IMG/VR virus record: IMGVR_UViG_3300037313_000284
Location: 32,001-96,000 of that record
DNA from: a virus
Strand: one strand, 5' to 3'
Length of the DNA stretch: 64,000 nt
Under the pieces are notes generated by a model that saw nothing but the letters and a program-made list of their open reading frames with translations, did not search any database and had not been told where the DNA came from. Positions within the stretch are counted from its first letter, which is position 1; each line of letters opens with the position of its first letter. Below are positions 1-64,000 of this stretch, piece by piece. A program made the translations under genes and the position numbers.

Positions 1-633
1 AGACGCCTGAAACTCGACTTGCACCTTAATAGGAATACCGGGTTCAGCTAGACGCATTGCGATAGTCGGATTAACGCTCTCGACTACGATATCGTCGAAC
101 ACAAACATGTTCCCGATGCGCAGTAAGATAGTAGAACGACCACCAATCTGTCCGCTATCCCCGGCGTCTTCCCAATAAGGAGGGCCGATGATATTACCAG
201 CGCTGATCTTTGCACCGTTAGGTAGTTCAACGTTGGGATTGCCTAATGCCGTGGGCATAGACATAGACTGCATTAGCACTAGAGGGCGCATAACGTCCTC
301 TAGTGCATTCTCATAGGCGTTGAATTCGGCTAGCAGATTGAAAGTTAATGGCTGACCACCGGTCCATTGCCTATTGGCAAGTGCAGTGAAACCGACGTTA
401 GAGCCGCCCACGGTAGTTGCTAAACTACCCGCGCGCCCTATAGGGCCGGTTCCCGATGAATCCGCTAAATCGCGAACCGTGTCACCGGCAGCGTTACCTT
501 CCCAAGTGCTACCCGTAGATAGTAACCACTCTTGCGGCAAGCGGCCGGTGACTTCAACGGCTTCACGACCTTTGCCCGGTGCGAACAGCGTGTAAGTGTA
601 CGCCTTGTTCTCGTTAGTAATACTACCGAACAT
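1..633 (-). CDS. Baseplate hub / tube-initiator-like protein (3'-truncated by window edge; absent from ORF track)
   Basis: Manual translation from ATG at 633 is open to base 1 (MFGSITNENKAYTYTLF...WTGGQPLTFNLLAEFNAY...LRIGNMFVFDDIVVESVNPT...GIPIKVQVEFQAS); tube-fold-like pattern; directly downstream of tape-measure-like gene. Confidence 0.65.
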   Translation of the reverse strand, partial: MFGSITNENKAYTYTLFAPGKGREAVEVTGRLPQEWLLSTGSTWEGNAAGDTVRDLADSSGTGPIGRAGSLATTVGGSNVGFTALANRQWTGGQPLTFNLLAEFNAYENALEDVMRPLVLMQSMSMPTALGNPNVELPNGAKISAGNIIGPPYWEDAGDSGQIGGRSTILLRIGNMFVFDDIVVESVNPTIAMRLAEPGIPIKVQVEFQAS

Positions 634-636
634 AGC

Positions 637-2775
637 CTAGCCTCTCCCGGCAAGTGTTGTCGTGATGGCTTGTAGATCAATTCGCGGCCTATCCGCCACG
701 TCGCCAACGCTTGGTAATCCACCCGTACCGCCAGTATTAGCAGCCACCTTGGTTTGAGCAGGTTCCTTAGAAGCTGCATACAAAGCTTTCAGGTCATTCA
801 AGGGCTTCTGCATATCCGGTTTATTAACTGGAACAACAGGTAGCTCTTGCGTTAGGGGTTCTGACACTGGCGACATGGAAGCGCGTGACGCCGAACCTCT
901 AGCAGCAGCCATGGAAGAGGCTACTTTCATGTTACTAGGCACAGCGCTAGTCGAGGCCATCTGCACGTCAGAGCCATTACGCGAAAGCGCCAAGGCATCA
1001 TTAACTTCGCTTTGGTAGCGCTTTTGCACGCTAGCAATCTGACTAGCGGAAGCCTTGTTGCGACGCATTGCGTTAGTAGCGTATTGAGCGCGAACGCTAT
1101 AGAACGTACGAAGCTTTTGCTCGTCGCTCATTTGCGCCCAACCGGGAGTAGCGGCCGCCATAGCGAGCAGCCTTTTAACTCCACCGTGTTGCACCGAAGC
1201 GCTCCACACCGCATCCTGCATGCCTCTGTTGTTCATATTGAACCCAAGAGACGCGGCATATTTAGCAGCAGGATCGTAATGCGTCTTTTTAATAAAATCG
1301 TGTTGCGATTCAGCGAACTTAGGATCGCTTTTACCTAGCTCTCGCCACTTGGCATTGAATTCTTTCGAACCCGGAGCCAAACCCGCGAATTGCTTATCGT
1401 AACCTGAGTCCTTCAGATAACGTTGAAGCGTACCAGTTTTACTAGCTAGCTGATACTTGCCGTAACTAGCGCCGCCGGGATCGCCCTTACCGGACGAGAT
1501 AGCCATGACACCGCGATTACCGCTTTCGTATTTAGCAGACGTAGAGCCAAGACCCGCCCAACCAGCGACCGCCGAGATACCTGCACTAACCGATGTAGCA
1601 ACAGCAGCACCACCGCTGCGGACACCTTGCGCGACAGCTTTACCACCGGCTTGTACTAACTGATCAGCTTTAGCCGCGATGGCAGCAGTTGGCTTGAACA
1701 GCAGTGCACCTAACTTGCCGAGCGCACTAACCGCGCCCTTCATGTCTTTAGCTTTAACAGCAGCGATTAAGCCAGCCCCGGCTGCGGCGATTTCGTCGCC
1801 GTACTTGGTCATGGCAGACAACGATTTATTATAGACGTTGGCAACCGTGCCAAAGCCCGCGCCAATCATCTTGCGCGTGCCGTCCCAAATGCCGTTGATC
1901 TTATTAGTAAGTTGCTTCTGAACGTCGCCTAGGCCATCGACCATGAGCTTAGCGAACGATTGTCCGAACACCTTCTTAGACAAGAAATCAGGCAGGCCCA
2001 GCAGGAACCCATTAACCGCTTGCGCCATACCGACTTGGGCTTTCTCGGTACCGTTGGTTTTACGACCGAGAATATTGTCAGCGTTACGCATTCCATTAAC
2101 GCCATCGAAGATACTCATCCCGATAGCAACAGGCCATGCTAACTTGCCAAGTACGTTACCACCTAAGCGCAACCCTTGGCCCGCAATTCTACCTAACGGG
2201 CTACGCGCCGCAGCGCCAGCCATACGACCTAACGGAGACCTAGCAACCGCACCGCCTAAACGCCCAATGCGCGATTCGCCTACGCCGTTTGCTATACGCT
2301 GAAAGAATCCCGGAGGCGGAGCTTTTGAGTAACGACCCGTTACCGTGTTGCGCCAGCGACCAGAAGCATCCCTTACTAACTTAGCACGAGCCGCAGAGCG
2401 GGCATTTGATCTAGCTAGTAAGCGGCCTAGTGCAGCACCGCTAAGCACACTACCTGCGGCATTACCTAGACCGCCGCCACGATCTAAATTCTCAAGGCGG
2501 TTGGCGATCTTCTCTAGTAACCCGATGACCTTACGGCTATCGCGTTGTTCTCCGAGCCTTTCGGTGGAGCGTTTTGTGTCTTGCTGCTTTGCCCGTTGCG
2601 ACTCTTGTTTCGCAGCGATTTGAATAGCGTCTTGCAGCGCACGGTTATTACTAGCCGTGCGCCGCTCAAGCATAAGATCACGGCGCGAATTAAGCGCCCT
2701 AGTCATTGGGCTGTTTCCGCGCCGGGAGTCAGTACGTTCCATAGAACGCGAAGTAGAACTACGAACACCAAGCAT
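637..2775 (-). CDS. Tape-measure-like tail protein with C-terminal VgrG3-like (lysozyme-superfamily) peptidoglycan hydrolase domain
   Basis: Ala/Gly-rich helical body; motif LGSTSAKYESGNRG...SSGKGDPGGASYGKYQL...QHDFIKKTHY...VWSASVQHG; position after tube/chaperone genes; ATG 2775 preceded by AAAGGG. Confidence 0.7.
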   Translation of the reverse strand: MLGVRSSTSRSMERTDSRRGNSPMTRALNSRRDLMLERRTASNNRALQDAIQIAAKQESQRAKQQDTKRSTERLGEQRDSRKVIGLLEKIANRLENLDRGGGLGNAAGSVLSGAALGRLLARSNARSAARAKLVRDASGRWRNTVTGRYSKAPPPGFFQRIANGVGESRIGRLGGAVARSPLGRMAGAAARSPLGRIAGQGLRLGGNVLGKLAWPVAIGMSIFDGVNGMRNADNILGRKTNGTEKAQVGMAQAVNGFLLGLPDFLSKKVFGQSFAKLMVDGLGDVQKQLTNKINGIWDGTRKMIGAGFGTVANVYNKSLSAMTKYGDEIAAAGAGLIAAVKAKDMKGAVSALGKLGALLFKPTAAIAAKADQLVQAGGKAVAQGVRSGGAAVATSVSAGISAVAGWAGLGSTSAKYESGNRGVMAISSGKGDPGGASYGKYQLASKTGTLQRYLKDSGYDKQFAGLAPGSKEFNAKWRELGKSDPKFAESQHDFIKKTHYDPAAKYAASLGFNMNNRGMQDAVWSASVQHGGVKRLLAMAAATPGWAQMSDEQKLRTFYSVRAQYATNAMRRNKASASQIASVQKRYQSEVNDALALSRNGSDVQMASTSAVPSNMKVASSMAAARGSASRASMSPVSEPLTQELPVVPVNKPDMQKPLNDLKALYAASKEPAQTKVAANTGGTGGLPSVGDVADRPRIDLQAITTTLAGRG

Positions 2776-2788
2776 GCGCAACCCTTTA

Positions 2789-2947
2789 CTAACGGTTGGT
2801 CATCGCCTCTAGTCTGTCGTGGTCCAGTTTCTTTCTAAGCAGCGAATGCTTAGTCTGAAGCCAAACCACAGGCCAGTCGATAGGGGCTGATAAGTTATTC
2901 ATTTCCAATTCGGTCGTCATCTTGACCAAATCGAATTCAGAGAACAT
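2789..2947 (-). CDS. Small tail/baseplate assembly chaperone partner (T4 gp51-like or frameshift extension), 52 aa
   Basis: Unlisted ORF MFSEFDLVKMTTELEMNNLSAPIDWPVVWLQTKHSLLRKKLDHDRLEAMTNR fills the gap between chaperone and tape measure; overlaps upstream stop. Confidence 0.55.
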   Translation of the reverse strand: MFSEFDLVKMTTELEMNNLSAPIDWPVVWLQTKHSLLRKKLDHDRLEAMTNR

Positions 2948-3965
2948 AGGGAAAAAAGTTACTAACGTCGAGAGGGATCATAACCTCTTCCTCTACAGCC
3001 TTAGCCTCTGACAATTTGTCAGCTGCTTCCAGCTTGCGCAGAGCCGCTAGTTCCTTAATCAGCGACGTCGATTGCGTATGCATTTCATCGTCAAACTCAC
3101 CCATGGAGGCGGAGGCGTCGAGCATAGCCAACGATTGCTGAATGTCGTTAATAGCCGTAGTCGGATCGAATTTGGTGCAGGTTAACAACGTACGAGTCTT
3201 GATGCCGTGATCAGCAACCGTACGCCACTCATGCAAGCCTTCGTAGAAATCCAGGCTATCGGTGTCGGCCCTAATCTTCGCCAGCTTGGCTTCGAAGTTA
3301 GTAGGATCATCCACCATCGCGTAAGAAGCTAGTGCGAATTCCGTCTCGTTGTCAGGATCATTAAACTTGCCAGCATCAACCATGTGCAGACGCCACAGTT
3401 CATCCCCAACGCGCGGGAAGTCGTAGCCCTTGGCTAAGAGTTCTTCGACCCGAGCAACGTTTTCGATATTAATCGTTTCACGCGTCGTTTCGGTCACCGT
3501 AACTTCGTTGACGTGACCATAACGCGAAGTCCAACGTAGCTTCTTAGTGCTCTTCGGCAACGAGTTGATCTCGTGCCAATTCATGATGTAGTCCAGATCG
3601 CCATGCGTTAGTAATTCAACAGGCATGCCGTGCAGTGTTTTGCCAATAGCAGACACCGTGTGCGAATAGCTATTTAGCTTGCGCGCTCCGCCTAACCGCG
3701 TCAGGTCCGGCAAACCAAACTTGCGCACGTAAATGCGAGCGGGATAACCTGCGAGGCCCATTGAAGGTAGATCGATAGGCATCCACACCCCGTTGTCCGG
3801 TGTGTCTTCTGCGCCGCTTATTAACATACGACGTTTAGATTGGCCGCCTTCGCGCGCCGCTCGATGTTCATTCATTTCTCTATCGATAGCGATATCAGTT
3901 TCCGCGATAGGAACACGTGAAACCTGATGGGGCGCGGGAGCCCCTAGAGAGAAGGGAGTATCCAT
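2937..3965 (-). CDS. Tail assembly chaperone / T4 gp26-like baseplate hub assembly protein
   Basis: IDLPSMGLAGY motif, acidic, ends ...DVSNFFP; lies between tube genes and tape measure. Confidence 0.6.
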   Translation of the reverse strand: MDTPFSLGAPAPHQVSRVPIAETDIAIDREMNEHRAAREGGQSKRRMLISGAEDTPDNGVWMPIDLPSMGLAGYPARIYVRKFGLPDLTRLGGARKLNSYSHTVSAIGKTLHGMPVELLTHGDLDYIMNWHEINSLPKSTKKLRWTSRYGHVNEVTVTETTRETINIENVARVEELLAKGYDFPRVGDELWRLHMVDAGKFNDPDNETEFALASYAMVDDPTNFEAKLAKIRADTDSLDFYEGLHEWRTVADHGIKTRTLLTCTKFDPTTAINDIQQSLAMLDASASMGEFDDEMHTQSTSLIKELAALRKLEAADKLSEAKAVEEEVMIPLDVSNFFPYVL

Positions 3966-3987
3966 AATTCAGCCTTTATTAAAGCGC

Positions 3988-4524
3988 TCACCCCACGCGA
4001 GCGCCGGTTAGGATACGGTCAGTTGAGAACGTACCTGTAATAATCATTCGGTCGTCTTCTGTATAGCTAAGGTCTAACTGCCCCGCGTCGGAAGGCCAAA
4101 CACCTTCGAAACTATAGGTATAGACCGGCTGCACGTTGCTTTGGTAACCGAATAGATTGACGATTAATCGACACTTGTATTCCACCGGAAGGCCGTACCA
4201 TCCCTCTTGGGACTTCACTTTTTCCTTCCAGTTGGCTAATGATAAATTAGCCGCGCCAGCATCGTTTTCAAAGATAGACAGAGTTATTGGACCGCTGTCT
4301 GGAAAGCTAGGGAAGTACGTTGTGCGGCCTCCACCGAAGCTGCTATCGACTTGCAACGTCTCCCCGTTGGGAGCCCCGACTTTCTCGATTAGTAATGCTT
4401 CGAAGTCCACACCGGGGATATCCGGCCCAAAGAACTTGGCAACCCAACGCCATTTAGGCATCGGGTTGTCGAGTGTGTAGATGAAGTTCTGATCGAATCG
4501 ATTTACATCTATGGCTTTGACCAT
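3988..4524 (-). CDS. Tail tube-like protein (T4 gp19/gp54 fold)
   Basis: ...ITLSIFEN...LANW...YK...YSFEGVWPSDAGQLDLSY...ITGTFSTD tube signature. Confidence 0.75.
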   Translation of the reverse strand: MVKAIDVNRFDQNFIYTLDNPMPKWRWVAKFFGPDIPGVDFEALLIEKVGAPNGETLQVDSSFGGGRTTYFPSFPDSGPITLSIFENDAGAANLSLANWKEKVKSQEGWYGLPVEYKCRLIVNLFGYQSNVQPVYTYSFEGVWPSDAGQLDLSYTEDDRMIITGTFSTDRILTGARVG

Positions 4525-5273
4525 GATTGACCTTTCCAGTTTACTAAAGCTCGATAGACCTTCGGGTCTAGATCGGTCTTGAATGCTTTAGCCAAGGTTT
4601 TTAATCGTGCAGCCTTGGCAATCAGATACAAAGCATGTGCCTCTTGAGGGGTATCACAAGTTCCCAAGTGCTTGAATTTACGATCAATCATAATTCTAGC
4701 CACAAAATTTCCGCTTTTAGTTAATACAACACCAGCGGGTAGTCGCGAGTTTACAGGCTTGCTGCGGTTGCTACTGCAACCAACACCAAGCAGTGTGGCG
4801 TTTATAGTATGTGGCACGAAGCAACAGTTACGAAGTGAATATTCCTTAGATGTAGGATTTAGTAAATCTTTGTCTAAGTCCCAACCTTCTTTGTCGTATC
4901 CGCGTAGCGTCTCAATGTCAGCCGCAAATTTTTGGAAATTATGCCATTTGGTATCAACCAATACACCATCATACGGCTTTAGTCTTAAGTCTGCATGATC
5001 GTAGCAGCGAATTAGCATATTTCGCCATAGAGAATAGATTCGGGAAATCTTTTTACCTTCCATTACCGCGTAGGGGCCTTCACCTAAGTACCCCGTACCC
5101 GCCACTGTCGGGTAATAAAGATCACTTACTTTGCCCTTGCGTATATTATTAGCAGCCGCGTAAGTCTTGCGTCCTGTGGTTAAGAATTTGACTCTAACCT
5201 TATGGCAATTAATATATTTTAGTATCTTAATGTCGCCACATACATTTGTGGAATAGATTGAACCCACTTCCAT
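4509..5273 (-). mobile_element. Free-standing HNH-family homing endonuclease with C-terminal AP2-like DNA-binding domain
   Basis: YSLWRNMLIRCY...WDLDKDLL...YSLRNCCFVPHTIN; LPAGVV...FVARI...HLGTCDTPQEAHALY; visibly AT-richer than flanks; flanked by 11-bp direct repeat ttgaccatgat (4517-4527, 5292-5302). Confidence 0.85.
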
Positions 5274-5308
5274 GATCTTACTTTCGACGCCTTGACCATG
5301 ATGCTATC

Positions 5309-6160
5309 CTAGAACAGGGAGCGAATGCCGCTAAGCGACTTCAGATTGTTGGCTAAGGATTGGTAGTCCTTAGTTTTTACAGCCATCTTGATCCGGCTGT
5401 ACTTGCTTTCGAAGCCGCTAGTAGCACTACGGACCGACGAGATAATATCACTCATACGTCCCAAATCGTCCGCCGTTAGGCCAACGTAACTGGCGAGTGC
5501 CGAGCGCTTGGACGTTATTAAGTCGAGCGGGCTTTTACCTGCCAAACCTTGACTGATATTCATCGTAGTGTAGCCGCCGTAGCGATCAGTTTCACTACCC
5601 ACGTTGATCGGCTGATCGGTGATACGGTTAATAATCGTAGCAATAATCGAGTCGGCGACGCTACCCATACCGGTAAACCGATAGCTAGTAGTCGAGTAAC
5701 AGAACACGCAGGGGCAGATGAGGATTTGCGCCTCGGCGCTACCTTCTAAGGTGTAACCGCCCACTTCGGCTAACCAGCAATCGTGGAAGGTAATAACCAT
5801 GGCCTCACGACCGATTTCGTCGTAGTGAATAGCACGAATGTCGAAGGTTCTACCGACGATATTGCCAGTGCTACTTTCAGAGAACGAGTCTCGAATAGCC
5901 ATGAGTTGCTGATAGGTCTGCGTACGCCTGTTCAGCGTAAACGTCATATTAACTTCGTTGCTACTAGAAAGCCTACGGCCCGGCCACGCCTTGGATTTAC
6001 CCATAAGCTCGACCCGGTATCTATTAATACCGGCGGAAGGGACTTCCAGCGTTGAAACCATTGGGCCTAGGTCTGGATAGTTGGCGATGAGGACGCAATA
6101 GTCAGCAGCACTCAGCGGAGAGAAGTTATTGTCGTAGTAGTCCAACGTAGCTTTAGGCAT
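5309..6160 (-). CDS. Tail tube paralogue with C-terminal extension
   Basis: Starts MPKATLD like 6217..6756; tube-like ...ITFHDCWLAEVGGYTL...CVFCY. Confidence 0.65.
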   Translation of the reverse strand: MPKATLDYYDNNFSPLSAADYCVLIANYPDLGPMVSTLEVPSAGINRYRVELMGKSKAWPGRRLSSSNEVNMTFTLNRRTQTYQQLMAIRDSFSESSTGNIVGRTFDIRAIHYDEIGREAMVITFHDCWLAEVGGYTLEGSAEAQILICPCVFCYSTTSYRFTGMGSVADSIIATIINRITDQPINVGSETDRYGGYTTMNISQGLAGKSPLDLITSKRSALASYVGLTADDLGRMSDIISSVRSATSGFESKYSRIKMAVKTKDYQSLANNLKSLSGIRSLF

Positions 6161-6180
6161 AACTATCTCCTAAACCGACG

Positions 6181-6210
6181 AAAGGGCGGCGACTTGCGCC
6201 GCCGCCCTTT
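6181..6210 (-). terminator. Intrinsic terminator-like hairpin after major tube gene
   Basis: aaagggcggcg-acttgcgc-cgccgcccttt inverted repeat. Confidence 0.6.
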
Positions 6211-6216
6211 GCCTTA

Positions 6217-6756
6217 TTAACCGAGTGCTTGACCGGTAACTTTCCACCAATCGTAGCTAAACGGAACCATCCAGAGCGCACCTTGAGCATCCGACGTGGT
6301 ATCGAACTGAAGCTCAGGCATTTCCTGCGGCCACATGTTATGAATAGTAATCTCGATAGCGGTACGACCGGTGCTATCGAACACCTCCAAACGTCCAGTG
6401 GTCGAGTATTCCTTTTTATAACCGCCAGCGTTACCGGTACGCGTACCTTTAACGAATTCTTGCCACGGACGAAGCCAAGCAAGCACGCTAGCGTCAACGC
6501 GTTCAATAAACTGACCAGCAGCAGTGCCCGCGTGCGTAACAGTCGTACCGTAGTTCAACTTGTGACCGCCAGCGAAGCGTTGTTCAAACTTATTAATAGT
6601 GATGCCGGGGATGACGAATTGAGTGCAGTTAAGCGCAACGTCGCGTTCAATATCCAGGCCGGGCGAGCCGGGGACATTGGCTAACGTCAGCTTGAACGAC
6701 TCAAGCGTCAACGGGTCCGGCATATTGTCTTGTTGATCAAGGGTTGCCTTAGGCAC
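6217..6756 (-). CDS. Major tail tube protein
   Basis: Immediately downstream of sheath; ...FIERVD...WQE...YKKEY...VFD...IHNMWPQEMPELQFD...VPFSYDWW; AGGAG RBS. Confidence 0.85.
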   Translation of the reverse strand: MPKATLDQQDNMPDPLTLESFKLTLANVPGSPGLDIERDVALNCTQFVIPGITINKFEQRFAGGHKLNYGTTVTHAGTAAGQFIERVDASVLAWLRPWQEFVKGTRTGNAGGYKKEYSTTGRLEVFDSTGRTAIEITIHNMWPQEMPELQFDTTSDAQGALWMVPFSYDWWKVTGQALG

Positions 6757-6783
6757 AGGGCTCTCCTACTAAAATTGGGAAGG

Positions 6784-6808
6784 AGGGGAGGGTTAGTAAC
6801 CCTCCCCT
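6784..6808. terminator. Hairpin between sheath and tube genes
   Basis: aggggagggtta-g-taaccctcccct. Confidence 0.5.
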
Positions 6809-6813
6809 TTAGC

Positions 6814-9081
6814 CTAATCGATTTCGTTGACTTCGATACTAGCAATTCCGCCCGTGGACGTAACCGTCGTGCGAACCAGAATACGACGCATAGTACGAAC
6901 CGGATCAAGGATCACGTCAACGATGCGATTACCCTGTTCGATAATACCTGCCGGGTTATTATCGCCGTTAGAAACGATCTCGTACTCGGCAAGATCGCTC
7001 GGCTTATACGGCAGGAGGAACTTATCGATTGCCTGCGTTAAGGCAAACACTTCCACATCGGTGTTACCTTCGAAGACTTTCGTCTTAGAAAGCTGACGAA
7101 TCTTACCTTCGAGGAAACCAACGAGCCTAGTAATCGAGATAAACGAGAAGCCGCTGTCTTTGAACTGCGCCGTGGTGTCACCCCAAACAACAAAGGACAC
7201 GCCTTCGCGTTTAATGATGTTCATCTTCAGGCGAGCGAACAGATGCCCCTCTTGAGTCTCGTCATACTCGTAACGAACGTCAGTGGTATCGATTTGGCCG
7301 CGAGTTAATCCAGCCGGAGCCTTACCAACGCCGCGCGATTGATCGTTTTTACCGTAGACAACAGCAACGTGAGCCGAAGGCGGAACCCAAAGGTCCATAC
7401 CGGTGTACGGGTCTTGTTGCTTAACGTCAGGGAAGTAAATAGCGCCGAATTCACTATCCACCGCTAACTGTTGCAGGCGATAGTTAACAAGCGCTGCGTA
7501 CTTCTGATGCTCCGGAGGAACGTCGAGAATGGCTTCAGTGCCGTCATAACGCGTCTTAGCAACTTCGACCATAGCTTGTTGAATGCTAACGGCCGTATAG
7601 CCGGTATTAACAAGCACGTTGCAGGGATACTTCTGCGTGTTCTCAAACACCTTCCAGGCTTCAGCGAATTGCGCAGCCGAAGGAAGCGTGCCGTCCGAAC
7701 CTGCCGACAACCAAGTGATGCCCGTAGAAATCGCGCCATTGGCAGGATTAAACGGGATAACAACCGAACCGTCATCCGGAGCGTTAGGAATAACGCGGAT
7801 GATGCTCGAAGCGTTGGCACCTTTATTAACCACGTAGTCGATCTTTTGCTGCACGCCAAAAGCGTCGGCGACTTGCGCGAGATTAACGCGGTGACGTTCA
7901 GCGGCAACCGTGGGGTTATCCGTCGTATAGACTTCCAGATCGAAAGCGCCCGACGGACTAACACCCTTCACTTGTTGCGTGAAGGTAACCGCAGGCATCG
8001 AACCGGTAGAAGCAACGGAGAACACCGCGTCGGTCGAGGAACCACGCAGCATCGTAATAACGATTTCACGGTCGTTAGATTCGCCTAACGGACGCTTAGT
8101 AACCACAGCGGTATCAATGTCAACGTGTGCGGTCAGGGCCGCAGCAAGTGCCACTAGGAACGCGTCGCTCGGGGTGATGTTAGACACCGCGCTACACGCG
8201 ACGCCGTTAACAGTAACCGTCGTAGACGAAACGCTACCGACTGCACCAGCAAGCGTCATACGCACGACTTCTTTCGTGCCGACGTCTGCGTTAGTAAGCT
8301 TGTAGCCAATGCCCTTCGAATGCGCACCGGGGTTTTCAGCTTGCACGTAAAACAGCGGGGTTTGCTGCGAAGCGGCAGGCTGCGAAGCACCTCCAGTAAC
8401 CGTAACTCCACTAATTGCAATCTGTTGACCGGAGGGGCCGTAGATGCCAATCGTGCGAGCGTTCGTGCTACTAACTGCGTCCGTATCCATGACGGTGGCT
8501 TTACCGTCGCTACCCAACGAAGCAAGGCCAGCTTCAATAGCAGTAGCTAACGCGGCTAGCGTGGCGTCGTTATTGGTCGCGAAGTTAACCGGACCAACCG
8601 CCACAACTTGGCTATCAGCAATGATATTCAAGTTGATCACGTTGCTGGTAACCAGAGGACCATCGAACGTTAAGGCAATATAGCTAGGGCCGGTCGGAGT
8701 AATGCCGGTCGAAGGATCACTTTCCGCAGGGAAAGCCGAACCCGTCGAAGGGTACTTGTCAGCCGTGACCGTGTTATTAGCAGCGTCCGAGAGAATCGCC
8801 GCACCGCCGTATTTGGCGTTATTAACAACACGATTGAAGATTACCGGGAAACCAGCCTTCAGGATCGTGCGCGCGCCGTAGTGAGCGTAGCTAACCTTAG
8901 GGTTAGGACGACCGAACATGGCGTCAAGTTGTGCCGGACTCGTCAGCATGACGGGCTTGGTAGGACCCTTAAGCGAATAACCGGTAATGGCCGCAACCAT
9001 TCCACCGGTAGCCGAGATAAACGAAGATTGATCCCGACGTTGGCTATAAGCGCCCGCAGCCTCAGGAAAAAGAATAGTCAT
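6814..9081 (-). CDS. Contractile tail sheath protein
   Basis: GYSLKGP...FGRP; AILDVP...AIYFPDV...WVPPSAHVA...APAGLTRG...MNII...VVWGDTT...ISITRL...VFEGN sheath motifs. Confidence 0.95.
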   Translation of the reverse strand: MTILFPEAAGAYSQRRDQSSFISATGGMVAAITGYSLKGPTKPVMLTSPAQLDAMFGRPNPKVSYAHYGARTILKAGFPVIFNRVVNNAKYGGAAILSDAANNTVTADKYPSTGSAFPAESDPSTGITPTGPSYIALTFDGPLVTSNVINLNIIADSQVVAVGPVNFATNNDATLAALATAIEAGLASLGSDGKATVMDTDAVSSTNARTIGIYGPSGQQIAISGVTVTGGASQPAASQQTPLFYVQAENPGAHSKGIGYKLTNADVGTKEVVRMTLAGAVGSVSSTTVTVNGVACSAVSNITPSDAFLVALAAALTAHVDIDTAVVTKRPLGESNDREIVITMLRGSSTDAVFSVASTGSMPAVTFTQQVKGVSPSGAFDLEVYTTDNPTVAAERHRVNLAQVADAFGVQQKIDYVVNKGANASSIIRVIPNAPDDGSVVIPFNPANGAISTGITWLSAGSDGTLPSAAQFAEAWKVFENTQKYPCNVLVNTGYTAVSIQQAMVEVAKTRYDGTEAILDVPPEHQKYAALVNYRLQQLAVDSEFGAIYFPDVKQQDPYTGMDLWVPPSAHVAVVYGKNDQSRGVGKAPAGLTRGQIDTTDVRYEYDETQEGHLFARLKMNIIKREGVSFVVWGDTTAQFKDSGFSFISITRLVGFLEGKIRQLSKTKVFEGNTDVEVFALTQAIDKFLLPYKPSDLAEYEIVSNGDNNPAGIIEQGNRIVDVILDPVRTMRRILVRTTVTSTGGIASIEVNEID

Positions 9082-9105
9082 TAGTATCTCCTGATGGGAT
9101 AATAT

Positions 9106-9369
9106 TTAGTCGTCAGCGCGGGCAGATTTGCCAGACGAAGGCGACGGGGCGGGAGCGGGTTCAGGGGCCGCTACAGTTTTCGGCGCAAGGTGCGCTGCGT
9201 AGTCGAAACCCAACACTTCAGCGTGAGAAAGCGGCGGCAATTGGAATTCAATAAAACGCGCCTCAACTTCGTGCGTGCTAAGCGGGGGAACTTGAGTGGA
9301 GTCACCGGCGGCATCGAACAGATGCAGCGCGACGACGAGCTTGTTTTTCACAGGATAAGTAGTGGGCAT
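9106..9369 (-). CDS. Small hypothetical virion protein
   Basis: Fits operon; Pro/Ala tail; N-terminus YPVKN loosely resembles the Y-x-I/V-T-N family. Confidence 0.55.
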   Translation of the reverse strand: MPTTYPVKNKLVVALHLFDAAGDSTQVPPLSTHEVEARFIEFQLPPLSHAEVLGFDYAAHLAPKTVAAPEPAPAPSPSSGKSARADD

Positions 9370-9372
9370 TTA

Positions 9373-9747
9373 TTAACTCCAAACGACCAAAACGTTTGTG
9401 TTGAAGGTTTCGGCAGTAGTAAGTTCTATCGTAACTGGAGCGTCCAGGCTCATCATAAATACACGGTCTACAACTTGCGTGTAGAAAGTCGTATCTGCGC
9501 GAATGACTTTAACAGTCACTTTGCCGGACGTGCGTAACCACACGAAGCTCTTAACTACTAATTCGATAATGGTTGCGGGTGGATTATTCCCGACGCCTGC
9601 CGGTGACAACACCGCCTCTTGTCGGTTACCGCTAGGTGTCGCTGCAAAACCAATACGCGTGCTATCTAGCTTGCGGCGGCTACCTTGCGACACCCCGAAT
9701 AGCTTAATATCTAAGCCAATTGCATTGGTGGTGTTTAGTCTAGCCAC
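9373..9747 (-). CDS. Hypothetical beta-rich structural protein
   Basis: GGAG RBS, GTG start, fits operon. Confidence 0.55.
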   Translation of the reverse strand: MARLNTTNAIGLDIKLFGVSQGSRRKLDSTRIGFAATPSGNRQEAVLSPAGVGNNPPATIIELVVKSFVWLRTSGKVTVKVIRADTTFYTQVVDRVFMMSLDAPVTIELTTAETFNTNVLVVWS

Positions 9748-9758
9748 TTAAGTAACTC

Positions 9759-10460
9759 CTACGGCCAGTCGTCTACATCAGCAGCGGGGATAGTGATCTC
9801 TTCCTTCACCGTGTCGGGCTCACCTTCAACCTGCACACGTTCAATGATTGCTTTGAACTTCGGCACACTACTAATTCGAGCAGCAATCGTGGTGATTGTT
9901 ACCGATACTGCGGTGCTATACATGCGATTGATAAAGCTAGAAGAAGATTCGCTTTGCTCTATTGGATCAGTCCAGTCAAAGCGCGGCTCCACACTGACTT
10001 TAATATCGAAACCTTTACCGTCATCCGTTAGCATGCAACGCCCACGTATGACAGGTGTCTCAATAGCCGAAGTAATCCAAAACAATAAATCGTCTAGCTT
10101 TTCAGCGTAGACGTTGGCTTGGCATTGCACTTCAACATAGGCCCCGCTAAGCCGATATCGTTGCCCGTTACTATCAGTTAAATTAACACCTGCCCGTAAC
10201 GCAGCTTGGTTACCGCCTTGAATATTAGTAGGTTTACCTAGGCTCGTGAACGTCGCTAAGGCGAACATATCCGGGTGTCGACCACCGCCTAATAGTAATA
10301 ACTTCTTTTCTTGGCTGTCTTCCTGCCAACGTCTACGTAATGCTGGAAAACGAGGTTGGTTATAACGGATAGGTATAGCGCCTAGAGAGGCGATGCCGAA
10401 AGCAAGACTGGACTTCAATGAAGTCGTCTCAACTTTAATGCTAGGTTGGGGATTGGACAT
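9759..10460 (-). CDS. Putative tail terminator/completion protein
   Basis: Between capsid and sheath genes; start moved to ATG 10460 (AAGGGG RBS; the longer ORF would run into the terminator). Confidence 0.5.
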   Translation of the reverse strand: MSNPQPSIKVETTSLKSSLAFGIASLGAIPIRYNQPRFPALRRRWQEDSQEKKLLLLGGGRHPDMFALATFTSLGKPTNIQGGNQAALRAGVNLTDSNGQRYRLSGAYVEVQCQANVYAEKLDDLLFWITSAIETPVIRGRCMLTDDGKGFDIKVSVEPRFDWTDPIEQSESSSSFINRMYSTAVSVTITTIAARISSVPKFKAIIERVQVEGEPDTVKEEITIPAADVDDWP

Positions 10461-10480
10461 TGTTAACCCCTTAAACGCAG

Positions 10481-10511
10481 AAAGGGTCAAGGGCGGGGAG
10501 CCCTTGACCCT
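10481..10511 (-). terminator. Intrinsic terminator of capsid operon
   Basis: agggtcaagggc-gggga-gcccttgaccct followed by TT on minus strand. Confidence 0.7.
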
Positions 10512-10565
10512 CTTAACTCAATAACACGTCTCCGCAGCCGTATTAATAAGCTCTGACAAATTGGT

Positions 10566-10673
10566 GTTGGGACGAGAGGGTAACGACAACCTAAAGGTAT
10601 TCAGCGCGGCATACTGATCCGCATTTACTATCCTTTAAGCTCTCAAAAGATCGTTACCCTCTCACTTCCCCAA
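10566..10673 (-). ncRNA. Structured RNA element in MCP 3' UTR (long stem enclosing a possible pseudoknot)
   Basis: gttggga..gagagggtaacga pairs with tcgttaccctctc..tcccaac; inner taaagg/ccttta; interleaved GCGG/CCGC and UCAG/CUGA. Confidence 0.55.
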
Positions 10674-10682
10674 CGGAAGTTA

Positions 10683-11771
10683 TTACAGCTTGGCCGCGTA
10701 GGAAACGGCTCGGGCGTTGTGCATCACCATCGAGACAGTTTCTTCCATGTACCAGCCCTTACCGCTAACGCCTTGCGAGTTAGCAGCGTTCAGCGGCAGC
10801 GAAGTCACCGGACCACGGTCGGTATAACCACCGAGTTGATCCGGAGCGCCGAGCGCGAACACGTCGCCCTTCGACAGCACGCGCATCTTAGGATGGCGAT
10901 AAGCGTCAGTGATCAGGCCGAGGCCGAAGATCGAGCCAATGCGGCCCGTCTGAATGATTTCCAGCTTAGTAACCGGATCGAAGAAGTTATCCGGGAACTG
11001 ACCTTGGACCGTAATATCATTCAGGATATCGGTAGCCATCAGCAGGGTCGAAGCGGTAACGCCCCAAGCTTGCAGCGCGCCAACCAGATCGCCAAGATAC
11101 AGGTTGGAGAACGCACCCGACATATAGATCGTCGAGTTAGCAGCAGCCGAACCGGAAGCGGCGCGAGCCATCGCGTAGAACGTAGCATCTTCAGTCTTGA
11201 AGATTTGTTCCAGCGCGTCGAGATACGCGTTATCCAGCAGGTCGCCGGAACCTTGGTTCAGATCGTTAGTATAGACGTACGGCGACGCCTTAATCTGGAA
11301 CTCGTCGGTTTCGATGTACTTATCGCGAACGATGGACAGCGAGGTTTGCGTCGGACCCACGGCTTTAATAGCGCGAGCGTCTTTAACGCGAACTTCGAAG
11401 CGCGGGCGCGAGCCTTGCGCCACTTCACCGCGCAGCAGCAGATTGCGCATGAAACCTTCACGGTCAGCATGCTCAGTCAGCTTACCAGCGATAGTAGCGC
11501 CGATTTCACGCCACGCGACTTGATCGTCGTCAGCGTAAGCGGCGGCCAGCATTTCACGACGGCTTTGAGCGGTAGCAGCGGTCTCTTCCGAGTCGAGCAG
11601 CGCTTGTTCCGTAATAACTTGACCACTCGACATTTGGCCGAGCAGCGACGCAATCATGCGCAGGGCATCTTGCGGATTAGCAGCGTTCAGTTCATTTTGG
11701 TTGTTGAACATGCGCGAACCACGGAACAGTGCGTTCGGCGCAACAGTGGAACCAAGAAGACGGGGCTTCAT
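10683..11771 (-). CDS. Major capsid protein (HK97 fold) with probable N-terminal propeptide
   Basis: REGFMRNLL; EFQIKASP; EQIFKTED; GRIGSIFGLGLITD; GWYMEETVSMVMHNARAVS; follows scaffold and decoration genes. Confidence 0.9.
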   Translation of the reverse strand: MKPRLLGSTVAPNALFRGSRMFNNQNELNAANPQDALRMIASLLGQMSSGQVITEQALLDSEETAATAQSRREMLAAAYADDDQVAWREIGATIAGKLTEHADREGFMRNLLLRGEVAQGSRPRFEVRVKDARAIKAVGPTQTSLSIVRDKYIETDEFQIKASPYVYTNDLNQGSGDLLDNAYLDALEQIFKTEDATFYAMARAASGSAAANSTIYMSGAFSNLYLGDLVGALQAWGVTASTLLMATDILNDITVQGQFPDNFFDPVTKLEIIQTGRIGSIFGLGLITDAYRHPKMRVLSKGDVFALGAPDQLGGYTDRGPVTSLPLNAANSQGVSGKGWYMEETVSMVMHNARAVSYAAKL

Positions 11772-11819
11772 TGTATCACCTTATAAATGGGTCGGTTACT
11801 GATTGCGAAGTTAGCGCTA

Positions 11820-12539
11820 TTACAGCACCGAAATGTCGAGACCCAGGAACGGGATATCGACAGACGGAGCACTAATAACTCGACCCTTCACGGTCGCGCC
11901 GGTGCCGCCGATTTGGAAGACGCCGTTAGCGCCAACCTTAATGGAGGAAGCCGGAGTCCAGCCAGCCCAATCGGCAGACGGATCGTAGTTGGTCGTGAAG
12001 ACCGTACCTTCTTCGATCACGCCGGTAACGCCGATAAGCGTCGGCAGGGTAGCAAACGTGGTCGGCGAGTTATCACCACCAAGTTGATACAGGTCAGCGA
12101 CAGTCGGGGCGTAGGTATAGGTAACTTCGAGTTCCTTACCCAGGTCAGCGGTGTTCACTTCAATGATGTTATTAGTGACAACACGATATTGACCGGCGGT
12201 GGGAGCACCACCAGCAGCCGTAAGCGCAACGCCCGTAGCCGTATAGATCACGCGCGGGGTACCCACGACGTTACGGTTAAGGACAATGCCCCACTGGCCC
12301 GAAGTAACCAGCACGACCTTAGCGCGGTAAACCAGCGGCGCGAGGGTAGGCGCGGTACGCTCGTTAAGAGCAACGCCAGCGAATTCTTCAGTGTTAGCAG
12401 AACCAACACCCGGCTTCACGGTCGGAACACCGTTAACGCGCACCGCGATCAGGCCAACGCCTTCTTCGATGCTAGTAACGCCAGAAGCGACGTCACGGTT
12501 ACGGGAGACGCGGATGCCGCACAGCGACAGATTAAGCAT
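11820..12539 (-). CDS. Head decoration / minor capsid protein
   Basis: Between scaffold and MCP; beta-rich, FAGVAL motif, ends SAPSVDIPFLGL. Confidence 0.65.
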   Translation of the reverse strand: MLNLSLCGIRVSRNRDVASGVTSIEEGVGLIAVRVNGVPTVKPGVGSANTEEFAGVALNERTAPTLAPLVYRAKVVLVTSGQWGIVLNRNVVGTPRVIYTATGVALTAAGGAPTAGQYRVVTNNIIEVNTADLGKELEVTYTYAPTVADLYQLGGDNSPTTFATLPTLIGVTGVIEEGTVFTTNYDPSADWAGWTPASSIKVGANGVFQIGGTGATVKGRVISAPSVDIPFLGLDISVL

Positions 12540-12586
12540 TTGTGTGCTTCCTACAATTAATAGGGTTTGTGACTAGTTGCTAACGC

Positions 12587-14464
12587 TTAACGCGGAACGA
12601 AAGCGCGAGACTGACGACCGAGTCCAGCAGTTAGTGCAGCAACGTCAATGCGGGGCTTTGCCGGAGGAGCAATAGCCGCCGTCTCAGGAGTCGGCGTAGT
12701 CGCCGGTTCAGCAGGAGCAGCAACCACCGGAACCGCGTTAATAAATTCCGCGTTACCGATAAGTTCAGCTTGCGCCGTACGCACTTCGTCGCTCGCATCC
12801 GCCAATTCCGAAGCTTTCTTGAACATGCGTTCAAGCAACGTCGGCATCGAAAGGATCATGCTAGCTTCAACGATAGCCGCCGGTTGACGGACGCCGTTGG
12901 TTTCCAGCACTTGAGCGAGTTCAGCAGCGACCGGGTTAGTAAAGTCCTTACCGAACATACCCTTCGCGATACCAAGCGCCGCCAGTTCAAGGCATTGCTT
13001 AAAGGTATCAGTGAACGAAGCACGTTCAGCAGCGATTTCGCTAGCCGCAGCCGTTTCTTGAGTCGCAACGCGTTCCGCAATAACCGTCGCGACTTTAGTC
13101 GAATGGCGCAGGATAGAGCCACCGAGTTGAGCCAGAGCAGTTTCACGGTTAGCACCGCTAATAGCAGCACGATACGTGTTACGAATTTCGGAGGGCTTAC
13201 CCCAAAGCGTTTGCACGCCAGCAGAAGCACTTTCCTTACGAAGAACCGCTACCGGTGCGTTATCTTGAATAACGTAGTAGGCAGTTTCTCCGACCGGAAC
13301 GATTTCCGCATCAGGGCTAAGTTCCGCCGGGGTAGTAGCCACATACTCAATAACCGTATCGTCGCTAGCGACGACCGTATTATCAGCAGCAGGCACACCA
13401 GCATCTGCCGCAGGCGCGTCTTCAACCGTAACGGTTTCAGCAGCGACCGGGGCTTCTTCCGCAACTTCAGCCGCAGGGGCCTCAGCAGCGGGAGTTTCAA
13501 TAACTTCAGCAGCCGGAGCGTCAGCCGGGGTATCCACGGCATCAGCGACGACAACATCAGTCACATTAGTATCAACGGGGGCGTCAGCCGCAGGAGCGTC
13601 AACCGCCGTATTGTCGGTTTGCGTTTCAGCAGGCGTAGACATATCGCTCGCCCCTTCTTTGTTTTCATCGACCGATTCAGCAGCAGGCGCGTCAGTAATA
13701 ACTTCAGCCGCTTCTTCCTCGGAGGAATCATCCTCATCGTCACCATCTTCTTCCGAATCTTCGTCCTCTTCGGACTCATCTTCGTCTTCTGACGGATCGC
13801 TCTCATCCATATCCATGACTTCTAACGAGTCACCGTCTTCACTATCTTCATCAGCAGCGAAGTCGTCATCTGAAGCCGTAATAACCGCTTCATCCGAAGT
13901 GTGTTCGTCAATAGTCCGCATAGCTAGAGCGACACTAGCGAGAAGCGCACGACGCGCTTGCGTATTGCTCATGTCGTTTTCCTCAAGCGTGTTGGGATCA
14001 ACTGTGTTAAGCTCCCCAAAGTCGAAGAAATTTGCTAACTCCGACCTAGTTTGCTCATTGGTTTTTGTATCGATAGCGATATCCATCGACACGCCCGAGT
14101 TAACATAGCTAACCGGGACGCCACACATAACACAAGCACCGGGATGCTCATCCGTGATGACGTTTGCCGTCACAGTGTCGCAATACAAATCACTAGAGCA
14201 ATTTGCACACTCACCAATCTTAATAAGTGAATCCACTTTTGGTGGAGCAACATCGTTAGGCTCAAGGTTAGAACCATCAACAGGCGAAAGCGCGCCAATG
14301 GAGCCGACCTTGTTTGACACTACAGGGGCGGTTAGCCCAGCGTCATAGGTAGCAGTAATCACACTGGAAGGTTGATGCCCTGCCGGAACAGCGACAATAA
14401 CTGAGGCCGTTTCTTTTAAAGCTAGCAAACTTCCTAGCGGTTTCTGCGTATTGCGAAGGCTCAC
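12587..14464 (-). CDS. Prohead scaffold/core protein with N-terminal Cys cluster
   Basis: CANC..C..CVMC; long acidic tract; PAA(D/E) repeats; helical C-terminus; AGGAGAGG RBS; upstream of decoration/MCP. Confidence 0.7.
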   Translation of the reverse strand: MSLRNTQKPLGSLLALKETASVIVAVPAGHQPSSVITATYDAGLTAPVVSNKVGSIGALSPVDGSNLEPNDVAPPKVDSLIKIGECANCSSDLYCDTVTANVITDEHPGACVMCGVPVSYVNSGVSMDIAIDTKTNEQTRSELANFFDFGELNTVDPNTLEENDMSNTQARRALLASVALAMRTIDEHTSDEAVITASDDDFAADEDSEDGDSLEVMDMDESDPSEDEDESEEDEDSEEDGDDEDDSSEEEAAEVITDAPAAESVDENKEGASDMSTPAETQTDNTAVDAPAADAPVDTNVTDVVVADAVDTPADAPAAEVIETPAAEAPAAEVAEEAPVAAETVTVEDAPAADAGVPAADNTVVASDDTVIEYVATTPAELSPDAEIVPVGETAYYVIQDNAPVAVLRKESASAGVQTLWGKPSEIRNTYRAAISGANRETALAQLGGSILRHSTKVATVIAERVATQETAAASEIAAERASFTDTFKQCLELAALGIAKGMFGKDFTNPVAAELAQVLETNGVRQPAAIVEASMILSMPTLLERMFKKASELADASDEVRTAQAELIGNAEFINAVPVVAAPAEPATTPTPETAAIAPPAKPRIDVAALTAGLGRQSRAFVPR

Positions 14465-14505
14465 ATTAACCTCTCCTACCGCTAGAAACCTGATTGGTTA
14501 TACGT

Positions 14506-14516
14506 ATAGAAATTAC
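14506..14516 (-). promoter_or_regulatory. Putative late promoter TAATTT motif for scaffold-capsid operon
   Basis: minus-strand gTAATTTcta about 45 nt upstream of start, just after a terminator; motif recurs before many structural genes. Confidence 0.55.
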
Positions 14517-14548
14517 TTTAAACGCTTTTGATAACCTTAGCTGTAGGC

Positions 14549-14587
14549 AAAAGAAAAGGCGCTAGGGATTATCCCTAGCGCCTTTTT
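14549..14587. terminator. Terminator hairpin with A/T tracts on both sides
   Basis: aaaaggcgctagggat-t-atccctagcgcctttt. Confidence 0.75.
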
Positions 14588-14588
14588 G

Positions 14589-15416
14589 CTATTTAAGTCC
14601 GTAAAGCATGGTGCGTAAGTTATAACCGCCAACACCGCCTTCCAAACGTAGAGAGATTCTTTGGTTAGCCGCGAAGGGATATTCCACTATAAGGTTGTCA
14701 CGAGTGATGATTAACACACCAGACGCGCCGACAAACATTGGAAACTTCGCGATAAGCACTTCAGTGTCAGCAGCCGCACCTTGTGTAGCAACACCGACAT
14801 GCATAACTAGCGCGTCGGCAACTGGAGCCGCCGTGCTATCGGTCGGTAAAATCATTAATGCGTTATAAGTGGTGGATAGGTTATGTACCACAGTCCACGA
14901 ACCACTGCCGCTAGCAACCGCCGGAATATCCGGAAGGTCTGCGCGAGTGTTAGAAGCCGCGCCAGTTAGCGTCGTCATCGTAGTGAAGCCAGGCGGGTCT
15001 TGTGAGTTAGCAACATACCCGTCTAGGAAAGCTTCAATACCAGTTGAGGTAGCGCCGGTGGTCTGCGCCCTCATAACAATCGTCGAGTTAGCAGGAACCG
15101 CTAACGGAACGTCAATAGTTTGATAGCCGCCTAAGTTAAGGAAACCATATAGGTTTAGACAGTGCCACGTTGTTCCGTTATTAAACGAAATATCGAACAA
15201 CGTACGGCTGCTACTAGTGCCAAATAAGTTGACGAAAAGTTTGAACCCGCACCAAGCTTGCGTGTTCGAACCCATCGAGACAGGAGTAACAGTCTTTGAG
15301 CTCGAACCGCCCGTCGCGATCTGTGTTCCACGGGCGTTAGCTAATTGGCCTAAGATTTCACGTGAACGTTGCGGGTTCCTGGGGGCGCTGCCCCCAGGGG
15401 TTATTAAATAACTCAT
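14589..15416 (-). CDS. Virion fibre/appendage protein (beta-sandwich domains)
   Basis: Thr/Gly/Ala-rich, beta-strand pattern, in fibre cluster. Confidence 0.5.
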   Translation of the reverse strand: MSYLITPGGSAPRNPQRSREILGQLANARGTQIATGGSSSKTVTPVSMGSNTQAWCGFKLFVNLFGTSSSRTLFDISFNNGTTWHCLNLYGFLNLGGYQTIDVPLAVPANSTIVMRAQTTGATSTGIEAFLDGYVANSQDPPGFTTMTTLTGAASNTRADLPDIPAVASGSGSWTVVHNLSTTYNALMILPTDSTAAPVADALVMHVGVATQGAAADTEVLIAKFPMFVGASGVLIITRDNLIVEYPFAANQRISLRLEGGVGGYNLRTMLYGLK

Positions 15417-15925
15417 TACGCCACCCGATAAGTTAGGCGTCCATGGATTTGACCCGCCAACGAAGCCTTCAACACGAAGCTTTTACTAAGTTGCGACGTG
15501 TAATAGGCCGGTGAGTCTTCAAACGCCAGAACGATACCGCCACCAGCAGCTAACGGAATCGTTTCTAAGACGGCAGGTGAACCTTCCGCCGTTGTAGCAT
15601 CCATCACATCAATAGTAATCACGCTAGCGCTCGTATTATAGAGACGCAGACGTGGAACATGAATGATCTTACCCGCTTGTGCAGGCACAATGGCTTGTTC
15701 AGCGGTGCTGTTGAAGTTAATACGGCTACCGAAATAAGTGAAAGCTGTTACGCCGCCGCCTCCCGTACCGTTTTCGGTTATCGTGATATGCTGATCTTGA
15801 ATCCACTGTGCCAGCTTACCCACATCGTAGGCGTCAGGCATCGTGATAGCTTCGCCAGGAGCCAACCTAAGATCGGGCGGAATGCGCAGCGCGTAGGCGC
15901 GTAAGTTAGTAATGGTATAAGACAT
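15416..15925 (-). CDS. Small virion protein with shared N-terminal module
   Basis: MSYTITN...LRLAPGEAITMP...; GTGGGG linker then beta domain. Confidence 0.55.
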   Translation of the reverse strand: MSYTITNLRAYALRIPPDLRLAPGEAITMPDAYDVGKLAQWIQDQHITITENGTGGGGVTAFTYFGSRINFNSTAEQAIVPAQAGKIIHVPRLRLYNTSASVITIDVMDATTAEGSPAVLETIPLAAGGGIVLAFEDSPAYYTSQLSKSFVLKASLAGQIHGRLTYRVA

Positions 15926-15938
15926 TTGTCCGCCTTCC

Positions 15939-17111
15939 TTACGTCGTGGTCTTTAGATTAATACCGGTAAGTTGGCCGGTATTGGCGATTTTACGTCGCC
16001 ACCGCAGTGGAATGTCTTTGGTCGTACCGGCAGGAGCACCGACCGTAACGATTTGCAGCGTTGCGGCTTGAGCCTTAGTTAATACGACTGACTGACCTTT
16101 AGTCACATTGACGTAAGGAGTACCAACGTCAAAGGCGATATCTACAGGGTTGTCATGTCCACCGTTATTAGTAAACGATAGCGTATGCTTGTCCTGTTCC
16201 GTAGGCGTGAAGGTGACCACCACGCCATTAGAGTTTTCCACCATAGTAACGGTGGCAGAAGGTGAGAACGAACCCGCAAACGTACTAGCCACAGTCACGG
16301 TAAACGGTGAGAACACAATACCGTTAGGGCTTAGCAGTATGTCAATCGGCGAACCGACTGGATGCGGCCCTGGAGTTAATACTTGCGCTGTTAGCGTAAG
16401 TTTCGGAGGCCACTGGTTAGTGTCAGCGTCAGTGACGTTAGCTCCACCGGAGTTCTTAGCCCACGCTTGACCGGAACCCCGATTGGGGTTGCCGGTGTTC
16501 CAAGTCGTAGCCTTTCCTAATAGGAAAACAGGTGGCGTGACACTGAATGGACGTTCGGCGTTGAGTCCAATATATTCTGCCCGGAATTTATCTAAGTTCG
16601 TAGGATCACTAAGATTAGTCCATTGGCCCGGCCACAGGATAAGCGTACCAAATACTAACGATTGCGGGTTTGGCGTGTTAGCAGAACCCATGAACTGTTG
16701 TGTGGTAGTAACACTCGCCCAATTCGCCGACGCGTTTTGGGTATAGGTACCTTGCACAAATCCAACCGCAGGCACGTAGTCGATATACAACTGCATGCCT
16801 TGCGCCGAAGGTAACGAGGAGTCAACCACCAGAAGATAAGTGTGGTTGACTCCGTTCATTAATCCGGTAGGTGTGTCCATCCGGCCGCAGAAGGTATTGA
16901 ACCTAATGCGGCCGGTGTTTAGCACTTGGATACTACAAATAGCAGAACCCGCCGAAGCTCCCATCAAGTTATAAGTGGCCGACGGAACCGATGGGATAGC
17001 TAAGTCTAATAAGTACACGGCTTTAGTGCTAGTCAGGTTTTGGATGCCGCCCGTAGTGGATTGCGTCCATAGCTGACTAGCGTTGGTTTGAATATGAGGA
17101 AACTTACTCAT
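15939..17111 (-). CDS. Fibre protein with lectin/LamG-like domain; paralogue of C-terminal part of 17108..20485
   Basis: WPGQWTNL..NLDKFRA..G...PF..PP vs WPGKWIDL..NIDLFRA..G...PF..AP; shared VV(V/L)xFTPT...H.(L/I)S.TN.GG..NP. Confidence 0.6.
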   Translation of the reverse strand: MSKFPHIQTNASQLWTQSTTGGIQNLTSTKAVYLLDLAIPSVPSATYNLMGASAGSAICSIQVLNTGRIRFNTFCGRMDTPTGLMNGVNHTYLLVVDSSLPSAQGMQLYIDYVPAVGFVQGTYTQNASANWASVTTTQQFMGSANTPNPQSLVFGTLILWPGQWTNLSDPTNLDKFRAEYIGLNAERPFSVTPPVFLLGKATTWNTGNPNRGSGQAWAKNSGGANVTDADTNQWPPKLTLTAQVLTPGPHPVGSPIDILLSPNGIVFSPFTVTVASTFAGSFSPSATVTMVENSNGVVVTFTPTEQDKHTLSFTNNGGHDNPVDIAFDVGTPYVNVTKGQSVVLTKAQAATLQIVTVGAPAGTTKDIPLRWRRKIANTGQLTGINLKTTT

Positions 17112-20100
17112 GGCTGTTCGAACCTAACCGTGTACGGCGCGTCTGCCGGAACGTTAATAGTGATAAGATTGCCGGTCGGGCAAGTGCTGAGGTCTAGGTT
17201 TAGGTTAGTCTTCGCCGTTAGCGGCAGCGCCTTAGTCACCGGCTTGAACGAGTTGACCGGGTTAATATTGTACCCGCTACCCGAACCATCCGTTGCACGA
17301 ACCTGAATGTCAGGTAAGTCAACGTCCAGATTTTGCGCCGCAGCGATAACGCGAAGCGATTCAGCACGAGAACGCGTAATCGTTACCGTCGATCCGGCAG
17401 GAATATCAACGTAGTTATCAATCGCCGTAAACGACAGACCCGTTGGGTTGAAATATCCACCAGTATTAGTAATCGAAATGTTGTGAACGCCGGGGGCAGT
17501 GGGAGTAAAGCGAAGCACCACACCGTCACGCCCAACGGGCATTGGCGCGGGATTAACTTCCCAAAATCCTGCCTTATCACTTACCGGTATTACGTCTAAC
17601 GATTTCGACGTGCCGATAGGTTGCACAAGGATTTCTACGGGCTGGTACCCGTAGTGAACACCTTGCGTTAGTTTCTCCATCGACATGTATAGGTTAGGCG
17701 GCCAAACACTAGTATTACCTGTCGCATTGGTGAAGGGGTTAGTACCACCTTTGATCCAATTGTTAGGCGACGTCGTACCACGTTGTGCGATGCTGTTATT
17801 AAAGTCAGCAGCAGCACCAGTAATAAAGATCGGAGCGGGTTCACCGAACGGACCTTCGCCGCGAGGGCCAAGGTTAGCTGCACGGAACAAGTCAATGTTC
17901 TCTTGCACGTCCAGATCAATCCACTTGCCGGGCCACAGAGCGTAAAGACCGATACCGCCAACAAACTTATCACCCGTACCACCACCAATAGTTTGCGGCG
18001 GACAGATAGTAAGCGTTCCAGCGACGTCGACATTAGTCCAGTCGGCGATTTCGTCTGGCCTCCAAGTAGACCCGGTAAAATCGGGGTCCACGCGCTGGAA
18101 GTCCACGGCGAGGCGAACACCTAACGCGTTAGTAGGCTGAGACGTATCGATAGTTATCAGAATGTGGTGCGGTTGACCATCCAAGACGTTTAGTACGTCC
18201 ATACGCGTACCGGGAGCGTAGAAACGAAGCTTACCGGTAGATGTAACCGTGCAGTTGAATTGGTGGCTACTAGAACTCGCGCCGCCCGTAATGCGGACGT
18301 CTTTGGTACCGTTTAGCGCGACAGTCGAAGAGACCACCATTGCAATGGTTAGTAACTTCGATTGAACGCCGGGGGCGAGACCGCCTGAAACGTTTTGCGC
18401 TAGGTAGTTAGTGCCGTCGAAGTTAACCAGCGGGAAGCCGATAGGGTCAATCGTCGTGGCTTTCCACGAGAAACTATCAGAGCCAACCGTAACTGTGACA
18501 AGCTTAGAAGTAGCCGGAGTAACTGCGGTGGTCGTACGCAATTGGATAAAATTGCCGTGCGTAACGTTCCCCGGAGCCGAAGTCCAATCTTGTAAGATCG
18601 TGGTCCCGTTCTTATCACTGGAAAGACGATACTCGCCGCCGGTGATACTAATCGACCGAGTCTGCCTGCCGCAGTTCACGAAGTGGAAATCACTTCGTTG
18701 ATCAGCGGTATTAACAGGTAGACCAACCTTGTGCGCGAAACCAACGAACGCCGGTAATTCGGAATACGGCTTAACGGTACCAGACCAACGCGCGAGGAAC
18801 GTAGACAACGTGTCGCCGAAACGCACCGGCCCGTAATTGGCGTACTGCGCTTTGGGGACGAAGGTTTCTACTAACTTGGCAGGAGTATCCACCAAGTTCC
18901 AGTCAGCAGGCGTGTTATAAACCTGCGAATACGCGTCAAGCGTCTGCGGAGTTCCGGTGAGCACCTGAATGTTCGGGGCGGTGTTAGCGTCTAGCGACTT
19001 GCCGCTAGAGACTGATTCCGCGATATTGTAACCAGCATAGCTACGACCTGGGTAGAACGGGTCGGAGGTTACGCTAATCCGAGAACCGGAAACGTTGGCG
19101 GCGGTGACACCCGTAATAGGGTTAGTAACTTGCTCGTTGTCTTTGGCAACGTTGGAAATGGGGTTGGCTAAGAACGCGTTACGGAAAATAACGCACCCAG
19201 CCGCTCCGGTGTAACCATCGTTGGAAATAATACAAGCCGTACTAGACACGCGACTTAAAGCTAGGTTGTCGGCGATAATAACACCAAGGTGAGGTGCGCC
19301 GGGCGGAACGTCCGATAGGAAGAAACGCTGATGCTGACCGCGCGCGTTAGGTTGCATGCCAGTAATATTACCAGCGATGATCAGGTTTTCGATGGGCGTA
19401 GTCGAGTCGGTTGGGCCAGGGGTGATTTGTTCAGCTTTAGTAATCGTAGCCGTGGCAACCGTAGCGCCTGAACTGTTAAGGAACGTAGCCGCACTTGCCG
19501 TCGGGACGTTGCTAGGAGCAATAAGCACGTATGCTTGGCCGGGTCCGACAACGTAGATATTAGCTCCGTTAGCCTTACCAGTAGAGTCAGTGTAGCCAAC
19601 AACACCATTCGACGTGGGGATAGTACCGGTGACGCCTGACAGCCAGAGTTTATAACCGCCAACGTCGCGGCTGAAAATCTGCACGCAGTCGCCGTGTGGG
19701 TTGAAGTAGTCTTGTGGCTGAGCGAACGAATCCCAAAAGATATTACCAGTGATTTCGATTAACGGCACACGTGGGAAAGCCCCACCGTTAAAGCCGAACG
19801 AAATGAAATCCTGGTAGAAACGCTGCATGATATTCTTGCGGAAAACGATATTAGCGTTACCGTTGTGCGAGAATTTAATACAGTCGCCGCCGTCTTCGAA
19901 CAGGCAGTTTTCCACCCACATAGAGCCAGTAATAGAACCGGCTAGCGCTTCCGCCGTCGACATACAGCCGATCATGCGCGGATAACAACCGAAACCTCTG
20001 TGATAAGGCTCTTGTCCGCCAGCCCCGTCGGAACGATAGCCTTCAATTACCGGCTGTTGATTAGTAGCGGTATTACCGACGTAGGTGCGGTACTTGGTAG

Positions 20101-20485
20101 CGTCCGTCACGTCGATAGGTGCGTAGTTGTCTTCGTAAAGACCGCCACGAGCATGGACGTTATTAATGATCAAGCCGTCAGTGTTGTACTGCAACGAGAT
20201 CAGGTCGCCCTTACGACGAGACGAATACTGCGCGTAAGGCTGCGGGTTACCAACCATCTGGATTTTGAAACCATCCAGTGTGATGTTAGTAGAAGCGCCA
20301 ACCCAGATACGCGGAATCTTCGGCAACCGAGGGGTTTGGCCGAAGATAGTAATGTTGTTTTTGCTAGGGACGGTTAACAAAGTGTCGAAGACCCCATCGT
20401 CTAACAGACGAATGGAATCCCCGCTCACCGATTCATTAATCCGCTGTTGGAATTCAGCAGAAGTACCCGCATTTCTAACAGTCAT
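17108..20485 (-). CDS. Tailspike/depolymerase-like protein (right-handed beta-helix plus lectin-like domains)
   Basis: SGDSIRL..G; NITLDGFKI; VENCLFE; HGDCVQIF; IIAGN/IIADN/IFRN repeats. Confidence 0.7.
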   Translation of the reverse strand: MTVRNAGTSAEFQQRINESVSGDSIRLLDDGVFDTLLTVPSKNNITIFGQTPRLPKIPRIWVGASTNITLDGFKIQMVGNPQPYAQYSSRRKGDLISLQYNTDGLIINNVHARGGLYEDNYAPIDVTDATKYRTYVGNTATNQQPVIEGYRSDGAGGQEPYHRGFGCYPRMIGCMSTAEALAGSITGSMWVENCLFEDGGDCIKFSHNGNANIVFRKNIMQRFYQDFISFGFNGGAFPRVPLIEITGNIFWDSFAQPQDYFNPHGDCVQIFSRDVGGYKLWLSGVTGTIPTSNGVVGYTDSTGKANGANIYVVGPGQAYVLIAPSNVPTASAATFLNSSGATVATATITKAEQITPGPTDSTTPIENLIIAGNITGMQPNARGQHQRFFLSDVPPGAPHLGVIIADNLALSRVSSTACIISNDGYTGAAGCVIFRNAFLANPISNVAKDNEQVTNPITGVTAANVSGSRISVTSDPFYPGRSYAGYNIAESVSSGKSLDANTAPNIQVLTGTPQTLDAYSQVYNTPADWNLVDTPAKLVETFVPKAQYANYGPVRFGDTLSTFLARWSGTVKPYSELPAFVGFAHKVGLPVNTADQRSDFHFVNCGRQTRSISITGGEYRLSSDKNGTTILQDWTSAPGNVTHGNFIQLRTTTAVTPATSKLVTVTVGSDSFSWKATTIDPIGFPLVNFDGTNYLAQNVSGGLAPGVQSKLLTIAMVVSSTVALNGTKDVRITGGASSSSHQFNCTVTSTGKLRFYAPGTRMDVLNVLDGQPHHILITIDTSQPTNALGVRLAVDFQRVDPDFTGSTWRPDEIADWTNVDVAGTLTICPPQTIGGGTGDKFVGGIGLYALWPGKWIDLDVQENIDLFRAANLGPRGEGPFGEPAPIFITGAAADFNNSIAQRGTTSPNNWIKGGTNPFTNATGNTSVWPPNLYMSMEKLTQGVHYGYQPVEILVQPIGTSKSLDVIPVSDKAGFWEVNPAPMPVGRDGVVLRFTPTAPGVHNISITNTGGYFNPTGLSFTAIDNYVDIPAGSTVTITRSRAESLRVIAAAQNLDVDLPDIQVRATDGSGSGYNINPVNSFKPVTKALPLTAKTNLNLDLSTCPTGNLITINVPADAPYTVRFEQP

Positions 20486-21357
20486 TGGATATACCTCACT
20501 GTCAGCGGGAAGCCCGCCGGGACAGTTACTTGCACTGTGTCGGTAAGATTATCGAAAGCGAACGATAGATCGTTCGCACTATCGTTGATGACCGGCGCAT
20601 CAATGGTCTGCACAGTAGGCACAACTACGTCGGGGATAATATCAAACCTGATGCGAAGCGACTTAATAATCGTTCCTTCAGTCCAATAAACTATCATGCT
20701 GCCAACGTCATCGCCGGGAGCGTCGCTAGCAGTCACCGCCGCAAGGCTAGCGGCTTGCGCCTGAGAAAGCACTGCGGATTGACCTGGATTAATCGTGCTA
20801 GAGTTGGAAGTCACTAACAACGAAACTGTGCTGCTGGCGTCAACCGAAACTGTTACTGCTGGATTGCCGCTTTGAATAGCAGTTAGTAAACTCGATAATG
20901 CGGCCTGCCCGGTTTGCGCCAAAGTAGTTTCCACTGACGCTACCGAAAGGGTACGAACGTTAACTCCGTTCAGTGATCCACTTTCCCCAATACTAGCGCG
21001 CCAACGAAACTGCACAGTGCGGTCATCGTTCGGCGGAGCCGCCGAAGACTTAATCCGTAGTGTCGCAGCTTGGACTTTAGTGATTTGGGTTTGCAGACCC
21101 GGCAAGAGCGCTACGTAGCTAGCACCTGACAGATATTCAATATCGTAGTACGGCGTACCATTCGGCAGCGTAACTGTAACCTTATTATTAGTAGGAACAG
21201 AAGTCAGGTCCAAGTTTAGCGGAATAACAGCTACGTCCGCCACCTGCACCAGCATGTTCGTAATGACACCCGGAGGAATCGGCACAGACTGCCTCTTCGC
21301 CGTAGTGATGAACTTGTTATTAGTGCCAGCATTGCCAACACCACCAAGCAGTGACAT
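20482..21357 (-). CDS. Putative fibre adaptor/branching protein with tandem shared modules
   Basis: Two copies of PG.....T/S..QAA(T/S)L module and LNLDL..P..N.(V/I)T(V/I)..P...PY module also present at the C-termini of neighbours. Confidence 0.5.
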   Translation of the reverse strand: MSLLGGVGNAGTNNKFITTAKRQSVPIPPGVITNMLVQVADVAVIPLNLDLTSVPTNNKVTVTLPNGTPYYDIEYLSGASYVALLPGLQTQITKVQAATLRIKSSAAPPNDDRTVQFRWRASIGESGSLNGVNVRTLSVASVETTLAQTGQAALSSLLTAIQSGNPAVTVSVDASSTVSLLVTSNSSTINPGQSAVLSQAQAASLAAVTASDAPGDDVGSMIVYWTEGTIIKSLRIRFDIIPDVVVPTVQTIDAPVINDSANDLSFAFDNLTDTVQVTVPAGFPLTVRYIQ

Positions 21358-21374
21358 AGCTATATCCTTAAATA

Positions 21375-21821
21375 CTAACCTGTAATCGTCGGGACGATGA
21401 ACAGCTTTCCGTTTTCCGACATTTGGACGTAGCCTAGTTTTTGTCCGGGCACGATTTGCAAATGCATCTTCTCGCCACCTAGTAACGGAATGCAGCCCGC
21501 CACCGCGCCGATACCCGTGGCAGTATCCGGGTCCGCTTGGATAGTAATAAACATATCCTTAGTAGCGCAGACCAAAATTTCACGCGAAGTCAAGGCGGGA
21601 GTCTTTTGCGGCGTATCAGTAACGTCTAACGCAAAGCAATTGGCGGGCGTGAAGTTGTATTGACGGGTCGTAGCATCAAACGAACTAACTTCAACCAACC
21701 CTTGAGTAACGGCGTCATTAAGTTCTACCGGAAGGATGGGGAAAAGCCGCGTTTCATGCGGACCCATAACGAACGTGCCACTACCAATCGTGGTGTCAGT
21801 TCTGTTCCAAACAACGTACAT
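21375..21821 (-). CDS. Small virion protein with shared N-terminal module; paralogue of 22463..22897
   Basis: MYVVWNRTD...MGPHET...LPVEL; C-terminal GEKMHLQIVPGQK. Confidence 0.6.
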   Translation of the reverse strand: MYVVWNRTDTTIGSGTFVMGPHETRLFPILPVELNDAVTQGLVEVSSFDATTRQYNFTPANCFALDVTDTPQKTPALTSREILVCATKDMFITIQADPDTATGIGAVAGCIPLLGGEKMHLQIVPGQKLGYVQMSENGKLFIVPTITG

Positions 21822-21844
21822 GTTATTAACCTCTTAAACGTGTT

Positions 21845-21880
21845 AAAACAGCGTAGTGTCAGACACTACGCTGTTGTTTT
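21845..21880. terminator. Hairpin/terminator
   Basis: aacagcgtagtgtc-a-gacactacgctgtt flanked by A/T runs. Confidence 0.6.
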
Positions 21881-22442
21881 AGATCAGGGGATCGCTATTC
21901 GACATGGTTAGCGACCAAGCAAAAGCCGACGCCGCCGGGGCACCGGTCACCTCGCATTTAATAATCAACGGTTCCATATCATCTACTTCGATAAGCGACG
22001 ATATGCGTTGCCGTCCTGACACAGCCGCACCGAAGGCGAGAGTTAGCGCTGTCGCGACGTTATTCTTCATAACGGTAAACGTGCGCGAAGTACCCGCACC
22101 CGGAACAACTGCCAACACGCATTGTAGGTTATAAATACGCTTCTTTCGGTTTGGGTAAATTTGCTGGTTAGCGGTAGCGCTCGGAACCACGTTAGCGCCG
22201 AATAACGGCAAGTATTGCGTCACCGTTCCGAGCAACGAACCTGCCGCTACGTATCCATGCATATCATACGTTAATAGCGGCGGTTCATCGAGACTTGCCG
22301 CCGAAAGTTGTCCCGACACTAAACCAGGACTTAAGTCTACCGGCAGGGTAACGGTGTTCATCACGACGCCACGGCCTGCCGCTAAAGACAGAGACGCAGA
22401 ATTCCAAGCAGAAGGACCTGCGTTAGTAATATAGTACGGCAT
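21879..22442 (-). CDS. Small virion protein with shared N-terminal module
   Basis: MPYYITNAG...LSLAAG...LPVDL; C-terminal PGAGTSRTFTV.KN beta domain. Confidence 0.6.
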   Translation of the reverse strand: MPYYITNAGPSAWNSASLSLAAGRGVVMNTVTLPVDLSPGLVSGQLSAASLDEPPLLTYDMHGYVAAGSLLGTVTQYLPLFGANVVPSATANQQIYPNRKKRIYNLQCVLAVVPGAGTSRTFTVMKNNVATALTLAFGAAVSGRQRISSLIEVDDMEPLIIKCEVTGAPAASAFAWSLTMSNSDPLI

Positions 22443-22462
22443 CGCTCACACTACCCTAATAA

Positions 22463-22897
22463 CTACACGATCGACTTGACGGGAACGACGAATAGCGCGC
22501 CACTGGTAGTGAACTGAAGCACCGAAACTTTGTCACCGGGCGTGATTTGCAGATGGAAACGTTCACCAGCTGGAAGGTAAGTGCTACCAGCCACGTCCGC
22601 TGCGTCAGGCGTTGCGCCGACGGTGAAATAACAAGCGACCGTAGAGATCACCATAATCTCAAAAGCGTTAATAGCAGCCGAATCATTATTAGACGAGCCG
22701 ACGGCGACACGTTGACCGTTAGACCACTCGTACGTACGAGTGGTGTTACCAAGGTCAATGATTTCTACCGAACGCGAACGAACAAGTTCATCCATGTCTT
22801 CCGGAAGCGACGGAAGAATAAGCGTTTCGCCAGCCGCTATTTCAATCGAACCCGCACGGCGACTGCCTGCGGAAATATTAGTGATACGATATGACAT
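22463..22897 (-). CDS. Small virion protein with shared N-terminal module
   Basis: MSYRITN...IAAGET...LPEDM; C-terminal GERFHLQITPGDK. Confidence 0.6.
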   Translation of the reverse strand: MSYRITNISAGSRRAGSIEIAAGETLILPSLPEDMDELVRSRSVEIIDLGNTTRTYEWSNGQRVAVGSSNNDSAAINAFEIMVISTVACYFTVGATPDAADVAGSTYLPAGERFHLQITPGDKVSVLQFTTSGALFVVPVKSIV

Positions 22898-22925
22898 TGT
22901 TTACGCTCCGGGTAAGCGGTGATTA

Positions 22926-23705
22926 TTAACTGTCGCCTAAGTGAAGTAGATGCTCAGGCGACACGTGTGCCGCTGCCCAAGCCGGGGTGGGGTGGACGCA
23001 ACTAAGCTCGAACCCGCGAATGAAATCGCAAATGTAGTGAGCTAAGACCGGACCGCGGTCCGGAGTATTGAAAATGCGCATCGTCCTATTATCAAGGCTA
23101 ATGTGCTCACAACCGTTTTGTGCTTTGGTTGGGCGATGCCCGCACACTGCGCATTCGTAACTACCGACCGAAGCACCCATCGAATAGTGAGAGTATTCAC
23201 CGGTTAGGATGTTATTAGCTAAAACCGGATCACGAGTACGGTCACAGCCATAAAGCGCAACCGCCTTCCACACTTTCTGATTAGTACCAGCTAGCGGAAG
23301 CATGCGGGTATCGAACACCGCGCCCTTAGCGTTAGTCGGGTCATCATTAACGTGATTGAAATGCGTAGGCCTACGCTTCCACGTTTCATAACCCAAGCAC
23401 GCTAGGTCCAGATCGAACCGACCCATGCTAGCTAGTGAGAACGCCACGCCATTACGATTAGGTAGCGCCGTAGGAAACATAATAACCGGAGTGATTACGT
23501 AATCTCTAATGTCCCTAGAGATATTGTATTCAGCGGCGGCGGCTTCCAACCAACCGGTTCCCAATTCTCGACCTAGGTTAGTATCTAGTCCCGCCGTTTC
23601 AAAAGACATTCTGGCACGCGACTCATTGCCCTTAAGAATGTCGTGCATTTCAAATGCTTGTAACCCAGGTTCCTCACAGAACCCTAGTTCGATAGACCTT
23701 TCCAC
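22926..23705 (-). CDS. Prohead maturation protease (HK97/assemblin-like)
   Basis: PNRNGVAF; HFNH; YSMG; CxxC..CEH insert; GFELSCVHPTPA; start reassigned to GTG 23705 (AGGAG RBS, TAATTT motif at 23749-23754 upstream). Confidence 0.8.
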   Translation of the reverse strand: MERSIELGFCEEPGLQAFEMHDILKGNESRARMSFETAGLDTNLGRELGTGWLEAAAAEYNISRDIRDYVITPVIMFPTALPNRNGVAFSLASMGRFDLDLACLGYETWKRRPTHFNHVNDDPTNAKGAVFDTRMLPLAGTNQKVWKAVALYGCDRTRDPVLANNILTGEYSHYSMGASVGSYECAVCGHRPTKAQNGCEHISLDNRTMRIFNTPDRGPVLAHYICDFIRGFELSCVHPTPAWAAAHVSPEHLLHLGDS

Positions 23706-23778
23706 AGTCGCAACTCCTAACCTATGGGCGACGTTTGGTTCGCTTATTAAATTAGCGTTAGGCGGCATTTTAGACAAG

Positions 23779-23809
23779 AAAAAGCCCCGTAGCGCGGGGC
23801 TACGGGGCT
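23779..23809 (-). terminator. Intrinsic terminator
   Basis: agccccgtagc-gcggg-gctacggggct with T-run on minus strand. Confidence 0.7.
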
Positions 23810-23820
23810 GTCTAGATCGT

Positions 23821-25215
23821 CTATAACTTAAAGATCATTGAGTGCTTAGGATCATGATCTTGAGCTATCGCAGCGGCCGCTGCTATCACTTTAGGCGGTG
23901 CACTATCACGAATCATTTTAATATCGCAACGATGCCGTTCAATCTCACCGTATTCTTTGTGGTGAACAATGCAGCGCATATCTTGACCTGAGCGATAACC
24001 GCTACTAAAATGCCAAGCATCCGAGCCTGCTAGCGTGCGGAATATTTCGCACGTCACTCCATCCTTTTCTTCTACCTTGTCATGGTGCAAATGCCCTTGA
24101 TAGAAGTAGAGGAACTCAGACGAAGAGATTAACGAACGGCAATCGGTGTACATGATGCCCGGCAGATTAGCGGGCTTCGTCGTGTCACCGTGCGTAGCGC
24201 CAATTAGTACCTTACCGAATTGGAAGTACCAGAAGGCCGCAGGTGAAAGCGAAATGTGCACGCGTGGATTGTTTTTATAATACATATCCAGCGACAAAGC
24301 TAGCGCGTATGACGAACGCTTGTCGTGGTTGCCTCGCACGTTTCTAACAATAACCGTCTCATGCTTTTCAAGTGCACGTTCGATGCACCAGATCATAGCC
24401 CGCAGGCCGACTTGCATGATTTCGGTCCAGCGACCAGACACATCTAACGAATTATTAGAACGCTCAGTGCGGTTCTCTTCGTTGTCAGTGTGAAAGAAAT
24501 CTCCTAGGTTAAGGATGACACCGATCTTAGCGTTAGGTGCACTAGCAACCAACCTATCGATGGCAGTAATAGTTACTAATTCGGCGGTGTGTAGACTGAA
24601 GTCCTCACCGGCTTCCCTCGCCCATGCGTGCATGCCGAAGTGTGGGTCTCCCATAGGGTAGACGCACATAAGGTCTTCGTCGAAATTCTTTGGCGGTTTA
24701 ATAAGCGGCGACTTACTCTTGGCGCGCTTTGTCAGCCAATGCACCCACTCTTCAATCGCCTTGTCGGCTTCTTCTCTGTCAAGCTCGGATTTAACCCATT
24801 GTTGGGTAACGGAGCCTGTCGAATCGTATTGCGTAGTAACTCCCTTAACGCGATACGGTCGAGGAACACGCTTAGTCATATCGAAGTCGGGAGCATGCCC
24901 GGTAAGGGCGGCTTTCTTACTCAGCGCTTCGATAGCGTCATTCAATTCCGGCAGGGTAATACCTAGGGCGTTACACGCCGCGATTTTGGCAGATTGCAGT
25001 AACCCGAACACCGCGCGTTCGGTGATACCTAAGGCAGCGCCTGCCGCTAAGCGTGTGCCGTATTTATTAACAGCGTCAATAGCCTCACATTGACGTTCAG
25101 TAGCCCAATTCTTCAAAGTAGGGTTAATTGGCAGCCTTACCAATGTATCCTGAATTCTAAAATCTTCGTCCAAACTCTTCATCGTGCCCAACCACTCGCT
25201 TACTAAATGATGCAC
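23821..25215 (-). CDS. Calcineurin-like metallophosphoesterase with N-terminal HTH
   Basis: GDPHFG, GDFFH, GNHD, THGD, GHLHH motifs; AGAALGITERAV HTH-like. Confidence 0.85.
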   Translation of the reverse strand: MHHLVSEWLGTMKSLDEDFRIQDTLVRLPINPTLKNWATERQCEAIDAVNKYGTRLAAGAALGITERAVFGLLQSAKIAACNALGITLPELNDAIEALSKKAALTGHAPDFDMTKRVPRPYRVKGVTTQYDSTGSVTQQWVKSELDREEADKAIEEWVHWLTKRAKSKSPLIKPPKNFDEDLMCVYPMGDPHFGMHAWAREAGEDFSLHTAELVTITAIDRLVASAPNAKIGVILNLGDFFHTDNEENRTERSNNSLDVSGRWTEIMQVGLRAMIWCIERALEKHETVIVRNVRGNHDKRSSYALALSLDMYYKNNPRVHISLSPAAFWYFQFGKVLIGATHGDTTKPANLPGIMYTDCRSLISSSEFLYFYQGHLHHDKVEEKDGVTCEIFRTLAGSDAWHFSSGYRSGQDMRCIVHHKEYGEIERHRCDIKMIRDSAPPKVIAAAAAIAQDHDPKHSMIFKL

Positions 25216-25218
25216 GTT

Positions 25219-25244
25219 GCCCCTGCGGTTGATTCCGCAGGGGC
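25219..25244. terminator. Intergenic hairpin
   Basis: gcccctgcgg-ttgatt-ccgcaggggc. Confidence 0.5.
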
Positions 25245-25257
25245 TTATGTGGTCGGG

Positions 25258-27552
25258 CTACTTAGGCCCGCCGTGTTTATCAGCCCAATCACGCATCATC
25301 TTTGCAGTTCCGATTGCGTCTTCGGGATCATTAGTACCATAGGAAGTAGCCTCACGCCGTTCAGCGCTAGGTAGTTCCTTTTTACTAAACGTCACGATGT
25401 ATTCACCATCGACGACGTTACAGACCAAGCCAAGTTTACGAATTTCTTCCTTCACTTGTGCTTGAGTTAGTGCAGTCTCAACGGCTGCACGTTCGATGCT
25501 ATTATGATGATCGATCAATGCTTCAATCGTGTCAGTTTGGCACCGTCCGGTAGTGCCCCTAGTAACTCCAGGCACCGCACGGTCGAACCAATAACTGTAT
25601 CCGCCGTTGTCTTTAACACAGTCAATTGTCACGCTATTGCGTAAGAGGTACCTAGTACCGTGGATACCAGCAGCTAAGGCTTCTCGCGCAGACTTCTTGA
25701 AATCCTTGAGACTGAAAGGTTGTGGCGCAATTTTCACCACCGCCGTTTTCATATCTTTATAGTGATTAGCAGTCTCGCGAACAGTACCGTCAACCGATTG
25801 CTTAGCTTTCGGTTCTGACTTACCGTCGTAGCCGACCTTAACCGCCATCTTCATTAACTCATCGGAGAAGCGACGCGGCTTCTTACCGTCAAGCATCAAT
25901 GCGTCAGGATGCGCCATCGAGCCCAGCATAGAAGCGATCTTCGCTAACGCTGCGCCGATAGTAACCATGTAGTCAGCTTTGAACTTACCAAGCTTACGTT
26001 GCAGGCCGCACATATCGGCGGTGACTTCAACTTGATAACCGGTACCTTCGTTTTCGTAGGTGTAGGCGATCTTGTACTCAACAGCACCCATGCAGAAGCA
26101 ATAGGTTTTATTAGTAACCTTACCTGCCTTCACACCGACCAACTTACGAAGCTCTTCGCAGTAGTCTTGCAGGGTCTTCTTATCGCCGTCCTTACCGAGT
26201 TCGTCAGCAATGGAATCAAGCAAGCGAAGCACGCGGGTCATATCGTTGTGATTAACCTTGGCGAATTGCTTCAGCATCTTGTTGTAAACCGTCAAGAGTT
26301 TGGCTGATTCCCAACCGCTCTTGCGCTTGACCTTAACGCCCTTGTTGATCGTACCGTAGTGCAACTCCACTACGGGTTTCTTGCGACTTAAATTAATCAC
26401 GATGTGCGCGCCACCTAGGACGCACGTCTCGTTCTCTTTCTTTTTGCCGCCGAGCGCCGCCATCAGGCGTCCCGCGTTGAAAGCCTTAGGCTCTTTCGCG
26501 GTTTCCACCATGTGGTTAATAATACCGTCAACGTGCTCTTTCATGAGCGCGAGTTCGTCTTCGCTCAAGTCCTCTTCTTCGAGCGTGCACTCGCTAGGAC
26601 CGTCGTGAAGCATACCGTCGTCAGCTAGCTCGCTGCCAGACTTGAACTTCCCGATCTTGGTTCCGGTTCGTTTAGCATCTTTTATTAATGCCTTAACAAT
26701 ATCGTCGTAACCCTTAGCGTCGTTCTTCGCGCCCCAAATATCGTCGGCGTGTGTACCGTCCTGATATATTAACATGAGGCCGGGTTCGTCTTTAGTAGGC
26801 ATCTGAATCATGTACGGTAACAACAAATCGTTATTACCATATAGCATGATATAGTCGTAGTCTTCTTTCGAAGCTCTAGAGTGGAACTTGACGGTAATCT
26901 TCAGCTTAGCTTTAGCTAAGGCTGCCAAGATACCTTTTAACTTAGCCCGTGAGGCCGCCGTCTCAACCGAGGCTTCCTCTTCGGAGTCCTCATCGTCTTC
27001 GTCGGTGTTATTATCGAGTTCGTCTAGCTCGTCTTCGTGCTCAACGTCCTCTTCCTCGTCGTCTTCGTCTTTAGCCTTGCCTTTCTTTTTCTTCTTTTTA
27101 GGCTTAGCCTCTTCCTCTTCTTCCTCGTCGTCGGACTCTTCTTCGTCCGAGTTATCATCATCTTCCGCTTCCGCAGAGTCGTCATCTTCATCGGACTCTT
27201 CGTCCTCAGAATCTTCCTCTTCGTCGCCATCCTCTTCGGTGTCTTCTTCACCGTCGAACATATCGGATTCGATGATCTTAATTAGTGCGTCCGACTTGGC
27301 GTCGAGATTGTCTTCATTGAGAGCTTCAGCGAGAGCCTCAAACATACCAATGAATTCTTCTTCGTCATTGGAGTCGAAATTAGTCTCTTCACCACTCACC
27401 ACTAACGTAACGCGGCCACCGGGACGCACGATGATAGTAATAAGGCTCGAACTGTCGATGACGATGTACGCGTAGTTACCTTGTCTGTCCTTGCCGCCGG
27501 TAATGATACCTTGTTTCTCGGCGAGGGCTAAAATTTCAAGGATCACTTCCAT
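25258..27552 (-). CDS. Multi-domain acidic/basic internal head protein (candidate polyprotein)
   Basis: Five compact segments separated by VETAA, VETAK, RETAN, VETAL; long D/E tract with poly-K; start at ATG 27552 after AAGGA. Confidence 0.6.
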   Translation of the reverse strand: MEVILEILALAEKQGIITGGKDRQGNYAYIVIDSSSLITIIVRPGGRVTLVVSGEETNFDSNDEEEFIGMFEALAEALNEDNLDAKSDALIKIIESDMFDGEEDTEEDGDEEEDSEDEESDEDDDSAEAEDDDNSDEEESDDEEEEEEAKPKKKKKKGKAKDEDDEEEDVEHEDELDELDNNTDEDDEDSEEEASVETAASRAKLKGILAALAKAKLKITVKFHSRASKEDYDYIMLYGNNDLLLPYMIQMPTKDEPGLMLIYQDGTHADDIWGAKNDAKGYDDIVKALIKDAKRTGTKIGKFKSGSELADDGMLHDGPSECTLEEEDLSEDELALMKEHVDGIINHMVETAKEPKAFNAGRLMAALGGKKKENETCVLGGAHIVINLSRKKPVVELHYGTINKGVKVKRKSGWESAKLLTVYNKMLKQFAKVNHNDMTRVLRLLDSIADELGKDGDKKTLQDYCEELRKLVGVKAGKVTNKTYCFCMGAVEYKIAYTYENEGTGYQVEVTADMCGLQRKLGKFKADYMVTIGAALAKIASMLGSMAHPDALMLDGKKPRRFSDELMKMAVKVGYDGKSEPKAKQSVDGTVRETANHYKDMKTAVVKIAPQPFSLKDFKKSAREALAAGIHGTRYLLRNSVTIDCVKDNGGYSYWFDRAVPGVTRGTTGRCQTDTIEALIDHHNSIERAAVETALTQAQVKEEIRKLGLVCNVVDGEYIVTFSKKELPSAERREATSYGTNDPEDAIGTAKMMRDWADKHGGPK

Positions 27553-27585
27553 AGCAAGACTATCCTTCAAGAACTCAATTAGAAA

Positions 27586-28578
27586 TTAACTCAACTTCGG
27601 TTTGGCTTGTTGGCCTAAAGCAGGCAATCCATGTCTACTGGAACTCATTACAAAATCACGGTAGCGATCCGGCATATATTCATCGACGGCGCGCTTACGA
27701 GTAGCTCGCAATTGCATGGCCGTATCAAAATAATAAGCGATCTTCTCACGAAGTTGCGGGTCATCGGGATGAAGAAATCCCGACAGCGGAGAATTTAATA
27801 ATCTCCGCAGTATCCGCTTGGCTTCATGTGGTTCTTTGCGTAAGATCAGCCGATAAAATGGTGTAAACGAACCACGGGCTTCGAAATGATATCGCGTCAG
27901 GTTGTATACGCGCTTACTTAACAGTGCCGCGTACAATCCCATTTCTGTGGCTGTCGTGACGTACACCACATCTGCATTATTTAATAATTCGATACCGCTG
28001 CAATCGCGATCAAATACGCGGTTATAACCAAACGTCTGGCCAAGTTTGCGCGTAAGTTCCGGCGCAGTAATCGGATGCAGTTTAATAAGCACGTCTTCGT
28101 CCTCATGCATCAGACGCATGAGGTTTTCGGCGCTTACTGCTTCATCGAAAACATTGTGCCCTGGTAGAAAGATTATTTTCTTAGGCACAAAATCGATTGG
28201 ACGGTCATGGACCAAACATAGAGGTTTAGTTAATACATACTTGTCACGGAGGGGTAGGTGATCCACAGGGTGGAATTCCCATCGACTTACGTCGTCATCC
28301 AGGGCTTTTTCCACCATCAACGCAGTCATTTCGTTAGACTGCGGCTGCAACCACATATTTCCTAATAATTCAGTGTAGGTGAATTCGTGAAAATAATCGG
28401 GTTGCAATCGAGACACATCATAACTACAGGGCAACGGTGTCAGTTCACGAATAATTTTCTCGATTGTGCCCAGACGTTTTAGGTGCGGCGCCCGCTTTTC
28501 CCAGCTTTCCTTACCGATTTTGTCGATTTGGAAAACTTCATCCGTCATGAGTTGATCGTGTATGAGTGTAGTTACCAT
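27586..28578 (-). CDS. KpsS/KpsC-like (capsule biosynthesis family) glycosyltransferase-like protein
   Basis: LIKLHP...ELLNNADVVYVTTATEMGLYAALLSKRV resembles the KxHP...LL..AD.V....S..G..A.L.GK.V GT-B motif. Confidence 0.55.
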   Translation of the reverse strand: MVTTLIHDQLMTDEVFQIDKIGKESWEKRAPHLKRLGTIEKIIRELTPLPCSYDVSRLQPDYFHEFTYTELLGNMWLQPQSNEMTALMVEKALDDDVSRWEFHPVDHLPLRDKYVLTKPLCLVHDRPIDFVPKKIIFLPGHNVFDEAVSAENLMRLMHEDEDVLIKLHPITAPELTRKLGQTFGYNRVFDRDCSGIELLNNADVVYVTTATEMGLYAALLSKRVYNLTRYHFEARGSFTPFYRLILRKEPHEAKRILRRLLNSPLSGFLHPDDPQLREKIAYYFDTAMQLRATRKRAVDEYMPDRYRDFVMSSSRHGLPALGQQAKPKLS

Positions 28579-29069
28579 CCGGTGAATCTCGTCGTATTAA
28601 CGGAAGTAGGTTGTGAAGTAGTGTGCGCGTCTGTGTCACTCGTAGAAAAAGATTCGGTAGTGGTGTGCGTTTCTGAAGTAGTATACGTATCAGACGTCGT
28701 GTGCGATTCTGACGTTAAGAATGTAGAGCTAGTAACGTGACTTTCAGACGTAGTGTGAGTTTCTTCGCCGCTCGTTACTCGGCTAGTGCTGCGAGTATCG
28801 GTACCGCCATTAATAACAGTCTCGAATTCCGTACTGTAGCTGTACGGCGAAGTGGTATTAAAATAAGACGTGGTGGTAAAGGAACCCGAGGTGTAGAACG
28901 AGGACGAAGTGGTGTACGAATTCGTCGTATTGAAATACGAAGTGGTTGAATACGAAATAGACGTAGTATGCGAACCCGAGGCACCGGTGAGAAAGCTAGT
29001 CGAATAACTGCTAGCGTAAAAAGTAAGGTGAAACCGGTGCGCATTATACGGACGATACAGAAACAGCAT
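28572..29069 (-). CDS. Thr/Ser-rich hexad-repeat protein
   Basis: (S/Y)(F/Y/H)xTTS-like 6-aa repeats on either side of a central VINGG turn; overlaps next gene. Confidence 0.65.
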   Translation of the reverse strand: MLFLYRPYNAHRFHLTFYASSYSTSFLTGASGSHTTSISYSTTSYFNTTNSYTTSSSFYTSGSFTTTSYFNTTSPYSYSTEFETVINGGTDTRSTSRVTSGEETHTTSESHVTSSTFLTSESHTTSDTYTTSETHTTTESFSTSDTDAHTTSQPTSVNTTRFTGW

Positions 29070-29621
29070 CTAGTCCCAGCCCGCGCTTGGATCGAAAGCA
29101 TTCAATCCACCAGCGTCTTCAGGAAGGGCGGCTTCTAATTCATTACTGCGGGTTCGGATAGCAATGATCTGTGCGTATTTATCCAGGGTCGCAGCTAACT
29201 CAGCTTGTTTGTCTTCCGGCCACACGCTAACGTCGCTGCCGTAAGCCGCTAGAGCCGCGAAACCCGCGCCCGCCGCATTTAGTTGTTTGTGCAGAGGCAT
29301 TAACTCGTAAATGCGGCGTTGCGCTTCCGCTTTGATTTGCGAAATACGCTTGAGGTAGATTTCAAGCACTTCCTCTTCGTTCCATGGGCGAATATTAAAC
29401 GTCCATGTGACTTCGGTAAGCGTTACCTCTTCCGTCGGAATAGGGTCTTTCTTATGTGTGGTTTCGTCGAACGGGACGTCATTAACACGTACGACAGGTA
29501 CCCACTGTGCCCGCTTTTCAGGTTGCAGAGTGGGTACCGCTTCGGTTTCAGAATCGAAGAGCTTAGTCTTAATAAGCACCAACTCTTCGGTATCGATCAG
29601 GGCGTAACGTTGAAGGCTCAT
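29070..29621 (-). CDS. Tail fibre assembly/chaperone-like protein
   Basis: FDETTHK...VTWT...IKAEAQRRI...Q.N...IRTRSNELE...W pattern; follows tailspike. Confidence 0.6.
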   Translation of the reverse strand: MSLQRYALIDTEELVLIKTKLFDSETEAVPTLQPEKRAQWVPVVRVNDVPFDETTHKKDPIPTEEVTLTEVTWTFNIRPWNEEEVLEIYLKRISQIKAEAQRRIYELMPLHKQLNAAGAGFAALAAYGSDVSVWPEDKQAELAATLDKYAQIIAIRTRSNELEAALPEDAGGLNAFDPSAGWD

Positions 29622-29635
29622 AGAAGTATTCCTTA

Positions 29636-31477
29636 CTAGGCGTCGTTCTCAGCCTTCAGGTTAATGTAAAGGCGAACTTCTTCGAGACGAACGTCTTGGT
29701 TCAATGTATCCGCTGCGTCACCCACAACGCGGGTAATCGTAATTATCAACGTGATCTTGCCGGACGTAGCGCCCGCTGCTGTAACGGCTGTGCTTTCCGG
29801 AGTGTAGTATTCGTTATTGCCCGTACCTGCTGTTTTAGTAACTACGACTTCTGTTCCACTAGCAGCGTCCTTAGCATAGTTATCAGCTAAGGCTACTGCC
29901 TTTAATCCCCACGCGACGCCACCAGCGCCCGTAGTTATTTGCGAGAACTTGACGTCGAACGTAAAGGGGCCGCCGTCCCAGCTAGACGGCATGGGGACAC
30001 GAGCTTGGGCTCTTTCTGGTGTCGTAGGGTCGAAATTGAGCGTCGACACCATGATTTTATTAGTCGGCAGTTCAACTTCTACAGCTTCAGGCCCGTTAGT
30101 TAACTGCCGGAAGAATTGCGACACATGAATTGGAAGCATGTGTTTATCAGGTGAGATTTGCTCACCGTTAACACGCACAGTGTTGCCCGTACCGGACGTA
30201 GCTCTACCGATTGTACTAGGGGAAGCTGAATTCTTATCGGTATCAATACGGCCAGTGTTATTAGATGACGTATTGCCGATATAGAACCCGTGAGTAGAGT
30301 AGTTAGTAGTACCGTGCGAACCGACACCAATAGAACACCCGTAGAATCGGTTATCATCCGATGCCCCGGATAAACACCAACCCGCACGAGTCTGTGCGCT
30401 GTTGTCAGAGCCAAGACCATCAGCCGGATACAGACACCCAGCGTCTGTAGCACGACAGCCAGTAAAATTGTTGCGCTTTGCGTCAAACAGATACCAAACG
30501 CAACCCCAACTTTCAGCACCTTCGCAATTCACAAAGTGATTGTTAGTAGCGCCGTTTAGCGACCAGCAGCAATACTCAGAAACAACGGCGTTGACCGGAG
30601 CGTAACCGCACCTAAAGCCTCGACAATTACTAAAGAAATTGCGAGTCGCACTAGTCCACAGATAAAACGCGGGGCCGTATGCTTGCGCGGTAACGTTAGA
30701 GAACGTGTGATCGTTGGAGTTAAGGTCGATCCCGTAGCCGCAATTGAAAATCGCGACGTCACTAACTGTCGTACGGCTGATGCCGAGTAGCTTAATCGCC
30801 GCTCGGCCGTACTCACGGATGACCAGATTATCAAGACCAGGCCTGTTATTACTAGTAGCTCCACTATAGTCTAGATTGATGCAGTCAATGTCTTTGAGAA
30901 CGTTGCCGCTTCCATCCGTGTGGAAATCACGCATGCCGTGGAAGATAACATTCTGGATATTGACTGAATCGAATAAAGACGCGGGTTTGACATGGTATTT
31001 ATTAACAGTAGCTGAGCCGGGCTTCAGGACTAACCCTGAAGCATTACGTCCGATACCAACAATCGGAGAAAAGCCATAAACCGTAAGCGGTCCGGTGATG
31101 TAGTAGTCATCCAGTAATACTGATCTGGAGTTGTGTGCGGCAGCGTAATTAATAGCGTTCTGCACTGCAACCGTATCGTCTTCGCCGATAAGCACCTGCG
31201 CGGTACCAGTCAACGCCAACACGGCGGGGGTAGCCAACGTAACTTGCGTAGCAGACGTGTAAGCTTGAATGGTGGTCGTAAGTACCTGACCGCTAGTATT
31301 AGCCACGGCTACGTAAATGGGGCGACCCACGTCAGTGGGTTTGAACGAACCAGCCGGGCCGGTAAGGACAGCAGAACCCGCTGTAGTCGTAGCGCCGGAA
31401 ATACGGCGCGCGCCGCCTACGGCACCAAACCGTTTCGGTGTAATAATACCTAAACGCTCAGTCGTGATCGTAACCAT
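29636..31477 (-). CDS. Pectin-lyase-like tailspike / depolymerase
   Basis: PKRFGAVG; DDTVAVQNAI; repeated N.F.(N/G)C beta-helix rungs; C-terminal beta-sandwich. Confidence 0.75.
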   Translation of the reverse strand: MVTITTERLGIITPKRFGAVGGARRISGATTTAGSAVLTGPAGSFKPTDVGRPIYVAVANTSGQVLTTTIQAYTSATQVTLATPAVLALTGTAQVLIGEDDTVAVQNAINYAAAHNSRSVLLDDYYITGPLTVYGFSPIVGIGRNASGLVLKPGSATVNKYHVKPASLFDSVNIQNVIFHGMRDFHTDGSGNVLKDIDCINLDYSGATSNNRPGLDNLVIREYGRAAIKLLGISRTTVSDVAIFNCGYGIDLNSNDHTFSNVTAQAYGPAFYLWTSATRNFFSNCRGFRCGYAPVNAVVSEYCCWSLNGATNNHFVNCEGAESWGCVWYLFDAKRNNFTGCRATDAGCLYPADGLGSDNSAQTRAGWCLSGASDDNRFYGCSIGVGSHGTTNYSTHGFYIGNTSSNNTGRIDTDKNSASPSTIGRATSGTGNTVRVNGEQISPDKHMLPIHVSQFFRQLTNGPEAVEVELPTNKIMVSTLNFDPTTPERAQARVPMPSSWDGGPFTFDVKFSQITTGAGGVAWGLKAVALADNYAKDAASGTEVVVTKTAGTGNNEYYTPESTAVTAAGATSGKITLIITITRVVGDAADTLNQDVRLEEVRLYINLKAENDA

Positions 31478-31974
31478 TATTGATACACCCTAACGATAAT
31501 AGTACCACTAGCGATTTCGCAGATCGCTTGCACGGCTCCCAGATAATCCGCCGCGATTGCAGCCTCTTCTTCTGGACCAATAATAACGTCGTACGAACCC
31601 GACGTGAAAGCCGCTGGTGACGTAGAGGCCGCGCAACGAATAGCAATGTCCCCAGGTGTCTTGTTAATAATTTGAACGCCCGGTGGTAGGCGGGAGGTTT
31701 GCTCGATGACGAGTTCTTGAGAACTAGTTGAGGCCGCTACCGACGATGCAATAACATCGGTTACCACATCAACTGAACCCCCACCGCCACCTCCGCCGCT
31801 GGGAGCGGTTACGTTACTACCGAGTTTAACCACTACTAATTGCTCAGTAAGGATTGCGGGATTCAAATCCGCAGGCAGCGACGGTAGGTTGAGTACCGTT
31901 GTCGCGCCTGCGGCTAGCGTAAGCGAAGTAGATGAATAATTAGCACCGTTATTGGTGACTTGATAGTAAGGCAT
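31477..31974 (-). CDS. Small virion protein with shared N-terminal module
   Basis: MPYYQVTN...LTLAAGAT...LPADL; poly-Gly linker. Confidence 0.6.
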   Translation of the reverse strand: MPYYQVTNNGANYSSTSLTLAAGATTVLNLPSLPADLNPAILTEQLVVVKLGSNVTAPSGGGGGGGSVDVVTDVIASSVAASTSSQELVIEQTSRLPPGVQIINKTPGDIAIRCAASTSPAAFTSGSYDVIIGPEEEAAIAADYLGAVQAICEIASGTIIVRVYQ

Positions 31975-31985
31975 ATGTCCACCTA

Positions 31986-33884
31986 CTAAAGATTGAGCTT
32001 GGCGCGCGCCTTGCTATACGGAACCAACTTCACGCCGCTGGCCTTAGCCTTATCCATTTTCGTCGACGTTTCTCCGTCGGCGTAGATGACGTGCGTAGTG
32101 GCTTTAGTAACACTTCCTGCGATAGTTCCGCCCTTAGCTTCAATGGCTCGCTCCATTTCCTTGTCGCGAACCTTAGTGAAGACAATAACTGCGCCAGTGA
32201 GCGGACCTTTGACGGTGGCTTTCTTCGTCTTCTTAGCAGGTTTAACCGGAAGACTATTGAACCAATTGACCCAAGCTTTCCAGCGACCCGCGACGTCAGC
32301 AGCGCTAGTATCTGACCACCCGGCTAACGAAGCCAATTCCGCACGTAACTCGCGCACGTTTTTAGGCTTTTGGTTAGTCATAACGTCCCATAGATCGCGG
32401 GCGCTACTTTCACCGAAACCTTGTCCGAACACTCCGCTATACGCCATTAACTTTGGAATGGCTGCGGATTGTAGCGCCTTGCGGATACCGTCTGGAATCT
32501 TCTGCGCAGCGGAATTGCCAGCGCCTCGGTCAAGCCAATCGTCGTAGTCCATCGAAATGACTTCCGGAATGGACTTCTCTGCTACCAGTGTAGCGATAGC
32601 TGGACCGAAACCCGTCACGCCGATCTTATTAAAGAAGATTTGCAGTTGCTTGGCGTTGGACTCACTGGCGTGGTCCTCTTGCAGGGTAGTGATATTAACC
32701 TTGTTGGCGTCCCACTGATAGGTTTTAGCCTTAGGGAACGAAGCCATCGCAGCCTTGCGCGTAACCTCGACAATGTACGGTATAACGCCACCAGACCGAA
32801 TGATTTCTACTTCAGCGCCGGGTCCTAGCTTGTTGACCTTTACGTACTTCGCGTTGTGCGCAGTAGCTTTAGTAACTGTCACGCCGTCGATCTTGACGGG
32901 TTTGATGATCGCGACCGGTTTCAGTTGTCCGTATCGCGAAACTTGCCAATCAACGCTAACCACCTCGGTCTTGATACCTGCGGTGTTGACCTTGAAAGCA
33001 AATGCCCGCTTGGGGTTACTAAGCTTGGGTTCTTCAGCGACGTTCGCAGCAACCACAATACCATCAATCGCGTACCGCGACTTAGACGACCAACTGTTAT
33101 AGATAGCAGTCAGCTTCTTTTCGGTAAGGTCGGCGATACTAAACTTCTGATGGACCGGCACATGCCAACCCGCGCTCTTCAGTTTCTTGAACGCACGTTC
33201 CGGAGCTAAAGCAGGAACCATGTACGAAAGCGCGATAGCCATAGCGCGCTTGAGCACTTTCAGGTTAGGGGCACTGGAGTTAACAATACTCGCAATGGCG
33301 TTGCGTTCCACTTCCGGATCGCCCTCGTCCTCCATATCCTTCAGAGAACCACGCGGCATTACTAATTCAAAACGGATGACTTCGCCGTTAGCGATACGGC
33401 CCAGCAGTTTGTACTTGGTCAAAGGCTCGATCAGGTGCGAAACATCGACCCCGACGCCATCTTTACCTCTAGTAACTAGCTGCTTTACGCCCTTAGCGTT
33501 GCAGCGGTATTGCAGGCTGAAGCCGTCCACCTTCTCGGAAACGATAGCCTCACTAGCCGAGCCGATCTTGGCCTTTACGCGATTAGTAAGGTCTTTGGCG
33601 TACGCCTTATCTAGGCTGGACATAGGCGTTTCATGCCGCACCTTACGCGCGCTAGCGTGTTTAACTTTCGGGGCTGCGCCAACTTGCTTCTCAATGTCCG
33701 GGTAGAACGGCTTGAGCTTTTTAGTAAGCCGATCAAACTCCGCGTCAGACATGATGGAAGCGCCGTTGTGGTACGCAGTATTAGCCACGTTCCAGCGGGT
33801 ATAATCCTTCTTAGCATCCGCCTTAGTGTACGCGGCTTCTTCGATAGCCTCGACGGCTTTGGTAGATGGAAAGAGAGAGCGCAT
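31986..33884 (-). CDS. ligA: NAD-dependent DNA ligase (no Zn finger seen, C-terminal BRCT)
   Basis: AYH...MSDAEFD; VRH.TPM.SLDK; EKVDG; RNA; IDGIVV; AFK; WQVSRYG.LKP; AT.HN; RSG.VIP.I; FT..R...GG....V...T BRCT. Confidence 0.92.
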   Translation of the reverse strand: MRSLFPSTKAVEAIEEAAYTKADAKKDYTRWNVANTAYHNGASIMSDAEFDRLTKKLKPFYPDIEKQVGAAPKVKHASARKVRHETPMSSLDKAYAKDLTNRVKAKIGSASEAIVSEKVDGFSLQYRCNAKGVKQLVTRGKDGVGVDVSHLIEPLTKYKLLGRIANGEVIRFELVMPRGSLKDMEDEGDPEVERNAIASIVNSSAPNLKVLKRAMAIALSYMVPALAPERAFKKLKSAGWHVPVHQKFSIADLTEKKLTAIYNSWSSKSRYAIDGIVVAANVAEEPKLSNPKRAFAFKVNTAGIKTEVVSVDWQVSRYGQLKPVAIIKPVKIDGVTVTKATAHNAKYVKVNKLGPGAEVEIIRSGGVIPYIVEVTRKAAMASFPKAKTYQWDANKVNITTLQEDHASESNAKQLQIFFNKIGVTGFGPAIATLVAEKSIPEVISMDYDDWLDRGAGNSAAQKIPDGIRKALQSAAIPKLMAYSGVFGQGFGESSARDLWDVMTNQKPKNVRELRAELASLAGWSDTSAADVAGRWKAWVNWFNSLPVKPAKKTKKATVKGPLTGAVIVFTKVRDKEMERAIEAKGGTIAGSVTKATTHVIYADGETSTKMDKAKASGVKLVPYSKARAKLNL

Positions 33885-33910
33885 TTGTTAGACCCTAATA
33901 AACACGGAAT

Positions 33911-33935
33911 GGGAGGGGTCGAAGAGACCCCTCCC
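33911..33935. terminator. Hairpin after portal gene
   Basis: gggaggggtc-gaaga-gacccctccc. Confidence 0.5.
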
Positions 33936-33938
33936 TTA

Positions 33939-35750
33939 TTAATCTTCAATGCCAGCCTTGATCTTGGCATTGTGAGTTTCCGCAACACGCGCTAGCGCCT
34001 CGGCGATAGTCTTGTGTTGCTTGTCACGTAGTAACCTCTTACCGAGCGCGGTAGAAGGACGCATACGTTTAGTCCCGACTTCCTGATACGGCTCCATGGC
34101 TTCAGCCGTTTCGTCGTCGTAAGAACGACCGAGAATACCAACAGGTTGTGTCAAGTCACTAAACATAGCGAACTCATCACCACCCGGCGCGCCGTCACCT
34201 TCGACTAAAGGCTTCGGCATAATATCTCGGATATCTTCGATGTATTTAGCTAGGCGCTTACGGTCATCCAAGTCTTGCTTGTGGTTTTCCATAACCGCTT
34301 CGAAATCCATACCACCAGCCGCGAACAACGCGCGGATAGGTGCAGGGACATTACGCTCTTCTAGTAAGTTGAGCATTTCGATATAGGCTTGGTCACCCTC
34401 AGGCATTAGCGACTGACGCCAAGTGATCTTAGGCGTGTCGTACAGACTGACGTTAGTAATCGTGTTGGCAGCGTTGGCCGCCACTTCTAGCGCAGTGAGT
34501 TGCCCGCGTTCTTTGCCCGCGCCTTTGATCATATAGTCATTGGCTTTAGCGATCTGCGGGAAAATCTTGCGATACATCAACTGTTCGGTAACTTGGTTCC
34601 GCTCAGTCTTAATCGTTTGCAGGAACGTGGAAATCGCCACTTCCGCGTTATTAAACGTAGCGTCGCCCGATAGGAACGACTCAGACACGCCCAGCGAACG
34701 AAGCTTAAAAGCAACAGTCTGTTCGAAGCTATCCGTGATCCGCCAGAAATCAGTCGGGTTACGAACCTCGTTAGGGCTAATACCTTCACGCGTAACGACG
34801 ATAGCGCCTAGCGGGTCAGCGTCTGCGTTATTAAATAGCTCTGCGATCTGCTGCATTTCCTCAGGCGAGGCTAACCATTGGTCGCCCATACCTGCGGTGA
34901 TGTGCAGAATACCGCGTTGCCTACGGTGCGCCGCTTCAATCGTGCCACGAGTTAGCGCACGTTCGATCAAGAAGATCGGCAGGATGCGGTGCAGGATACT
35001 ATTAAACCGAGGATCGGGACCGGGGCGGTCAATCCACACCACGCTATCCATCGGAACCGGAATAACCTTCGCGCCCTTCTGTTGCAAGAATTGCGGAATG
35101 TTCTTCTTAATGTCGGCTAGACGATCATCGTTGCTGTTAATAATGTCCGAAAGGAAATCATTAAGCTGGATATCGACCACCGGGTCCATACCGAACACCG
35201 GTGAATAGATGATCTTAGAAACGGCCATACGCGAGTACGGCAACATGCTGTCGTAGGTCTTCTTAGCGCCGTTCCAGTCAAGCATGCCTAGGAACGCACC
35301 TTGCACGTCGCGTTCGATAGCCAATCGCGGCATGACCGTACGCAGCCGCATATTGTCAACGGCCTCTTCATACTTCTGAATGCGAGACTTTTCTACGCCG
35401 TGAACTGCGAAGTCGCCGTACGGGATATTAGCGCGTAGATCGATAGCGGGACCACAAATACTATCTTCACGATACAACGCGTTATAGTATTTATAAATCT
35501 CGGGAGGAGCGTTAGACGACGAGCCGCCTTTGTTAGAACTAGACGAACCGCCAATGTAATTCAGCGATAAGTCTTCGTCAGTAATCCCGCCCATTGCCGC
35601 TGACGACGTGCTAGTGCTACTAGCAGTCTCACGAAACCGCGCGATCTCATTACCGGAACGGAATTGCCCGGCACTATTAGCCATTGAAGTTTCGCGACCT
35701 GCGACGACGTTACGGCCTTGAAGCTGGTATTTACTTAGTCCGCTGAACAT
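33939..35750 (-). CDS. Portal protein
   Basis: YNALYREDSICGPAID...P; SILHRIL; LRSLGVSESFLSGDATFNNAEVA; size about 600 aa. Confidence 0.8.
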   Translation of the reverse strand: MFSGLSKYQLQGRNVVAGRETSMANSAGQFRSGNEIARFRETASSTSTSSAAMGGITDEDLSLNYIGGSSSSNKGGSSSNAPPEIYKYYNALYREDSICGPAIDLRANIPYGDFAVHGVEKSRIQKYEEAVDNMRLRTVMPRLAIERDVQGAFLGMLDWNGAKKTYDSMLPYSRMAVSKIIYSPVFGMDPVVDIQLNDFLSDIINSNDDRLADIKKNIPQFLQQKGAKVIPVPMDSVVWIDRPGPDPRFNSILHRILPIFLIERALTRGTIEAAHRRQRGILHITAGMGDQWLASPEEMQQIAELFNNADADPLGAIVVTREGISPNEVRNPTDFWRITDSFEQTVAFKLRSLGVSESFLSGDATFNNAEVAISTFLQTIKTERNQVTEQLMYRKIFPQIAKANDYMIKGAGKERGQLTALEVAANAANTITNVSLYDTPKITWRQSLMPEGDQAYIEMLNLLEERNVPAPIRALFAAGGMDFEAVMENHKQDLDDRKRLAKYIEDIRDIMPKPLVEGDGAPGGDEFAMFSDLTQPVGILGRSYDDETAEAMEPYQEVGTKRMRPSTALGKRLLRDKQHKTIAEALARVAETHNAKIKAGIED

Positions 35751-35769
35751 AGCGTCTCGCCTTTATTTA

Positions 35770-35976
35770 TTAACCTGCGTCGCGAATGGGAAACACAGTA
35801 CGGCTAGCAGGATGGAATAGCGCTTGGATAGGTTGTTCGTTAACGCCACCGACGACGCACTTGAGTTCTTGCCCGGTAGGATTAGCACCAACCGGCTTGC
35901 GCTTAGGGATATTAATCAAATGCGAAGCCTGTTCGCGATGAATATCCAGAGGCGACACATAGGGTTTATCGCTCAT
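35770..35976 (-). CDS. Small hypothetical protein upstream of portal
   Basis: AGGAGG RBS, TAATTT motif at 36002-36007. Confidence 0.6.
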   Translation of the reverse strand: MSDKPYVSPLDIHREQASHLINIPKRKPVGANPTGQELKCVVGGVNEQPIQALFHPASRTVFPIRDAG

Positions 35977-36065
35977 AAGACTAACCTCCTAATCAATAGT
36001 TAAATTAGACTGAAAAGCAAACAACCCCCGCATGATTTCCATGCGAGGGCTGCTGATTTAACTTA

Positions 36066-36830
36066 TTAAGCTTCCGATTCCGAGGCTTCTTCGACTTCCT
36101 CAACCGCCGGTTCAGCGGTTTCAAGGTATTCGATTTGCGACGGTTCTAATAGGTTATTAGACGGAACATGGTTGAAGAACTTCATCATTTCCGGCACGTA
36201 GCGACACATAATCTGCCACGCTTCGTTATTATCCTCACCTAGATAGCCATGCACACGTTGAGCATAACCAATCCAAGCGCCGGGAAGTTGTTCCACCGTT
36301 TCTTCCACGGTGACTTCAGGTTCTTCACTAACTTCGTTGACGGCGTTAGCCTTATCAAGATCGAATTGCGGAAGTGGGCCACCTAGTAACGCCACAGCGC
36401 GATCAACTGCCATCTTTTCCAAGGCTTCGCGACGGATATTCTCTTCTCGAACGCGCAAATTGAATTCCATTTCTTCAGCGTTCATGGAATTAATCTCGGA
36501 ACGACGACGGTTGGCTTCCTCTAGACGAAGTTCATCGTTATCGGGCTGGTCAATAACTTCCTCAGACGGCTTTTCTTCGGGAGTCTCTTCTGCCTCAACG
36601 GTTTCTTCAGGAGCAGCCTCTTCCGAGGTTTCTTCCGTTTCAACGGTTTCTTCCTCGGACATGGAATCGTTTTCCGACTCCGAGCCCTCAGTGTTATTAT
36701 CGGATTCTGTCGAAGTGACCGAATCTTCCCCTGCCCCGCCAAGTAACGACGTGGGGACAGTGATCATTCCAGAAGTGGTATCAGATTGCGTATCGCTCAT
36801 AGCTCGCTGCCTATTCTTTCGCTTAGCCAT
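36066..36830 (-). CDS. Highly acidic hypothetical protein
   Basis: E/T-rich repeats, coiled coil; LETAE near C-terminus. Confidence 0.65.
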   Translation of the reverse strand: MAKRKNRQRAMSDTQSDTTSGMITVPTSLLGGAGEDSVTSTESDNNTEGSESENDSMSEEETVETEETSEEAAPEETVEAEETPEEKPSEEVIDQPDNDELRLEEANRRRSEINSMNAEEMEFNLRVREENIRREALEKMAVDRAVALLGGPLPQFDLDKANAVNEVSEEPEVTVEETVEQLPGAWIGYAQRVHGYLGEDNNEAWQIMCRYVPEMMKFFNHVPSNNLLEPSQIEYLETAEPAVEEVEEASESEA

Positions 36831-36854
36831 TTGGTTGATCTGTTACTAACAGGA

Positions 36855-36878
36855 AGGAGGCGGGATATCCCGCCTCCT
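36855..36878. terminator. Perfect 24-bp palindrome / terminator
   Basis: aggaggcgggat|atcccgcctcct. Confidence 0.55.
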
Positions 36879-36889
36879 ATTAACCCCGT

Positions 36890-39800
36890 TTACTTAGAAC
36901 CCCGTACAACACCGTTGTAGCTGAGGCTCCAAACACGCTTACCATTGCTCGTTAGCATAAGGCCCTCGTCGGCATCGAACTTAGCCTTGGTGGGATAACC
37001 CAACTCGACGTATTCGCTTTCGGGAGCGTCCTTATAAGGCGACAGAGCAAAGTGATCACTACGAGTCTTACGAACCCACATCGGAGCACCAACTTTGACG
37101 CCTTCAATCGGAGCGCCATTATTAGTAATCAGCGTGATCGTAGCCCGCCCGCAGTTCTTAAGGAAGAACATGAACTCGTCAAAGTCTTCCACAACCGGGT
37201 TGTGCTTTTGCTCAGGCCATTCTTCAATCGTGATATCATCGTCGTCATCGTCGAGGCTGATAGGCTTCTTAGCACCACCAGTCGGACGCGCCGGACGAAC
37301 GTCAGTAATAGTAGCCGCAGGTTTCGTTGGCTTACTAATAGCTGGTAGTTCGATATGACCGCCGTTAATAGTGTCAAACGACGCCAGGAACTCTTCCGGG
37401 TCTTCCAGAATGTCCCCATCGGCAATGATTTTCTTCGCTTCTTTCTTGGCTTCAGAAATATTGCGATAGAACTTCACGCCCATGTCATCGAACTTCTGCA
37501 CCTTCTCGGTGTTCGGAATTCCCTGCATCAGTTTGCCGAGAATGCTTAGCACGTTGAACGGATGCTTACTAATCGAAGCGCACAGGTAGAATTCACCCTT
37601 CTGCACGATTGGGTAGAGGCGGAACGTTTGCGGGTCTCGCGAGGAGGCCCGTGTCGGAACGCGCTTCTGTTCCACTTTCATGAAGTTAGTGATTTCCGAG
37701 AAATCGTACGGCTCGACCTGACGCAGTTTACCACGCGAAGACAGGCCTTGCGCCACACCTTCAATCTCAGCCATGAGATTGCGAGGAATGACGTAGTTTG
37801 CCTTACTAACACGCGCTAAGAACACATCAAGAGCCTTGCGGTTCTTGAACCCAACTCGCGCCATATCAGGGAAAGGCTTGAACCCGTAGCGAGTATAAAG
37901 AGTATCCATCGCGTTGCCTTCAGCGGTATCGTAACCAACGATGGCAAGTTGACCGTTAATAGCGAGAGCTTGAAGAGCCACGGTTGCTTCCGTTTCCTCT
38001 TCTTCGTCCTCTTCCTCTTCGTCCTCGTCTTCGAATTCCTCTTCCTCGATTAACGTATCAATCGGGTCTTCCGGTTCCTCGTCTTCTAGTTCGTCTTCAA
38101 GCCCAAGCAGATCGATATCGTCTTCATCGAAGTCGTCATCGCCAGCCTCGAAATCAGTAAACTCAGGCTCAGGCGTGTTACGCCCGCGCTTGCGCTTATC
38201 TGCCTCTTGGCGTTGCTCGTTAGTAATCGGCTTGTGCTTCGGCATGCGAACCGGAGCGCCAGACTTACCTCTGATCGCGTTAGCTAACGTCTTAGCGCCT
38301 TCCTCATCCATCGGCACGTAAACGCACGTCTTCGGGAGACGAACACGCTTCATCTTCTCGCCCTTAGAAGGCGGAAGGCCGGGGATGCGGATAGTAAGAC
38401 GGTGACCATTACGCAGAATGCCATCAACGATACCAGGACCGAATTCGGTCATCACGTAATCGCCGATTTTGATTTCTACGTTGTCAATAACCGAAGGATC
38501 GTCGTCTTCATCTTCGGGGCCGTCACCTTCCTCGTCGCTATCTTCGTCCTCGTCACTGACGGGCACGGTTAGCGAACGAATGGGCTGCATATCAAACCCC
38601 ATGGGGTTAATAGGCTGGACACCCGGTAGCCACGGAACGTAGCACGACGCCGAACCGGGAATGGCTTCCCCTTCAATCGTCGGCACAACCACAGCCGCAA
38701 CGAAGTCTTTAACGCTTAGCGGACGACCAGCGTCATCTAGTAACGTTTGACCGGTAAGCGACTCAACTTCACGACCAATCTTTTTCGTTTCCTCAAGAGA
38801 CGATTGCTGGAACCAGTTATTATACTTCTTTTGTTGTTCGAAGTATTGGTTCAGCAGTTCCTCGGGGAACGATTGAATGATCTTCATCGACATGCGAACG
38901 GGCGGCAGGATTTTAACGTCGCCCTTAAAGAACGTATTGCGGAAGCTCGGCACGTAACCGAATTCCACCATCGCGTTATTAAACTTCTTCGCTAGCAGAC
39001 GAGCGATACGCAAGTCGTCAATCGTCGGAGCGCCGGAAGGCTTAGTGGCAACGATAATGTCGTAACCAAGGCTATCACGGTTGAACTTACCGAACGGATC
39101 GGGACGGCGGATACGTGCTAACGATTGGGTTTCACCACCCGGCGTCCAGACTTGCTGCATGCGGATGATACGCGAACCCACTTGGAGGTTGTGACCTTCC
39201 GAGATACTAATCTCGTCGGCAACCATGAAGCGGATTTTGTCGTCAGTCTTGAACTGCTCGACCTTATCGAACGCGCCCGCTTGATAACGCACGGAACGCT
39301 TCTTTAGATCGGGCGGCATGTTATCCCAAACGTGCTTACCAACGAACTTGTTGGGAGCCATCAGGATTACTTTGTTGCCAGGATCAGCACGGTAGGTCGG
39401 GGCATGCTCTTTAATAACAGCAAGCTTACCCTTTTCATCCATGTGCGCGTACATAAGATCGTACGCGTACGCTGCCTTGACCGAAATCAGATCGTCAGCC
39501 TCAGGAATAGCGAGTTCCAGCGTTCCAGGCTCGGCTTCTTCACCGTCATTCTTGAACTTGAACTCTTCGTAGACGAACGTGCCGTCCACGAAATCATTAA
39601 ACTGCGTAGGATCGTTGACAAACCGGTCAATAACCGAGAAGTGCTTACGCACCACGCGTTCAATCTTATTGCTGATCGCGGGATCGTCGTCACCGCTCTC
39701 AACTTTTTCCAGATCACCCTTAACCGCCTTGTCGTCTTTGATGCGGCTAATAGCTTTTTGGAACAACAGATTGTAATAACGCGTTTGCAGTTCGGTCATC

Positions 39801-42622
39801 TGCACGCGGTGATAGATTTCCTGCATCTTGGGAAGCATATAATCCCAAGAGCGGCTATCCTTACGGTACACCAGCGAGTATTCACGCATCGCGCCGTCAA
39901 TAGCGTCCGCGTCTTCAGGCGAGCCGATTTGCTTGGCGTTCTTATCACCAAGGAACGCTTCAGCGAAGGCTTCCACGTCACCACCCAGCATAGCCGGGTT
40001 AATCTTTTGCGTTTGACCCACAAGGTCGGTCACGACGTTATTAATCGTGGTACCCGAGGACAGACGCACATATTCCGCTTTAGCGCACAGGCAGAGGAAC
40101 GCTTGCGCCAGACCGGAGTCTTGGTTCTTGATCTTGTGACTTTCGTCACCGCAAACGTAGTCCAACCCAGCGCCCGCGAGGATATCCACGAAAGGATATG
40201 CCTTCAGGGGCTTCGCACTACCGAAGTTATCATAGCTAGATACTTGCTCGTAGCTGGACTTCAGTTCCGCGTCAGTGTGCTCGTTACGCAGCGTATTGTA
40301 GTTAGTAACGATAATCGTGTTGCGCGGCAGATCACGAATGAAAGCGATGACTTCCGCCATCGTCATGTTCATACCGAACGGGTTCATAAGCACGTCACGC
40401 ACGTGCTGATAAGTGAACGGGAATGCGTTCATCTTACCGTTAGTGAACTCGTTGATTTCCGCAACAAACTGTCGCACTAGGTTATTAGGAACCACGACGA
40501 CCGGGCGCTTGATCAACCCTTTGGCTAGCAGCAGGTTAATATCAGCGATGATGCAGTTGGTTTTACCACCACCCGGAGCCGCGCCGATGATAGCAGATTG
40601 CGGCGGTTCGCCACGGTCAACAGCCTGAATGTATTCCGCTTGGTGCGGAAACACAAAAGACATACGCGACGTGTCGATGTTCGGAATAACAATCGGCTTA
40701 CTGCGGTCCAACGAGTCAACGATATTATCGCGCTCATTGGTACGACGCTTTTCGTGGAAAGCCGGGATGTTAACCGTATGCTTAGCCACGATGTAGCAGT
40801 CGGTATCGGCTTCCATGTTATTAAGCACGCCACCTTCAGGCTCGCGCTTGTCACCGGAAGACCAAACCTTCAGTGCAACAGCAGCAATGGCCGCTGCGCC
40901 CTTATTAAGGAAGCTAATAATCTCGTTTTCAGCACGCTCTTGTTCGTCCGTCGTGCCGTCTTGCAAGTCGCCGACCAGACGACGTGCCCACATTTCTTGT
41001 TCGCTATTATAAGCGGTAGCATCACGCACAGCGTACGTGAAGTAAGCCCAATCTTCGAAATCGACCTTCAGCGGGTTGACTTGCGTCGGCGGGATAGCGC
41101 AACCAGACACTAGCGCATTAACTTGCCTATTAATGCTAGCGTCTTTAACAGCCGACATACGCTTGACCATTTCGAAAAGCGTACGACCTTCAACGGACAA
41201 CGCTTTGAAACGATCTCCATTCCATCCGAAACCAGAACCATTAATAATCCCACGCAGAGCGTAAGGATACATCTTGGCAATGGTGATCGGGTCTAGCGCA
41301 CGCGCACCACGAAGGTTCAGGCTACTAACAGTGCCTTCAATCGTGGTGAAAACCATGACTTCGTTATGGTGGTCAACGTACAGCACGGAAGGCGGGAAAC
41401 GGAACTTAGGTGCGTCGCGGTCGCGACTACCTTCCGTCAACTTACTCATATCGATGGCCGAAAGACTTTCGAACCATTCGTTACTAGCGGATTGGTATTC
41501 CGCCATCTTGTTTTCTTTAGGTAGCCGAATGACGCGATTACGACCCGTAATCAAATAACCGTCTTCGTTAGTACGGACCATCGGCACGTAGCCGGTCCGC
41601 TCTTCCTTCTTTCGGTTGCGTCGCGCCATCGCCATAGGCGTAGGCTTACGAGGCTTAGCACGCTTCCACGCGGTAGCCGCACGACCCTTTAGGTCTTGCG
41701 TAAACGTCGCCGTGGCCTTGTCATCCGTAGCGCCCGAAGCCGCACGAATGATCGAGTTAATATGCGTCATGAACATGAACGGCACGAACTCTTCTTTGCT
41801 TTCGCAATAGAGAGTCCACCACGCATAATCCAGCGGAAGGTGCAGTTCAGCGACGATTTCAGCCGCCATCACTACGGCGGAATTGCGTGGCAGTGCGCCG
41901 CTATCGGCGATAGTGTATGGAAGTCCACCGACTTCCGTAATGTAGTTGTTATTACCAAACAGACGCATAGTCAGCGAAACGCCAACGCCCTTCGGCAGCG
42001 TCTTGACGGCTTGGAATTCTTCGGTCTCACGAACGAAGTCTTGCATGTAGGGTGAGAATTCGCCCTTCACTAACTTCAAGAACGTCGCTTGGTCGACAAC
42101 GGACTCTAGGTTGCCATCCTCACCGAACATCAAATTCGGCTTAGTATTACGACCCTCACGCTTGTATTCCGTGGGATGCTTGTAACCAGGAAAGAGTTTT
42201 TGCAGCAGACGCTCTTGATCCGGATCGAACGGATTAATAACCAACCGCGTGCTCATCGGCTTCGCGGAAAGGATCAATCCGTCTTGGCCTTCCTTACGAA
42301 TAGCCACGAACGGGAGACGCGCAAAGGTCGTAGCGACCTTTGCAGGCATTTCGAAACCCTGAAGTGTACCTTTACCCGATGCTAATTGCTGCATCGTGTA
42401 GAAGTTGTCGGTCTTGCTATTAATAGCCGAGGCAATAGCCCCACGTGCTAGCACGTGGTTAGCTGCAATCTCTAAACCGACAATAGCCGCCGCAGCGTTG
42501 CGGAGGTTATTATGGATTTCGACGCGATCCGACTCGGCCTTGTCCGCCGCTTTGTCTTCCCCTCGCGCGTATTCCATATAGCCTTGGTAACCGCCCGTAG
42601 AGAGTAGGGACCTTTTGTACAT
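36890..42622 (-). CDS. Very large SNF2/SF2 helicase-like ATPase, probably virion-associated
   Basis: FPHQ; GAAPGGGKT; VVVP; GDESH; LSSGT; EGHNLQ; QSLARIRR motifs; acidic linkers. Confidence 0.85.
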   Translation of the reverse strand: MYKRSLLSTGGYQGYMEYARGEDKAADKAESDRVEIHNNLRNAAAAIVGLEIAANHVLARGAIASAINSKTDNFYTMQQLASGKGTLQGFEMPAKVATTFARLPFVAIRKEGQDGLILSAKPMSTRLVINPFDPDQERLLQKLFPGYKHPTEYKREGRNTKPNLMFGEDGNLESVVDQATFLKLVKGEFSPYMQDFVRETEEFQAVKTLPKGVGVSLTMRLFGNNNYITEVGGLPYTIADSGALPRNSAVVMAAEIVAELHLPLDYAWWTLYCESKEEFVPFMFMTHINSIIRAASGATDDKATATFTQDLKGRAATAWKRAKPRKPTPMAMARRNRKKEERTGYVPMVRTNEDGYLITGRNRVIRLPKENKMAEYQSASNEWFESLSAIDMSKLTEGSRDRDAPKFRFPPSVLYVDHHNEVMVFTTIEGTVSSLNLRGARALDPITIAKMYPYALRGIINGSGFGWNGDRFKALSVEGRTLFEMVKRMSAVKDASINRQVNALVSGCAIPPTQVNPLKVDFEDWAYFTYAVRDATAYNSEQEMWARRLVGDLQDGTTDEQERAENEIISFLNKGAAAIAAVALKVWSSGDKREPEGGVLNNMEADTDCYIVAKHTVNIPAFHEKRRTNERDNIVDSLDRSKPIVIPNIDTSRMSFVFPHQAEYIQAVDRGEPPQSAIIGAAPGGGKTNCIIADINLLLAKGLIKRPVVVVPNNLVRQFVAEINEFTNGKMNAFPFTYQHVRDVLMNPFGMNMTMAEVIAFIRDLPRNTIIVTNYNTLRNEHTDAELKSSYEQVSSYDNFGSAKPLKAYPFVDILAGAGLDYVCGDESHKIKNQDSGLAQAFLCLCAKAEYVRLSSGTTINNVVTDLVGQTQKINPAMLGGDVEAFAEAFLGDKNAKQIGSPEDADAIDGAMREYSLVYRKDSRSWDYMLPKMQEIYHRVQMTELQTRYYNLLFQKAISRIKDDKAVKGDLEKVESGDDDPAISNKIERVVRKHFSVIDRFVNDPTQFNDFVDGTFVYEEFKFKNDGEEAEPGTLELAIPEADDLISVKAAYAYDLMYAHMDEKGKLAVIKEHAPTYRADPGNKVILMAPNKFVGKHVWDNMPPDLKKRSVRYQAGAFDKVEQFKTDDKIRFMVADEISISEGHNLQVGSRIIRMQQVWTPGGETQSLARIRRPDPFGKFNRDSLGYDIIVATKPSGAPTIDDLRIARLLAKKFNNAMVEFGYVPSFRNTFFKGDVKILPPVRMSMKIIQSFPEELLNQYFEQQKKYNNWFQQSSLEETKKIGREVESLTGQTLLDDAGRPLSVKDFVAAVVVPTIEGEAIPGSASCYVPWLPGVQPINPMGFDMQPIRSLTVPVSDEDEDSDEEGDGPEDEDDDPSVIDNVEIKIGDYVMTEFGPGIVDGILRNGHRLTIRIPGLPPSKGEKMKRVRLPKTCVYVPMDEEGAKTLANAIRGKSGAPVRMPKHKPITNEQRQEADKRKRGRNTPEPEFTDFEAGDDDFDEDDIDLLGLEDELEDEEPEDPIDTLIEEEEFEDEDEEEEDEEEETEATVALQALAINGQLAIVGYDTAEGNAMDTLYTRYGFKPFPDMARVGFKNRKALDVFLARVSKANYVIPRNLMAEIEGVAQGLSSRGKLRQVEPYDFSEITNFMKVEQKRVPTRASSRDPQTFRLYPIVQKGEFYLCASISKHPFNVLSILGKLMQGIPNTEKVQKFDDMGVKFYRNISEAKKEAKKIIADGDILEDPEEFLASFDTINGGHIELPAISKPTKPAATITDVRPARPTGGAKKPISLDDDDDDITIEEWPEQKHNPVVEDFDEFMFFLKNCGRATITLITNNGAPIEGVKVGAPMWVRKTRSDHFALSPYKDAPESEYVELGYPTKAKFDADEGLMLTSNGKRVWSLSYNGVVRGSK

Positions 42623-42655
42623 CGTTAGCTCCTAGCGAACTGTTAGGCGTAATTA

Positions 42656-43564
42656 CTAGAACGATTCTTCGCGGACGATTTCGTCCCAAAGACCAAAATG
42701 CATACCGGTATGCTGTTCTAGTAACGAAGCCATTCCCTTAGCAAATGCCACACGATGTGCACGACCCCACGTTCTCGTATCGAAGAACGCTTTATCGTAA
42801 ATTTGCATCGCGGTTTGAAGGGACAACATATCAGTAGCTTGGGCCTTTAGCAAGCCTTCCACTTCTGCTTCATTAATAGGTTGAAGAAGGTCCATTATCC
42901 TCTTGAGTTCACGAGAGTTTTGCTCCAAAACCGAAAGTTCCAGTCCGGATTTCTCGCGCCGACCGAAGTCGGTAGCGGCGGCAGTTTCGACTTGGGCGAA
43001 CTCCGCAGCTTCCTCATCAATTCTAGTATCTTCCATAAGCCTTATCACCTTATTGGTTCCCGGCACATGGTGGTATCCGGGGAAGCTGCTATAGAAACGG
43101 ATTAGCTTTTGCAGCCCAATTGGACTGTCTTTGCTAGGACCTACGCGTATTAACTTAGGGCCGTCTGTGCGTAGGATGATAGCTAACGCCGCTCGTGCTA
43201 ATCCTTTTGCGCGAAACGCGGGTGCAGTACGCACGTCTGTTAATTCATCAGCATCTAGCTGATAGACCGCGCGGAACGCAACGTGTTCGCCGTAGCAAAC
43301 CGTATAGTAAATATGCCGCATGGCTTGCATCGTATACAAACGAAAACCATGGGGCATATAGCGACGTTCGTATTCATGGGTTAGTGCGTAGGAATCGCTT
43401 AGGTGGATATCCCTAGCGTGGCGCAAACCCAAACGACCGGTGCCGGCATTTACTAAAAACAAACCGTTGTCTACGCGAGTGTATAGCGTACTAAAGGGCC
43501 GCGCGTAATCTGAGTTCCGCTGACGGGCCGAGCTTGAAGAACCCAAGCGACGTGACTGTGGCAT
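42656..43564 (-). CDS. GNAT acetyltransferase fused to a helical C-terminal domain
   Basis: VRTAPAFRAKGLARAAL (acetyl-CoA motif A) and LIRFYSSFPGY (motif B); VETAA linker; start uncertain. Confidence 0.7.
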   Translation of the reverse strand: MPQSRRLGSSSSARQRNSDYARPFSTLYTRVDNGLFLVNAGTGRLGLRHARDIHLSDSYALTHEYERRYMPHGFRLYTMQAMRHIYYTVCYGEHVAFRAVYQLDADELTDVRTAPAFRAKGLARAALAIILRTDGPKLIRVGPSKDSPIGLQKLIRFYSSFPGYHHVPGTNKVIRLMEDTRIDEEAAEFAQVETAAATDFGRREKSGLELSVLEQNSRELKRIMDLLQPINEAEVEGLLKAQATDMLSLQTAMQIYDKAFFDTRTWGRAHRVAFAKGMASLLEQHTGMHFGLWDEIVREESF

Positions 43565-43907
43565 CGGTAGTCCGATAAATACTAACGTGATAAAAAGCAC
43601 GCATCACGTACCGCGCCATAACAAGGCGTAACGCAAACATGCACTTGAGGAATGTAGAGTCGAACTTGAACGCGTCCGACACAACGATTTCCGGTTGCCT
43701 TGGCCCTTGCACATCGTTGTAAACAACTGCAATAACGTCCGGGTCGCTAAATGGTTCCTGCGCCACCGTAAACGTAAATTGTGCAAAGTATCTAACTGAA
43801 CCGTCACGATGAATCGTTACTAACTCGTGAGACTTCACGAGTGGCAAGTCACCGATCTTCTCTTGCGGAATACGGGTACCGCCAAACTTTGAAGTCGTGG
43901 TCGTCAT
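43491..43907 (-). CDS. Hypothetical protein
   Basis: ATGA-coupled to upstream gene; 3' end overlaps GNAT. Confidence 0.45.
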   Translation of the reverse strand: MTTTTSKFGGTRIPQEKIGDLPLVKSHELVTIHRDGSVRYFAQFTFTVAQEPFSDPDVIAVVYNDVQGPRQPEIVVSDAFKFDSTFLKCMFALRLVMARYVMRAFYHVSIYRTTDATVTSLGFFKLGPSAELRLRAAL

Positions 43908-44086
43908 GATCCGTCCTCTGCCGGTCTAAAAGGCCAATCAGTAACGCACACATCAGGAAAAATATCCTCCGAAGTGTTGTGATCTTCGGTTTTCCAAGCA
44001 CAAACTAACTGATCGTCTTCGTAGTCTACGACAAGCATAGAAGGGCCACCACTTTTGAGCATAACTCGCGTGCCAATAGCTCTCAT
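43904..44086 (-). CDS. YodC/DUF2158-like small protein
   Basis: IGTRVMLKSGGPSMLV...CAW...F; ATGA overlap with HNH gene. Confidence 0.75.
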   Translation of the reverse strand: MRAIGTRVMLKSGGPSMLVVDYEDDQLVCAWKTEDHNTSEDIFPDVCVTDWPFRPAEDGS

Positions 44087-44544
44087 CGGTACTTCTTTCG
44101 TTTGCCTACTTTGGACGAACCGTAGCCTATTCTCTGTAGATGCGGATGCTCTAGTGCGTGGCACGGTTTACATAACGTACGTAAATTATTAGGAGTGTCG
44201 GGACCACCTTTTTCACGCCTAATAATATGATGCACGTCTAGCTTGCCGTGATTAGGCGGCCTGTACACTTTACGGCAATGTGCGTTGGTGCACGTATAGT
44301 TATCTCGATTGATGACCAGCTTTCTAGTTGCTTCCCACTCAGGACCATACGGAGGCTCTTCAGCGCGACGCCCTTCGTTGGTCGAGTGGTAGCTATTACT
44401 AGAGCTTCGCTCTTCGCGACGTTCAAAAAAGCTAGGAGGCGGACCCCCATTGCGAAGTGAACTAGTAGGCCTACTATTTGGCGGAGGACCAAAGTTAAGC
44501 CTTGTGGGTTTTGCCGCTCTAGGCGGGCCGCCACCGCCACGCAT
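44083..44544 (-). CDS. HNH endonuclease (possible packaging-associated)
   Basis: W...R..VINRD.Y.C....C...LDVHHI....GG.....NL..LCKPCH..EH. Confidence 0.85.
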   Translation of the reverse strand: MRGGGGPPRAAKPTRLNFGPPPNSRPTSSLRNGGPPPSFFERREERSSSNSYHSTNEGRRAEEPPYGPEWEATRKLVINRDNYTCTNAHCRKVYRPPNHGKLDVHHIIRREKGGPDTPNNLRTLCKPCHALEHPHLQRIGYGSSKVGKRKKYR

Positions 44545-44546
44545 TA

Positions 44547-44744
44547 CTATTCCTCGTCAGCAAAATCGCTATTGCGAATTTCCGCACGCCTAAGAGTGTG
44601 AACCTTCGTACGGAAACGCCGACGTTCGGGTGACGTACGAGATTTGATCTTATTAATGCGTTTCTTCATCTTCGAACGCGGGTGCGACCTAAGATATTCT
44701 CGCTTGGCAACAGTGCTCAAGCGATCAAACCATTTTCCGTTCAT
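44547..44744 (-). CDS. Small basic protein
   Basis: WFDRLS..AKREYL.SHP.SK, R/K-rich. Confidence 0.6.
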   Translation of the reverse strand: MNGKWFDRLSTVAKREYLRSHPRSKMKKRINKIKSRTSPERRRFRTKVHTLRRAEIRNSDFADEE

Positions 44745-44749
44745 GGTTA

Positions 44750-44986
44750 TTACACCCGCTTTTTAGCCTGCCGCCTTGCAGGAGGCTTAGGGGCTTTGGC
44801 TGGTTTTGGAGCCTTCGGCGGCTTGTTAGGTTTAGCGCTGTACTTGCGGTTAAGCTCATCGTACTCTTTGTAGAGTTTATTAAGCTTGCCGGGGTTCTTA
44901 GCGCGATCCTTGAACGCCGTGACCATTTTCTTCTGGACCTTTGCCATCTTGGATCGCAAAGTGGTCTTGCTAGGAGCCTTAGCCAT
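44750..44986 (-). CDS. Small Lys-rich basic protein
   Basis: KPPKAPKPAKAPKPP tail. Confidence 0.6.
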   Translation of the reverse strand: MAKAPSKTTLRSKMAKVQKKMVTAFKDRAKNPGKLNKLYKEYDELNRKYSAKPNKPPKAPKPAKAPKPPARRQAKKRV

Positions 44987-44988
44987 TA

Positions 44989-45732
44989 TTAATTCCTCAA
45001 GCTCTGGCGGGCCTTCTCGCTTGCCGCGTCGAGGCTTTCTTGGCCGTATTGTCCAACGGAGTTTAATAGGTTCGACATGCCGTCGTTCAAAGTACGCTTC
45101 AAACCTTCCAGCGAATTGCCGCTGTTGACTTTAGAACGAAGCGTGGAAATCTCGTTGATCAGGAAGTTAATGAGCGCCAAGTACAACGGTGCAACCGCGT
45201 CGTTTACAACTCGATCCGCTAGAGCGTCAGTCGAAGACATGGCTCGCAGATCGTTCATTAACTCGCGTGCAAGGTTTACCTGATTGGAGAACGCATACGC
45301 CGCGCGCTCTGCCTTGCTTGTATTAGCGGTGTTTTCGTAGCCAGGAAGCAGCCGGATAACCGCAGCCAACGCTTCCCGCGTGACAATCTCTTGCGTCGCG
45401 GGCGAGTTATAAGGTTGCAGCTTATCGCTAATGCGTTTGGAGACCTTACGCATCTGTTTTTCGAAGGCGGTATTAGCCTCTTCGAAACCGTCGTCATCAT
45501 CGTCTTCATCGCCGCCTACCCGGCGGACACCAAGTTCAACCGCCTCTTCCCGCAAACGGTTGATCTTCTTTTTAGTAACCTTGGTAGGACCGACGCTAGC
45601 CGGATGATCTTCGTCCCAAGGGAGATCGTCATCCGCACTAACGTCGGCCACTTTAACCTTAGTCTTCGTCTTGGTCGGCACGCTCTTCTTCGCTTTGAGC
45701 TTTGCCTTCAATTTGCCGAGCTTAACAGCCAT
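44989..45732 (-). CDS. Helical hypothetical protein (possible terminase small subunit)
   Basis: Basic N-terminus, acidic linker, long amphipathic helices; near HNH gene; function is a guess. Confidence 0.35.
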   Translation of the reverse strand: MAVKLGKLKAKLKAKKSVPTKTKTKVKVADVSADDDLPWDEDHPASVGPTKVTKKKINRLREEAVELGVRRVGGDEDDDDDGFEEANTAFEKQMRKVSKRISDKLQPYNSPATQEIVTREALAAVIRLLPGYENTANTSKAERAAYAFSNQVNLARELMNDLRAMSSTDALADRVVNDAVAPLYLALINFLINEISTLRSKVNSGNSLEGLKRTLNDGMSNLLNSVGQYGQESLDAASEKARQSLRN

Positions 45733-45747
45733 AGCCCGTCCTTTGAG

Positions 45748-46236
45748 TTAACGTAGATAGCGGTATTGCAAGAACAACGCTGCAATCGATAGCAGCACCC
45801 CGGCGAGCGATCCGAGAATTAATGACCGACGGTCGCGACGCCACTCTTGATCGTACGTGCTAGGGCCGGAAATGTGTAAGACACCTCCGATGATAGCCAT
45901 GTACGCGAGCAGGGTAACGACCGGCGAGTTAACAACCGAAGCAGAATCACCGGTGATATTGATATACAGGTTGGCGAACCGCGAGCCTAACAAAGACGCC
46001 CACATGAGGAACATGCCGGTGACTAGTTGACTAACGCGGTCGAATTTGTGGTCTTTGGACGCACGAATCATCAGCGGCGTGTACACAATAGTAACTGTGC
46101 CCACGATACCGATGCAAACGGCGTTCATGATAGGCAGTAGAGTCTTGTTAGGTACTACTAACGCGAGCAGGCCAAATAAGCAGGCCGCCGCCACGCTAAA
46201 TAGCGCCAACTTAGGAAGATTTGGGAGAGGGCGCAT
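45748..46236 (-). CDS. Multi-pass membrane protein (about 5 TM)
   Basis: Five hydrophobic segments. Confidence 0.7.
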   Translation of the reverse strand: MRPLPNLPKLALFSVAAACLFGLLALVVPNKTLLPIMNAVCIGIVGTVTIVYTPLMIRASKDHKFDRVSQLVTGMFLMWASLLGSRFANLYINITGDSASVVNSPVVTLLAYMAIIGGVLHISGPSTYDQEWRRDRRSLILGSLAGVLLSIAALFLQYRYLR

Positions 46237-46250
46237 CTACGTGTAAACCT

Positions 46251-46445
46251 CTATGGAATCGAGCCCTTAAGGGCCAATAGTTCTCGTATAGTGTCTTCGA
46301 GACGCTGTGATGCGCTAGCATTAGCAGCGTAACATTTATTAAAATCTTCTACGTACTGTTTGTTTGTGGGTTCAATGTGTTGCTGGATAGCGCTGGAAAC
46401 ATCAGAAGTCCTGCGCGATCTAGGCCGGAAATCTAGAAGTGACAT
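46251..46445 (-). CDS. Small coiled-coil protein
   Basis: MSLLDFRP... ATG 46445 immediately after upstream stop. Confidence 0.5.
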   Translation of the reverse strand: MSLLDFRPRSRRTSDVSSAIQQHIEPTNKQYVEDFNKCYAANASASQRLEDTIRELLALKGSIP

Positions 46446-46446
46446 A

Positions 46447-46725
46447 TCAGCGCCTTGCCATGGTCGATAAGCTAATAAGTTGAGCAAGATTGTCCAGACC
46501 GCGCGTGTTAGCCGCTACGGTCGCGAGACTTTCTCTGCCTTCTATAATACGCTTCTCTTGAATTTCCATTAACGAAGTACGGAGTTCCTTGTTCTCCGTC
46601 TGCGTGGTCTTCCGGTCGCGTATTAATAACACAATGATACCGAGTTGGCCGAGGACGACGAGGCCAGCCCAACCTTGGGCTATAAGCCATTCAACAATTT
46701 TCAGTATTGCGTCTTCCAAGGCCAA
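46447..46725 (-). CDS. Holin-like single-TM plus coiled-coil protein
   Basis: WLIAQGWAGLVVLGQLGIIVLLI then coiled coil; AGGAG RBS. Confidence 0.5.
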   Translation of the reverse strand: MALEDAILKIVEWLIAQGWAGLVVLGQLGIIVLLIRDRKTTQTENKELRTSLMEIQEKRIIEGRESLATVAANTRGLDNLAQLISLSTMARR

Positions 46726-46753
46726 CTCTCCTACCTTGTGTTACTAGCCGATG

Positions 46754-47563
46754 CTATTCCATTACCAAGGCGTCGTACATCATTCCGAGGACGGTAAGGA
46801 TTTTACTATCCGAAGCACCCTCATCCAGTTGCACTTGCCGCAGCGGCTTTCCGTACGTGTCGTACTTACTATCCTTAGAAAGGAGGATTAAGTACGAACC
46901 CTCTTCACGGCGGATCAGGTAGACTTGCCTATCAGGAAACCCGTCAGGGGTACCCCGTTTGGCCCAAGCGGCGTCACCCGACTTAGGTTGACTAACAGGA
47001 ACGAATCCCATTTCGGTCAACGAACGCATGACCTTCCCAGGCAATGCTGCTTCCGAACCAATAGTAGCCGATGTTTCAATCGACTTTTTATTAGCTGGCG
47101 ATTTCTCCGCGATCTTCTCACCCAAGGCACGCCACATCGAGAGGAACTTCTCACGATCTTTGTGCCATGGGTTTACTAAATCACGCATATCACCCATGAA
47201 CGACTTGTAGAAGGCGCTCATGCGTTTGTCCTTAGCCAATTCCTTGCGACGCTTTTGCGTTTTAATGATATTGGCTATCTCGTCGTCACCATCGTCTTCT
47301 TCTTCGTCCTCATCACTGAGGCCGCCTAACAGGTCTTCTAGTAATTCGAAGATACCTGTTAGGGCCAAGACTCGGTCGTTACGGCTCATTTCCGGGTGAT
47401 CGGCCGCATCCATTTCCTCGTCGTCGTCTTCCAACGAGTTATAATACGCAGACACGAATGCGAAGAGAGTCTTCTGCGCCACCGGATCGGTTAAGAACCG
47501 GTGTAACGCTTCGACTTCTACTTGCCCGTCTTGTTCATCGTCATCGTAAGCGCCACGTGCCAT
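46754..47563 (-). CDS. Two-domain acidic head-associated protein
   Basis: Acidic helical N-domain, IETSA/SEAAL linker, compact C-domain. Confidence 0.55.
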   Translation of the reverse strand: MARGAYDDDEQDGQVEVEALHRFLTDPVAQKTLFAFVSAYYNSLEDDDEEMDAADHPEMSRNDRVLALTGIFELLEDLLGGLSDEDEEEDDGDDEIANIIKTQKRRKELAKDKRMSAFYKSFMGDMRDLVNPWHKDREKFLSMWRALGEKIAEKSPANKKSIETSATIGSEAALPGKVMRSLTEMGFVPVSQPKSGDAAWAKRGTPDGFPDRQVYLIRREEGSYLILLSKDSKYDTYGKPLRQVQLDEGASDSKILTVLGMMYDALVME

Positions 47564-47597
47564 GTTTCACCTGTGTTAATAACTGCAACAGGTGCTA

Positions 47598-48365
47598 CTA
47601 AGCGATCAGGGCGCGTTTACGCATCATCTGTTCAAGTTGCGCGAAGAAAGCGGGTTGCGAAGCATACAGCTTACGGAAGTAAGCAATCATGCCTTGCGCG
47701 TCACGCTTATCAAGCGCGGCGGTTTCCTTAGCTTCGTCGCTTTCGCCTTCGGCGACGAAGTGCGAGTGCGCCACGACGGCGGAGTGCGAACAAGGAACTA
47801 ACTTGCCGGTCTTAACCGACAGGATATTAAGTTGACCGTTGTCGTCGTAGGACACGACGCCCGAGTCAGCCGTGGCCGTTTCCGGGTTAGTGAACAGAGC
47901 GAATTCGCCTTGATCCACCGTGCCGATACCAGCGTCAAAGAAGTTAGCAGCGATACGGCCAACCGATTGACGGGCCGCAGCCGCGAGCAACGCCGAGATA
48001 TCCGTATCCGATTGCTTAACCAGACGACGAACGCCGGGTTGAGCCTCGACAACCTTCCACGTCGCGTCTTCATCATCCGCGAACACGTTGGCTTCAATAA
48101 CTTCACGCATCTGCGAAGCATCTTCGTACGGACGGCTTTCAGTAACCGGACGCACGTGGAAAGCCACAGCGCGAGCTTGTTCGATTTGGGTCACGTTGCG
48201 AACCGTACCCGGCACGACTTCGATCTTACCTTCGAACTTGTCGCGAATCTTGTTCGCGTAGTCTTGCGCGGTTTCCACCTTGGACGTTTCCGCAACCACG
48301 GAGGCCACGTTTCCGCCAATCATTTCGAAGGTCTGAATGTTAGCAACAACAATCTTGTTAGACAT
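47598..48365 (-). CDS. Putative head structural protein
   Basis: NVFADDEDATWKV; three ETA motifs; AAGGA RBS. Confidence 0.55.
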   Translation of the reverse strand: MSNKIVVANIQTFEMIGGNVASVVAETSKVETAQDYANKIRDKFEGKIEVVPGTVRNVTQIEQARAVAFHVRPVTESRPYEDASQMREVIEANVFADDEDATWKVVEAQPGVRRLVKQSDTDISALLAAAARQSVGRIAANFFDAGIGTVDQGEFALFTNPETATADSGVVSYDDNGQLNILSVKTGKLVPCSHSAVVAHSHFVAEGESDEAKETAALDKRDAQGMIAYFRKLYASQPAFFAQLEQMMRKRALIA

Positions 48366-48409
48366 TTGTATTAATCCTTAGAAGGTTCAGGTCCTATCGA
48401 CCGCTAGCT

Positions 48410-49525
48410 CTATAAACTGACGCCGTTATCAAGTAAGCCGCCCAAGTTGCCGCGAGCTAGCATGAAGGCGGATGGCCGAATGTACGATCTACCATTATGA
48501 GCAAAGTTATTGTTCTGCCCACCGTAGCTAACCGTAACATGCAGATGGCCGATGGAAGAGCGAGAAAGCATCCCGCCTTTGATGCTGGTTAAGTTACTAT
48601 CTAACCAGTTGCCTAGTTCATCCATTTTGGTTTGGATGAATTGTGTCCTATCCACATTAACTTGGATCGATCCACCTTGGAAATCGAAGGTGCTAAGACC
48701 TTCGGCCAAGTAGAGGCGATTAAGCATTTCGTGGAGTGCTGCAACTCTAAGCGCATGCGTTAGGGGTTGCGGCATGGTGTCGGGGCTAAAGCTAGTCTGT
48801 TGAGGCGGATGGATATTAACCCGATCCATGCCTCGGTATAAGCAATCGATTAACTCCGTCTCGTGGAAACTGAAATGCCCTAACCAACGCGTCATCTGCG
48901 ATTGGTCGATGAACATTTTGAAGCTCGACAGCATGCTAGCCGTCTTCGTGGAGATAACAAACGCTTGGCGGTACTCGTGTTGCGGTACGCCACCGATTAG
49001 GTAACGCCAGTGCGCCACGTATTCGCCAACGCCAATAACTGGAACCTGCCATTCCACAGTAGCACGAATGCTACCGGGGCTTTCAGGAGTTTGCGTCGAA
49101 ACGCTATCCGTTACTGCGTTGGTAGACGCGATCTGCACGGTACCTGCTAGAGTTAGTACCTCGCACTGAATGTCAGTAGCGCCTAACGGCAGGTAGATTT
49201 CATCCATTAACGAGACGTTGACCACGCCAAAACCCGCAGGGGCAGGACGTTGTACACCTTCGTCATAGGACACGACTTGGAAGTCTTGTTCCGCCGTACC
49301 GTTAGAGTGCGTCCAAATCAGCTTGTAATAACCCGAAGTCGGGGTGCAAATCGGAGCAACTGCGGGAATGCTAAGAGTAGCACGCCACGTGTTGGCATCG
49401 ATCTTCACCGCCGCTGTAATCGGGATACTAAGTCCGTTGAAGTCTTTAGCTACGACCGTGACCGCATCTTCCGCAGGATCAAAATCGCGCTCGACTACCG
49501 TGTTACTGCCGGGGTAGAGGATCAT
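48410..49525 (-). CDS. Head-tail adaptor (neck) protein with N-terminal Ig-like domains
   Basis: ELIDCL.RGMD.VN.HP...L.RLYLAE....FDFQG.S..VNVDR. Confidence 0.6.
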   Translation of the reverse strand: MILYPGSNTVVERDFDPAEDAVTVVAKDFNGLSIPITAAVKIDANTWRATLSIPAVAPICTPTSGYYKLIWTHSNGTAEQDFQVVSYDEGVQRPAPAGFGVVNVSLMDEIYLPLGATDIQCEVLTLAGTVQIASTNAVTDSVSTQTPESPGSIRATVEWQVPVIGVGEYVAHWRYLIGGVPQHEYRQAFVISTKTASMLSSFKMFIDQSQMTRWLGHFSFHETELIDCLYRGMDRVNIHPPQQTSFSPDTMPQPLTHALRVAALHEMLNRLYLAEGLSTFDFQGGSIQVNVDRTQFIQTKMDELGNWLDSNLTSIKGGMLSRSSIGHLHVTVSYGGQNNNFAHNGRSYIRPSAFMLARGNLGGLLDNGVSL

Positions 49526-49884
49526 ACGACGCCTCCATTAGTAATGAACCCATGCCATAAACCACCGGCGCTTCCGTCAATAGAGGGCGTAACTGTTAAC
49601 GTAGCAAAATCTAGTGCGCCGTGGACCGTCCAAGCGCACTCCACTTTGCAACCTTGCACGTGACTGGTTTCTACCCCAGCCGCTCTTACTAATCCCATTT
49701 GACTATGCGGGCAATCCCAACGATCTTGGGTATAGCATTCGGGTTCCCGACATACTAAAAACTTGCGACCAGCTTCAAAGAAACAAGTCTGCCACCAATC
49801 AGGTTTAGTAGGGCTACGAAAAACAAAGCCAACTTTGCGTCCGTCTTCGATTAGCCACCTTGGGTCTAAATCGAGCAACCGCAT
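49522..49884 (-). CDS. DUF6527-like Cys/His-rich small protein
   Basis: MRLLDLDPRW...W...G..F..LT.TPSI......WHGFITNG. Confidence 0.55.
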   Translation of the reverse strand: MRLLDLDPRWLIEDGRKVGFVFRSPTKPDWWQTCFFEAGRKFLVCREPECYTQDRWDCPHSQMGLVRAAGVETSHVQGCKVECAWTVHGALDFATLTVTPSIDGSAGGLWHGFITNGGVV

Positions 49885-49885
49885 G

Positions 49886-51001
49886 TTACCACTTGCCTTC
49901 GAGAGCGAGGCTAACCTTAGAACCCAGCATGGCATTCGAAGGGAAGGTGACTTCGTAATAACCAGCCTTATTAAAGCGCACGCCACCGCCTAAGTCATCC
50001 GCCGAGTTGTTTTGGATGATTTGCAGAATGTAACGCGCCATGGTGGCTTTATTAATCACTTGCGGATTACACCGCAGCACGAGTTCGCCTTGCTCGCCAA
50101 TCGACATTGAGTCAATCGCGCCTTGGAGAATCTGCGCTTGTGTTTGGAAGTCGAACTTCTCGCTACCTTGCTTAGCCGGGCGACCAAGGAAAGTATTATA
50201 ACGATTGGTCTTATCACCAAAGGTCTGAGCAACGTGCGGGGCCGTGCTATCGTTACGAACCGCAACGCTCTTGCTAACGACGCTTGAGAAATAATCGATC
50301 AGCGCGGCGTCAGTCTGCTTAGTCCAGTGTCCGAGGTTACGACGCTTGCCGAGTTGAATGCTCGTACCAGCCGCATCGTGATAACTCGTATCCCAAACCG
50401 GGGGCAGGCGATCTTCCCACACGGACACTACAACTTCACCGCCGGTATCCAGCACCGTCTTAGCGCTAGACTTACATTCGACCGAGACGATGATGCTAAG
50501 CGTCATTTGCGCGAGACGATAGCTAATAACGTAGAGCGTTTGTTGTGCGCTCATTGCGAACTGCGTTTGGGTGGGTTCATCCTCTAGCAGTCCGTCGCGT
50601 TGCAGCGCCGTGGTGATCTTGAAGAAAGCGTTAGCCGGGTTATAAGTCGCCGAGCTAATCGGATCACCCGGATTAACCGGAGCGCAGAGTTCTAACAGCC
50701 GGTTAGCCGTTTCAAGAATGCTGTCACGGATATTAAGCACCGACGCGCGACTGCGCGATGCGATGTTCTCCGCCACCAAATGCGAATGCGCGACAACGGT
50801 ATCGTGCAATTGATTAGTGGTTTGCAAGCAGGCGCTAAGTTTGTCGAAGATTACCTTCTCCGACGTGACCGTAAGAGCGCGGCGATTCTTTCGCGCGCCT
50901 TGATTAATAACCGCATCAGCGCTAGCGATAGCGATTCGGGCGTCCGCTTCGGCAGCCCGAATACTACGAGTGACCGAGTCGAAAGTCTGTTTCGAGGACA
51001 T
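49886..51001 (-). CDS. Hypothetical head-associated protein
   Basis: Helical N-region with LETAN; TAATTT motif at 51070-51075 upstream. Confidence 0.55.
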   Translation of the reverse strand: MSSKQTFDSVTRSIRAAEADARIAIASADAVINQGARKNRRALTVTSEKVIFDKLSACLQTTNQLHDTVVAHSHLVAENIASRSRASVLNIRDSILETANRLLELCAPVNPGDPISSATYNPANAFFKITTALQRDGLLEDEPTQTQFAMSAQQTLYVISYRLAQMTLSIIVSVECKSSAKTVLDTGGEVVVSVWEDRLPPVWDTSYHDAAGTSIQLGKRRNLGHWTKQTDAALIDYFSSVVSKSVAVRNDSTAPHVAQTFGDKTNRYNTFLGRPAKQGSEKFDFQTQAQILQGAIDSMSIGEQGELVLRCNPQVINKATMARYILQIIQNNSADDLGGGVRFNKAGYYEVTFPSNAMLGSKVSLALEGKW

Positions 51002-51104
51002 TATTCTACAATCCCTATAGTGGCGCAAATAACGCCACCTAGTCCAACGGTGGCCGCGTATTCCCTAATAAATTACTGAAAATAGACATAGCTAATAAAC
51101 GAAA

Positions 51105-51177
51105 ATACCCTCACGTGTTAGGTGAGGGTATAGGATATAAAACAAAAACGCCACCCTTCAGCGAGAAAGGGTGGCGT
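51105..51177 (-). terminator. Two tandem terminator-like hairpins
   Basis: ataccctcac/gtgagggtat and acgccaccctt/aagggtggcgt, each followed by T-runs on minus strand. Confidence 0.65.
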
Positions 51178-51182
51178 CTTCG

Positions 51183-51405
51183 GAGGGTCTAACCGGCAAT
51201 TGCTTGGGAGAGAACGCGTACTGTGCGGGGGTTAGTACGCGGGGCGACTGTCCTAGCGATTGCCACCCTCTATGGCAACAAGAGTTAGTATGGGCTAGTC
51301 CACTTAAGCAGTGAACACACTAGCAAGGCTGTAACTAGCGTTGCGTGTCATCTAACTCGCCATTACCAACTAATAAATTAGTGGTTTAATGACACCTAAC
51401 TCTTG
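51183..51405 (-). ncRNA. Candidate structured small RNA(s)
   Basis: Nested stems gagggt/accctc, ggcaat/attgcc, cgcgtact/agtacgcg; caagagttag/ctaactcttg, ctagt/actag, gtgtcat/atgacac; no listed ORF. Confidence 0.55.
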
Positions 51406-51418
51406 GCCGTATTATTTA

Positions 51419-51526
51419 TCATACTCGACGTATAGTTCGTTTTCGTAGTCGGCGACGATCATTAGAATTTTTAGCTCGCCGTTCCGCGCGATTACGGGGA
51501 CCGGGATCAATGATTGAATTCGCCAT
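51419..51526 (-). CDS. 35-aa Arg-rich peptide (unlisted)
   Basis: MANSIIDPGPRNRAERRAKNSNDRRRLRKRTIRRV; GGAG RBS 8 nt upstream. Confidence 0.5.
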   Translation of the reverse strand: MANSIIDPGPRNRAERRAKNSNDRRRLRKRTIRRV

Positions 51527-51564
51527 GACTAGCACTCCGCTAGTGGAGGAAAGGGAGCAGACAT

Positions 51565-51723
51565 AGAAAAAGGGCCATCACGAAGTTACAAGACGCTAAC
51601 GCAATCCTGAGTCCGTGATGGCCCTTCTGTAACACATAGAAATTAGTCAGGTCGTCAGTCTAAACTTAAGCCTGAGCCTTAATGCGGTCCCCCTACGGTG
51701 AACCTACAGTCTTAGACCTGACT
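51565..51723 (-). ncRNA. Structured 3' region of H1-like gene plus hairpin sRNA candidate
   Basis: agtcaggtc/gacctgact multibranch; TAATTT motif 51640-51645; 13-bp stem aagggccatcacg/cgtgatggccctt ending in T-run. Confidence 0.45.
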
Positions 51724-51729
51724 TATTAA

Positions 51730-52293
51730 CTACATCGACTTGCGCTTACCAGCCTTTTTGGCGGGCTTCGCAGCTTTCTTGGCAGCCTTAGGAGCGGCCT
51801 TTTTAGCAGCAGGCTTAGCAGCCTTCTTAACCGAAGCCTTCTTTGCAGCGGGCTTCGCGGCGGCCTTCTTAGCCGGACGGCCAGCCTTCTTAGCGGCGGG
51901 CTTAGCAACGGCCTTCTTAGCAGCCTTGGGGGCGGCCTTCGCAGGTTTAGTAGCCTTCTTAGCCGGAGCCTTAGCAGCGGCCTTCTTCGACTTAGCGACC
52001 GACTTCTTCACGTTGCCGCGAATCGTCTTCCACTTAGCAAACGTGGTCGTTTGCATGCCCTTACCACCGGACGGACCGGGCTTCTTAGCCGGGCGACCTT
52101 GCTTGGTCTTACCGGTCTTATAACGGAGCAGCGCGGCCTTACGAATCTTGGCCTTGTGCTCGGCCGACATAGTGCGGCCCTTGGTCGACTTAGCAGCGGC
52201 GCGCTTACCAGCGGCAACAGCCTTCATGTCCTTCTTACGGGCTTTGCCCGTCTTCGGATCGATCTTCTCGTTCTTACCGAGTTTGCGAGCCAT
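51730..52293 (-). CDS. Histone H1-like (AAKK-repeat) DNA-binding protein
   Basis: KKAAAKPAAKKA repeats; MSAEHKAKI NUMOD3-like motif; AGGAG RBS. Confidence 0.85.
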   Translation of the reverse strand: MARKLGKNEKIDPKTGKARKKDMKAVAAGKRAAAKSTKGRTMSAEHKAKIRKAALLRYKTGKTKQGRPAKKPGPSGGKGMQTTTFAKWKTIRGNVKKSVAKSKKAAAKAPAKKATKPAKAAPKAAKKAVAKPAAKKAGRPAKKAAAKPAAKKASVKKAAKPAAKKAAPKAAKKAAKPAKKAGKRKSM

Positions 52294-52426
52294 AGCTCTT
52301 CTCCTGATAGGTGGTACTCAATTAGTATAAACCTTCGAAGCGTACTAAGTGCTACCACCTATGCGGAGGGTCAGTGATAACTTGCTTCGAATGACGCTAA
52401 TAAATTAGTAATATCGCGTAAGTTAT

Positions 52427-53071
52427 TTAGGCAGCCCACGTACCTTCAAGAGTCACGTCGAAAGTTTCGGCATTAGCCGGAACATAAGCGCCATTAACTT
52501 CGGCGATAGCATAGAAGTTATACGTGTCCGACGGGCTAAACGTAATAGCGCTACCAACAGCCGGAACGCCAGTACCCACCGCGTAAGCAGTGCCGCCGAA
52601 GAAAGCCGTTTGCGCGATATCAATACGACCAACAAGACCGGTAACCGAAGCCACGCCTAAGATACCAGCCGATTGTAATGCTGCGTTGTCCGCAACGCTT
52701 AGCACCGGCAGAGTATCAAACAGGTAGAGACGGAAAGCCGCGTTAGTAACGCTAGCCGCGCTCTTACGAATACGAGCGCGTTCAATACGCAGACCGCGAC
52801 CGGGAGCCGGATTAACAAACGAAAAGAAACCGCCAGCCGCAGAGGCCAAGGCGTCGCCTGCCGCGTACGCATTGGTATCAGTCGGACGCGTAAGCACATT
52901 CGATTTAATAGCAAACGCACTATCCGTGAACTGCGTAACGGTAATCGAGCCGTTGGCGATAAAACCCTTCACTTCGCCGGGCAGCACAGTGAACGTTGCA
53001 GCTTCCGAAGCGGCAAGGATAGCATTGCCGAGACGAATGTCGGAATTGGTCCTGTTGGTAACTAGATACAT
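52427..53071 (-). CDS. Virion protein with shared N-terminal module
   Basis: MYLVTNRTN...ILAASE...LPGEV; then TRPTDTNAYAAGD...FRLYLFD...Y.PA.AE.F domain; TAATTT at 53106-53111. Confidence 0.6.
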   Translation of the reverse strand: MYLVTNRTNSDIRLGNAILAASEAATFTVLPGEVKGFIANGSITVTQFTDSAFAIKSNVLTRPTDTNAYAAGDALASAAGGFFSFVNPAPGRGLRIERARIRKSAASVTNAAFRLYLFDTLPVLSVADNAALQSAGILGVASVTGLVGRIDIAQTAFFGGTAYAVGTGVPAVGSAITFSPSDTYNFYAIAEVNGAYVPANAETFDVTLEGTWAA

Positions 53072-53198
53072 TGGAATGATCCTATCTATGGGCGTTAGTA
53101 TTATTAAATTATCTATTTACGATTGCAGCGAGGGTATTCTTTTAGCGGTACCGGCGGCCGCTTAAAATCTTCACTAATAATTATTGCCGAATTATTTA

Positions 53199-53696
53199 TT
53201 ATTTCTTTTTACGCTTAACTTGCTTGCCAGTTTTAACATCTACTTTGATCGCGCGGGCCATACCGACTTTCGGCCGGTAGAAATGATGCTTCCCTTCAGT
53301 TCGATCAAACACAAATCTTCCGCCTTGAATACTAGGCTTAGGCTTTTTAACACCAGCAGATTTGGCGGTACTGAACTTAGCTTTAGCGTTAGATTTCTTT
53401 TTAGCAGCGTGATAAGCTTTCAAGCCTTCGCTAATAGCTTTACGGTGTGCAGCAGTCTTGACACTGCGTCCGTCTGGATTAGCTTTCGGTCCTCGTTTGA
53501 ATCGCTTCTCGTCTACCTTTGGCGCGGGCTTTGTTCCACGTTTAAACTTAGTAACAGGTTTAGGGGTTTTGAGCGGCTTCTTTTTCTTAGCAATGCGTCC
53601 TGGGCCACCAACTCTTTCAATGTTGCCGTTAGAACGCTTAATGATTTTTTCTTTCTTCCCCGTCCTGGGGTTAACTTTCGTAGTGACCTTAGCCAT
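53199..53696 (-). CDS. Lys-rich basic DNA-binding protein
   Basis: NPRTGKK and TAAHRKAISEGLK resemble DPKTGKA and SAEHKAKIRKA of the H1-like protein. Confidence 0.65.
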   Translation of the reverse strand: MAKVTTKVNPRTGKKEKIIKRSNGNIERVGGPGRIAKKKKPLKTPKPVTKFKRGTKPAPKVDEKRFKRGPKANPDGRSVKTAAHRKAISEGLKAYHAAKKKSNAKAKFSTAKSAGVKKPKPSIQGGRFVFDRTEGKHHFYRPKVGMARAIKVDVKTGKQVKRKKK

Positions 53697-54174
53697 GATC
53701 TTCGTCCATCATTTGCGCAAGCGCGCTAGCTGATAATAAAACTTCGCCGCGCTTAGCGGTGTCTTCACCTAGACGAGAAGCTTGATTAACTTCGTCACCC
53801 CACATGTCCTTATCGAATAGGATCGTGCGACCGTACCCGATACCGATAGAGCAAGGGAAATCCGAAGCTAGTTGCTTAGCCGCCGACACCGCGTCTTTCA
53901 CGTTAGGAAAGATCGCAAAGATATCGTCAGCTTCCATCTTTACTATCTCGCCGCCGTGCGTCTCTACGATAGGCTTACTGACAATTTGAAAGCGACGTAT
54001 TTGCAGCATAGCCGCGAATACGCCTTCGGTTTCTGTAATGCGACTAAACCCGCTCATGTCCGCAATGAACACGGCGACGTCTCTGCCGAATAACCGATCC
54101 ATATCCTCAGATATGTAAGGTTCGGTTTCCGGTCGCGCTAATACTAAATCAAGCAGGCGCGTAAGAAACATCAC
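53689..54174 (-). CDS. Class III nucleotidyl (adenylate-type) cyclase
   Basis: VAVFIADMSGFS; GGEIVKMEADD; SIGIGYG; DMWGDEVNQASRL. Confidence 0.85.
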   Translation of the reverse strand: MMFLTRLLDLVLARPETEPYISEDMDRLFGRDVAVFIADMSGFSRITETEGVFAAMLQIRRFQIVSKPIVETHGGEIVKMEADDIFAIFPNVKDAVSAAKQLASDFPCSIGIGYGRTILFDKDMWGDEVNQASRLGEDTAKRGEVLLSASALAQMMDEDHG

Positions 54175-55580
54175 CGCATTCCTTGAACAGGCTCAACGCC
54201 AGCACCAAACACTAACTGCTTGTTGCCTTTCACGTTGAACAAGGGATAGAGCATAGTTTCGGTTAGTGTAGGCTCCATAAGTTCGGTCATAACCGAGCAA
54301 GAGATAACTTGACCCCTAGCAGTTTCAACCGGTGTGACTGTGGTTACGCGCCACATCAATCTATACTTATTATCGCCTATTAACGAGTTGCGGTCAACTT
54401 TACCTACCTCAGGTGGTAAAGACACTTCAATACCATCACCTCGGATTGCAACGGAATGTCCAGCGGTTTGGTTGAAGTTAGTAACTTGTCCGCGCACCAC
54501 GTTGTGAATGAGAGTCACGTCAACGTGCGTCAAATCAATCGGGTAGTCCTTAGTGTTGGTAGCCCGAATGACTAATGTTTGCAGGTTGACTTGGCTAACG
54601 CTCGCGAGTTGCGCAATAGGTGCGTACGTCGTGCCGTCTAGCGAGTACGTAATAACTACGTCAGACGCGTGTCGGCCATCATAAGCCACGGCCCATGCAA
54701 ACTGGAAATAGTTAGGGCAGTTTAGCCCGCCCCATTCCACGTAGTCGTCAGGGTCCAGATGATAAACCGGAGGCATAACGCTTTCATCCGCGCCTAGCAT
54801 CGGAACCATAGTCGCGTTGACAGACGATAATACTAACCGGGTACCGCCTAATAGATCATAGCCGCCTAGCAAGCCCGTTCCGAAGCAGATTGGGCACGTC
54901 TGCGAACTGCCAATGACGTAAGCGTTGTCCGCAAGAATGCTATCGGGATTCCACGCGTCTTTTTCGTAGTCCGCTATTAACTCCTCACCGAATTCGTCGG
55001 AAGGGCTATCGGAATACTCGTGATCATATTCCCCTGCGTGGCGTCCATCGTGCATCGGACCTTCGTACGGACCAACCGAAAGAGAGTTAGTAGTGTAAGG
55101 GTCGGTGGTGCCACTAGTGGAAGTCTTCGGCGGAGGTACTTCATCGTCAAATACATCGGCTTCCGAAAAGTTATGATCAGCACGATAACTTTTGGTTTGC
55201 GCGAAGTGGTGGTCATCGGCGGACACGTCTCTAACACGAACGCGCAAGGTACTGCCTGCCGTGTCCAGATCGTCAGTGGTGTCTTCTGCTACGCCTAGCA
55301 CATGCGAATTACTAGACGGCGTTTCCGCCACGTGATCGCTAGGCTCAGTTTCGCAACCGCAACGAACACCGAATTTCTTAGGGGAGAAAACGAACAACTG
55401 CGTAGCGTCAATCGAAATCGCTTCCGCAATACGACGCGATGCAGCAGACGTTAATAAATCGATACGGTCCTGTGCGGCGTGCGCTATACCAGCATTAGGC
55501 GGCACAATTCCATGCACTCGACCGGGCGAACCGGCGTGTTGCCCTGGTACGGACCGAGTGCCGAATCTGAAACGGGTCAT
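54171..55580 (-). CDS. Head closure / neck protein with Zn-finger
   Basis: GVRCGC ... CPICFGTGLLGGY; TAATTT at 55614-55619 upstream. Confidence 0.55.
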   Translation of the reverse strand: MTRFRFGTRSVPGQHAGSPGRVHGIVPPNAGIAHAAQDRIDLLTSAASRRIAEAISIDATQLFVFSPKKFGVRCGCETEPSDHVAETPSSNSHVLGVAEDTTDDLDTAGSTLRVRVRDVSADDHHFAQTKSYRADHNFSEADVFDDEVPPPKTSTSGTTDPYTTNSLSVGPYEGPMHDGRHAGEYDHEYSDSPSDEFGEELIADYEKDAWNPDSILADNAYVIGSSQTCPICFGTGLLGGYDLLGGTRLVLSSVNATMVPMLGADESVMPPVYHLDPDDYVEWGGLNCPNYFQFAWAVAYDGRHASDVVITYSLDGTTYAPIAQLASVSQVNLQTLVIRATNTKDYPIDLTHVDVTLIHNVVRGQVTNFNQTAGHSVAIRGDGIEVSLPPEVGKVDRNSLIGDNKYRLMWRVTTVTPVETARGQVISCSVMTELMEPTLTETMLYPLFNVKGNKQLVFGAGVEPVQGMR

Positions 55581-55652
55581 GAGGCTGCTCGGGTTAATTT
55601 ATTAGCTGAAGTTAAATTAGCTGCTATCCAGTTAGTGTAGTAGCTCCGCGTA

Positions 55653-56285
55653 ATGGAGATAGCAGTGTCTATCGGATATGAGTTGCCGTTATTCCCGCTT
55701 CAAGCGAAGGCTCACAACAAGGTTATTTACCGATTAGGTGAAGGTGAACCTAGCATTATATGGGCGGGTCGGCAGGCCGGTAAAACGGAAATCTGTCGGC
55801 GTGTTTCACATGCGTTTGAAGCCGCACACCAAGTCGGCATCAGTTATTCACCGGAACATTTCGAAGACTTTTTAATCGAAGACTATGACCACTTCCATCC
55901 GGCGGAAGTGACATTGGAATTCGGGGCAGAGCTAGAGCCGATTTGGGAAGCATTAACTCCGCAAACGGTCGTGTTCATTGATAACCTATTTGAACTGCCA
56001 TTCGCGGAAGAGTTGTTTTATCGAATAGCGCACGTCACGCCGCATATAGTCGCTATGACCAGCATAGGCATTGAAGACTCCGGTTGGGACGTTAGTAAAA
56101 CTATAGCCTACATGATTGGTCCGTACGCCACTTGGGAAATGAACCCGATGATGGATCAAGAGGCGCTTAGAGAATCGCGGTCGATGACACCCGGTGATCG
56201 TCGTAAGTTCAATGATGAATTATTAGCTTGCGTGAACACGAAGTACATGTGGAAGGATTGGGCATGCAAAACTTCCAAAAGCTAA
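55653..56285 (+). CDS. P-loop protein resembling a truncated terminase ATPase domain
   Basis: PLQ..., IIWAGRQAGKTE Walker A, VVFID Walker B-like; 210 aa only. Confidence 0.55.
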   Translation: MEIAVSIGYELPLFPLQAKAHNKVIYRLGEGEPSIIWAGRQAGKTEICRRVSHAFEAAHQVGISYSPEHFEDFLIEDYDHFHPAEVTLEFGAELEPIWEALTPQTVVFIDNLFELPFAEELFYRIAHVTPHIVAMTSIGIEDSGWDVSKTIAYMIGPYATWEMNPMMDQEALRESRSMTPGDRRKFNDELLACVNTKYMWKDWACKTSKS

Positions 56286-56572
56286 CTATCGAAGAATTAG
56301 TGGTGTTGCGTAAGGCTTGTCATGATCGGCCATTTGCCGGAGATATGTTAATCGGCGACACGTTCATGCCGCAAGAGTTTCACGGGACTGCTAGCGAATT
56401 CGATATCTTGAATAAACTAGCGGACTACTATCTGATTGATTACCACGACGAAGGTTGGTTCGGAACTGACAAAGGTTACGAACTGTTAGATTATTATCGC
56501 CCATGTCTCGGCAATTACGGATTAGCCGGACCGACACCAGGGCAATTGAAAGCATTTATATATGGCACATGA
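56264..56572 (+). CDS. Hypothetical winged-helix-like protein
   Basis: L.KL....LI......W..T.KG pattern; AAGGA RBS. Confidence 0.45.
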   Translation: MQNFQKLTIEELVVLRKACHDRPFAGDMLIGDTFMPQEFHGTASEFDILNKLADYYLIDYHDEGWFGTDKGYELLDYYRPCLGNYGLAGPTPGQLKAFIYGT

Positions 56573-57260
56573 AATTTGGCTGGGGGCTGATCCTGGAACT
56601 GCTCACTTCGCTGTTACTGTAATCCGATATTGTACGGAAACCCGGCGCAAGAAAGTGCTGTACGTCGGCATGATCGAAAACCCGATCAAGAACCTGACAG
56701 AAACCGCAGTTACTATGAAGCGTCGTAAAAAGAAAAACGGCGTAGCACAACCGCATATCGATAAGGATGAACCGCGTCTGTCTATTGCGGTGAAGCTGTT
56801 CACTGACGAGATTGATTGGCTACTAACTACGTATAAGGTCACGCACTTCGTAGGCGAGCGTTTCCAAGCGCGCGGGCGCATGATGGGTGATACCATCGAG
56901 GCCGTAAGCACGATGATGGGGATTATTATCGCCATGTGTCAACGGCGTCGTATTAAATTCCTGACCACCATTGCAGGGGTCTGGAAAGGCGCCATCGCAC
57001 GGCAACGCTGTGACTTGCCAAAGCTCTACGCAAATGGTATTATTATATATCAAAAAGCGTTGGCAGAAGCAGGCTTCAAAGCAACGCAAGGTGAGGCTAG
57101 TGATATCGTTCATATGATCGATAGTTCGTTAATAGCCTTGTGGCATGCAGATCGAGAACAAGTATGGGCGAACAGTTCACTCTTACGCGTACTAACAGAG
57201 CGCTTGCTTCGTCAAGCAAGCGCAGGCGAGTCATCATCCGAGCGGCTGAACGAATCGTAG
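56562..57260 (+). CDS. RuvC-like Holliday junction resolvase
   Basis: LGADPGTAHFA; VGERF; WK; HMIDS catalytic acidic motifs. Confidence 0.8.
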   Translation: MAHEIWLGADPGTAHFAVTVIRYCTETRRKKVLYVGMIENPIKNLTETAVTMKRRKKKNGVAQPHIDKDEPRLSIAVKLFTDEIDWLLTTYKVTHFVGERFQARGRMMGDTIEAVSTMMGIIIAMCQRRRIKFLTTIAGVWKGAIARQRCDLPKLYANGIIIYQKALAEAGFKATQGEASDIVHMIDSSLIALWHADREQVWANSSLLRVLTERLLRQASAGESSSERLNES

Positions 57261-57619
57261 CCGCCAGCAAGATCACTACGTGTGCAATGGCCCCGGAACT
57301 AAGCTACAAGGGGTCAGCTTGTCCGGTTATTAATTGCTACATGCGCAACGAACAAAACGGAGCCTGCACCGCAGCCGAAGAGGCTAAAGCGAGTAGCAAG
57401 CTAATGCGTGAAGCAATGACGATTGTCGAAATCATCTATGCGACGCGTGAAGCCCCGGAGTGGGCCAAGTTTACTATGGTCACCACCCTCAATGAGAAGC
57501 ACGAACGCTTTATTAAAGAGGCTGATCTAGACGCGGGTAAGCTGCAATACGTGCTAGATCAAAATCCCCTTTACGCGACTACACTGCTTAGTGTGTTCAA
57601 ATCGCAAGCGGAGGAATAA
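57140..57619 (+). CDS. Hypothetical Cys-containing protein (start uncertain)
   Basis: C...CPVINC...C; fills gap in + strand block. Confidence 0.45.
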   Translation: MACRSRTSMGEQFTLTRTNRALASSSKRRRVIIRAAERIVAASKITTCAMAPELSYKGSACPVINCYMRNEQNGACTAAEEAKASSKLMREAMTIVEIIYATREAPEWAKFTMVTTLNEKHERFIKEADLDAGKLQYVLDQNPLYATTLLSVFKSQAEE

Positions 57620-57620
57620 C

Positions 57621-57833
57621 ATGTTGATATTGATTTTAATTATTATCGGACTTGCCTTGCTCGGGTTTAGCGAGCACTACCTGCGAAAGCACCTGGATTG
57701 GGTAAAGACGTGGGGCTTTCCGGAAGAACCTGCGCATGGCTATATTAACTATCCTATAGCTCTCGTGCTTACGTTAGTAGCCACCGTGCTAGAGGTTACT
57801 GCTTTCGCATTAATGATAGCCAGATTCGTATAG
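57621..57833 (+). CDS. Small 2-TM membrane protein
   Basis: GGAGGA RBS; two hydrophobic helices. Confidence 0.6.
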   Translation: MLILILIIIGLALLGFSEHYLRKHLDWVKTWGFPEEPAHGYINYPIALVLTLVATVLEVTAFALMIARFV

Positions 57834-57842
57834 AGAAAACGA

Positions 57843-58076
57843 ATGGACCCGATTATTGCAACTGCATTGTTAGGGTTAGCTGCCTGCATAAGCTTTATGT
57901 TTGCGTTAGGCAACGCGCTCTATTGGGAAGACGCAAGTCGATTGGCCTATTACAAAGAAAACAATAGCATCAATGGCATTTGGACTGGCGTTTGGGTAAT
58001 CGTGTTTCTTCTTTGTGTTTGCGGGTTAGTTGTTTACACGCCCAAGGCGTTCTTAGTGCTTAAAGCTTGTTTATAA
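57843..58076 (+). CDS. Small 2-TM membrane protein
   Basis: Two hydrophobic helices. Confidence 0.6.
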   Translation: MDPIIATALLGLAACISFMFALGNALYWEDASRLAYYKENNSINGIWTGVWVIVFLLCVCGLVVYTPKAFLVLKACL

Positions 58077-58164
58077 GGTCTGCCGTCTCGATCAATTTAT
58101 TGGCGAGGCTGAGAGATTATAAGCCTCGGCCAAACCAATTTGCATCGAGAAGTGGTAGACTACA

Positions 58165-58782
58165 ATGGAATCCAAGAGCTTTAACCTGTACGAACAACAA
58201 ACTAAAGTCCGCGAAATCCTTAAGGATGATAGCAGCGACTCGTTCTTTATTCTAAACGTTTCGGACCGCCCCGACCGTAACCAGAAGGCCACGCGTGAAC
58301 TCGCTATGGTCTTGTTCGCGGTTACTGTTGACGGTGAATCGCGTATTATTCGCGTGCCGCCTAGCTGGGTTCCGATTGACGCGGGCATGCAAGCGCCTAA
58401 GAAGGTTATTGCGGCGAGCGGTGAATTCCAACGCGCGTTAACGGCTGGCGCTATCGTGGTGCTGGACGATGAGACTGGTCGCCGCATTATTAGCGCTGAC
58501 ACTGAGAGCCGCGATGAATATGCTAAGGTCATGGCTATCGCGCAAAACGTCAACGGTTCGGGCCAAGGTTATCAGTCTTATAACCAATCGGAATCGGAAG
58601 CGGCGGATGATCCGTGGGCCAACGTTTCGGCTAGCGTGAAGGTCAACGTGCAGGAAGTCGAAGCTAATAACATGTCAGAAGTTGAATTCCGTAGCTTCCT
58701 GCGTCGTGAGGCTCGCTCGATTTCCGCGCTGGATAAGAAGTATATCTCGGACAAGCTGCCTACTCTGAACATCACGGTCTAA
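58165..58782 (+). CDS. Hypothetical protein
   Basis: IRVPPSWVPID; good ORF ending before terminator. Confidence 0.65.
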   Translation: MESKSFNLYEQQTKVREILKDDSSDSFFILNVSDRPDRNQKATRELAMVLFAVTVDGESRIIRVPPSWVPIDAGMQAPKKVIAASGEFQRALTAGAIVVLDDETGRRIISADTESRDEYAKVMAIAQNVNGSGQGYQSYNQSESEAADDPWANVSASVKVNVQEVEANNMSEVEFRSFLRREARSISALDKKYISDKLPTLNITV

Positions 58783-58802
58783 CCTAAGACAGTCCAAGAC
58801 TC

Positions 58803-58838
58803 AAAAAGCCCCGGTGCATGCACCGGGGCTTTTCTTTT
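58803..58838. terminator. Bidirectional terminator between convergent genes
   Basis: aaaagccccggtgca|tgcaccggggctttt perfect palindrome. Confidence 0.8.
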
Positions 58839-58846
58839 GCCTATTA

Positions 58847-61800
58847 CTAGACTGCGACTATTTCTACCTCGTTAATAGTGGGGTCACCACCACCAGCGCC
58901 AGTAGCCGACGAGCTAGTGCCTACTGCAATCCAAAGTTCCGTGGACAGCGCCGTGAAAGTAAACGACGGATGATCATAAGGCTTCGGAGAGTCGGTAGAC
59001 GGGATGCTAGTATTTAGATACTCACTAGTGATAGCGTTAGCCGATCTAGACGCACCTAATTGCAACGAAGTTGTATTAGTGGTGTTTTGATCGGTAGCGC
59101 CCATCGCTAGCTTAATAGTAGCACGATACGTAACGCCGACAGTAAGCGGCTGTCTTGCGGCAAGGTTCATACGCAGAGTCGGGAAGCGTCCGGTATTAGT
59201 AACTACCGGCTGACCTTTGTCTCCGTAAATGACGCCTTGCGCCACCACAACGGTGTCTTCACCCACGGTCTTAGTCTTAACAAGATCGGGGTTGTGCACC
59301 ACGTTCATCGGCGTCCACGTGCCACCAGTGATTTGCTGGATGGATTCGTTTTGTGCCGAGGTTAACACTTCATTGTAGTATAGTTTGAACGAGGCTTCGA
59401 AACCAGTCTTAATAATCTGCCCGGCGGGTTGTGCAGGACGCGCCGGAACTGTGATCGTATTACTAAGCACTTCGAAACCACCCACCGTGACTTTGGTCCT
59501 ATGCGACGTGTTAAGGTCGGCAAATTCCAAGTCATAGCGAGCCGTTGCAGCCGCTCCACTAATAGCAACAGTGTCGCGTTGGTGTTCGAACGTAAACGTG
59601 CCTGAGATATTACCCGACCACAAACCATAGCCAGTATAAATTTGCGTGTTTTGGTTAAGGTCAATAGCAGAACCAGCTTCGATAAAGTCCGGCCCATCCC
59701 AGCCGCCATAACGACGAACGAATTGTTTCGGAGCTTCTAGGTTGACAACCGCGCCAGAAGCCGCATTCGTAGGTGTGACAGTTAATCTTTCTTGACCACC
59801 CAACTTTTTCGGAAAGTTGAATGACCACGTAGACCAACCAAACGCATTACGACGACGGAACTGCACGTAATACTTACGCGTAGGCAAGTTCGAAACTGAA
59901 CCGGAAGCCGGAGCGTTAGTAATAGTCGTCCACGTCATCTGATCGATGCTATAGCGAACCTGATATTCTAGAATCGGATAACCAGGAGTAGTGTGTCCAA
60001 CGTTCGTTAAGTTCCAGGCGAAACCAGTCGCAGTAGCAGTTAATATGCCTAGCGTAGCAGCCTTATCCGAACCAGCGTTAGTCTTGAACGGTGTAATACA
60101 CTCCGGACGACCTTCCCAAACCGGGAGAGCCATTAGATTTAGTGTATTACGTAATAACGTGTAGAGCGCTTGATATTGCGCAGACAAGAACGTTGCCGTT
60201 CCAGTCTCATACATGTCCATGGTTAGGAATGTCATGTAACGGTCAACGAAAGCAACAGCCGCGCCTAGTTGACCAGCGGTCGCCCAAGTATTACCGCCAG
60301 CTAGAACCGACCAACCATCCCATCCGTTTGGACCGTTTCTAAAGCACCCGATATTAAGCATTTCGGGAACGCCTGCGCCACATGAAGTACCCAGATAGTC
60401 AGCGTCAATCTGACTATCGAAGTTACTAGCAATCGGCGGCGGTTGTGACGGAGTTTGAGTACCCCAATGAGGTATACCCACGTCTTCTGGATAGAACGTC
60501 CTGAAATAAACGTCGTGGTTACCAGGATAATTAGTAGCAATCCCGACGAATTCAACAGGAACGTAGAACGGTTGGTGCGTAGGGTTGCTCTTAATATTTA
60601 AGCATTTCGTCATCAACCCGGACACTTTTTCCCAATAGGCGTGTCCGAATAATTGTACGAATTGTTTATGCCCGTTCCACTGCCCAGCACCCGCAGCACC
60701 ACGGAAGCTTCTATGGTCATAGATATCTAAGTTATTAGCGCCAAACGTCAGCGCTGTAATCCAAGCTGCTTGCGGCGCTGACTGTCCGGCCGCCAAGACT
60801 GCCGTAAGCCACTTAGACCAAGTGATACCGAAGTCCCGTGAATATCCGCTGTCACTAATCTTATCGACCATGAATCTACGACGTTTTTCCGCGTCGTGAA
60901 TCCACCAAGGTTGTAGGGCGGTAAAATATTCTGCGCCCGTTGCGGTAACAGTTGCTAAGTCTGGTGCACCAGACGGCAGAGTGAATCCATTACCCAAAGC
61001 TGCGCGGTTAGCCATACTAACAGTATAGCGAGTGGATTTACTGGTAGCGCTAGGCGAAGGTGCAATCGCGCCGTTCGGCGGCACGGAGCTAACAATATGT
61101 AGCACGCCGTAACCATCGAATATCCGCCATTGCCCAACTTGTGGTGTAGTTAATCCACTTCGACGAATAGATTTAACAACTGATTTCTCGTTACCAATAG
61201 CGATGGCAATCGGGGAACTCTTAGTCGCGGGGTCCACGTTTAGTGTGTGCGTGTACGTAGTCGAAGAAGCACTACCGATGCCGCCTCCGTCAGCCCACAC
61301 CGCTAGCATGCCGTCGAAGCCTTGCGCTTCGCTGCCGTAAACCATCCACGGGTCAATCATCACGCCGTTGGCCCAATACGATTGGCCTGTCATTAGGGTG
61401 GCGCTACCACCCGGAGGGGTCATCGTAAAGTTACCGGAAGCCGTATTAACACCATCTGGTGTAATCTGCGTGATATTAAACACGCGATCCGAGATCGCGA
61501 ACGGCTGACCGTCGGCGTAGCGACCCACAAGCACCGGAACGCTAAAGTAGAAAGTCACATCACCATGAGTGATCGACGATTGTAGCGAAGTGGGCGTCAC
61601 CGAAGCAATAACCGTGACAGCAATTGCAAAATTGGGCGACGTTAGACCGGTAGCGACGCTAGTGGCACGCACGATAACATCGTAAACGTTATTACCGCCA
61701 ACGTCGACGGGGTTTTCGAAATCCTTAGGCGAACCTTGCCACACAAGGTTACTACCGACGATTTGGAAGTTGGCCGCGTCGGCTCCGCCAACGATTGCCC

Positions 61801-61963
61801 AAGTAACGGACTCGTTAGCGGTTAGCGCGTGAGTTAGCGTAGTTTCGTCAACTACGACGACCGTATTCGCCATCGTAACCACAGGGGCGGGTAACGGGTT
61901 ATACGTTAATAACGCCGCTACGCTGGTGCTCATGAAGCACCCGACTTTAGATAGTTGAGGCAT
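58847..61963 (-). CDS. Large fibre/adhesin protein (cadherin-like, helical core, FN3, Ig-like, CBM-like)
   Basis: GGADAANFQI...DFENPVD.GGNNVYDV.VRAT cadherin-like; YQVRYS.D...W...Y.VQ.R..NA.GWS.WS FN3; alternative start 61933. Confidence 0.7.
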   Translation of the reverse strand: MPQLSKVGCFMSTSVAALLTYNPLPAPVVTMANTVVVVDETTLTHALTANESVTWAIVGGADAANFQIVGSNLVWQGSPKDFENPVDVGGNNVYDVIVRATSVATGLTSPNFAIAVTVIASVTPTSLQSSITHGDVTFYFSVPVLVGRYADGQPFAISDRVFNITQITPDGVNTASGNFTMTPPGGSATLMTGQSYWANGVMIDPWMVYGSEAQGFDGMLAVWADGGGIGSASSTTYTHTLNVDPATKSSPIAIAIGNEKSVVKSIRRSGLTTPQVGQWRIFDGYGVLHIVSSVPPNGAIAPSPSATSKSTRYTVSMANRAALGNGFTLPSGAPDLATVTATGAEYFTALQPWWIHDAEKRRRFMVDKISDSGYSRDFGITWSKWLTAVLAAGQSAPQAAWITALTFGANNLDIYDHRSFRGAAGAGQWNGHKQFVQLFGHAYWEKVSGLMTKCLNIKSNPTHQPFYVPVEFVGIATNYPGNHDVYFRTFYPEDVGIPHWGTQTPSQPPPIASNFDSQIDADYLGTSCGAGVPEMLNIGCFRNGPNGWDGWSVLAGGNTWATAGQLGAAVAFVDRYMTFLTMDMYETGTATFLSAQYQALYTLLRNTLNLMALPVWEGRPECITPFKTNAGSDKAATLGILTATATGFAWNLTNVGHTTPGYPILEYQVRYSIDQMTWTTITNAPASGSVSNLPTRKYYVQFRRRNAFGWSTWSFNFPKKLGGQERLTVTPTNAASGAVVNLEAPKQFVRRYGGWDGPDFIEAGSAIDLNQNTQIYTGYGLWSGNISGTFTFEHQRDTVAISGAAATARYDLEFADLNTSHRTKVTVGGFEVLSNTITVPARPAQPAGQIIKTGFEASFKLYYNEVLTSAQNESIQQITGGTWTPMNVVHNPDLVKTKTVGEDTVVVAQGVIYGDKGQPVVTNTGRFPTLRMNLAARQPLTVGVTYRATIKLAMGATDQNTTNTTSLQLGASRSANAITSEYLNTSIPSTDSPKPYDHPSFTFTALSTELWIAVGTSSSATGAGGGDPTINEVEIVAV

Positions 61964-62354
61964 TTAGACTTATCCCATCGTCTGGAGGGATGACACCAAC
62001 GAGTAACCATTGTTGTCGAGGTATGTCAGGCAACGTTAGTGTCTGATTGGCGAATTCGTGCAGGCTATCACCACAATAGATGATCATGCCGTTAGTAATA
62101 AAGTAGTGGCACCTACCATGGATGCCGTCTTCATCGTTGGGTCCTCCCCAACTAATATTCATAGACGGTTGAAAGGTAGGCGAGTCATGGTTCAGGTTAT
62201 AAGACCACCTAGCTCCGGTATGCGTCGGCTGGTCTACGTAAAAGGGATGCAGGTGTTTGCATGCGGGGCACCAATGCGCGTAAACCGCGTTATCGCCCCA
62301 TTCGTAATGGCGCATTATTTTAGCGCTAAGCCACTGCGCTTTGACTTGGCCCAT
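61947..62354 (-). CDS. DUF6527-like Cys/His-rich protein
   Basis: HWCPACKHLH...W..N....PTF.PS...CHYFITNG.I.YC.D..H..A.QT..LP; TAATTT at 62384-62389. Confidence 0.65.
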   Translation of the reverse strand: MGQVKAQWLSAKIMRHYEWGDNAVYAHWCPACKHLHPFYVDQPTHTGARWSYNLNHDSPTFQPSMNISWGGPNDEDGIHGRCHYFITNGMIIYCGDSLHEFANQTLTLPDIPRQQWLLVGVIPPDDGISLNASTI

Positions 62355-62410
62355 AGAACGCGGCTCCTAATGTTCACTTTAATAAATTAGCGCTATACCG
62401 ATTAAACAAA

Positions 62411-62443
62411 GAAAAAGCCCCCGGAGCCTAGGCTCCGGGGGCT
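62411..62443 (-). terminator. Intrinsic terminator (perfect palindrome)
   Basis: agcccccggagcct|aggctccgggggct with T-run on minus strand. Confidence 0.75.
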
Positions 62444-62447
62444 GGTG

Positions 62448-62633
62448 TTAGTCTTTAGGTTTAGTGACGTTGGGTTTTGCACGAACCAATTCTGACATTG
62501 GCGATTCTTCTAGTTGCCGCATGATGCGTTCGCGTTCAGCGTCGGACAACTCCGGCGCGGGTTCGAACCCAAATGAGAACGGTTCGTCGTCTCCCTCGTC
62601 GTCGACTAACATATTGAATACTCGATGATGCAA
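62448..62633 (-). CDS. Small acidic hypothetical protein
   Basis: Between TAATTT motif (62658-62663) and terminator; start uncertain. Confidence 0.35.
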   Translation of the reverse strand: MHHRVFNMLVDDEGDDEPFSFGFEPAPELSDAERERIMRQLEESPMSELVRAKPNVTKPKD

Positions 62634-62697
62634 CGGCTTCTCGCTGAGCCTGACTGTAAATTAATCGAAGTGTCAGGGCTCCGGAGCCAACTCTTAA

Positions 62698-64000
62698 TTA
62701 GTTGGGTAGTGCAGTCTCGGCCCACTTCTTACGCAACACGTCCGCGTATTCGTGAGTGATGTAGAGAGGGAATTCAGGCGTAGGCAACTTACTAACATCG
62801 ATATCGCCGCAGTTGTAAGACAGCGTGATATGCGGGTTAAAAGTTGGGTACTTCCACACGGCCCCTAAATCTTGCGAGAGGTCAAAACGTTCTTGCATGA
62901 TTGGAGAGTCGTACTTAAGCACCAGTACCTTGTGGTCGCCGTCTTCCCAAACTTCCAGCTTGAAAGTATCAGGACTTACTAATAATCCACTACCCGTCAG
63001 CATATAATCGACCGGCTCCCAAGGTTCGCTTAGGGGCTTTTCGCTATAGACCAACGTAGAGTGCATCTTAGTAAAATCGGTAATCGGATTTTGAATCAAG
63101 TTGACCGCAATCCAATGCTCGATTTGACGTTGCGTGCGCTTACTAAACTTCACACCAACGTAGACGCCTTCTGCCGCGACTTCGAATTGGCTAAAATCAA
63201 ACGAAGCCTCTTCGTCGTCCTCGTGTCCACTCTCAGGCAAGATGCCCGCTAGTGAAGCTAGCTTCTCGACATTGTGATAGAGTTTAATACGGGTCGTTTT
63301 CTTTCCTTGTAGAAACTGCCAGAACGCTTTTTGGCCTGGAAGACCCGCGCCCCAATCTTTAGTAACGTACGCAGCGAGCTTACCCGGAAATGGGGTAGCT
63401 TCTTTGCCGCTAGCCACAAGATAAGGACGAATGCGATTAGCAATATTTGCCAAATCACGCGCAGCGCCTTTACGCTGTTTCGCCTTAATCTTTTTAGTGA
63501 TTTCAGCAAGTTCGTGTGCGAAGACATAGTTCAGGAACGCCGCTATGGGTTTCGCCTCGCGCTTACGCACCAGACCTATGTTATTAGTAGTAGCTGTTTC
63601 GACCGGAACGATCATCAGCTTCTTAGTCTTCTCATTCACACCGAGCTTAAGGTTGAACGTCGTCTTACCATCCGCTTCTCTAACCTTCGGCGCTTTGACC
63701 GAACGTTCGGGAGCTTCTGGTTTATCCGGCGCTTTTGCCTTAGGCGGCTCTTCGTCCTTTTTAGTAGGCTTAGAGCTACGTGCTGCGTCTTCTTCCTCTA
63801 GGATTCTAAAGAACGCGTCGAATGCTTCCTTGCGGGTAGCAAACTGTTCGTCCTCACCAACCCCATCGCGGTTGAAGATAATAAACCACTTGCCGGTTTT
63901 GATCACCTTATCGATGATGCCGCCGTTTTCCGGGTCTTTATTAGTAGCCGCGCCGCCGGGCGTTGCTTCGGTCCAACCGGGAGGTAGATCAGATTTAGGT
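62698..64000 (-). CDS. acb1: Multi-domain protein (5'-truncated) with C-terminal anti-CBASS Acb1 (2H phosphoesterase) domain
   Basis: Frame is open to the window edge; C-terminal GVYVGVKFS...NP....MHSTLVYS...LEVW....VLVL..DS....R......GA.....F.PHITLSY...EY...L...W closely follows T4 Acb1 (gp57B) as I recall it, with both HxT motifs. Confidence 0.85.
   Translation of the reverse strand, partial: PKSDLPPGWTEATPGGAATNKDPENGGIIDKVIKTGKWFIIFNRDGVGEDEQFATRKEAFDAFFRILEEEDAARSSKPTKKDEEPPKAKAPDKPEAPERSVKAPKVREADGKTTFNLKLGVNEKTKKLMIVPVETATTNNIGLVRKREAKPIAAFLNYVFAHELAEITKKIKAKQRKGAARDLANIANRIRPYLVASGKEATPFPGKLAAYVTKDWGAGLPGQKAFWQFLQGKKTTRIKLYHNVEKLASLAGILPESGHEDDEEASFDFSQFEVAAEGVYVGVKFSKRTQRQIEHWIAVNLIQNPITDFTKMHSTLVYSEKPLSEPWEPVDYMLTGSGLLVSPDTFKLEVWEDGDHKVLVLKYDSPIMQERFDLSQDLGAVWKYPTFNPHITLSYNCGDIDVSKLPTPEFPLYITHEYADVLRKKWAETALPN

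What the first reader, a model, noticed from the sequence alone, without database searches (positions are those of the whole stretch)
10683..64000. Candidate protease-processed capsid cargo system marked by an E-[T/V/I]-A motif
Seen: E-T-A (variants EVA, EIA, EEA) recurs in head-associated genes. It ends the apparent propeptides of the MCP (SEETAA, about aa 63-65), protease (FETAG), portal (RETAS, LEVAA) and scaffold (KETAS, RETAL, QETAA, PETAA). It also occurs in 47598 (VETAQ, PETAT, KETAA), 49886 (LETAN), 36066 (LETAE), the SNF2 ATPase (LEIAA), the GNAT (VETAA), the 25258 protein (four sites) and the Acb1 fusion (VETAT, FEVAA, AETAL). I did not see it in sheath, tubes, tape measure or fibres. 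Known: jumbo-phage prohead proteases cleave many internal head proteins at short motifs, and the related herpesvirus assemblins cut after Ala in x-x-A|S/A; the scaffold also has ITAS, VVAS and VEAS. Inference: the protease at 22926..23705 cuts after E-x-A and releases enzymes and anti-defence domains packaged as tagged polyproteins and injected with the DNA.
Basis: partly seen in the sequence, partly recalled or inferred. Interest (0 to 1): 0.92.

Follow-up and report, generated by a model that had tools for sequence, protein, structure and literature searches.

The report
Glu-x-Ala cutting code of phage head protease
The head proteins of this uncultured 141-kb phage, plus three extra proteins (one ending in an anti-CBASS Acb1 nuclease), are studded with a conserved Glu-Thr-Ala (Glu-x-Ala) signal.

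Summary
ETA is the most over-represented of all 8000 tripeptides in the six annotation-defined head proteins (9 vs 1.5 expected), and E-x-A is first of 400 gapped pairs. Classical T4, phiKZ and herpes-type motifs are at background. The motif marks the boundary between the N-terminal extension and the conserved core in the MCP, portal and protease. In the MCP family it recurs in the same 23-residue segment (ETA 12/52, E-x-A 41/52 homologues, beyond all shuffles). It is invariant in homologues of the 47598 protein, and in the 25258 protein most sites sit at the joints where modules are swapped or lost between relatives. The protease has the T4 gp21 fold (Z 11.7). Best reading: a lineage-specific E-x-A recognition code of the prohead protease, probably cut after Ala. 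Per-protein tests single out scaffold, portal, 25258, 47598 and the 1249-aa SprT-Acb1 protein. SNF2, 'GNAT', 36066 and 49886 are at chance level. Packaging, cleavage and injection are all unmeasured, and the 25258 modules match no known enzyme. This is a new variant of a known kind. Earlier notes of this scan (unchecked) report analogous lineage-specific codes in other phages.

The parts
22926..23705 (-). Prohead (head-maturation) serine protease, T4 gp21 / assemblin fold, with a CxxC...CxH zinc-knuckle insertion. The long ORF runs to 23777, but relatives start at its residue 25. Own N-terminal site SF-ETA-G lies at 23592-23600.
   Evidence: phrog_18299 E 1e-56; AF2 pLDDT 84; 5jbl Foldseek prob 0.99-1; VIA Z 11.7, VZV 6.0, HCMV 5.3; invariant H142, S199, E257, C209, C212, C223, H225; start and SFETAG conserved in L010 and G001
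10683..11771 (-). Major capsid protein (362 aa) with a ~65-residue N-terminal extension ending in E63-T64-A65 (nt 11577-11585).
   Evidence: phrog_2522; profile hit to phage G gp27, PDB 6wkk, from profile position ~66; gp27 is only 282 aa in full; segment test ETA 12/52, ExA 41/52
11820..12539 (-). Small virion structural protein between scaffold and MCP; conserved E-F-A at about aa 52; no E-[TVIL]-A.
   Evidence: phrog_16710 E 1e-31; synteny in L003, L001 and RHEph12
12587..14464 (-). Scaffold-like acidic protein (625 aa) with 11 E-[TVIL]-A sites (5 ETA).
   Evidence: Position next to the MCP; acidic tract; 11 vs 2.9, P 0.0005; E18-x-A20, ETA393, ETA441, E476-x-A478 and ELA515 invariant in 3 sequences of 56% identity. 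The scaffold role itself is inferred.
33939..35750 (-). Portal protein; N-terminal extension with EIA35 and ETA41 (nt 35622-35630), followed by a Ser/Gly-rich linker before the conserved core.
   Evidence: phrog_16240 E 3e-114, core from aa 84; 5 vs 0.96, P 0.002; RHEph12 portal has ETA then a Gly/Ser-rich linker before its core
25258..27552 (-). Modular 'bead' protein of unknown function: conserved N-domain plus Asp/Glu tract, then modules separated by ETA sites (aa 203, 356, 599, 698 in 770-aa numbering).
   Evidence: ETA 4 vs 0.41; the homologue P0203 keeps E-x-A at 203, 356 and 599 (KTA at 698) while segments 207-340 and 602-697 are non-homologous; G001 joins module B to D through F-EIA-M; syntenic with the protease in L010 and G001
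47598..48365 (-). 255-aa protein next to the head-tail connector gene, with three conserved ETA sites (aa 31, 162, 214).
   Evidence: A3: E31, A33, E214 and A216 invariant in 16 homologues down to 41% identity; site 1 also present in RHEph12 at 26% identity; site 3 in a disordered linker
48410..49525 (-). Head-tail connector protein; part of the head set used for the statistics; no E-[TVIL]-A site.
   Evidence: phrog_17327
62698..64000 (-). C-terminal part of a 1249-aa polyvalent protein (ORF continues to window position 66447): N-terminal HEMVH SprT-like zincin, unassigned middle, Acb1 (2H) domain at aa 1093-1244; 8 E-[TVIL]-A sites, one (F-EVA-A 1088-1092) abutting the Acb1 domain.
   Evidence: Pfam Acb1 E 4e-31; SprT-like 25.1 bits, just under the cut-off; 8 vs 1.76, P 0.0003; MHST and PHIT present

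Best explanation
E-x-A, with x mostly Thr and otherwise Val/Ile/Leu, is the substrate-recognition code of this phage lineage's prohead protease. The protease is a serine protease of the T4 gp21 / herpesvirus-assemblin fold. Inside the assembled prohead it would trim the N-terminal extensions of the major capsid protein (about 65 residues), the portal (about 43) and itself. It would also dice the acidic scaffold, and cut the 47598 protein and the modular 25258 protein at their joints. The 1249-aa SprT-Acb1 polyvalent protein carries the same excess of sites and is probably a further substrate. The scissile bond is most likely after Ala (P3 Glu, P2 variable, P1 Ala). Shown here: the motif's enrichment, its restriction to these proteins, its conservation, its position at boundaries, and the protease fold. 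Inferred: cleavage itself, the bond cut, packaging, and delivery into the host.
For: ETA is rank 1/8000 and ExA rank 1/400 in six annotation-defined head proteins; the rest of the window is at background. [LIV]xE, [AGS]xE, [LIV]xA and KxA are at background. In the per-protein ranking of 52 proteins, only the Acb1 giant, scaffold, portal, 25258 and 47598 have P<=0.03; none of 78 proteins outside the window does. In the MCP family, ETA occurs in 12/52 and ExA in 41/52 in one 23-aa segment, vs shuffle means of 1.8 and 18.5; ETA density is 1.26 vs 0.02 per 100 aa. The MCP site coincides with the start of the extension-less phage G MCP. In the 47598 family E and A are invariant at two sites and the middle residue varies T/V/I/Q/L. 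25258 sites lie at junctions of swapped or lost modules in three lineages. Scaffold sites are conserved. Relatives L010 and G001 reproduce the pattern. Protease fold: gp21 Z 11.7. Codon usage excludes a DNA motif. Background: T4-type and phiKZ-type proteases use three-residue x-x-E codes and process many head proteins (PMC10052503).
Against: There is no experimental cleavage data for this lineage. In the distant relative RHEph12 the enrichment is weak (ETA 4 vs 1.4; ExA rank 10/400) and its MCP lacks the site at the aligned place. Site 2 of 47598 lies in a beta-hairpin of a folded barrel and site 1 at a loop/helix junction, so some conserved ETAs may be structural. PETAA in the scaffold and VETAL in 25258 are not fully conserved. 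Flanking residues do not separate 'substrate' sites from background sites. All characterised gp21-type proteases cut after Glu, not Ala. The Acb1 giant has its own zincin-like peptidase, which could process it instead (PMC5512222), and no homologue was found to test conservation.
Confidence: 0.7

Rival explanations
1. Same protease code, but the cut is after the Glu (P1 = Glu as in T4 and phiKZ/SPN3US), with Thr-Ala occupying P1'-P2'.
For: All characterised gp21-fold phage proteases cut C-terminal to Glu (PMC10052503). The protease's best structural match is gp21. The phage G alignment cannot distinguish a mature N-terminus at T64 from one at A66.
Against: No preference at the would-be P3 (two residues before Glu), and [LIV]xE and [AGS]xE are at background. 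The fixed residues are E and A with a variable middle, which fits P3-x-P1. In protease homologues the aligned site often keeps T/V/I-A-G/S when E is lost (a gappy alignment).
Confidence: 0.18
2. E-x-A is a conserved structural or assembly-contact motif of head proteins (for example a helix cap or a capsid-targeting/binding element) and is not cleaved.
For: Two of the three invariant sites in 47598 lie in ordered parts of the model. E and A are helix-favouring, and scaffolds are helical.
Against: The same tripeptide recurs in unrelated folds and in disordered linkers (47598 site 3; portal before a Ser-rich linker; after the acidic tract of 25258). It drifts in position within the MCP segment while being retained. 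It marks junctions of swapped modules.
Confidence: 0.08
3. One reading: all listed proteins, including SNF2, the 42656 'GNAT', 36066 and 49886, are tagged cargo released by cleavage at their E-x-A sites.
For: Sites exist. SNF2-type giants of the P1 DarB kind are known or predicted capsid passengers (PMC5512222), so packaging is possible for reasons other than the motif.
Against: These proteins have single sites at the rate chance predicts; SNF2 has 2 vs 3.1 and its RHEph12 homologue 0 vs 2.5.
Confidence: 0.1
4. Chance or compositional artefact of Ala/Glu/Thr-rich proteins.
For: The motif was chosen post hoc. Genome-wide ETA is only rank 26/8000. The head-set P of 2.7e-5 does not survive a strict 8000-fold correction on its own.
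Against: Independent replication across MCP homologues, the 47598 family, and L010, G001 and L003. The ETA sites lie outside the low-complexity tracts.
Confidence: 0.03

Closest known systems
T4 gp21 prohead protease with its L/I-x-E code and its substrates (gp23 propeptide, scaffold gp22, internal proteins IPI-III and Alt)
   Same: Same fold (Z 11.7). One protease trims the MCP N-terminus (about 65 residues, as in gp23), degrades the scaffold and processes extra head proteins through a three-residue code.
   Different: No sequence-level match to solved gp21 or to a Pfam protease model. A zinc-knuckle insertion is present. The motif is E-x-A, [LIV]-x-E is not enriched, and the cut is probably after Ala. 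No short T4-like capsid-targeting leader was seen.
phiKZ gp175 / SPN3US gp245 giant-phage prohead proteases (A/S/G-x-E) and their ejection proteins with long propeptides (PMC10052503)
   Same: Many head proteins are processed, including the portal and the protease itself; propeptides carry several sites.
   Different: Different lineage and a different, almost mirror-image code (E-x-A vs A-x-E). Here everything is inferred from sequence.
Herpesvirus assemblin, (V/L/I)-x-A|S maturation and release sites (own knowledge; fold hits)
   Same: Related fold (Z 5-6). P1 Ala with a small residue after it, in a P3-x-P1 format.
   Different: P3 is Glu rather than aliphatic, and [LIV]-x-A is not enriched. 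This is a phage, with a His/Ser pair plus an invariant Glu rather than a demonstrated Ser-His-His triad.
Polyvalent proteins of phages and conjugative elements (Iyer et al. 2017, PMC5512222)
   Same: The 1249-aa protein combines a zincin-like peptidase module, unassigned modules and a 2H-phosphoesterase (Acb1) module. The SNF2 giant resembles the DarB type. These proteins are predicted to travel in the capsid.
   Different: That paper proposes processing mainly by the embedded zincin peptidase. Here the joints carry the putative prohead-protease code. The SprT-like hit is just under Pfam's threshold.

Membership tests
gp21/assemblin-fold prohead serine proteases | Assemblin-like beta-barrel fold | tested here: met
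   5jbl: Foldseek prob 0.99-1.0, TM 0.52 by target; VIA Z 11.7, rmsd 3.2, 150/165 aligned; VZV Z 6.0, HCMV Z 5.3
gp21/assemblin-fold prohead serine proteases | Conserved catalytic Ser and His | tested here: inconclusive
   H142 and S199 (283-aa numbering) are invariant in 43 homologues. Their superposition on gp21's catalytic residues was not examined.
gp21/assemblin-fold prohead serine proteases | Sequence-profile membership (Pfam / PHROG) | tested here: inconclusive
   phrog_18299 'head maturation protease' E 1e-56, but no Pfam protease family even at E<=10 and no PDB sequence hit
T4-type / phiKZ-type cleavage code | Cleavage after Glu in [LI]-x-E or [AGS]-x-E, with the motif over-represented in head proteins | tested here: not met
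   [LIV]xE 34 vs 32.3; [AGS]xE 45 vs 42.2; AxE 18 vs 20.3 in head proteins. The actual bond cut is not testable here.
Protease-processed capsid cargo (T4 IPs/Alt, SPN3US ejection proteins) | Presence in the virion and removal of a propeptide | not testable with these tools
   Needs virion proteomics. Only motif enrichment and junction placement are available.
Polyvalent proteins (PMC5512222) | Several unrelated domains in one phage polypeptide, typically with a zincin-like peptidase | tested here: inconclusive
   The Acb1 domain is clear (E 4e-31). The SprT-like hit scores 25.1 bits vs the 25.6 cut-off, with HEMVH present. The middle ~950 aa are unassigned.
Acb1 (anti-CBASS 2H phosphodiesterase) | Pfam PF23474 match and two H-x-T motifs | tested here: met
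   108 bits vs cut-off 27, aa 1093-1244; MHST and PHIT present. Activity not tested.
HK97-fold major capsid protein with cleavable N-terminal extension | HK97-fold core preceded by an extension absent from extension-less relatives | tested here: met
   The profile matches phage G gp27 (6wkk) E 9e-28 from position ~66; gp27 is 282 aa in full. Removal of the extension is not tested.

The most novel reading that the evidence does not exclude
A gp21-fold prohead protease whose specificity has switched from the Glu-P1 codes of all characterised phage relatives to a P3-Glu / P1-Ala code. It dices modular, rapidly reshuffled cargo polyproteins inside the capsid. One of them would release a ready-made Acb1 anti-CBASS nuclease that enters the host together with the DNA, before any phage gene is expressed.
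Probability: 0.3. Interest if true: 0.75.

Novelty: new variant of a known kind. Interest (0 to 1): 0.6.

Why it matters
Prohead-protease codes are known experimentally for only a few phage groups, and all of those end in Glu. A sequence-derived E-x-A code for a large uncultured lineage (761 protease homologues in the representative library) would allow three things. Mature capsid, portal and scaffold forms could be predicted. Capsid passengers could be recognised from sequence. And one could test whether anti-defence enzymes such as Acb1 are delivered pre-made. The module swapping at the motif-marked joints of the 25258 protein suggests that protease sites act as recombination-tolerant linkers for shuffling cargo.

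Tried and rejected
- Megablast of the MCP/scaffold region against phage genomes gave no match.
- PDB sequence search and Pfam for the protease gave nothing meaningful.
- The phage G capsid paper (PMC7316594 and its DOI) is not held. Papers that are held give no phage G or phiRSL1 cleavage sites, and no held paper describes an E-x-A phage code.
- The RHEph12 proteome-wide ETA test was not significant (23 vs 16.9). The FYH/FYQ excess there lies mostly in wrong-strand ORFs of my crude gene caller and was set aside.
- Searches for relatives failed for the protease and portal (viral contigs; metagenomes) and for the Acb1 giant.
G001 holds no portal.
- ESM Atlas on module B of 25258 gave no usable hit.
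- Fold search of the 47598 model gave only generic SH3/Tudor-like matches, Z about 7.
- Column statistics at the protease's own site were too gappy to use.
- An extended consensus (upstream acidity, P1') did not separate putative from background sites.
- Complex prediction was not used, because enzyme-substrate pairs are outside its stated use.
Full report
**What the window is.** The window is bases 32001-96000 of a 140,864-bp virus record. It encodes the structural module of an uncultured myovirus. The identified genes are a sheath and two tail-tube genes, an MCP, a head-maturation protease and a portal, a connector, an NAD ligase and a 1910-aa SNF2 protein. The MCP is 32-38% identical to those of jumbo phages such as Rhizobium RHEph12, Ralstonia phiRSL1, Erwinia Yoloswag and Dickeya JA11. 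Metagenomic relatives reach 93% identity.

Composition-preserving shuffles give 23 ETA vs 7.4 expected in the window. Genome-wide, ETA is only rank 26 of 8000 tripeptides, so I partitioned the signal.
- In six proteins chosen by annotation alone (MCP, its small neighbour, scaffold, protease, portal, connector), ETA is the top tripeptide (9 vs 1.5) and E-x-A is the top gapped pair (39 vs 20.4).
- In 25258+47598, ETA is 7 vs 0.56.
- In the remaining 16,480 residues, ETA is 7 vs 5.2, rank 1400.
- The T4 ([LIV]xE), phiKZ ([AGS]xE), herpes-like ([LIV]xA) and KxA patterns are all at background.
- Ranking the 52 proteins of at least 100 aa for E-[TVIL]-A gives five outliers: the full-length Acb1 protein (8 vs 1.8, P 0.0003), scaffold (11 vs 2.9), portal (5 vs 1.0), 25258 (6 vs 1.9) and 47598 (3 vs 0.7). 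SNF2 has 2 vs 3.1, and the 42656, 36066 and 49886 proteins have one site each, as expected by chance.
- None of the 78 larger proteins elsewhere in the genome stands out.
- Synonymous codon use at the sites is ordinary, so the signal is in the peptide and not the DNA.

**Conservation: the MCP.** Across 52 MCP homologues, the 23-residue segment before the conserved core contains ETA in 12 (shuffle mean 1.8, maximum 7) and E-x-A in 41 (18.5, maximum 30). ETA is about 60 times denser there than in the rest of the protein. The motif shifts by a few residues between lineages while the surrounding sequence is not conserved. The MCP profile matches the solved phage G capsid protein from profile position about 66. 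That protein is only 282 aa in full. So ETA(63-65)|A66 sits exactly where an extension-less relative begins.

**Conservation: the other proteins.**
- The portal has ETA at residue 41, followed by a Ser-rich linker and then the core. RHEph12's portal has the same layout.
- The protease's own SF-ETA-G is identical in two relatives.
- In the 47598 family (16 sequences, down to 41% identity), E and A of two sites are invariant and the middle residue varies T/V/I/Q/L. The third site is kept in 14 of 16. Site 1 persists even in RHEph12 at 26% identity.
- In the scaffold, five E-x-A sites are invariant among three sequences of 56% identity.
- In the 25258 protein, the homologue P0203 keeps E-x-A at 203, 356 and 599, while the segments after 203 and 599 are replaced by unrelated sequence. 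A third lineage (G001) lacks one module and joins its neighbours through F-EIA-M. At the fourth site (698) P0203 has KTA instead of ETA.

**The enzyme.** The protease model (pLDDT 84) matches T4 gp21 with Z 11.7 and the herpesvirus assemblins with Z 5-6. H142, S199 and E257 and a zinc knuckle are invariant. Its family has 761 representatives.

**Mechanism.** Established knowledge: T4 and phiKZ/SPN3US proteases recognise three-residue codes ending in Glu, and they process the MCP, portal, scaffold, themselves and internal proteins (PMC10052503). My inference is that this lineage uses E-x-A. Because E and A are fixed and the middle residue is free, and because no preference exists two residues before E, a P3-x-P1 reading with the cut after Ala is more likely (about 60%) than a cut after Glu.

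**Caveats.**
- In the 47598 model, only site 3 is in a disordered linker. Site 2 lies in a hairpin of an SH3-like barrel.
- RHEph12 shows only weak enrichment.
- Individual sites cannot be told from chance ones.

**The cargo claim.** This claim is supported for 25258 (function unknown) and for 47598. It is statistically supported for the 1249-aa SprT-Acb1 protein, whose F-EVA-A abuts the Acb1 domain. That protein fits the polyvalent-protein class, for which self-processing by the zincin module is the published proposal (PMC5512222). No homologue was found to test conservation. SNF2 and the other enzymes gain no support from the motif.

**Verdict.** This is a real, head-specific, conserved motif. 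It is most likely a new specificity variant of a well-known maturation system. Cleavage, packaging and injection remain to be measured. Earlier notes of this scan report analogous inferred codes (K-x-A, h-x-S-x-S, LN[SC]S) in other phages; I did not check them.

Noticed in passing
window 22926-23705 (homologues P0053, P0056, P0063, P0077 and others): About twenty of the 150 best protease homologues are 430-770 aa long, with the match split at query residue ~141-144, next to the invariant His142. This is an intein-sized insertion at the active site.
   Followed up: no
protease homologues, N-termini (alignment A2): Many homologues carry a conserved ETADC / ADC motif about 55 residues before the catalytic core. 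The window's protein has ELGFC there.
   Followed up: no
L005-L008 (Rhizobium phage RHEph12): FYH (19 vs 1.8) and FYQ (15 vs 2.5) are hugely over-represented, mostly in wrong-strand ORFs of my crude gene caller. This is probably a repeated DNA element rather than a peptide motif.
   Followed up: partly
window 11820-12539 (-): The true gene between scaffold and MCP is this minus-strand virion structural protein (phrog_16710), not the longer plus-strand ORF 11787-12560. It has a conserved NTE-EFA-G at about aa 52.
   Followed up: partly
   Followed up: partly
window 4509-5273 and 44083-44544 (-): HNH endonuclease genes, one of them lodged between the two tail-tube genes.
   Followed up: no
window 46754-47563 (-): An acidic 269-aa protein next to 47598 has EIA directly after a ten-residue Asp/Glu run, plus a second ELA. 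Enrichment is borderline (P 0.08), so it may be another head-core protein.
   Followed up: no
L011 (G001) 1318-2109 vs window 23821-25215: In the relative G001 the 25258 homologue is followed directly by the protease, without the SbcD-like exonuclease gene that separates them in the window and in L010.
   Followed up: no

Follow-up and report, generated by a model that had tools for sequence, protein, structure and literature searches.

The polyprotein gene and its genomic setting

The window analysed here is a stretch of 64,000 nt from a large, uncultured phage, corresponding to positions 32,001–96,000 of the IMG/VR record IMGVR_UViG_3300037313_000284. Its positions 25258–27552 on the minus strand are occupied by a polyprotein gene, encoding 764 amino acids from an ATG at 27552 to the stop codon at 25258–25260; all other features described below lie on the same strand, and the residue numbers refer to this 764-aa form. 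An alternative TTG start is present at 27570, and the homologue in the closest relative is annotated as longer by 6 residues. The ATG is the likelier start judging from a GAAGGA Shine-Dalgarno sequence 10 nt upstream and a TAATTT motif 36 nt upstream of it. This promoter-like motif (27583–27588), recognized as the gene's own already in an earlier note on this DNA, overlaps the stop codon of the upstream gene, and its spacing to the ATG resembles the −30 to −40 found at most other motif-carrying genes. In total, TAATTT was located within 60 nt upstream of 13 out of 179 ORFs compared to approximately 1.5 expected from the genome-wide motif density.

The gene neighbourhood is of a late/structural type, including portal and, further along, the polyprotein, a prohead (head maturation) protease, a scaffold-like protein and the major capsid protein (MCP). 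The protease gene (22926–23777), whose product is the presumed processing enzyme, encodes a conserved F-E-T-A-G of its own at aa 59–63; the protein is about 36% identical to the proteases of Erwinia and Dickeya jumbo phages, while a PDB sequence search with it gave no useful match. The polyprotein gene is located two genes away from it, as originally stated, with one exonuclease-like ORF in between. The separate scaffold-like protein, which comes after the protease in the window phage, is acidic and contains five ETA motifs. In most members of the polyprotein family described below, the polyprotein gene is directly upstream of the prohead protease gene: in contigs L002, L003, L007 and L009 it is directly followed by a gene for 256–273 aa, which proved to be a protease homologue in L002 and L003 and aligns with the protease in L007 and L009; L008 is organised in the same way but truncated by the end of the contig.

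Modules and junctions

The polyprotein consists of a folded N-domain of about 95 aa, an acidic tract of about 100 aa with a lysine island and further segments delimited by four ETA sites, which is the layout that had been read from the sequence at the outset; all four sites, noted then near 26960, 26500, 25772 and 25475, agree with the computed positions. The N-domain (aa 1–95; 27268–27552) is the most conserved module (dN/dS 0.13), family members being 45–81% identical to the window's copy, and its predicted fold is an alpha/beta sandwich with a pLDDT of about 78. Its model matched a frataxin/CyaY-like fold with Z 7.5 and rmsd 2.8 Å over 85 residues at 9% identity, which is borderline and within the range reported for models without a true match. 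A capsid-targeting or assembly function is proposed for this domain. The following acidic tract (aa 96–197; 26962–27267) has a net charge of −55 and is predicted to be disordered. It includes E-E-A motifs at aa 147–149 and 192–194 and the lysine island at about aa 150–161 (27070–27105), the latter also present in P0003, P0008, P0009 and P0030.

Site 1 (S-V-E-T-A, E197-T198-A199; 26956–26964) closes the acidic tract and is replaced by EVA or ELA in relatives. It is followed by the slot-1 insert, bead 1 type A (aa 198–331; 26561–26961), which is unique to the window phage and had no homologue among 1.84 billion representative proteins. Next comes a conserved helix of about 25 aa ending with M-V-E, the major part of which (aa 332–350; 26503–26560) has a dN/dS of 0.12; it is present in 10/10 family members, with slot 1 either filled or empty, and the AF2 model places helices at aa 331–351. 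Site 2 (M-V-E-T-A, E350-T351-A352; 26497–26505), with a Glu that is invariant in the aligned family, precedes bead 2 (aa 351–593; 25774–26502), a basic module (pI 9.5, net charge +16, dN/dS 0.10), which folded on its own in AF2 (pLDDT 79.8) except for the disordered last 14 residues. Site 3 (V-R-E-T-A, E593-T594-A595; 25768–25776) is in a disordered linker and leads to the slot-2 insert, bead 3 type A (aa 596–692; 25477–25767; pI about 9), again unique to the window phage. Finally, site 4 (A-V-E-T-A, E692-T693-A694; 25471–25479) opens bead 4 (aa 693–764; 25261–25476; dN/dS 0.15).

The N-domain, bead 2 and bead 4 were modelled confidently, and the low-confidence stretches between them hold sites 1, 3 and 4, albeit sites 1 and 4 appeared there as a low-confidence helix and not as a coil. 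Contrary to one integrated fold across the ETA sites, the full-length model had a pTM of only 0.33, compared to 0.76 for bead 2 modelled by itself. The assumption of the earlier note that the ETA sites mark domain borders was borne out from three sides: by the AF2 confidence breaks, by recombination break points and by stand-alone homologues starting just after ETA. No paralogues of any polyprotein module were found in the phage's own 140-kb contig.

The E-T-A motif

The four ETA motifs of the polyprotein compare with 0.41 expected from shuffling (P=6.5e-4). Moreover, all four have the stricter form [V/R]ETA, for which 0.036 are expected and which reached four in 0 out of 20000 shuffles. They are encoded by differing synonymous codons, indicating conservation at the peptide level and no DNA repeat; for the same reason, the idea that the junctions carry a recombination signal in the DNA was dropped. 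E-T-A was also found near the N-termini of other head proteins, namely at aa 63 of the MCP, aa 41 of the portal, aa 60 of the protease and aa 18 of the acidic scaffold-like protein, and these copies are kept in relatives of 47–68% identity, with the MCP copy in L003 positioned 8 residues earlier. However, E-x-A occurs inside the folded modules of the polyprotein as well, so the tripeptide by itself cannot define a site.

Module replacement in the closest relative

A single close relative (L001, encoding polyprotein P0003) was obtained, which is collinear with the window over 14 kb at about 72% nucleotide identity with the exception of two gaps. The gap edges are at E197, A595 and T693, so that sites 1, 3 and 4 coincide exactly with the breaks in homology, which stops inside the E197 codon, resumes at aa 332, ends again at A595 and has its last border at T693. 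The pieces replaced between the two phages differ in length and share no similarity, with dN above 1.1 (including that of bead 1) compared to 0.07–0.16 in the flanks. The dN/dS of the flanks is 0.08–0.15, and the flanking modules are, by this measure of about 0.1, under purifying selection. Slot 1 of the closest relative is occupied by a 105-aa type B module unrelated to type A of the window. A divergent homology between the two bead 1 types was considered and rejected: MAFFT aligned a few short motifs, while BLASTP and hhalign found nothing, and the difference was therefore treated as replacement. Site 4 of P0003 reads VKTA, with Lys replacing Glu.

The polyprotein family

Nine relatives were recovered from 5.8 billion protein clusters, bringing the family to 10 members including the window's, all of them metagenomic; setting the profile search to the 'longer' length contributed one additional member only (P0030). 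With a family of 10 the census is thin. The whole gene had no match in 50,697 named phage records by megablast or tblastn, scanning IMG/VR and JGI metagenome contigs with an N-domain profile revealed no relatives, and a word-indexed search with the N-domain alone matched only the closest relative.

All members share the N-domain, the acidic tract, the conserved helix and bead 2, and 9/10 also have bead 4. In the aligned sequences these five parts, bead 4 included, make up a conserved backbone of fixed order, interrupted by slots after the acidic tract, between beads 2 and 4 and after bead 4, which, depending on the relative, are empty or hold unrelated small proteins. In relatives, slot 2 contains modules unrelated to type A, namely type B in P0003 and type C in P0009, or nothing. 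The type C insert of P0009 covers positions 2–98 of the 98-position phrog_9437 profile (E 2e-19), i.e., the whole of a protein that is encoded by a free-standing gene in 32 named phages. Nearly every junction across the family has E-x-A: site 4 in members other than P0003 is mostly VELA, VEIA or VEVA, with RETA in P0007 and EAA in P0005. The modules consequently do not co-occur in a fixed set with unconserved motifs: slot occupancy varies, the junctions are conserved as E-x-A and, as shown by the sequence comparison, they double as exchange points. These findings agree with the initial idea of a cassette of captured modules in respect of two slots, which are empty or carry unrelated inserts. 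The accompanying description of five beads overstated the variable cargo, as only two or three slots vary.

Bead 4 and its stand-alone homologues

Bead 4 matched phrog_7884, a family without known function, at profile positions 26–61 of 66 (E 5.3e-6), and 14 stand-alone proteins (66–132 aa, mostly 66–96 aa) could be aligned with it from end to end; their initial Met aligns with L695, the residue right after ETA. That the last segment reads as a complete small phage protein had been suspected from the letters alone, and these matches bear it out. The homologues include phiCbK gp012 and an early gene of a T7-like phage. The family, to which Babayka_00210 belongs as well, is spread over Caulobacter phiCbK-like and T7-like phages, the HHalign values for gp012 and Babayka_00210 being 97.6% and 98.1%, respectively. 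The stand-alone relatives are located in early regions and are expressed as ordinary genes. The possibility of a conserved partner gene next to them was considered and rejected, the downstream genes of about 80 aa in L005 and L006 being unrelated. The bead 4 profile found no useful match among PDB sequences.

Domain and fold searches

No catalogued domain was detected in any module with Pfam, PHROGs and PADLOC apart from phrog_7884: Pfam, applied to the whole protein and every module, returned only a sub-threshold low-complexity match, and PADLOC, applied to every module, no match. Comparison of the full model and of a separate bead 2 model with PDB and BFVD (Foldseek, VIA-align) gave nothing above background, leaving bead 2 without a known fold, and the ESM Atlas yielded nothing usable for beads 2 and 4. 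A PUR-alpha/XRCC4-like hint seen by Foldseek with the full model (E 0.02–0.15, probability at most 0.66) was absent with the better bead 2 model and was therefore discarded. Accordingly, the view of the earlier note that the beads are anti-defence or host-takeover proteins stays unsupported by Pfam, PADLOC, PDB and BFVD, none of which gave a match.

Proposed function and alternatives

The swap of two modules for unrelated ones in the closest relative suggests that the protein is probably a precursor which is cut by a protease and brings exchangeable small proteins into the capsid. All that goes beyond the modular and mosaic anatomy is inferred, including cleavage, packaging and any anti-defence role, and we give a probability of roughly 0.55 to the gene encoding a capsid-cargo polyprotein that is cut by the prohead protease, by analogy with the T4 internal proteins. 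The N-domain, the disordered acidic tract and the conserved helix would bring the precursor into the assembling prohead, where the neighbouring protease would cut the E-x-A junctions, most likely just after Glu. A scissile bond E|T is more likely than one after ETA by analogy with T4 gp21 and phiKZ gp175, both cutting C-terminal to Glu: the former in L/I-x-E and the latter in S/A-x-E (PMC9026906). The expected products are the acidic propeptide along with four small proteins, with masses of about 17, 27, 11 and 8 kDa, of which the basic beads 2 and 3 may remain associated with the DNA, and the whole set would be carried into the host together with the genome. The combination of junctions acting as exchange points and inserts known as free genes suggests that the system works like the T4 internal proteins with their targeting sequence. 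Against this reading stand the occurrence of E-x-A within modules, the Lys at site 4 of the closest relative, the helical models of sites 1 and 4, the small size of the family, the beads being without a recognisable function, and the cleavages mapped in SPN3US, discussed further below.

A gene adjoining the protease takes the place of gp67/gp68, which lie beside the protease gene in the T4 gene order, and the polyprotein shares a long acidic tract with scaffold/core proteins, has multiple candidate cut sites and has its best conservation in the N-domain and not in the beads. It could, therefore, be confined to a role in the prohead core or scaffold, as in the case of T4 gp22/gp67/gp68, with its fragments cut by the protease and expelled, leaving the beads without a post-assembly function. 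We regard this as rather unlikely, since the phage already has the acidic scaffold-like protein after the protease, since both bead 4 and the insert of P0009 are autonomous small proteins, also encoded by free genes in early and not head regions of unrelated phages that lack this system, and since beads 2 and 4 are under purifying selection as folded units, while a wholesale replacement of beads is hard to square with a precise structural role.

The looseness of E-x-A, its presence within modules and the helix modelled at sites 1 and 4, with the cleavage itself a prediction, would also suit an uncleaved multidomain protein, in which E-x-A is a favoured linker or helix-capping sequence and the mosaicism results from ordinary domain shuffling. 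This is improbable given the fourfold occurrence of the strict [V/R]ETA, its conserved presence at the end of what are presumed to be propeptides in the MCP, portal, protease and scaffold-like protein, and the Glu as the invariant residue, as in the known Glu-specific prohead proteases (PMC9026906). Least probable is a non-packaged accessory polyprotein riding on the late operon and releasing its pieces in the cytoplasm of the infected cell by a phage or host protease: the stand-alone bead 4 relatives are ordinary early-region genes and encapsidation is a prediction, but the context is late/structural with a promoter-like motif common to head genes, the linkage to the prohead protease, active inside proheads in known systems (PMC9026906), is conserved, and an early-acting function made late is useful only if carried to the next cell.

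Within the capsid-cargo reading, a further and tentative possibility, which we hold to be well short of probable, is a natural plug-and-play delivery chassis, with slots defined by the targeting module and the E-x-A sites and with captured early-acting genes that are pre-made, packaged and injected ahead of gene expression; in that case both the unique beads 1 and 3 and the conserved beads 2 and 4 would represent new proteins for host takeover or counter-defence, delivered in advance. Since proteins carried in the capsid act ahead of any phage gene expression, they have a privileged place for counter-defence. If the chassis exists, its junction motif is a possible engineering handle for loading foreign proteins into capsids. 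A slotted polyprotein, if true, would be a genetic solution different from the one gene per cargo of the T4 internal and the phiKZ and SPN3US ejection proteins, would account for the recruitment of orphan small proteins as virion cargo and would provide a rule for metagenomes, i.e., to seek, beside the protease, the phage's own cut motif between autonomous modules. Five uncharacterised modules, bead 4 among them, are nominated as candidates.

Comparison with known systems

The T4 internal proteins are a diverse cargo with the targeting sequence as the sole common part (PMC9026906, PMC3012670), and one of them, IPI*, acts against restriction after delivery together with the DNA (PMC3012670, PMC9026906). 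Like the T4 IPI, IPII, IPIII and Alt, which lose their N-terminal targeting part through cleavage after Glu by gp21, the polyprotein would, judging from motif and synteny, have such a part removed by the prohead protease; in both cases the cargo varies among related phages and the targeting part, putative here, is conserved. In contrast to T4, where each cargo has a separate gene and a targeting peptide of about 10 residues ending with L/I-x-E, several cargoes are placed here behind a 95-aa folded domain and a 100-aa acidic tract, in which the first candidate cut sites are those at aa 147–149, 192–194 and 197–199, with exchange at internal junctions, and there is no sequence similarity between the two. 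The polyvalent proteins described from phages and conjugative elements (Iyer et al., 2017, PMC5512222), for which packaging, delivery and, in some cases, release by proteolysis have been proposed, resemble the polyprotein in their multi-module composition, late/structural phage context and mosaic, fast-changing architecture. They differ in having recognizable enzymatic/effector domains and often their own zincin-like peptidase, while the window polyprotein is without a catalogued domain and would depend on the prohead protease in trans. The T4 core proteins gp22/gp67/gp68 are likewise acidic, have genes next to that of the protease and are processed into multiple pieces in the course of maturation (PMC9026906), but most of these pieces are expelled and they do not represent autonomous domains, no homology was found, and a separate scaffold-like gene is present here.

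The inner-body and ejection proteins of phiKZ, 201phi2-1 and SPN3US, substrates of gp175/gp245, are head proteins of large phages and have long N-terminal propeptides with several protease motifs, are cut after Glu in a three-residue motif and are packaged in many copies and ejected (PMC10052503, PMC9026906). The polyprotein had no homology to known inner-body or ejection families among the 50,697 phage records, and its only PHROG match was that of bead 4. The cleavages mapped in SPN3US, except for self-cleavage of the protease, give an N-terminal propeptide and one mature, C-terminal product (PMC10052503), in contrast to the polyprotein, in which the motif separates four folded or semi-folded modules. 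With respect to the redundant x-x-E pattern of such propeptides, the acidic tract of the polyprotein has E-E-A twice and E-T-A once.

Gene layout and the E-T-A junctions

The minus-strand ORF at 25258-27570 is genuine and likely starts at ATG 27552, yielding a product of 764 aa, with a GAAGGA ribosome-binding site 10 nt and a TAATTT motif 36 nt upstream of this codon. The layout described in the earlier note was confirmed: an N-domain (aa 1-95), an Asp/Glu tract (aa 96-197, net charge -55) interrupted by a Lys island (aa ~150-161; 27070-27105, minus strand) and four E-T-A sites (sites 1-4; aa 197-199, 350-352, 593-595 and 692-694), each followed by a bead. Shuffling gave an expectation of 0.41 for the four ETA copies observed (P = 6.5e-4), while the form [V/R]ETA, found at all four sites, was expected 0.036 times. 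The four sites differ in their synonymous codons; therefore the signal is the peptide and not the DNA. The Lys-rich island (K/P/G) comes after E-E-A and is kept in five of the ten family members.

The TAATTT motif, which the same note had assigned to this gene, lies no more than 60 nt ahead of 13 of the 179 ORFs of the 140.8-kb contig against ~1.5 expected from its overall density, a ~9-fold upstream enrichment (examples at 27583-27588, 51370-51381, 52397-52408 and 62379-62390; extended form CTAATTTATTAG). Because of this enrichment and of the placement of most copies 30-40 nt ahead of the start codon, it is a plausible candidate for a promoter element of this phage.

Sites as module borders

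The sole close relative of the polyprotein was P0003, encoded on the JGI contig L001, which is collinear with the window at ~72% nucleotide identity across 14 kb, except for two gaps: nt 26962-26561 (aa 198-331; 134 aa in the window versus 105 in L001) and nt 25767-25477 (aa 596-692; 97 versus 72 aa). Of the four gap edges, three coincide with E197, A595 and T693, and the fourth lies ~20 residues ahead of site 2, where a helix shared by all family members starts. No similarity between the replaced pieces was detected by either BLASTP or hhalign, and their dN exceeded 1.1; the N-domain, acidic tract, helix, bead 2 and bead 4 had a dN of 0.07-0.16 and a dN/dS of 0.08-0.15.

The full-chain structure prediction had a pLDDT of 56 and a pTM of 0.33, reaching ~78 in the N-domain, up to 84 in parts of bead 2 and ~75 in bead 4. 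Confidence was below 50 over residues 99-203 and 579-695 (except for 619-628, just above 50), the regions containing sites 1, 3 and 4. Modelled alone, the basic bead 2 (pI 9.5, net +16) gave a confident two-lobed alpha/beta model (pLDDT 79.8, pTM 0.76), in which the final 14 residues, leading up to site 3, were disordered. Searches of PDB and BFVD with this model yielded nothing significant, the N-domain model resembled a frataxin-type alpha/beta sandwich only at background level (Z 7.5), and neither Pfam nor PADLOC matched any module.

An exhaustive phmmer search with aa 198-764 against 1.84 billion representative proteins produced 21 matches: seven polyprotein relatives and 14 stand-alone proteins of 66-132 (mostly 66-96) aa, whose match was confined to bead 4 and whose initiator Met aligned with L695, the next residue after ETA. 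No homologue of the window beads 1 and 3 was found in this search. Bead 4 also belongs to phrog_7884 (E 5e-6), so that the last segment, previously thought to read like a complete small phage protein, is one of a family of such proteins. Break points, structure prediction and stand-alone homologues thus all uphold the ETA sites as module borders, and the modular and mosaic nature of the polyprotein is well supported.

Family census and slot contents

The polyprotein family has ten members, all metagenomic, with a fixed backbone of N-domain, acidic tract, a ~25-aa conserved helix ending in M-[V/I]-E, bead 2 (in a long form in seven members and a short one in three) and bead 4. The latter is missing in P0006, a possibly truncated sequence from a contig of 2.8 kb. 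Exchangeable inserts occupy three slots. Slot 1, after the acidic tract, holds type A in the window only and type B, ~45% identical among its carriers, in P0003, P0004, P0008 and P0030, being empty in four members; slot 2, between beads 2 and 4, holds type A in the window, type B in P0003 and type C in P0009, and is empty in the others; slot 3, after bead 4, holds an additional 72-aa module in P0005. The junctions read ETA, EVA, ELA, EIA, EEA, EKA, ESA or EMA with two exceptions, EQD at site 2 of P0008 and VKTA at site 4 of P0003. The type C insert matched the phrog_9437 profile over positions 2-98 of 98 (E 2e-19), a protein encoded by a gene of its own in 32 named phages infecting Rhizobium, Sinorhizobium, Rhodobacter, Pseudomonas and other hosts. 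The module order is, therefore, fixed and the content variable, and two or more beads are complete small phage proteins that are elsewhere encoded separately. The type B slot-2 insert of L001 (8973-9188) contains four Cys arranged as CxxC...HC; Pfam gave a very weak zinc-ribbon hint (E 0.43), and the insert may be a small zinc-binding module.

The named members of the bead 4 family include phiCbK gp012 with its orthologues, which lie amid small hypothetical genes within the 10-kb terminal repeat, and BABAYKA_00210 of a Brevundimonas Autographiviridae phage, directly upstream of a putative kinase. From the T5/T7 genome organisation we take such positions to be typical of early, host-directed genes, which is at most circumstantial evidence favouring an early-acting role. 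The 290-aa metagenomic protein P0016 contains two bead 4-like domains separated by ~150 residues, with a Gly/Tyr/Asp-rich stretch after each; therefore, the domain has been reused outside the polyprotein family too.

Head-gene neighbourhood

The polyprotein gene of this uncultured large phage lies among head genes, all on the minus strand: portal (33939-35750, phrog_16240), head maturation protease (22926-23777, phrog_18299; ~36% identical to the proteases of the Erwinia Y3 and Dickeya JA29 jumbo phages), an acidic scaffold-like protein of 625 aa (12587-14464) and major capsid protein (MCP; 10683-11771, phrog_2522), with a tail sheath at 6814-9081 (homologous to the PF17482 sheath gene of contig L003). 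On four relatives' contigs (L002, L003, L007 and L009) the polyprotein gene is directly followed by a 256-273-aa gene, which in L002 and L003 was verified as homologous to the protease and in L007 and L009 aligns with the window protease; the same arrangement recurs in L008, cut by the contig end. In L003 the order continues with a scaffold-like gene, a ~240-aa gene and MCP, and in L007 size-matched genes are arranged alike. Polyprotein and protease are separated in the window and L001 by a gene for an Mre11/SbcD-like 'DNA repair exonuclease' (23821-25215, minus strand; phrog_704, E 5e-98); because it is missing from this position in L002, L003, L007 and L009, it seems to have been inserted into the head module. 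In T4 this place ahead of the protease is taken by prohead core genes 67 and 68.

Proposed cleavage and function

The ORFs of the contig contain 28 ETA (15.4 expected) and seven VETA (1.1 expected). Several head proteins have ETA close to the N-terminus: MCP (SEETAA, aa 61-66), portal (RETAS, aa 40-44), protease (FETAG, aa 59-63) and scaffold-like protein (KETAS, aa 17-21). These copies are kept in relatives at 47-68% identity, that of the L003 MCP lying 8 residues earlier. T4 gp21 and phiKZ gp175 cleave C-terminally to Glu within three-residue motifs (PMC9026906), and Glu, including E350, is the invariant junction residue in the polyprotein family. By analogy, the likeliest cut of the window protease, for which no solved relative was found, would be x-x-E|T-A, with Ala favoured two residues past the cut.

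Such an architecture agrees with a precursor of capsid cargo, in which the N-domain, acidic tract and helix would be the conserved targeting and propeptide part, protease sites would set the modules apart and basic beads could remain with the DNA; the slots turn over among related phages. We put the probability that the polyprotein is cut by the protease and packaged at roughly 0.55. The alternatives are a purely scaffold or core function, an uncleaved multidomain protein, or a protein that is not packaged. A polyvalent protein sensu Iyer et al. (PMC5512222) was ruled out because none of their catalogued domains are present. The closest functional analogue of a cleaved and packaged polyprotein is the T4 internal-protein system, with diverse cargo, a common targeting sequence and gp21 cleavage (PMC3012670, PMC9026906). 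Also near are the ejection proteins of large phages, whose long propeptides contain several sites; however, the mapped cleavages in SPN3US, except for protease self-cleavage, leave one mature product (PMC10052503), while the polyprotein concatenates several cargoes. An anti-defence role of the beads, proposed in the earlier note, is a reasonable guess.

Other genes of the head module

The 625-aa protein (12587-14464, minus strand), probably a scaffolding protein, has a Cys-rich N-part, a ~60-aa Asp/Glu tract, an Ala/Pro-rich middle, a helical C-part and five ETA motifs; PHROGs gave only a weak 'ATPase' match. Right after the protease, L003 has its homologue and L007 a 560-aa gene. Between the scaffold-like gene and MCP lies a 239-aa ORF (11820-12539, minus strand), for which longest-ORF calling wrongly chooses the opposite strand (11787-12560, plus). 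It has an L003 homologue, and its position in L007 is taken by a gene of 242 aa. Its product may be a decoration protein or a minor head protein. Downstream of the head module of L009, a 732-aa gene (14640-16838) has Hint and LAGLIDADG matches (Hint_2 and LAGLIDADG weak or faint), which suggests that it contains an intein.

Follow-up and report, generated by a model that had tools for sequence, protein, structure and literature searches.

Studies of Acb1 have so far dealt with a free enzyme produced in the course of infection, and the known forms of Acb1 are free-standing proteins of ~150 aa. In the genome of an uncultured soil jumbo phage it constitutes, instead, the C-terminal module of a protein of 1249 aa, and this creates a question: What would a phage gain from carrying such an enzyme at the end of so large a protein, and how might the enzyme be set free? 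The gene lies at the edge of the window, by which we mean the whole stretch of 64,000 nucleotides that was analysed (positions 32,001 to 96,000 of IMG/VR record IMGVR_UViG_3300037313_000284). In the list of open reading frames, it appears as a frame on the minus strand at 62698-63999 that is open at the window edge; the window contains the 3' third of the gene (62698..64000, minus strand, according to the ORF lists and translation), corresponding to aa 817-1249 plus the stop codon. The original prediction had noted a further domain running off the window, and this domain is real: Once the upstream sequence was retrieved, the whole gene was found to span window-equivalent positions 62698-66447 on the minus strand, extending 2.4 kb beyond the window. 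From N- to C-terminus, its product comprises a SprT-like zincin, a helical region, a winged helix, a small domain of ~70 aa, a basic α/β domain and finally Acb1.

The C-terminal module is a complete Acb1 with an intact catalytic tetrad, as the profile and structure comparisons confirm. This 2H phosphodiesterase domain covers 152 residues (aa 1093-1244; 62716..63171, minus strand) and matches the Acb1 family of Pfam, PF23474, over model positions 1-143 of 144 with an E value of 3.7e-31 and 108.2 bits, vs. a cut-off of 27, while LigT_PEase reaches only E 0.19 on the same protein; the module also matches phrog_755 in PHROGs. In sequence, it matches the solved Acb1 chain 7t26 (E 6.8e-15) and shares ~33% identity with the solved Acb1 of phage FBB1 (7T26/7T27). 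In structure, the AlphaFold model of aa 895-1249 superimposes on 7t27 with Z 19.1 and an rmsd of 1.7 Å over 139 of 140 residues (VIA), and on 7t26 with a TM score of 0.90 (Foldseek); the next entry in the VIA list is the phage phosphodiesterase 9q2y (Z 14.7), and the next unrelated family is represented by the phosphoesterase 4qak (Z 10.7). Both HxT motifs that had been recognised in the last ~155 residues are present and align with solved Acb1: the first, H1129-S-T1131 within MHST, at 63055..63063 and the second, H1206-I-T1208 within PHIT, at 62824..62832 (both on the minus strand), the latter aligned to the PHITLSYN stretch of solved Acb1. Fold, Pfam family and HxT/HxT tetrad are thus held in common with characterised Acb1 proteins such as T4 gp57B, in which the tetrad is formed by H44, T46, H113 and T115 (PMC9117128), and that of FBB1. 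The module should cleave cyclic oligonucleotide signals of CBASS type by the metal-independent HxT/HxT mechanism.

Upstream of Acb1, the N-terminal domain matches the SprT-like family (PF10263) with 25.1 bits, slightly below the cut-off of 25.6, but homologous proteins (P0003, P0004, P0009, P0010, and P0032) lie above this cut-off with 25.7-42.7 bits, and SprT-like Pfam matches are found in all family members. The HEMVH motif at aa 83-87 and the pair HH at aa 105-106 are invariant across the family alignment, and the zincin is the sole domain that all eight SprT-led relatives, P0010 and P0032 among them, have in common. For aa 345-1075, Foldseek searches of PDB and BFVD returned fold matches only for a winged helix at aa ~729-806; helical region, small domain and basic domain all stayed without a match. 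The small domain, a β-sheet with a helix (LPPGWTE...; aa 824-891; 63775..63978, minus strand, defined by structure model and cluster search), is widespread: The majority of the 198 clusters found at E<=0.001 match aa 824-891 alone, in proteins ranging from 67 to about 4900 aa, including giants bearing MuF_C and others bearing DarA_N/InPase. The basic α/β domain, with three strands followed by helices (aa 929-1066; 63250..63663, minus strand; pLDDT 84-97), carries a net charge of +17, having 26 K+R and 9 D+E in 138 aa. Conservation within the family is highest here, where the invariant columns of the alignment are concentrated, and the domain recurs at the C-terminal end of P0010 and P0032, both likewise led by SprT. 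A wide VIA search with this domain gave only helical-hairpin entries with Z ~5, which are uninformative, and a feature search of the ESM Atlas gave no usable match. In the core, neither Pfam nor Foldseek (PDB and BFVD) detected any known packaging domain, be it MuF, portal or another, and the N-terminus of the protein shows no evident targeting peptide.

How are these modules joined? The description of the protein as a motif-punctuated polyprotein holds for its modularity and for the presence of E-[T/V]-A at module edges, although the pattern is clearer in the relatives than in this protein. The two motifs said to bracket Acb1, FEVAA and AETAL, are both there, in segments with AlphaFold pLDDT below 50. 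FEVAA (aa 1088-1092; 63172-63186, minus strand), a candidate cut site directly before Acb1, terminates an acidic linker for which disorder is predicted (aa 1073-1092; 63172..63231, minus strand); AETAL (aa 1243-1247; 62707-62721, minus strand, with ETA at 62710-62718) begins the C-terminal tail AETALPN (62701..62721, minus strand), the candidate site directly after Acb1. At the junction equivalent to FEVAA, the relatives have FEFAE or LEIAS, and the protein of one relative stops there; the Acb1 junction of P0003 is FEFAE, without any E[TVI]A. After Acb1, WAETA recurs in P0004, where more modules follow, and NETAA in P0007. Taken by itself, this protein has two ETA (P = 0.17) and five E[TV]A (P = 0.005), and structure models place three of these five sites inside folded parts. 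One of them, VETAT (aa 949-953; 63589..63603, minus strand), had been proposed as the point after which a basic helical domain begins. The domain is basic indeed, but it does not start there: VETAT occupies a loop that connects two strands, in the interior of the well-predicted domain spanning aa ~929-1066, and was therefore rejected as a module boundary. Only E950 is invariant at this site, which reads ETA, EKS, EKA, or ESA among relatives. Another predicted disordered linker, rich in Lys, Pro and Glu (aa 893-920; 63688..63771, minus strand; pLDDT <50), precedes the basic domain.

Proteins of this kind form only six clusters among 1.84 billion representative proteins. All family members share a core of ~1070 aa, while the variable ends of the six full-length clusters consist of Acb1, of ART-PolyVal, of an unnamed shared module or of nothing. 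The variable end carries Acb1 in P0002, P0003, and P0004, where it is internal in P0004, and ART-PolyVal (PF18760) in P0009; P0003, P0004, and the separate protein P0007 also match PF23474. One unnamed module is common to P0004, P0006, and P0009; PHROGs and Pfam gave no name for the extra C-terminal modules of these three proteins, which contain a D-H-[DE]-G-R-H-R stretch presumably reminiscent of ParB-type motifs. P0005 has no end module, and its contig has a separate Acb1 gene two genes downstream, encoding P0007, a protein of 321 aa made of a leader, Acb1 and an extra module, with no zincin of its own. When the whole protein was compared by tblastn with GenBank phages, 1243 records were matched, through the Acb1 part of the query only, and in the matches listed (the best 40 of 1243) the hits are to short genes of their own, 57B for example; the core was absent from every cultured phage in this search. 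Scanning IMG/VR with the family alignment produced isolated SprT-like or Acb1 pieces and no full-length relative. When longer proteins containing this Acb1 were sought by shared words, only the query came back and the known relative P0003 was missed, hence this search carries no information on the frequency of Acb1 fusions. The combination of a zincin with swapped effectors is that of the polyvalent proteins, large multi-domain proteins with a zincin-like metallopeptidase and exchangeable effectors (Iyer et al., 2017; PMC5512222); their zincin, their swapped effectors and their links with ART-PolyVal, MuF_C, and DarA_N domains fit the family described here.

The tripeptide ETA is strongly enriched where the modules are exchanged. 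The variable ends contain 10 ETA in 2208 aa, vs. 0.83 expected (~12-fold; P = 2e-8), and the cores contain 7 in 7990 aa. In P0004, P0009, and P0007, ETA is found at the borders that Pfam assigns to Acb1 and ART-PolyVal: P0004 has it at 1533, before Acb1, at 1694, after Acb1, and again at 1875 and 2050; P0009 at 1369, at 1691, before ART-PolyVal, and at 1832, after it; and P0007 at 49 and 204, one on each side of Acb1. The same tripeptide is found near the N-termini of head proteins encoded in the same genome, namely the major capsid protein (MCP, aa 63), the head protease g067 encoded at window 22926-23777 (aa 60) and the portal (aa 41). In the protease, it directly precedes the catalytic domain as aligned to PHROGs (64-279). 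ETA is also significantly clustered in three proteins of the head-gene region, g058, g091, and g069, and all three sites of g091 are kept in relatives. This evidence needs some qualification. The site in MCP is not conserved, for it reads ELA in an MCP of 93% identity, with QE[LVIA]A lying a few residues away in other MCPs; consequently, the motif of the head protease would be at best E-[T/L/V/I]-A. The ETA of g099 was also considered as a site and rejected, since relatives have MTA. Moreover, the head protease matches nothing among PDB sequences or in Pfam, and its assignment to a type (T4 gp21-like or another) goes no further than the PHROG name.

The polyvalent gene belongs to a unit, g111-g110-g109, that is headed by g111, bounded by terminators and preceded by TAATTTA. 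The same sequence precedes the portal unit, g094, g099, and g107, besides g111, and TAATTTC precedes the capsid unit. Among the 16 copies of TAATTTA in the genome, 11 are intergenic, and each of these 11 is followed, after 25-68 nt, by a start on the same strand. One such promoter-like motif (62657..62663, minus strand) is located 25 nt upstream of the small ORF that follows the polyvalent gene, g108 (62448..62633, minus strand, in the ORF list), which encodes an acidic product of 61 aa with no family match and whose place is taken in relatives by small ORFs of 48-59 aa. A strong intrinsic terminator, whose 12-bp stem has 10 G-C pairs and leads into a run of T, marks the end of the unit (62416..62443, minus strand). 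Late expression of the polyvalent gene is plausible on this arrangement, a terminator-bounded unit with a TAATTTA-type motif as in the portal and capsid units.

We consider that the protein may be a phage polyvalent counter-defence protein with an Acb1 end, which would be cut by the head protease and delivered by the virion, an explanation to which we assign an even chance of being correct as a whole. It would be made together with virion proteins, taken into the prohead and there cut by the head maturation protease, most likely at the flexible linkers with E-T-A or E-V/I-A that join its modules. Acb1 would then be freed as a fragment of ~155 aa and ~18 kDa, V1090 to E1244, with nearly the same ends as stand-alone Acb1, and the released modules would be delivered along with the DNA. 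We lean towards this sequence of late synthesis, packaging and cutting by the head protease because ETA is present in capsid, protease and portal and clustered in further proteins of the head-gene region, and because of the shared promoter-like motif. A free C-terminal end may matter for the enzyme, given that lid residues have been described at the C-terminus of Acb1 (PMC9117128). A bolder proposition, which we advance tentatively and are inclined to doubt, is that E-T-A functions as a portable cut tag for the head protease, whereby interchangeable counter-defence enzymes, such as Acb1 and an ADP-ribosyltransferase, would be loaded into the capsid on one carrier, then freed one by one and injected.

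Other explanations have to be weighed against head-protease processing. The N-terminal SprT-like metalloprotease gives a rival route, in which the protein's own zinc protease would free the modules, be it ahead of packaging or once inside the next cell, with the head protease uninvolved. The invariant HEMVH and HH residues, the SprT-like Pfam match in every member and the zincin retained in all eight SprT-led relatives speak for it, as does the statement by Iyer et al. (PMC5512222) that the zincin is the commonest hub of polyvalent proteins and a proposed autoprocessor, with DdrB of P1 as an example. Yet self-processing would leave unexplained the ETA near the N-termini of capsid, head protease and portal, as well as its clustering in g058, g069, and g091, and in P0007, which has no zincin, Acb1 is nevertheless flanked by ETA at either end, even if cutting in trans could apply to it. 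Counting further against this route, which we judge unlikely, proteases of SprT/Spartan type are not known for tripeptide specificity.

Would cutting and packaging be needed at all? The protein might function as a large late cytoplasmic protein, with Acb1 tethered to DNA-binding-like domains, that mops up CBASS signals when head assembly and the head protease trigger them, ETA being just a favoured linker. According to a 2026 preprint (PMC12991175), the T4 prohead protease sets off a CBASS operon late in infection and T4 needs Acb1/Acb2 as a mask, so that Acb1 made late in the producing cell would suffice without injection. The promoter class in common with head genes and the lack of any packaging domain detected by Pfam or Foldseek agree with this possibility, and Iyer et al. 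(PMC5512222) include zincin-bearing polyvalent proteins that stay uncut, N4 vRNAP and ArdC. What makes us regard it as improbable is the presence of a three-residue motif at nearly every junction, in linkers that are otherwise unalignable, which is hard to understand without a recognition function. In addition, the C-terminus of stand-alone Acb1 coincides in the alignment with the position before ETA in the fusions, and the class is linked to virion delivery through its MuF_C and DarA_N partners. A different doubt concerns the substrate, for the 2H module might act upon RNA ends, 2'-5' oligoadenylates or other nucleotides rather than CBASS signals. The 2H superfamily has diverse functions, and the fold lists contain, at lower ranks, LigT, Usb1 and viral 2'-5' phosphodiesterases; the PHROGs label is still "RNA ligase", and an RNase role was considered by Iyer et al. 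(PMC5512222). Against this, characterised Acb1 is the best match by a wide margin (Z 19.1 vs. 14.7 vs. 10.7) and the full Acb1 model of Pfam is matched at E 4e-31, with LigT_PEase at E 0.19, which renders another substrate very improbable.

Returning to delivery by the virion, T4 offers precedents in IPI* and Alt, internal proteins processed by the head protease, the former being an anti-restriction protein that is injected pre-formed. Ejection proteins of SPN3US and phiKZ are cut by the head protease, in SPN3US after the Glu of AXE (PMC10052503). The proposed likeness with the SPN3US type consists of loading into the prohead, cutting at a motif common to capsid, portal and protease, and ejection with the DNA; however, cleavage of that type mostly trims N-terminal propeptides of single-function proteins, whereas here an array would be split into modules. 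Delivery of a CBASS antagonist at DNA entry is known for Gp15 of ICP3, an ejectosome protein that counters CBASS by inhibiting CapV (bioRxiv 10.1101/2025.07.23.666291). It differs from the present case in blocking the effector stoichiometrically, leaving the signal intact, and in being a structural ejection protein rather than modular cargo. Novelty is tempered by the fact that Iyer et al. (PMC5512222), in their 2017 study, already reported 2H modules in polyvalent proteins and predicted both degradation of defence nucleotides and injection. Their 2H fusions are to MuF or portal, whereas the present family is SprT-led without either; the accessible part of the study, which predates the name Acb1, mentions no short motif that is conserved where modules meet. 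In the literature searched, no paper linking "Acb1" with "polyvalent" was found.

If the tag proposition is true, this would be the first Acb1 injected pre-formed and the first head protease to dice an effector array instead of trimming propeptides. A virion-borne Acb1 would provide a counter-defence that degrades the signal and is ready before phage genes are expressed, which would change models of the timing between CBASS and phage. Linkers of ETA type between modules also provide a simple rule for finding unknown counter-defence enzymes; in the relatives, at least four unnamed modules lie between such motifs.

The reading frame that is left open on the minus strand at the edge of the window completes with the adjoining DNA as a single gene of 1249 codons for amino acids (g109, L002:698-4447, -, equivalent to window positions 62698-66447), and the upstream domain that had been predicted to continue beyond the window does so within one polyvalent protein, P0002. 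The viral contig of 140,864 bp that holds the window (bases 32001-96000) comes from a soil metagenome and has a CheckV completeness of 68%; relatives of its capsid protein are found on contigs of 204-206 kb, and its portal is distantly similar (about 32-34%) to those of jumbo myophages such as Pseudomonas PaBG and Rhizobium RHEph12.

The terminal domain is Acb1 with both HxT motifs, as the original prediction held. The whole Pfam model matches the last 152 residues of P0002 (E 3.7e-31), the solved Acb1 chain 7t26 matches the same end with both HxT motifs aligned (E 6.8e-15), and H1129/T1131 and H1206/T1208 correspond to the HxT/HxT tetrad forming the catalytic centre of the enzyme (Hobbs et al., PMC9117128). 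Phage FBB1 Acb1 superposes on the AlphaFold model of aa 895-1249 (mean pLDDT 78) with TM 0.90, Z 19.1 and an rmsd of 1.7 Å over 139 of 140 residues. FEVAA and AETAL do flank the module where predicted, each within a segment of pLDDT <50; VETAT, proposed as the start of the preceding domain, proves to sit in an inter-strand loop of a confidently modelled basic α/β domain (aa 929-1066), so that this part of the prediction does not hold.

The remainder of P0002 begins with an N-terminal SprT-like zincin, whose HEMVH and downstream HH are invariant across the family (its Pfam score is slightly below the cut-off in P0002 and above it in five homologues). There follow a helical region, a winged helix (aa ~729-806) with many fold matches of MarR/PadR type, a small β/α domain (aa 824-891), a disordered linker rich in Lys, Pro and Glu, the basic domain and an acidic disordered linker that leads to Acb1. 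The small domain (~70 aa, LPPGWTE...GGIID...W.IF, window 63775-63978, -) matched none of the Pfam families and recurs in >100 other clusters (P0011-P0153), stand-alone in proteins of 67-100 aa and also inside giants of 3000-4900 aa, which include some bearing MuF_C and others with DarA_N plus InPase. The start of its sequence is reminiscent of methyl-CpG-binding domains.

When 1.84 billion cluster representatives were searched exhaustively with HMMER, only six full-length clusters emerged, which have a core of ~1070 aa in common and C-terminal ends that vary. The end is Acb1 in P0002 and its homologue P0003; a small module, Acb1 and three further modules in P0004; two unnamed modules in P0006; and two unnamed stretches, ART-PolyVal (PF18760) and a module also present in P0004 and P0006 in P0009. 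The protein P0005 ends where the core ends, and two genes downstream of it a separate 321-aa gene (P0007, L005:14541-15503, +) encodes a leader of 54 aa, then Acb1 and an additional unnamed module at the C-terminus, with ETA on each side of Acb1; here the fusion occurs naturally in split form. Such swapped ends, together with the aa 824-891 domain common to the MuF_C and DarA_N-InPase giants, are the signature of polyvalent proteins (Iyer et al. 2017). According to PMC5512222, a zincin is the commonest hub domain of these proteins and is proposed to process them; 2H phosphoesterase modules are reported there as fusions with MuF or portal domains, with the prediction that they could break down nucleotides that defence systems make. 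The group of Iyer et al. also noted SprT-like peptidases in a jumbo-phage subgroup including PaBG (PMC7824862). The Acb1 enzyme and the polyvalent class are already known, and the 2017 work anticipated their combination in a general way; our literature search found no paper linking Acb1 with polyvalent proteins. What is new is the SprT-led family, Acb1 by name among the modules it swaps, the occurrence of fused as well as split forms in close relatives, and a junction motif that head proteins share.

This motif, E-[T/V/I]-A, was examined as a candidate head-protease mark by genome counts, clustering, conservation and position at module junctions. Genome-wide, ETA occurs 28 times vs 15.5 expected (1.8-fold), and the full E[TVI]A set barely exceeds expectation. 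The spread is uneven, with 22 of the 28 copies in 11 proteins encoded from the capsid gene to the polyvalent gene. The product of g058 (625 aa, window 12587-14464, -), which heads the capsid-gene unit, has five ETA (p 2e-5) and 11 E[TVIL]A (p 1e-8), and resembles a scaffold or core component cut into pieces. Clustering is significant also in g091, whose three ETA sites are all kept in relatives, and in g069 (770 aa, window 25258-27570, -; aa 203, 356, 599 and 698, three of the four being VETA). The gene g069 is the second one upstream of the head protease gene, and its product, too, may be a multi-part protein that undergoes processing. Among head proteins ETA is found in the capsid protein (aa 63), the portal (aa 41) and the head protease (aa 60), in the last directly preceding the aligned catalytic domain. 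The site in g099 is not kept in relatives; that of the capsid protein, in a variable segment that precedes a conserved helix, is replaced in relatives by ELA or by QE[LVIA]A a few residues off, and so any head-protease motif would be looser than ETA.

In P0002 alone the motif count is unimpressive, and structure models bury three of the five E[TV]A sites within folded parts. The strong evidence for a junction motif comes from comparing the sequences of its relatives, in which ETA marks nearly all module junctions: in P0004 and P0007 it coincides with the Pfam boundaries of Acb1, and in P0009 it falls on or close to those of ART-PolyVal. The variable ends hold 10 ETA in 2208 aa vs 0.83 expected (p 2e-8), and the core 7 in 7990 aa. 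Cuts after E1089 and E1244 would yield a fragment that corresponds to positions 2-142 of the solved Acb1 chain (144 residues), plus four extra N-terminal residues.

A hairpin terminator of 16 bp and the CTAATTTAAT motif stand ahead of the unit g111-g110-g109, which is followed by a small ORF, g108, with its own TAATTTA and then a strong terminator. Of 16 TAATTTA copies in the genome, 11 fall in the 5.8% of it that is intergenic, and each of these precedes a correctly oriented start by 25-68 nt. The promoter-like motif stands ahead of virion-gene units (e.g., window 36002, 51070, 55614, 62384, 62657 and 67252), preceding the portal unit, g094, g095, g096, g099, g100, g107, g108 and g111, with TAATTTC before the capsid unit; further along the minus strand (window ~77000-96000) genes have σ70-like TTGACA/TATAAT pairs instead. 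Judged from this shared upstream motif, the polyvalent gene belongs to the regulatory class of head genes, which is probably late. Gene order is kept in relatives: SbcD-like, Toprim, small genes, S74-like, a ~110-aa gene and the polyvalent gene. The product of g111 is a stand-alone 145-aa Peptidase_S74 protein (tail-fibre intramolecular chaperone; L002:4788-5225, -, window-equivalent 66788-67225), and two relatives, L005 and the contig of P0004, likewise encode a protein of this type two genes ahead of the polyvalent gene.

How would Acb1 be put to use? The reading we rank first, to which we give about an even chance, is that a polyvalent carrier would be loaded into the prohead, its Acb1 module would be released by cuts in the ETA-type linkers, for which the head protease is the likeliest enzyme, and the freed module would be delivered along with the DNA. 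Delivery has precedents in SPN3US, whose ejection proteins are cut at AXE (PMC10052503), and in an ejection protein of the virion that inhibits a CBASS effector (bioRxiv 10.1101/2025.07.23.666291). That the same carrier is cut by its own SprT-like protease, with its invariant motifs, seems to us rather unlikely, the ETA sites of the head proteins being shared with the module junctions. Equally doubtful is a late cytoplasmic protein neither cut nor packaged, with ETA then standing at junctions that are never cleaved; it gains plausibility because, at a late stage of infection, the T4 prohead protease is reported to trigger a CBASS operon (PMC12991175). Least probable is a 2H module acting on a different substrate, given that 2H enzymes other than Acb1 have much lower structural scores against it than FBB1 Acb1.

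Downstream of the polyvalent gene lies a 1038-aa protein (window 58847-61963, -) with no family match, whose gene has a TAATTTA motif and the gene of a phrog_3362 protein (135 aa) ahead of it; from position only, we would guess a receptor-binding or fibre protein. Near the portal gene, with only g078 (254 aa) and g077 (68 aa) between, a 1910-aa protein (window 36890-42622, -) combines an SNF2-type helicase core with a weak match to a giant 'DNA methyltransferase' PHROG, with E[TVIL]A not enriched (two sites, p 0.88); it has the appearance of another polyvalent protein, similar to DarB. In the stretch separating g058 from the capsid gene (window 11787-12560) two ORFs overlap on opposite strands, of which the 239-aa ORF on the minus strand (11820-12539) suits the operon better than the 257-aa ORF on the plus strand.
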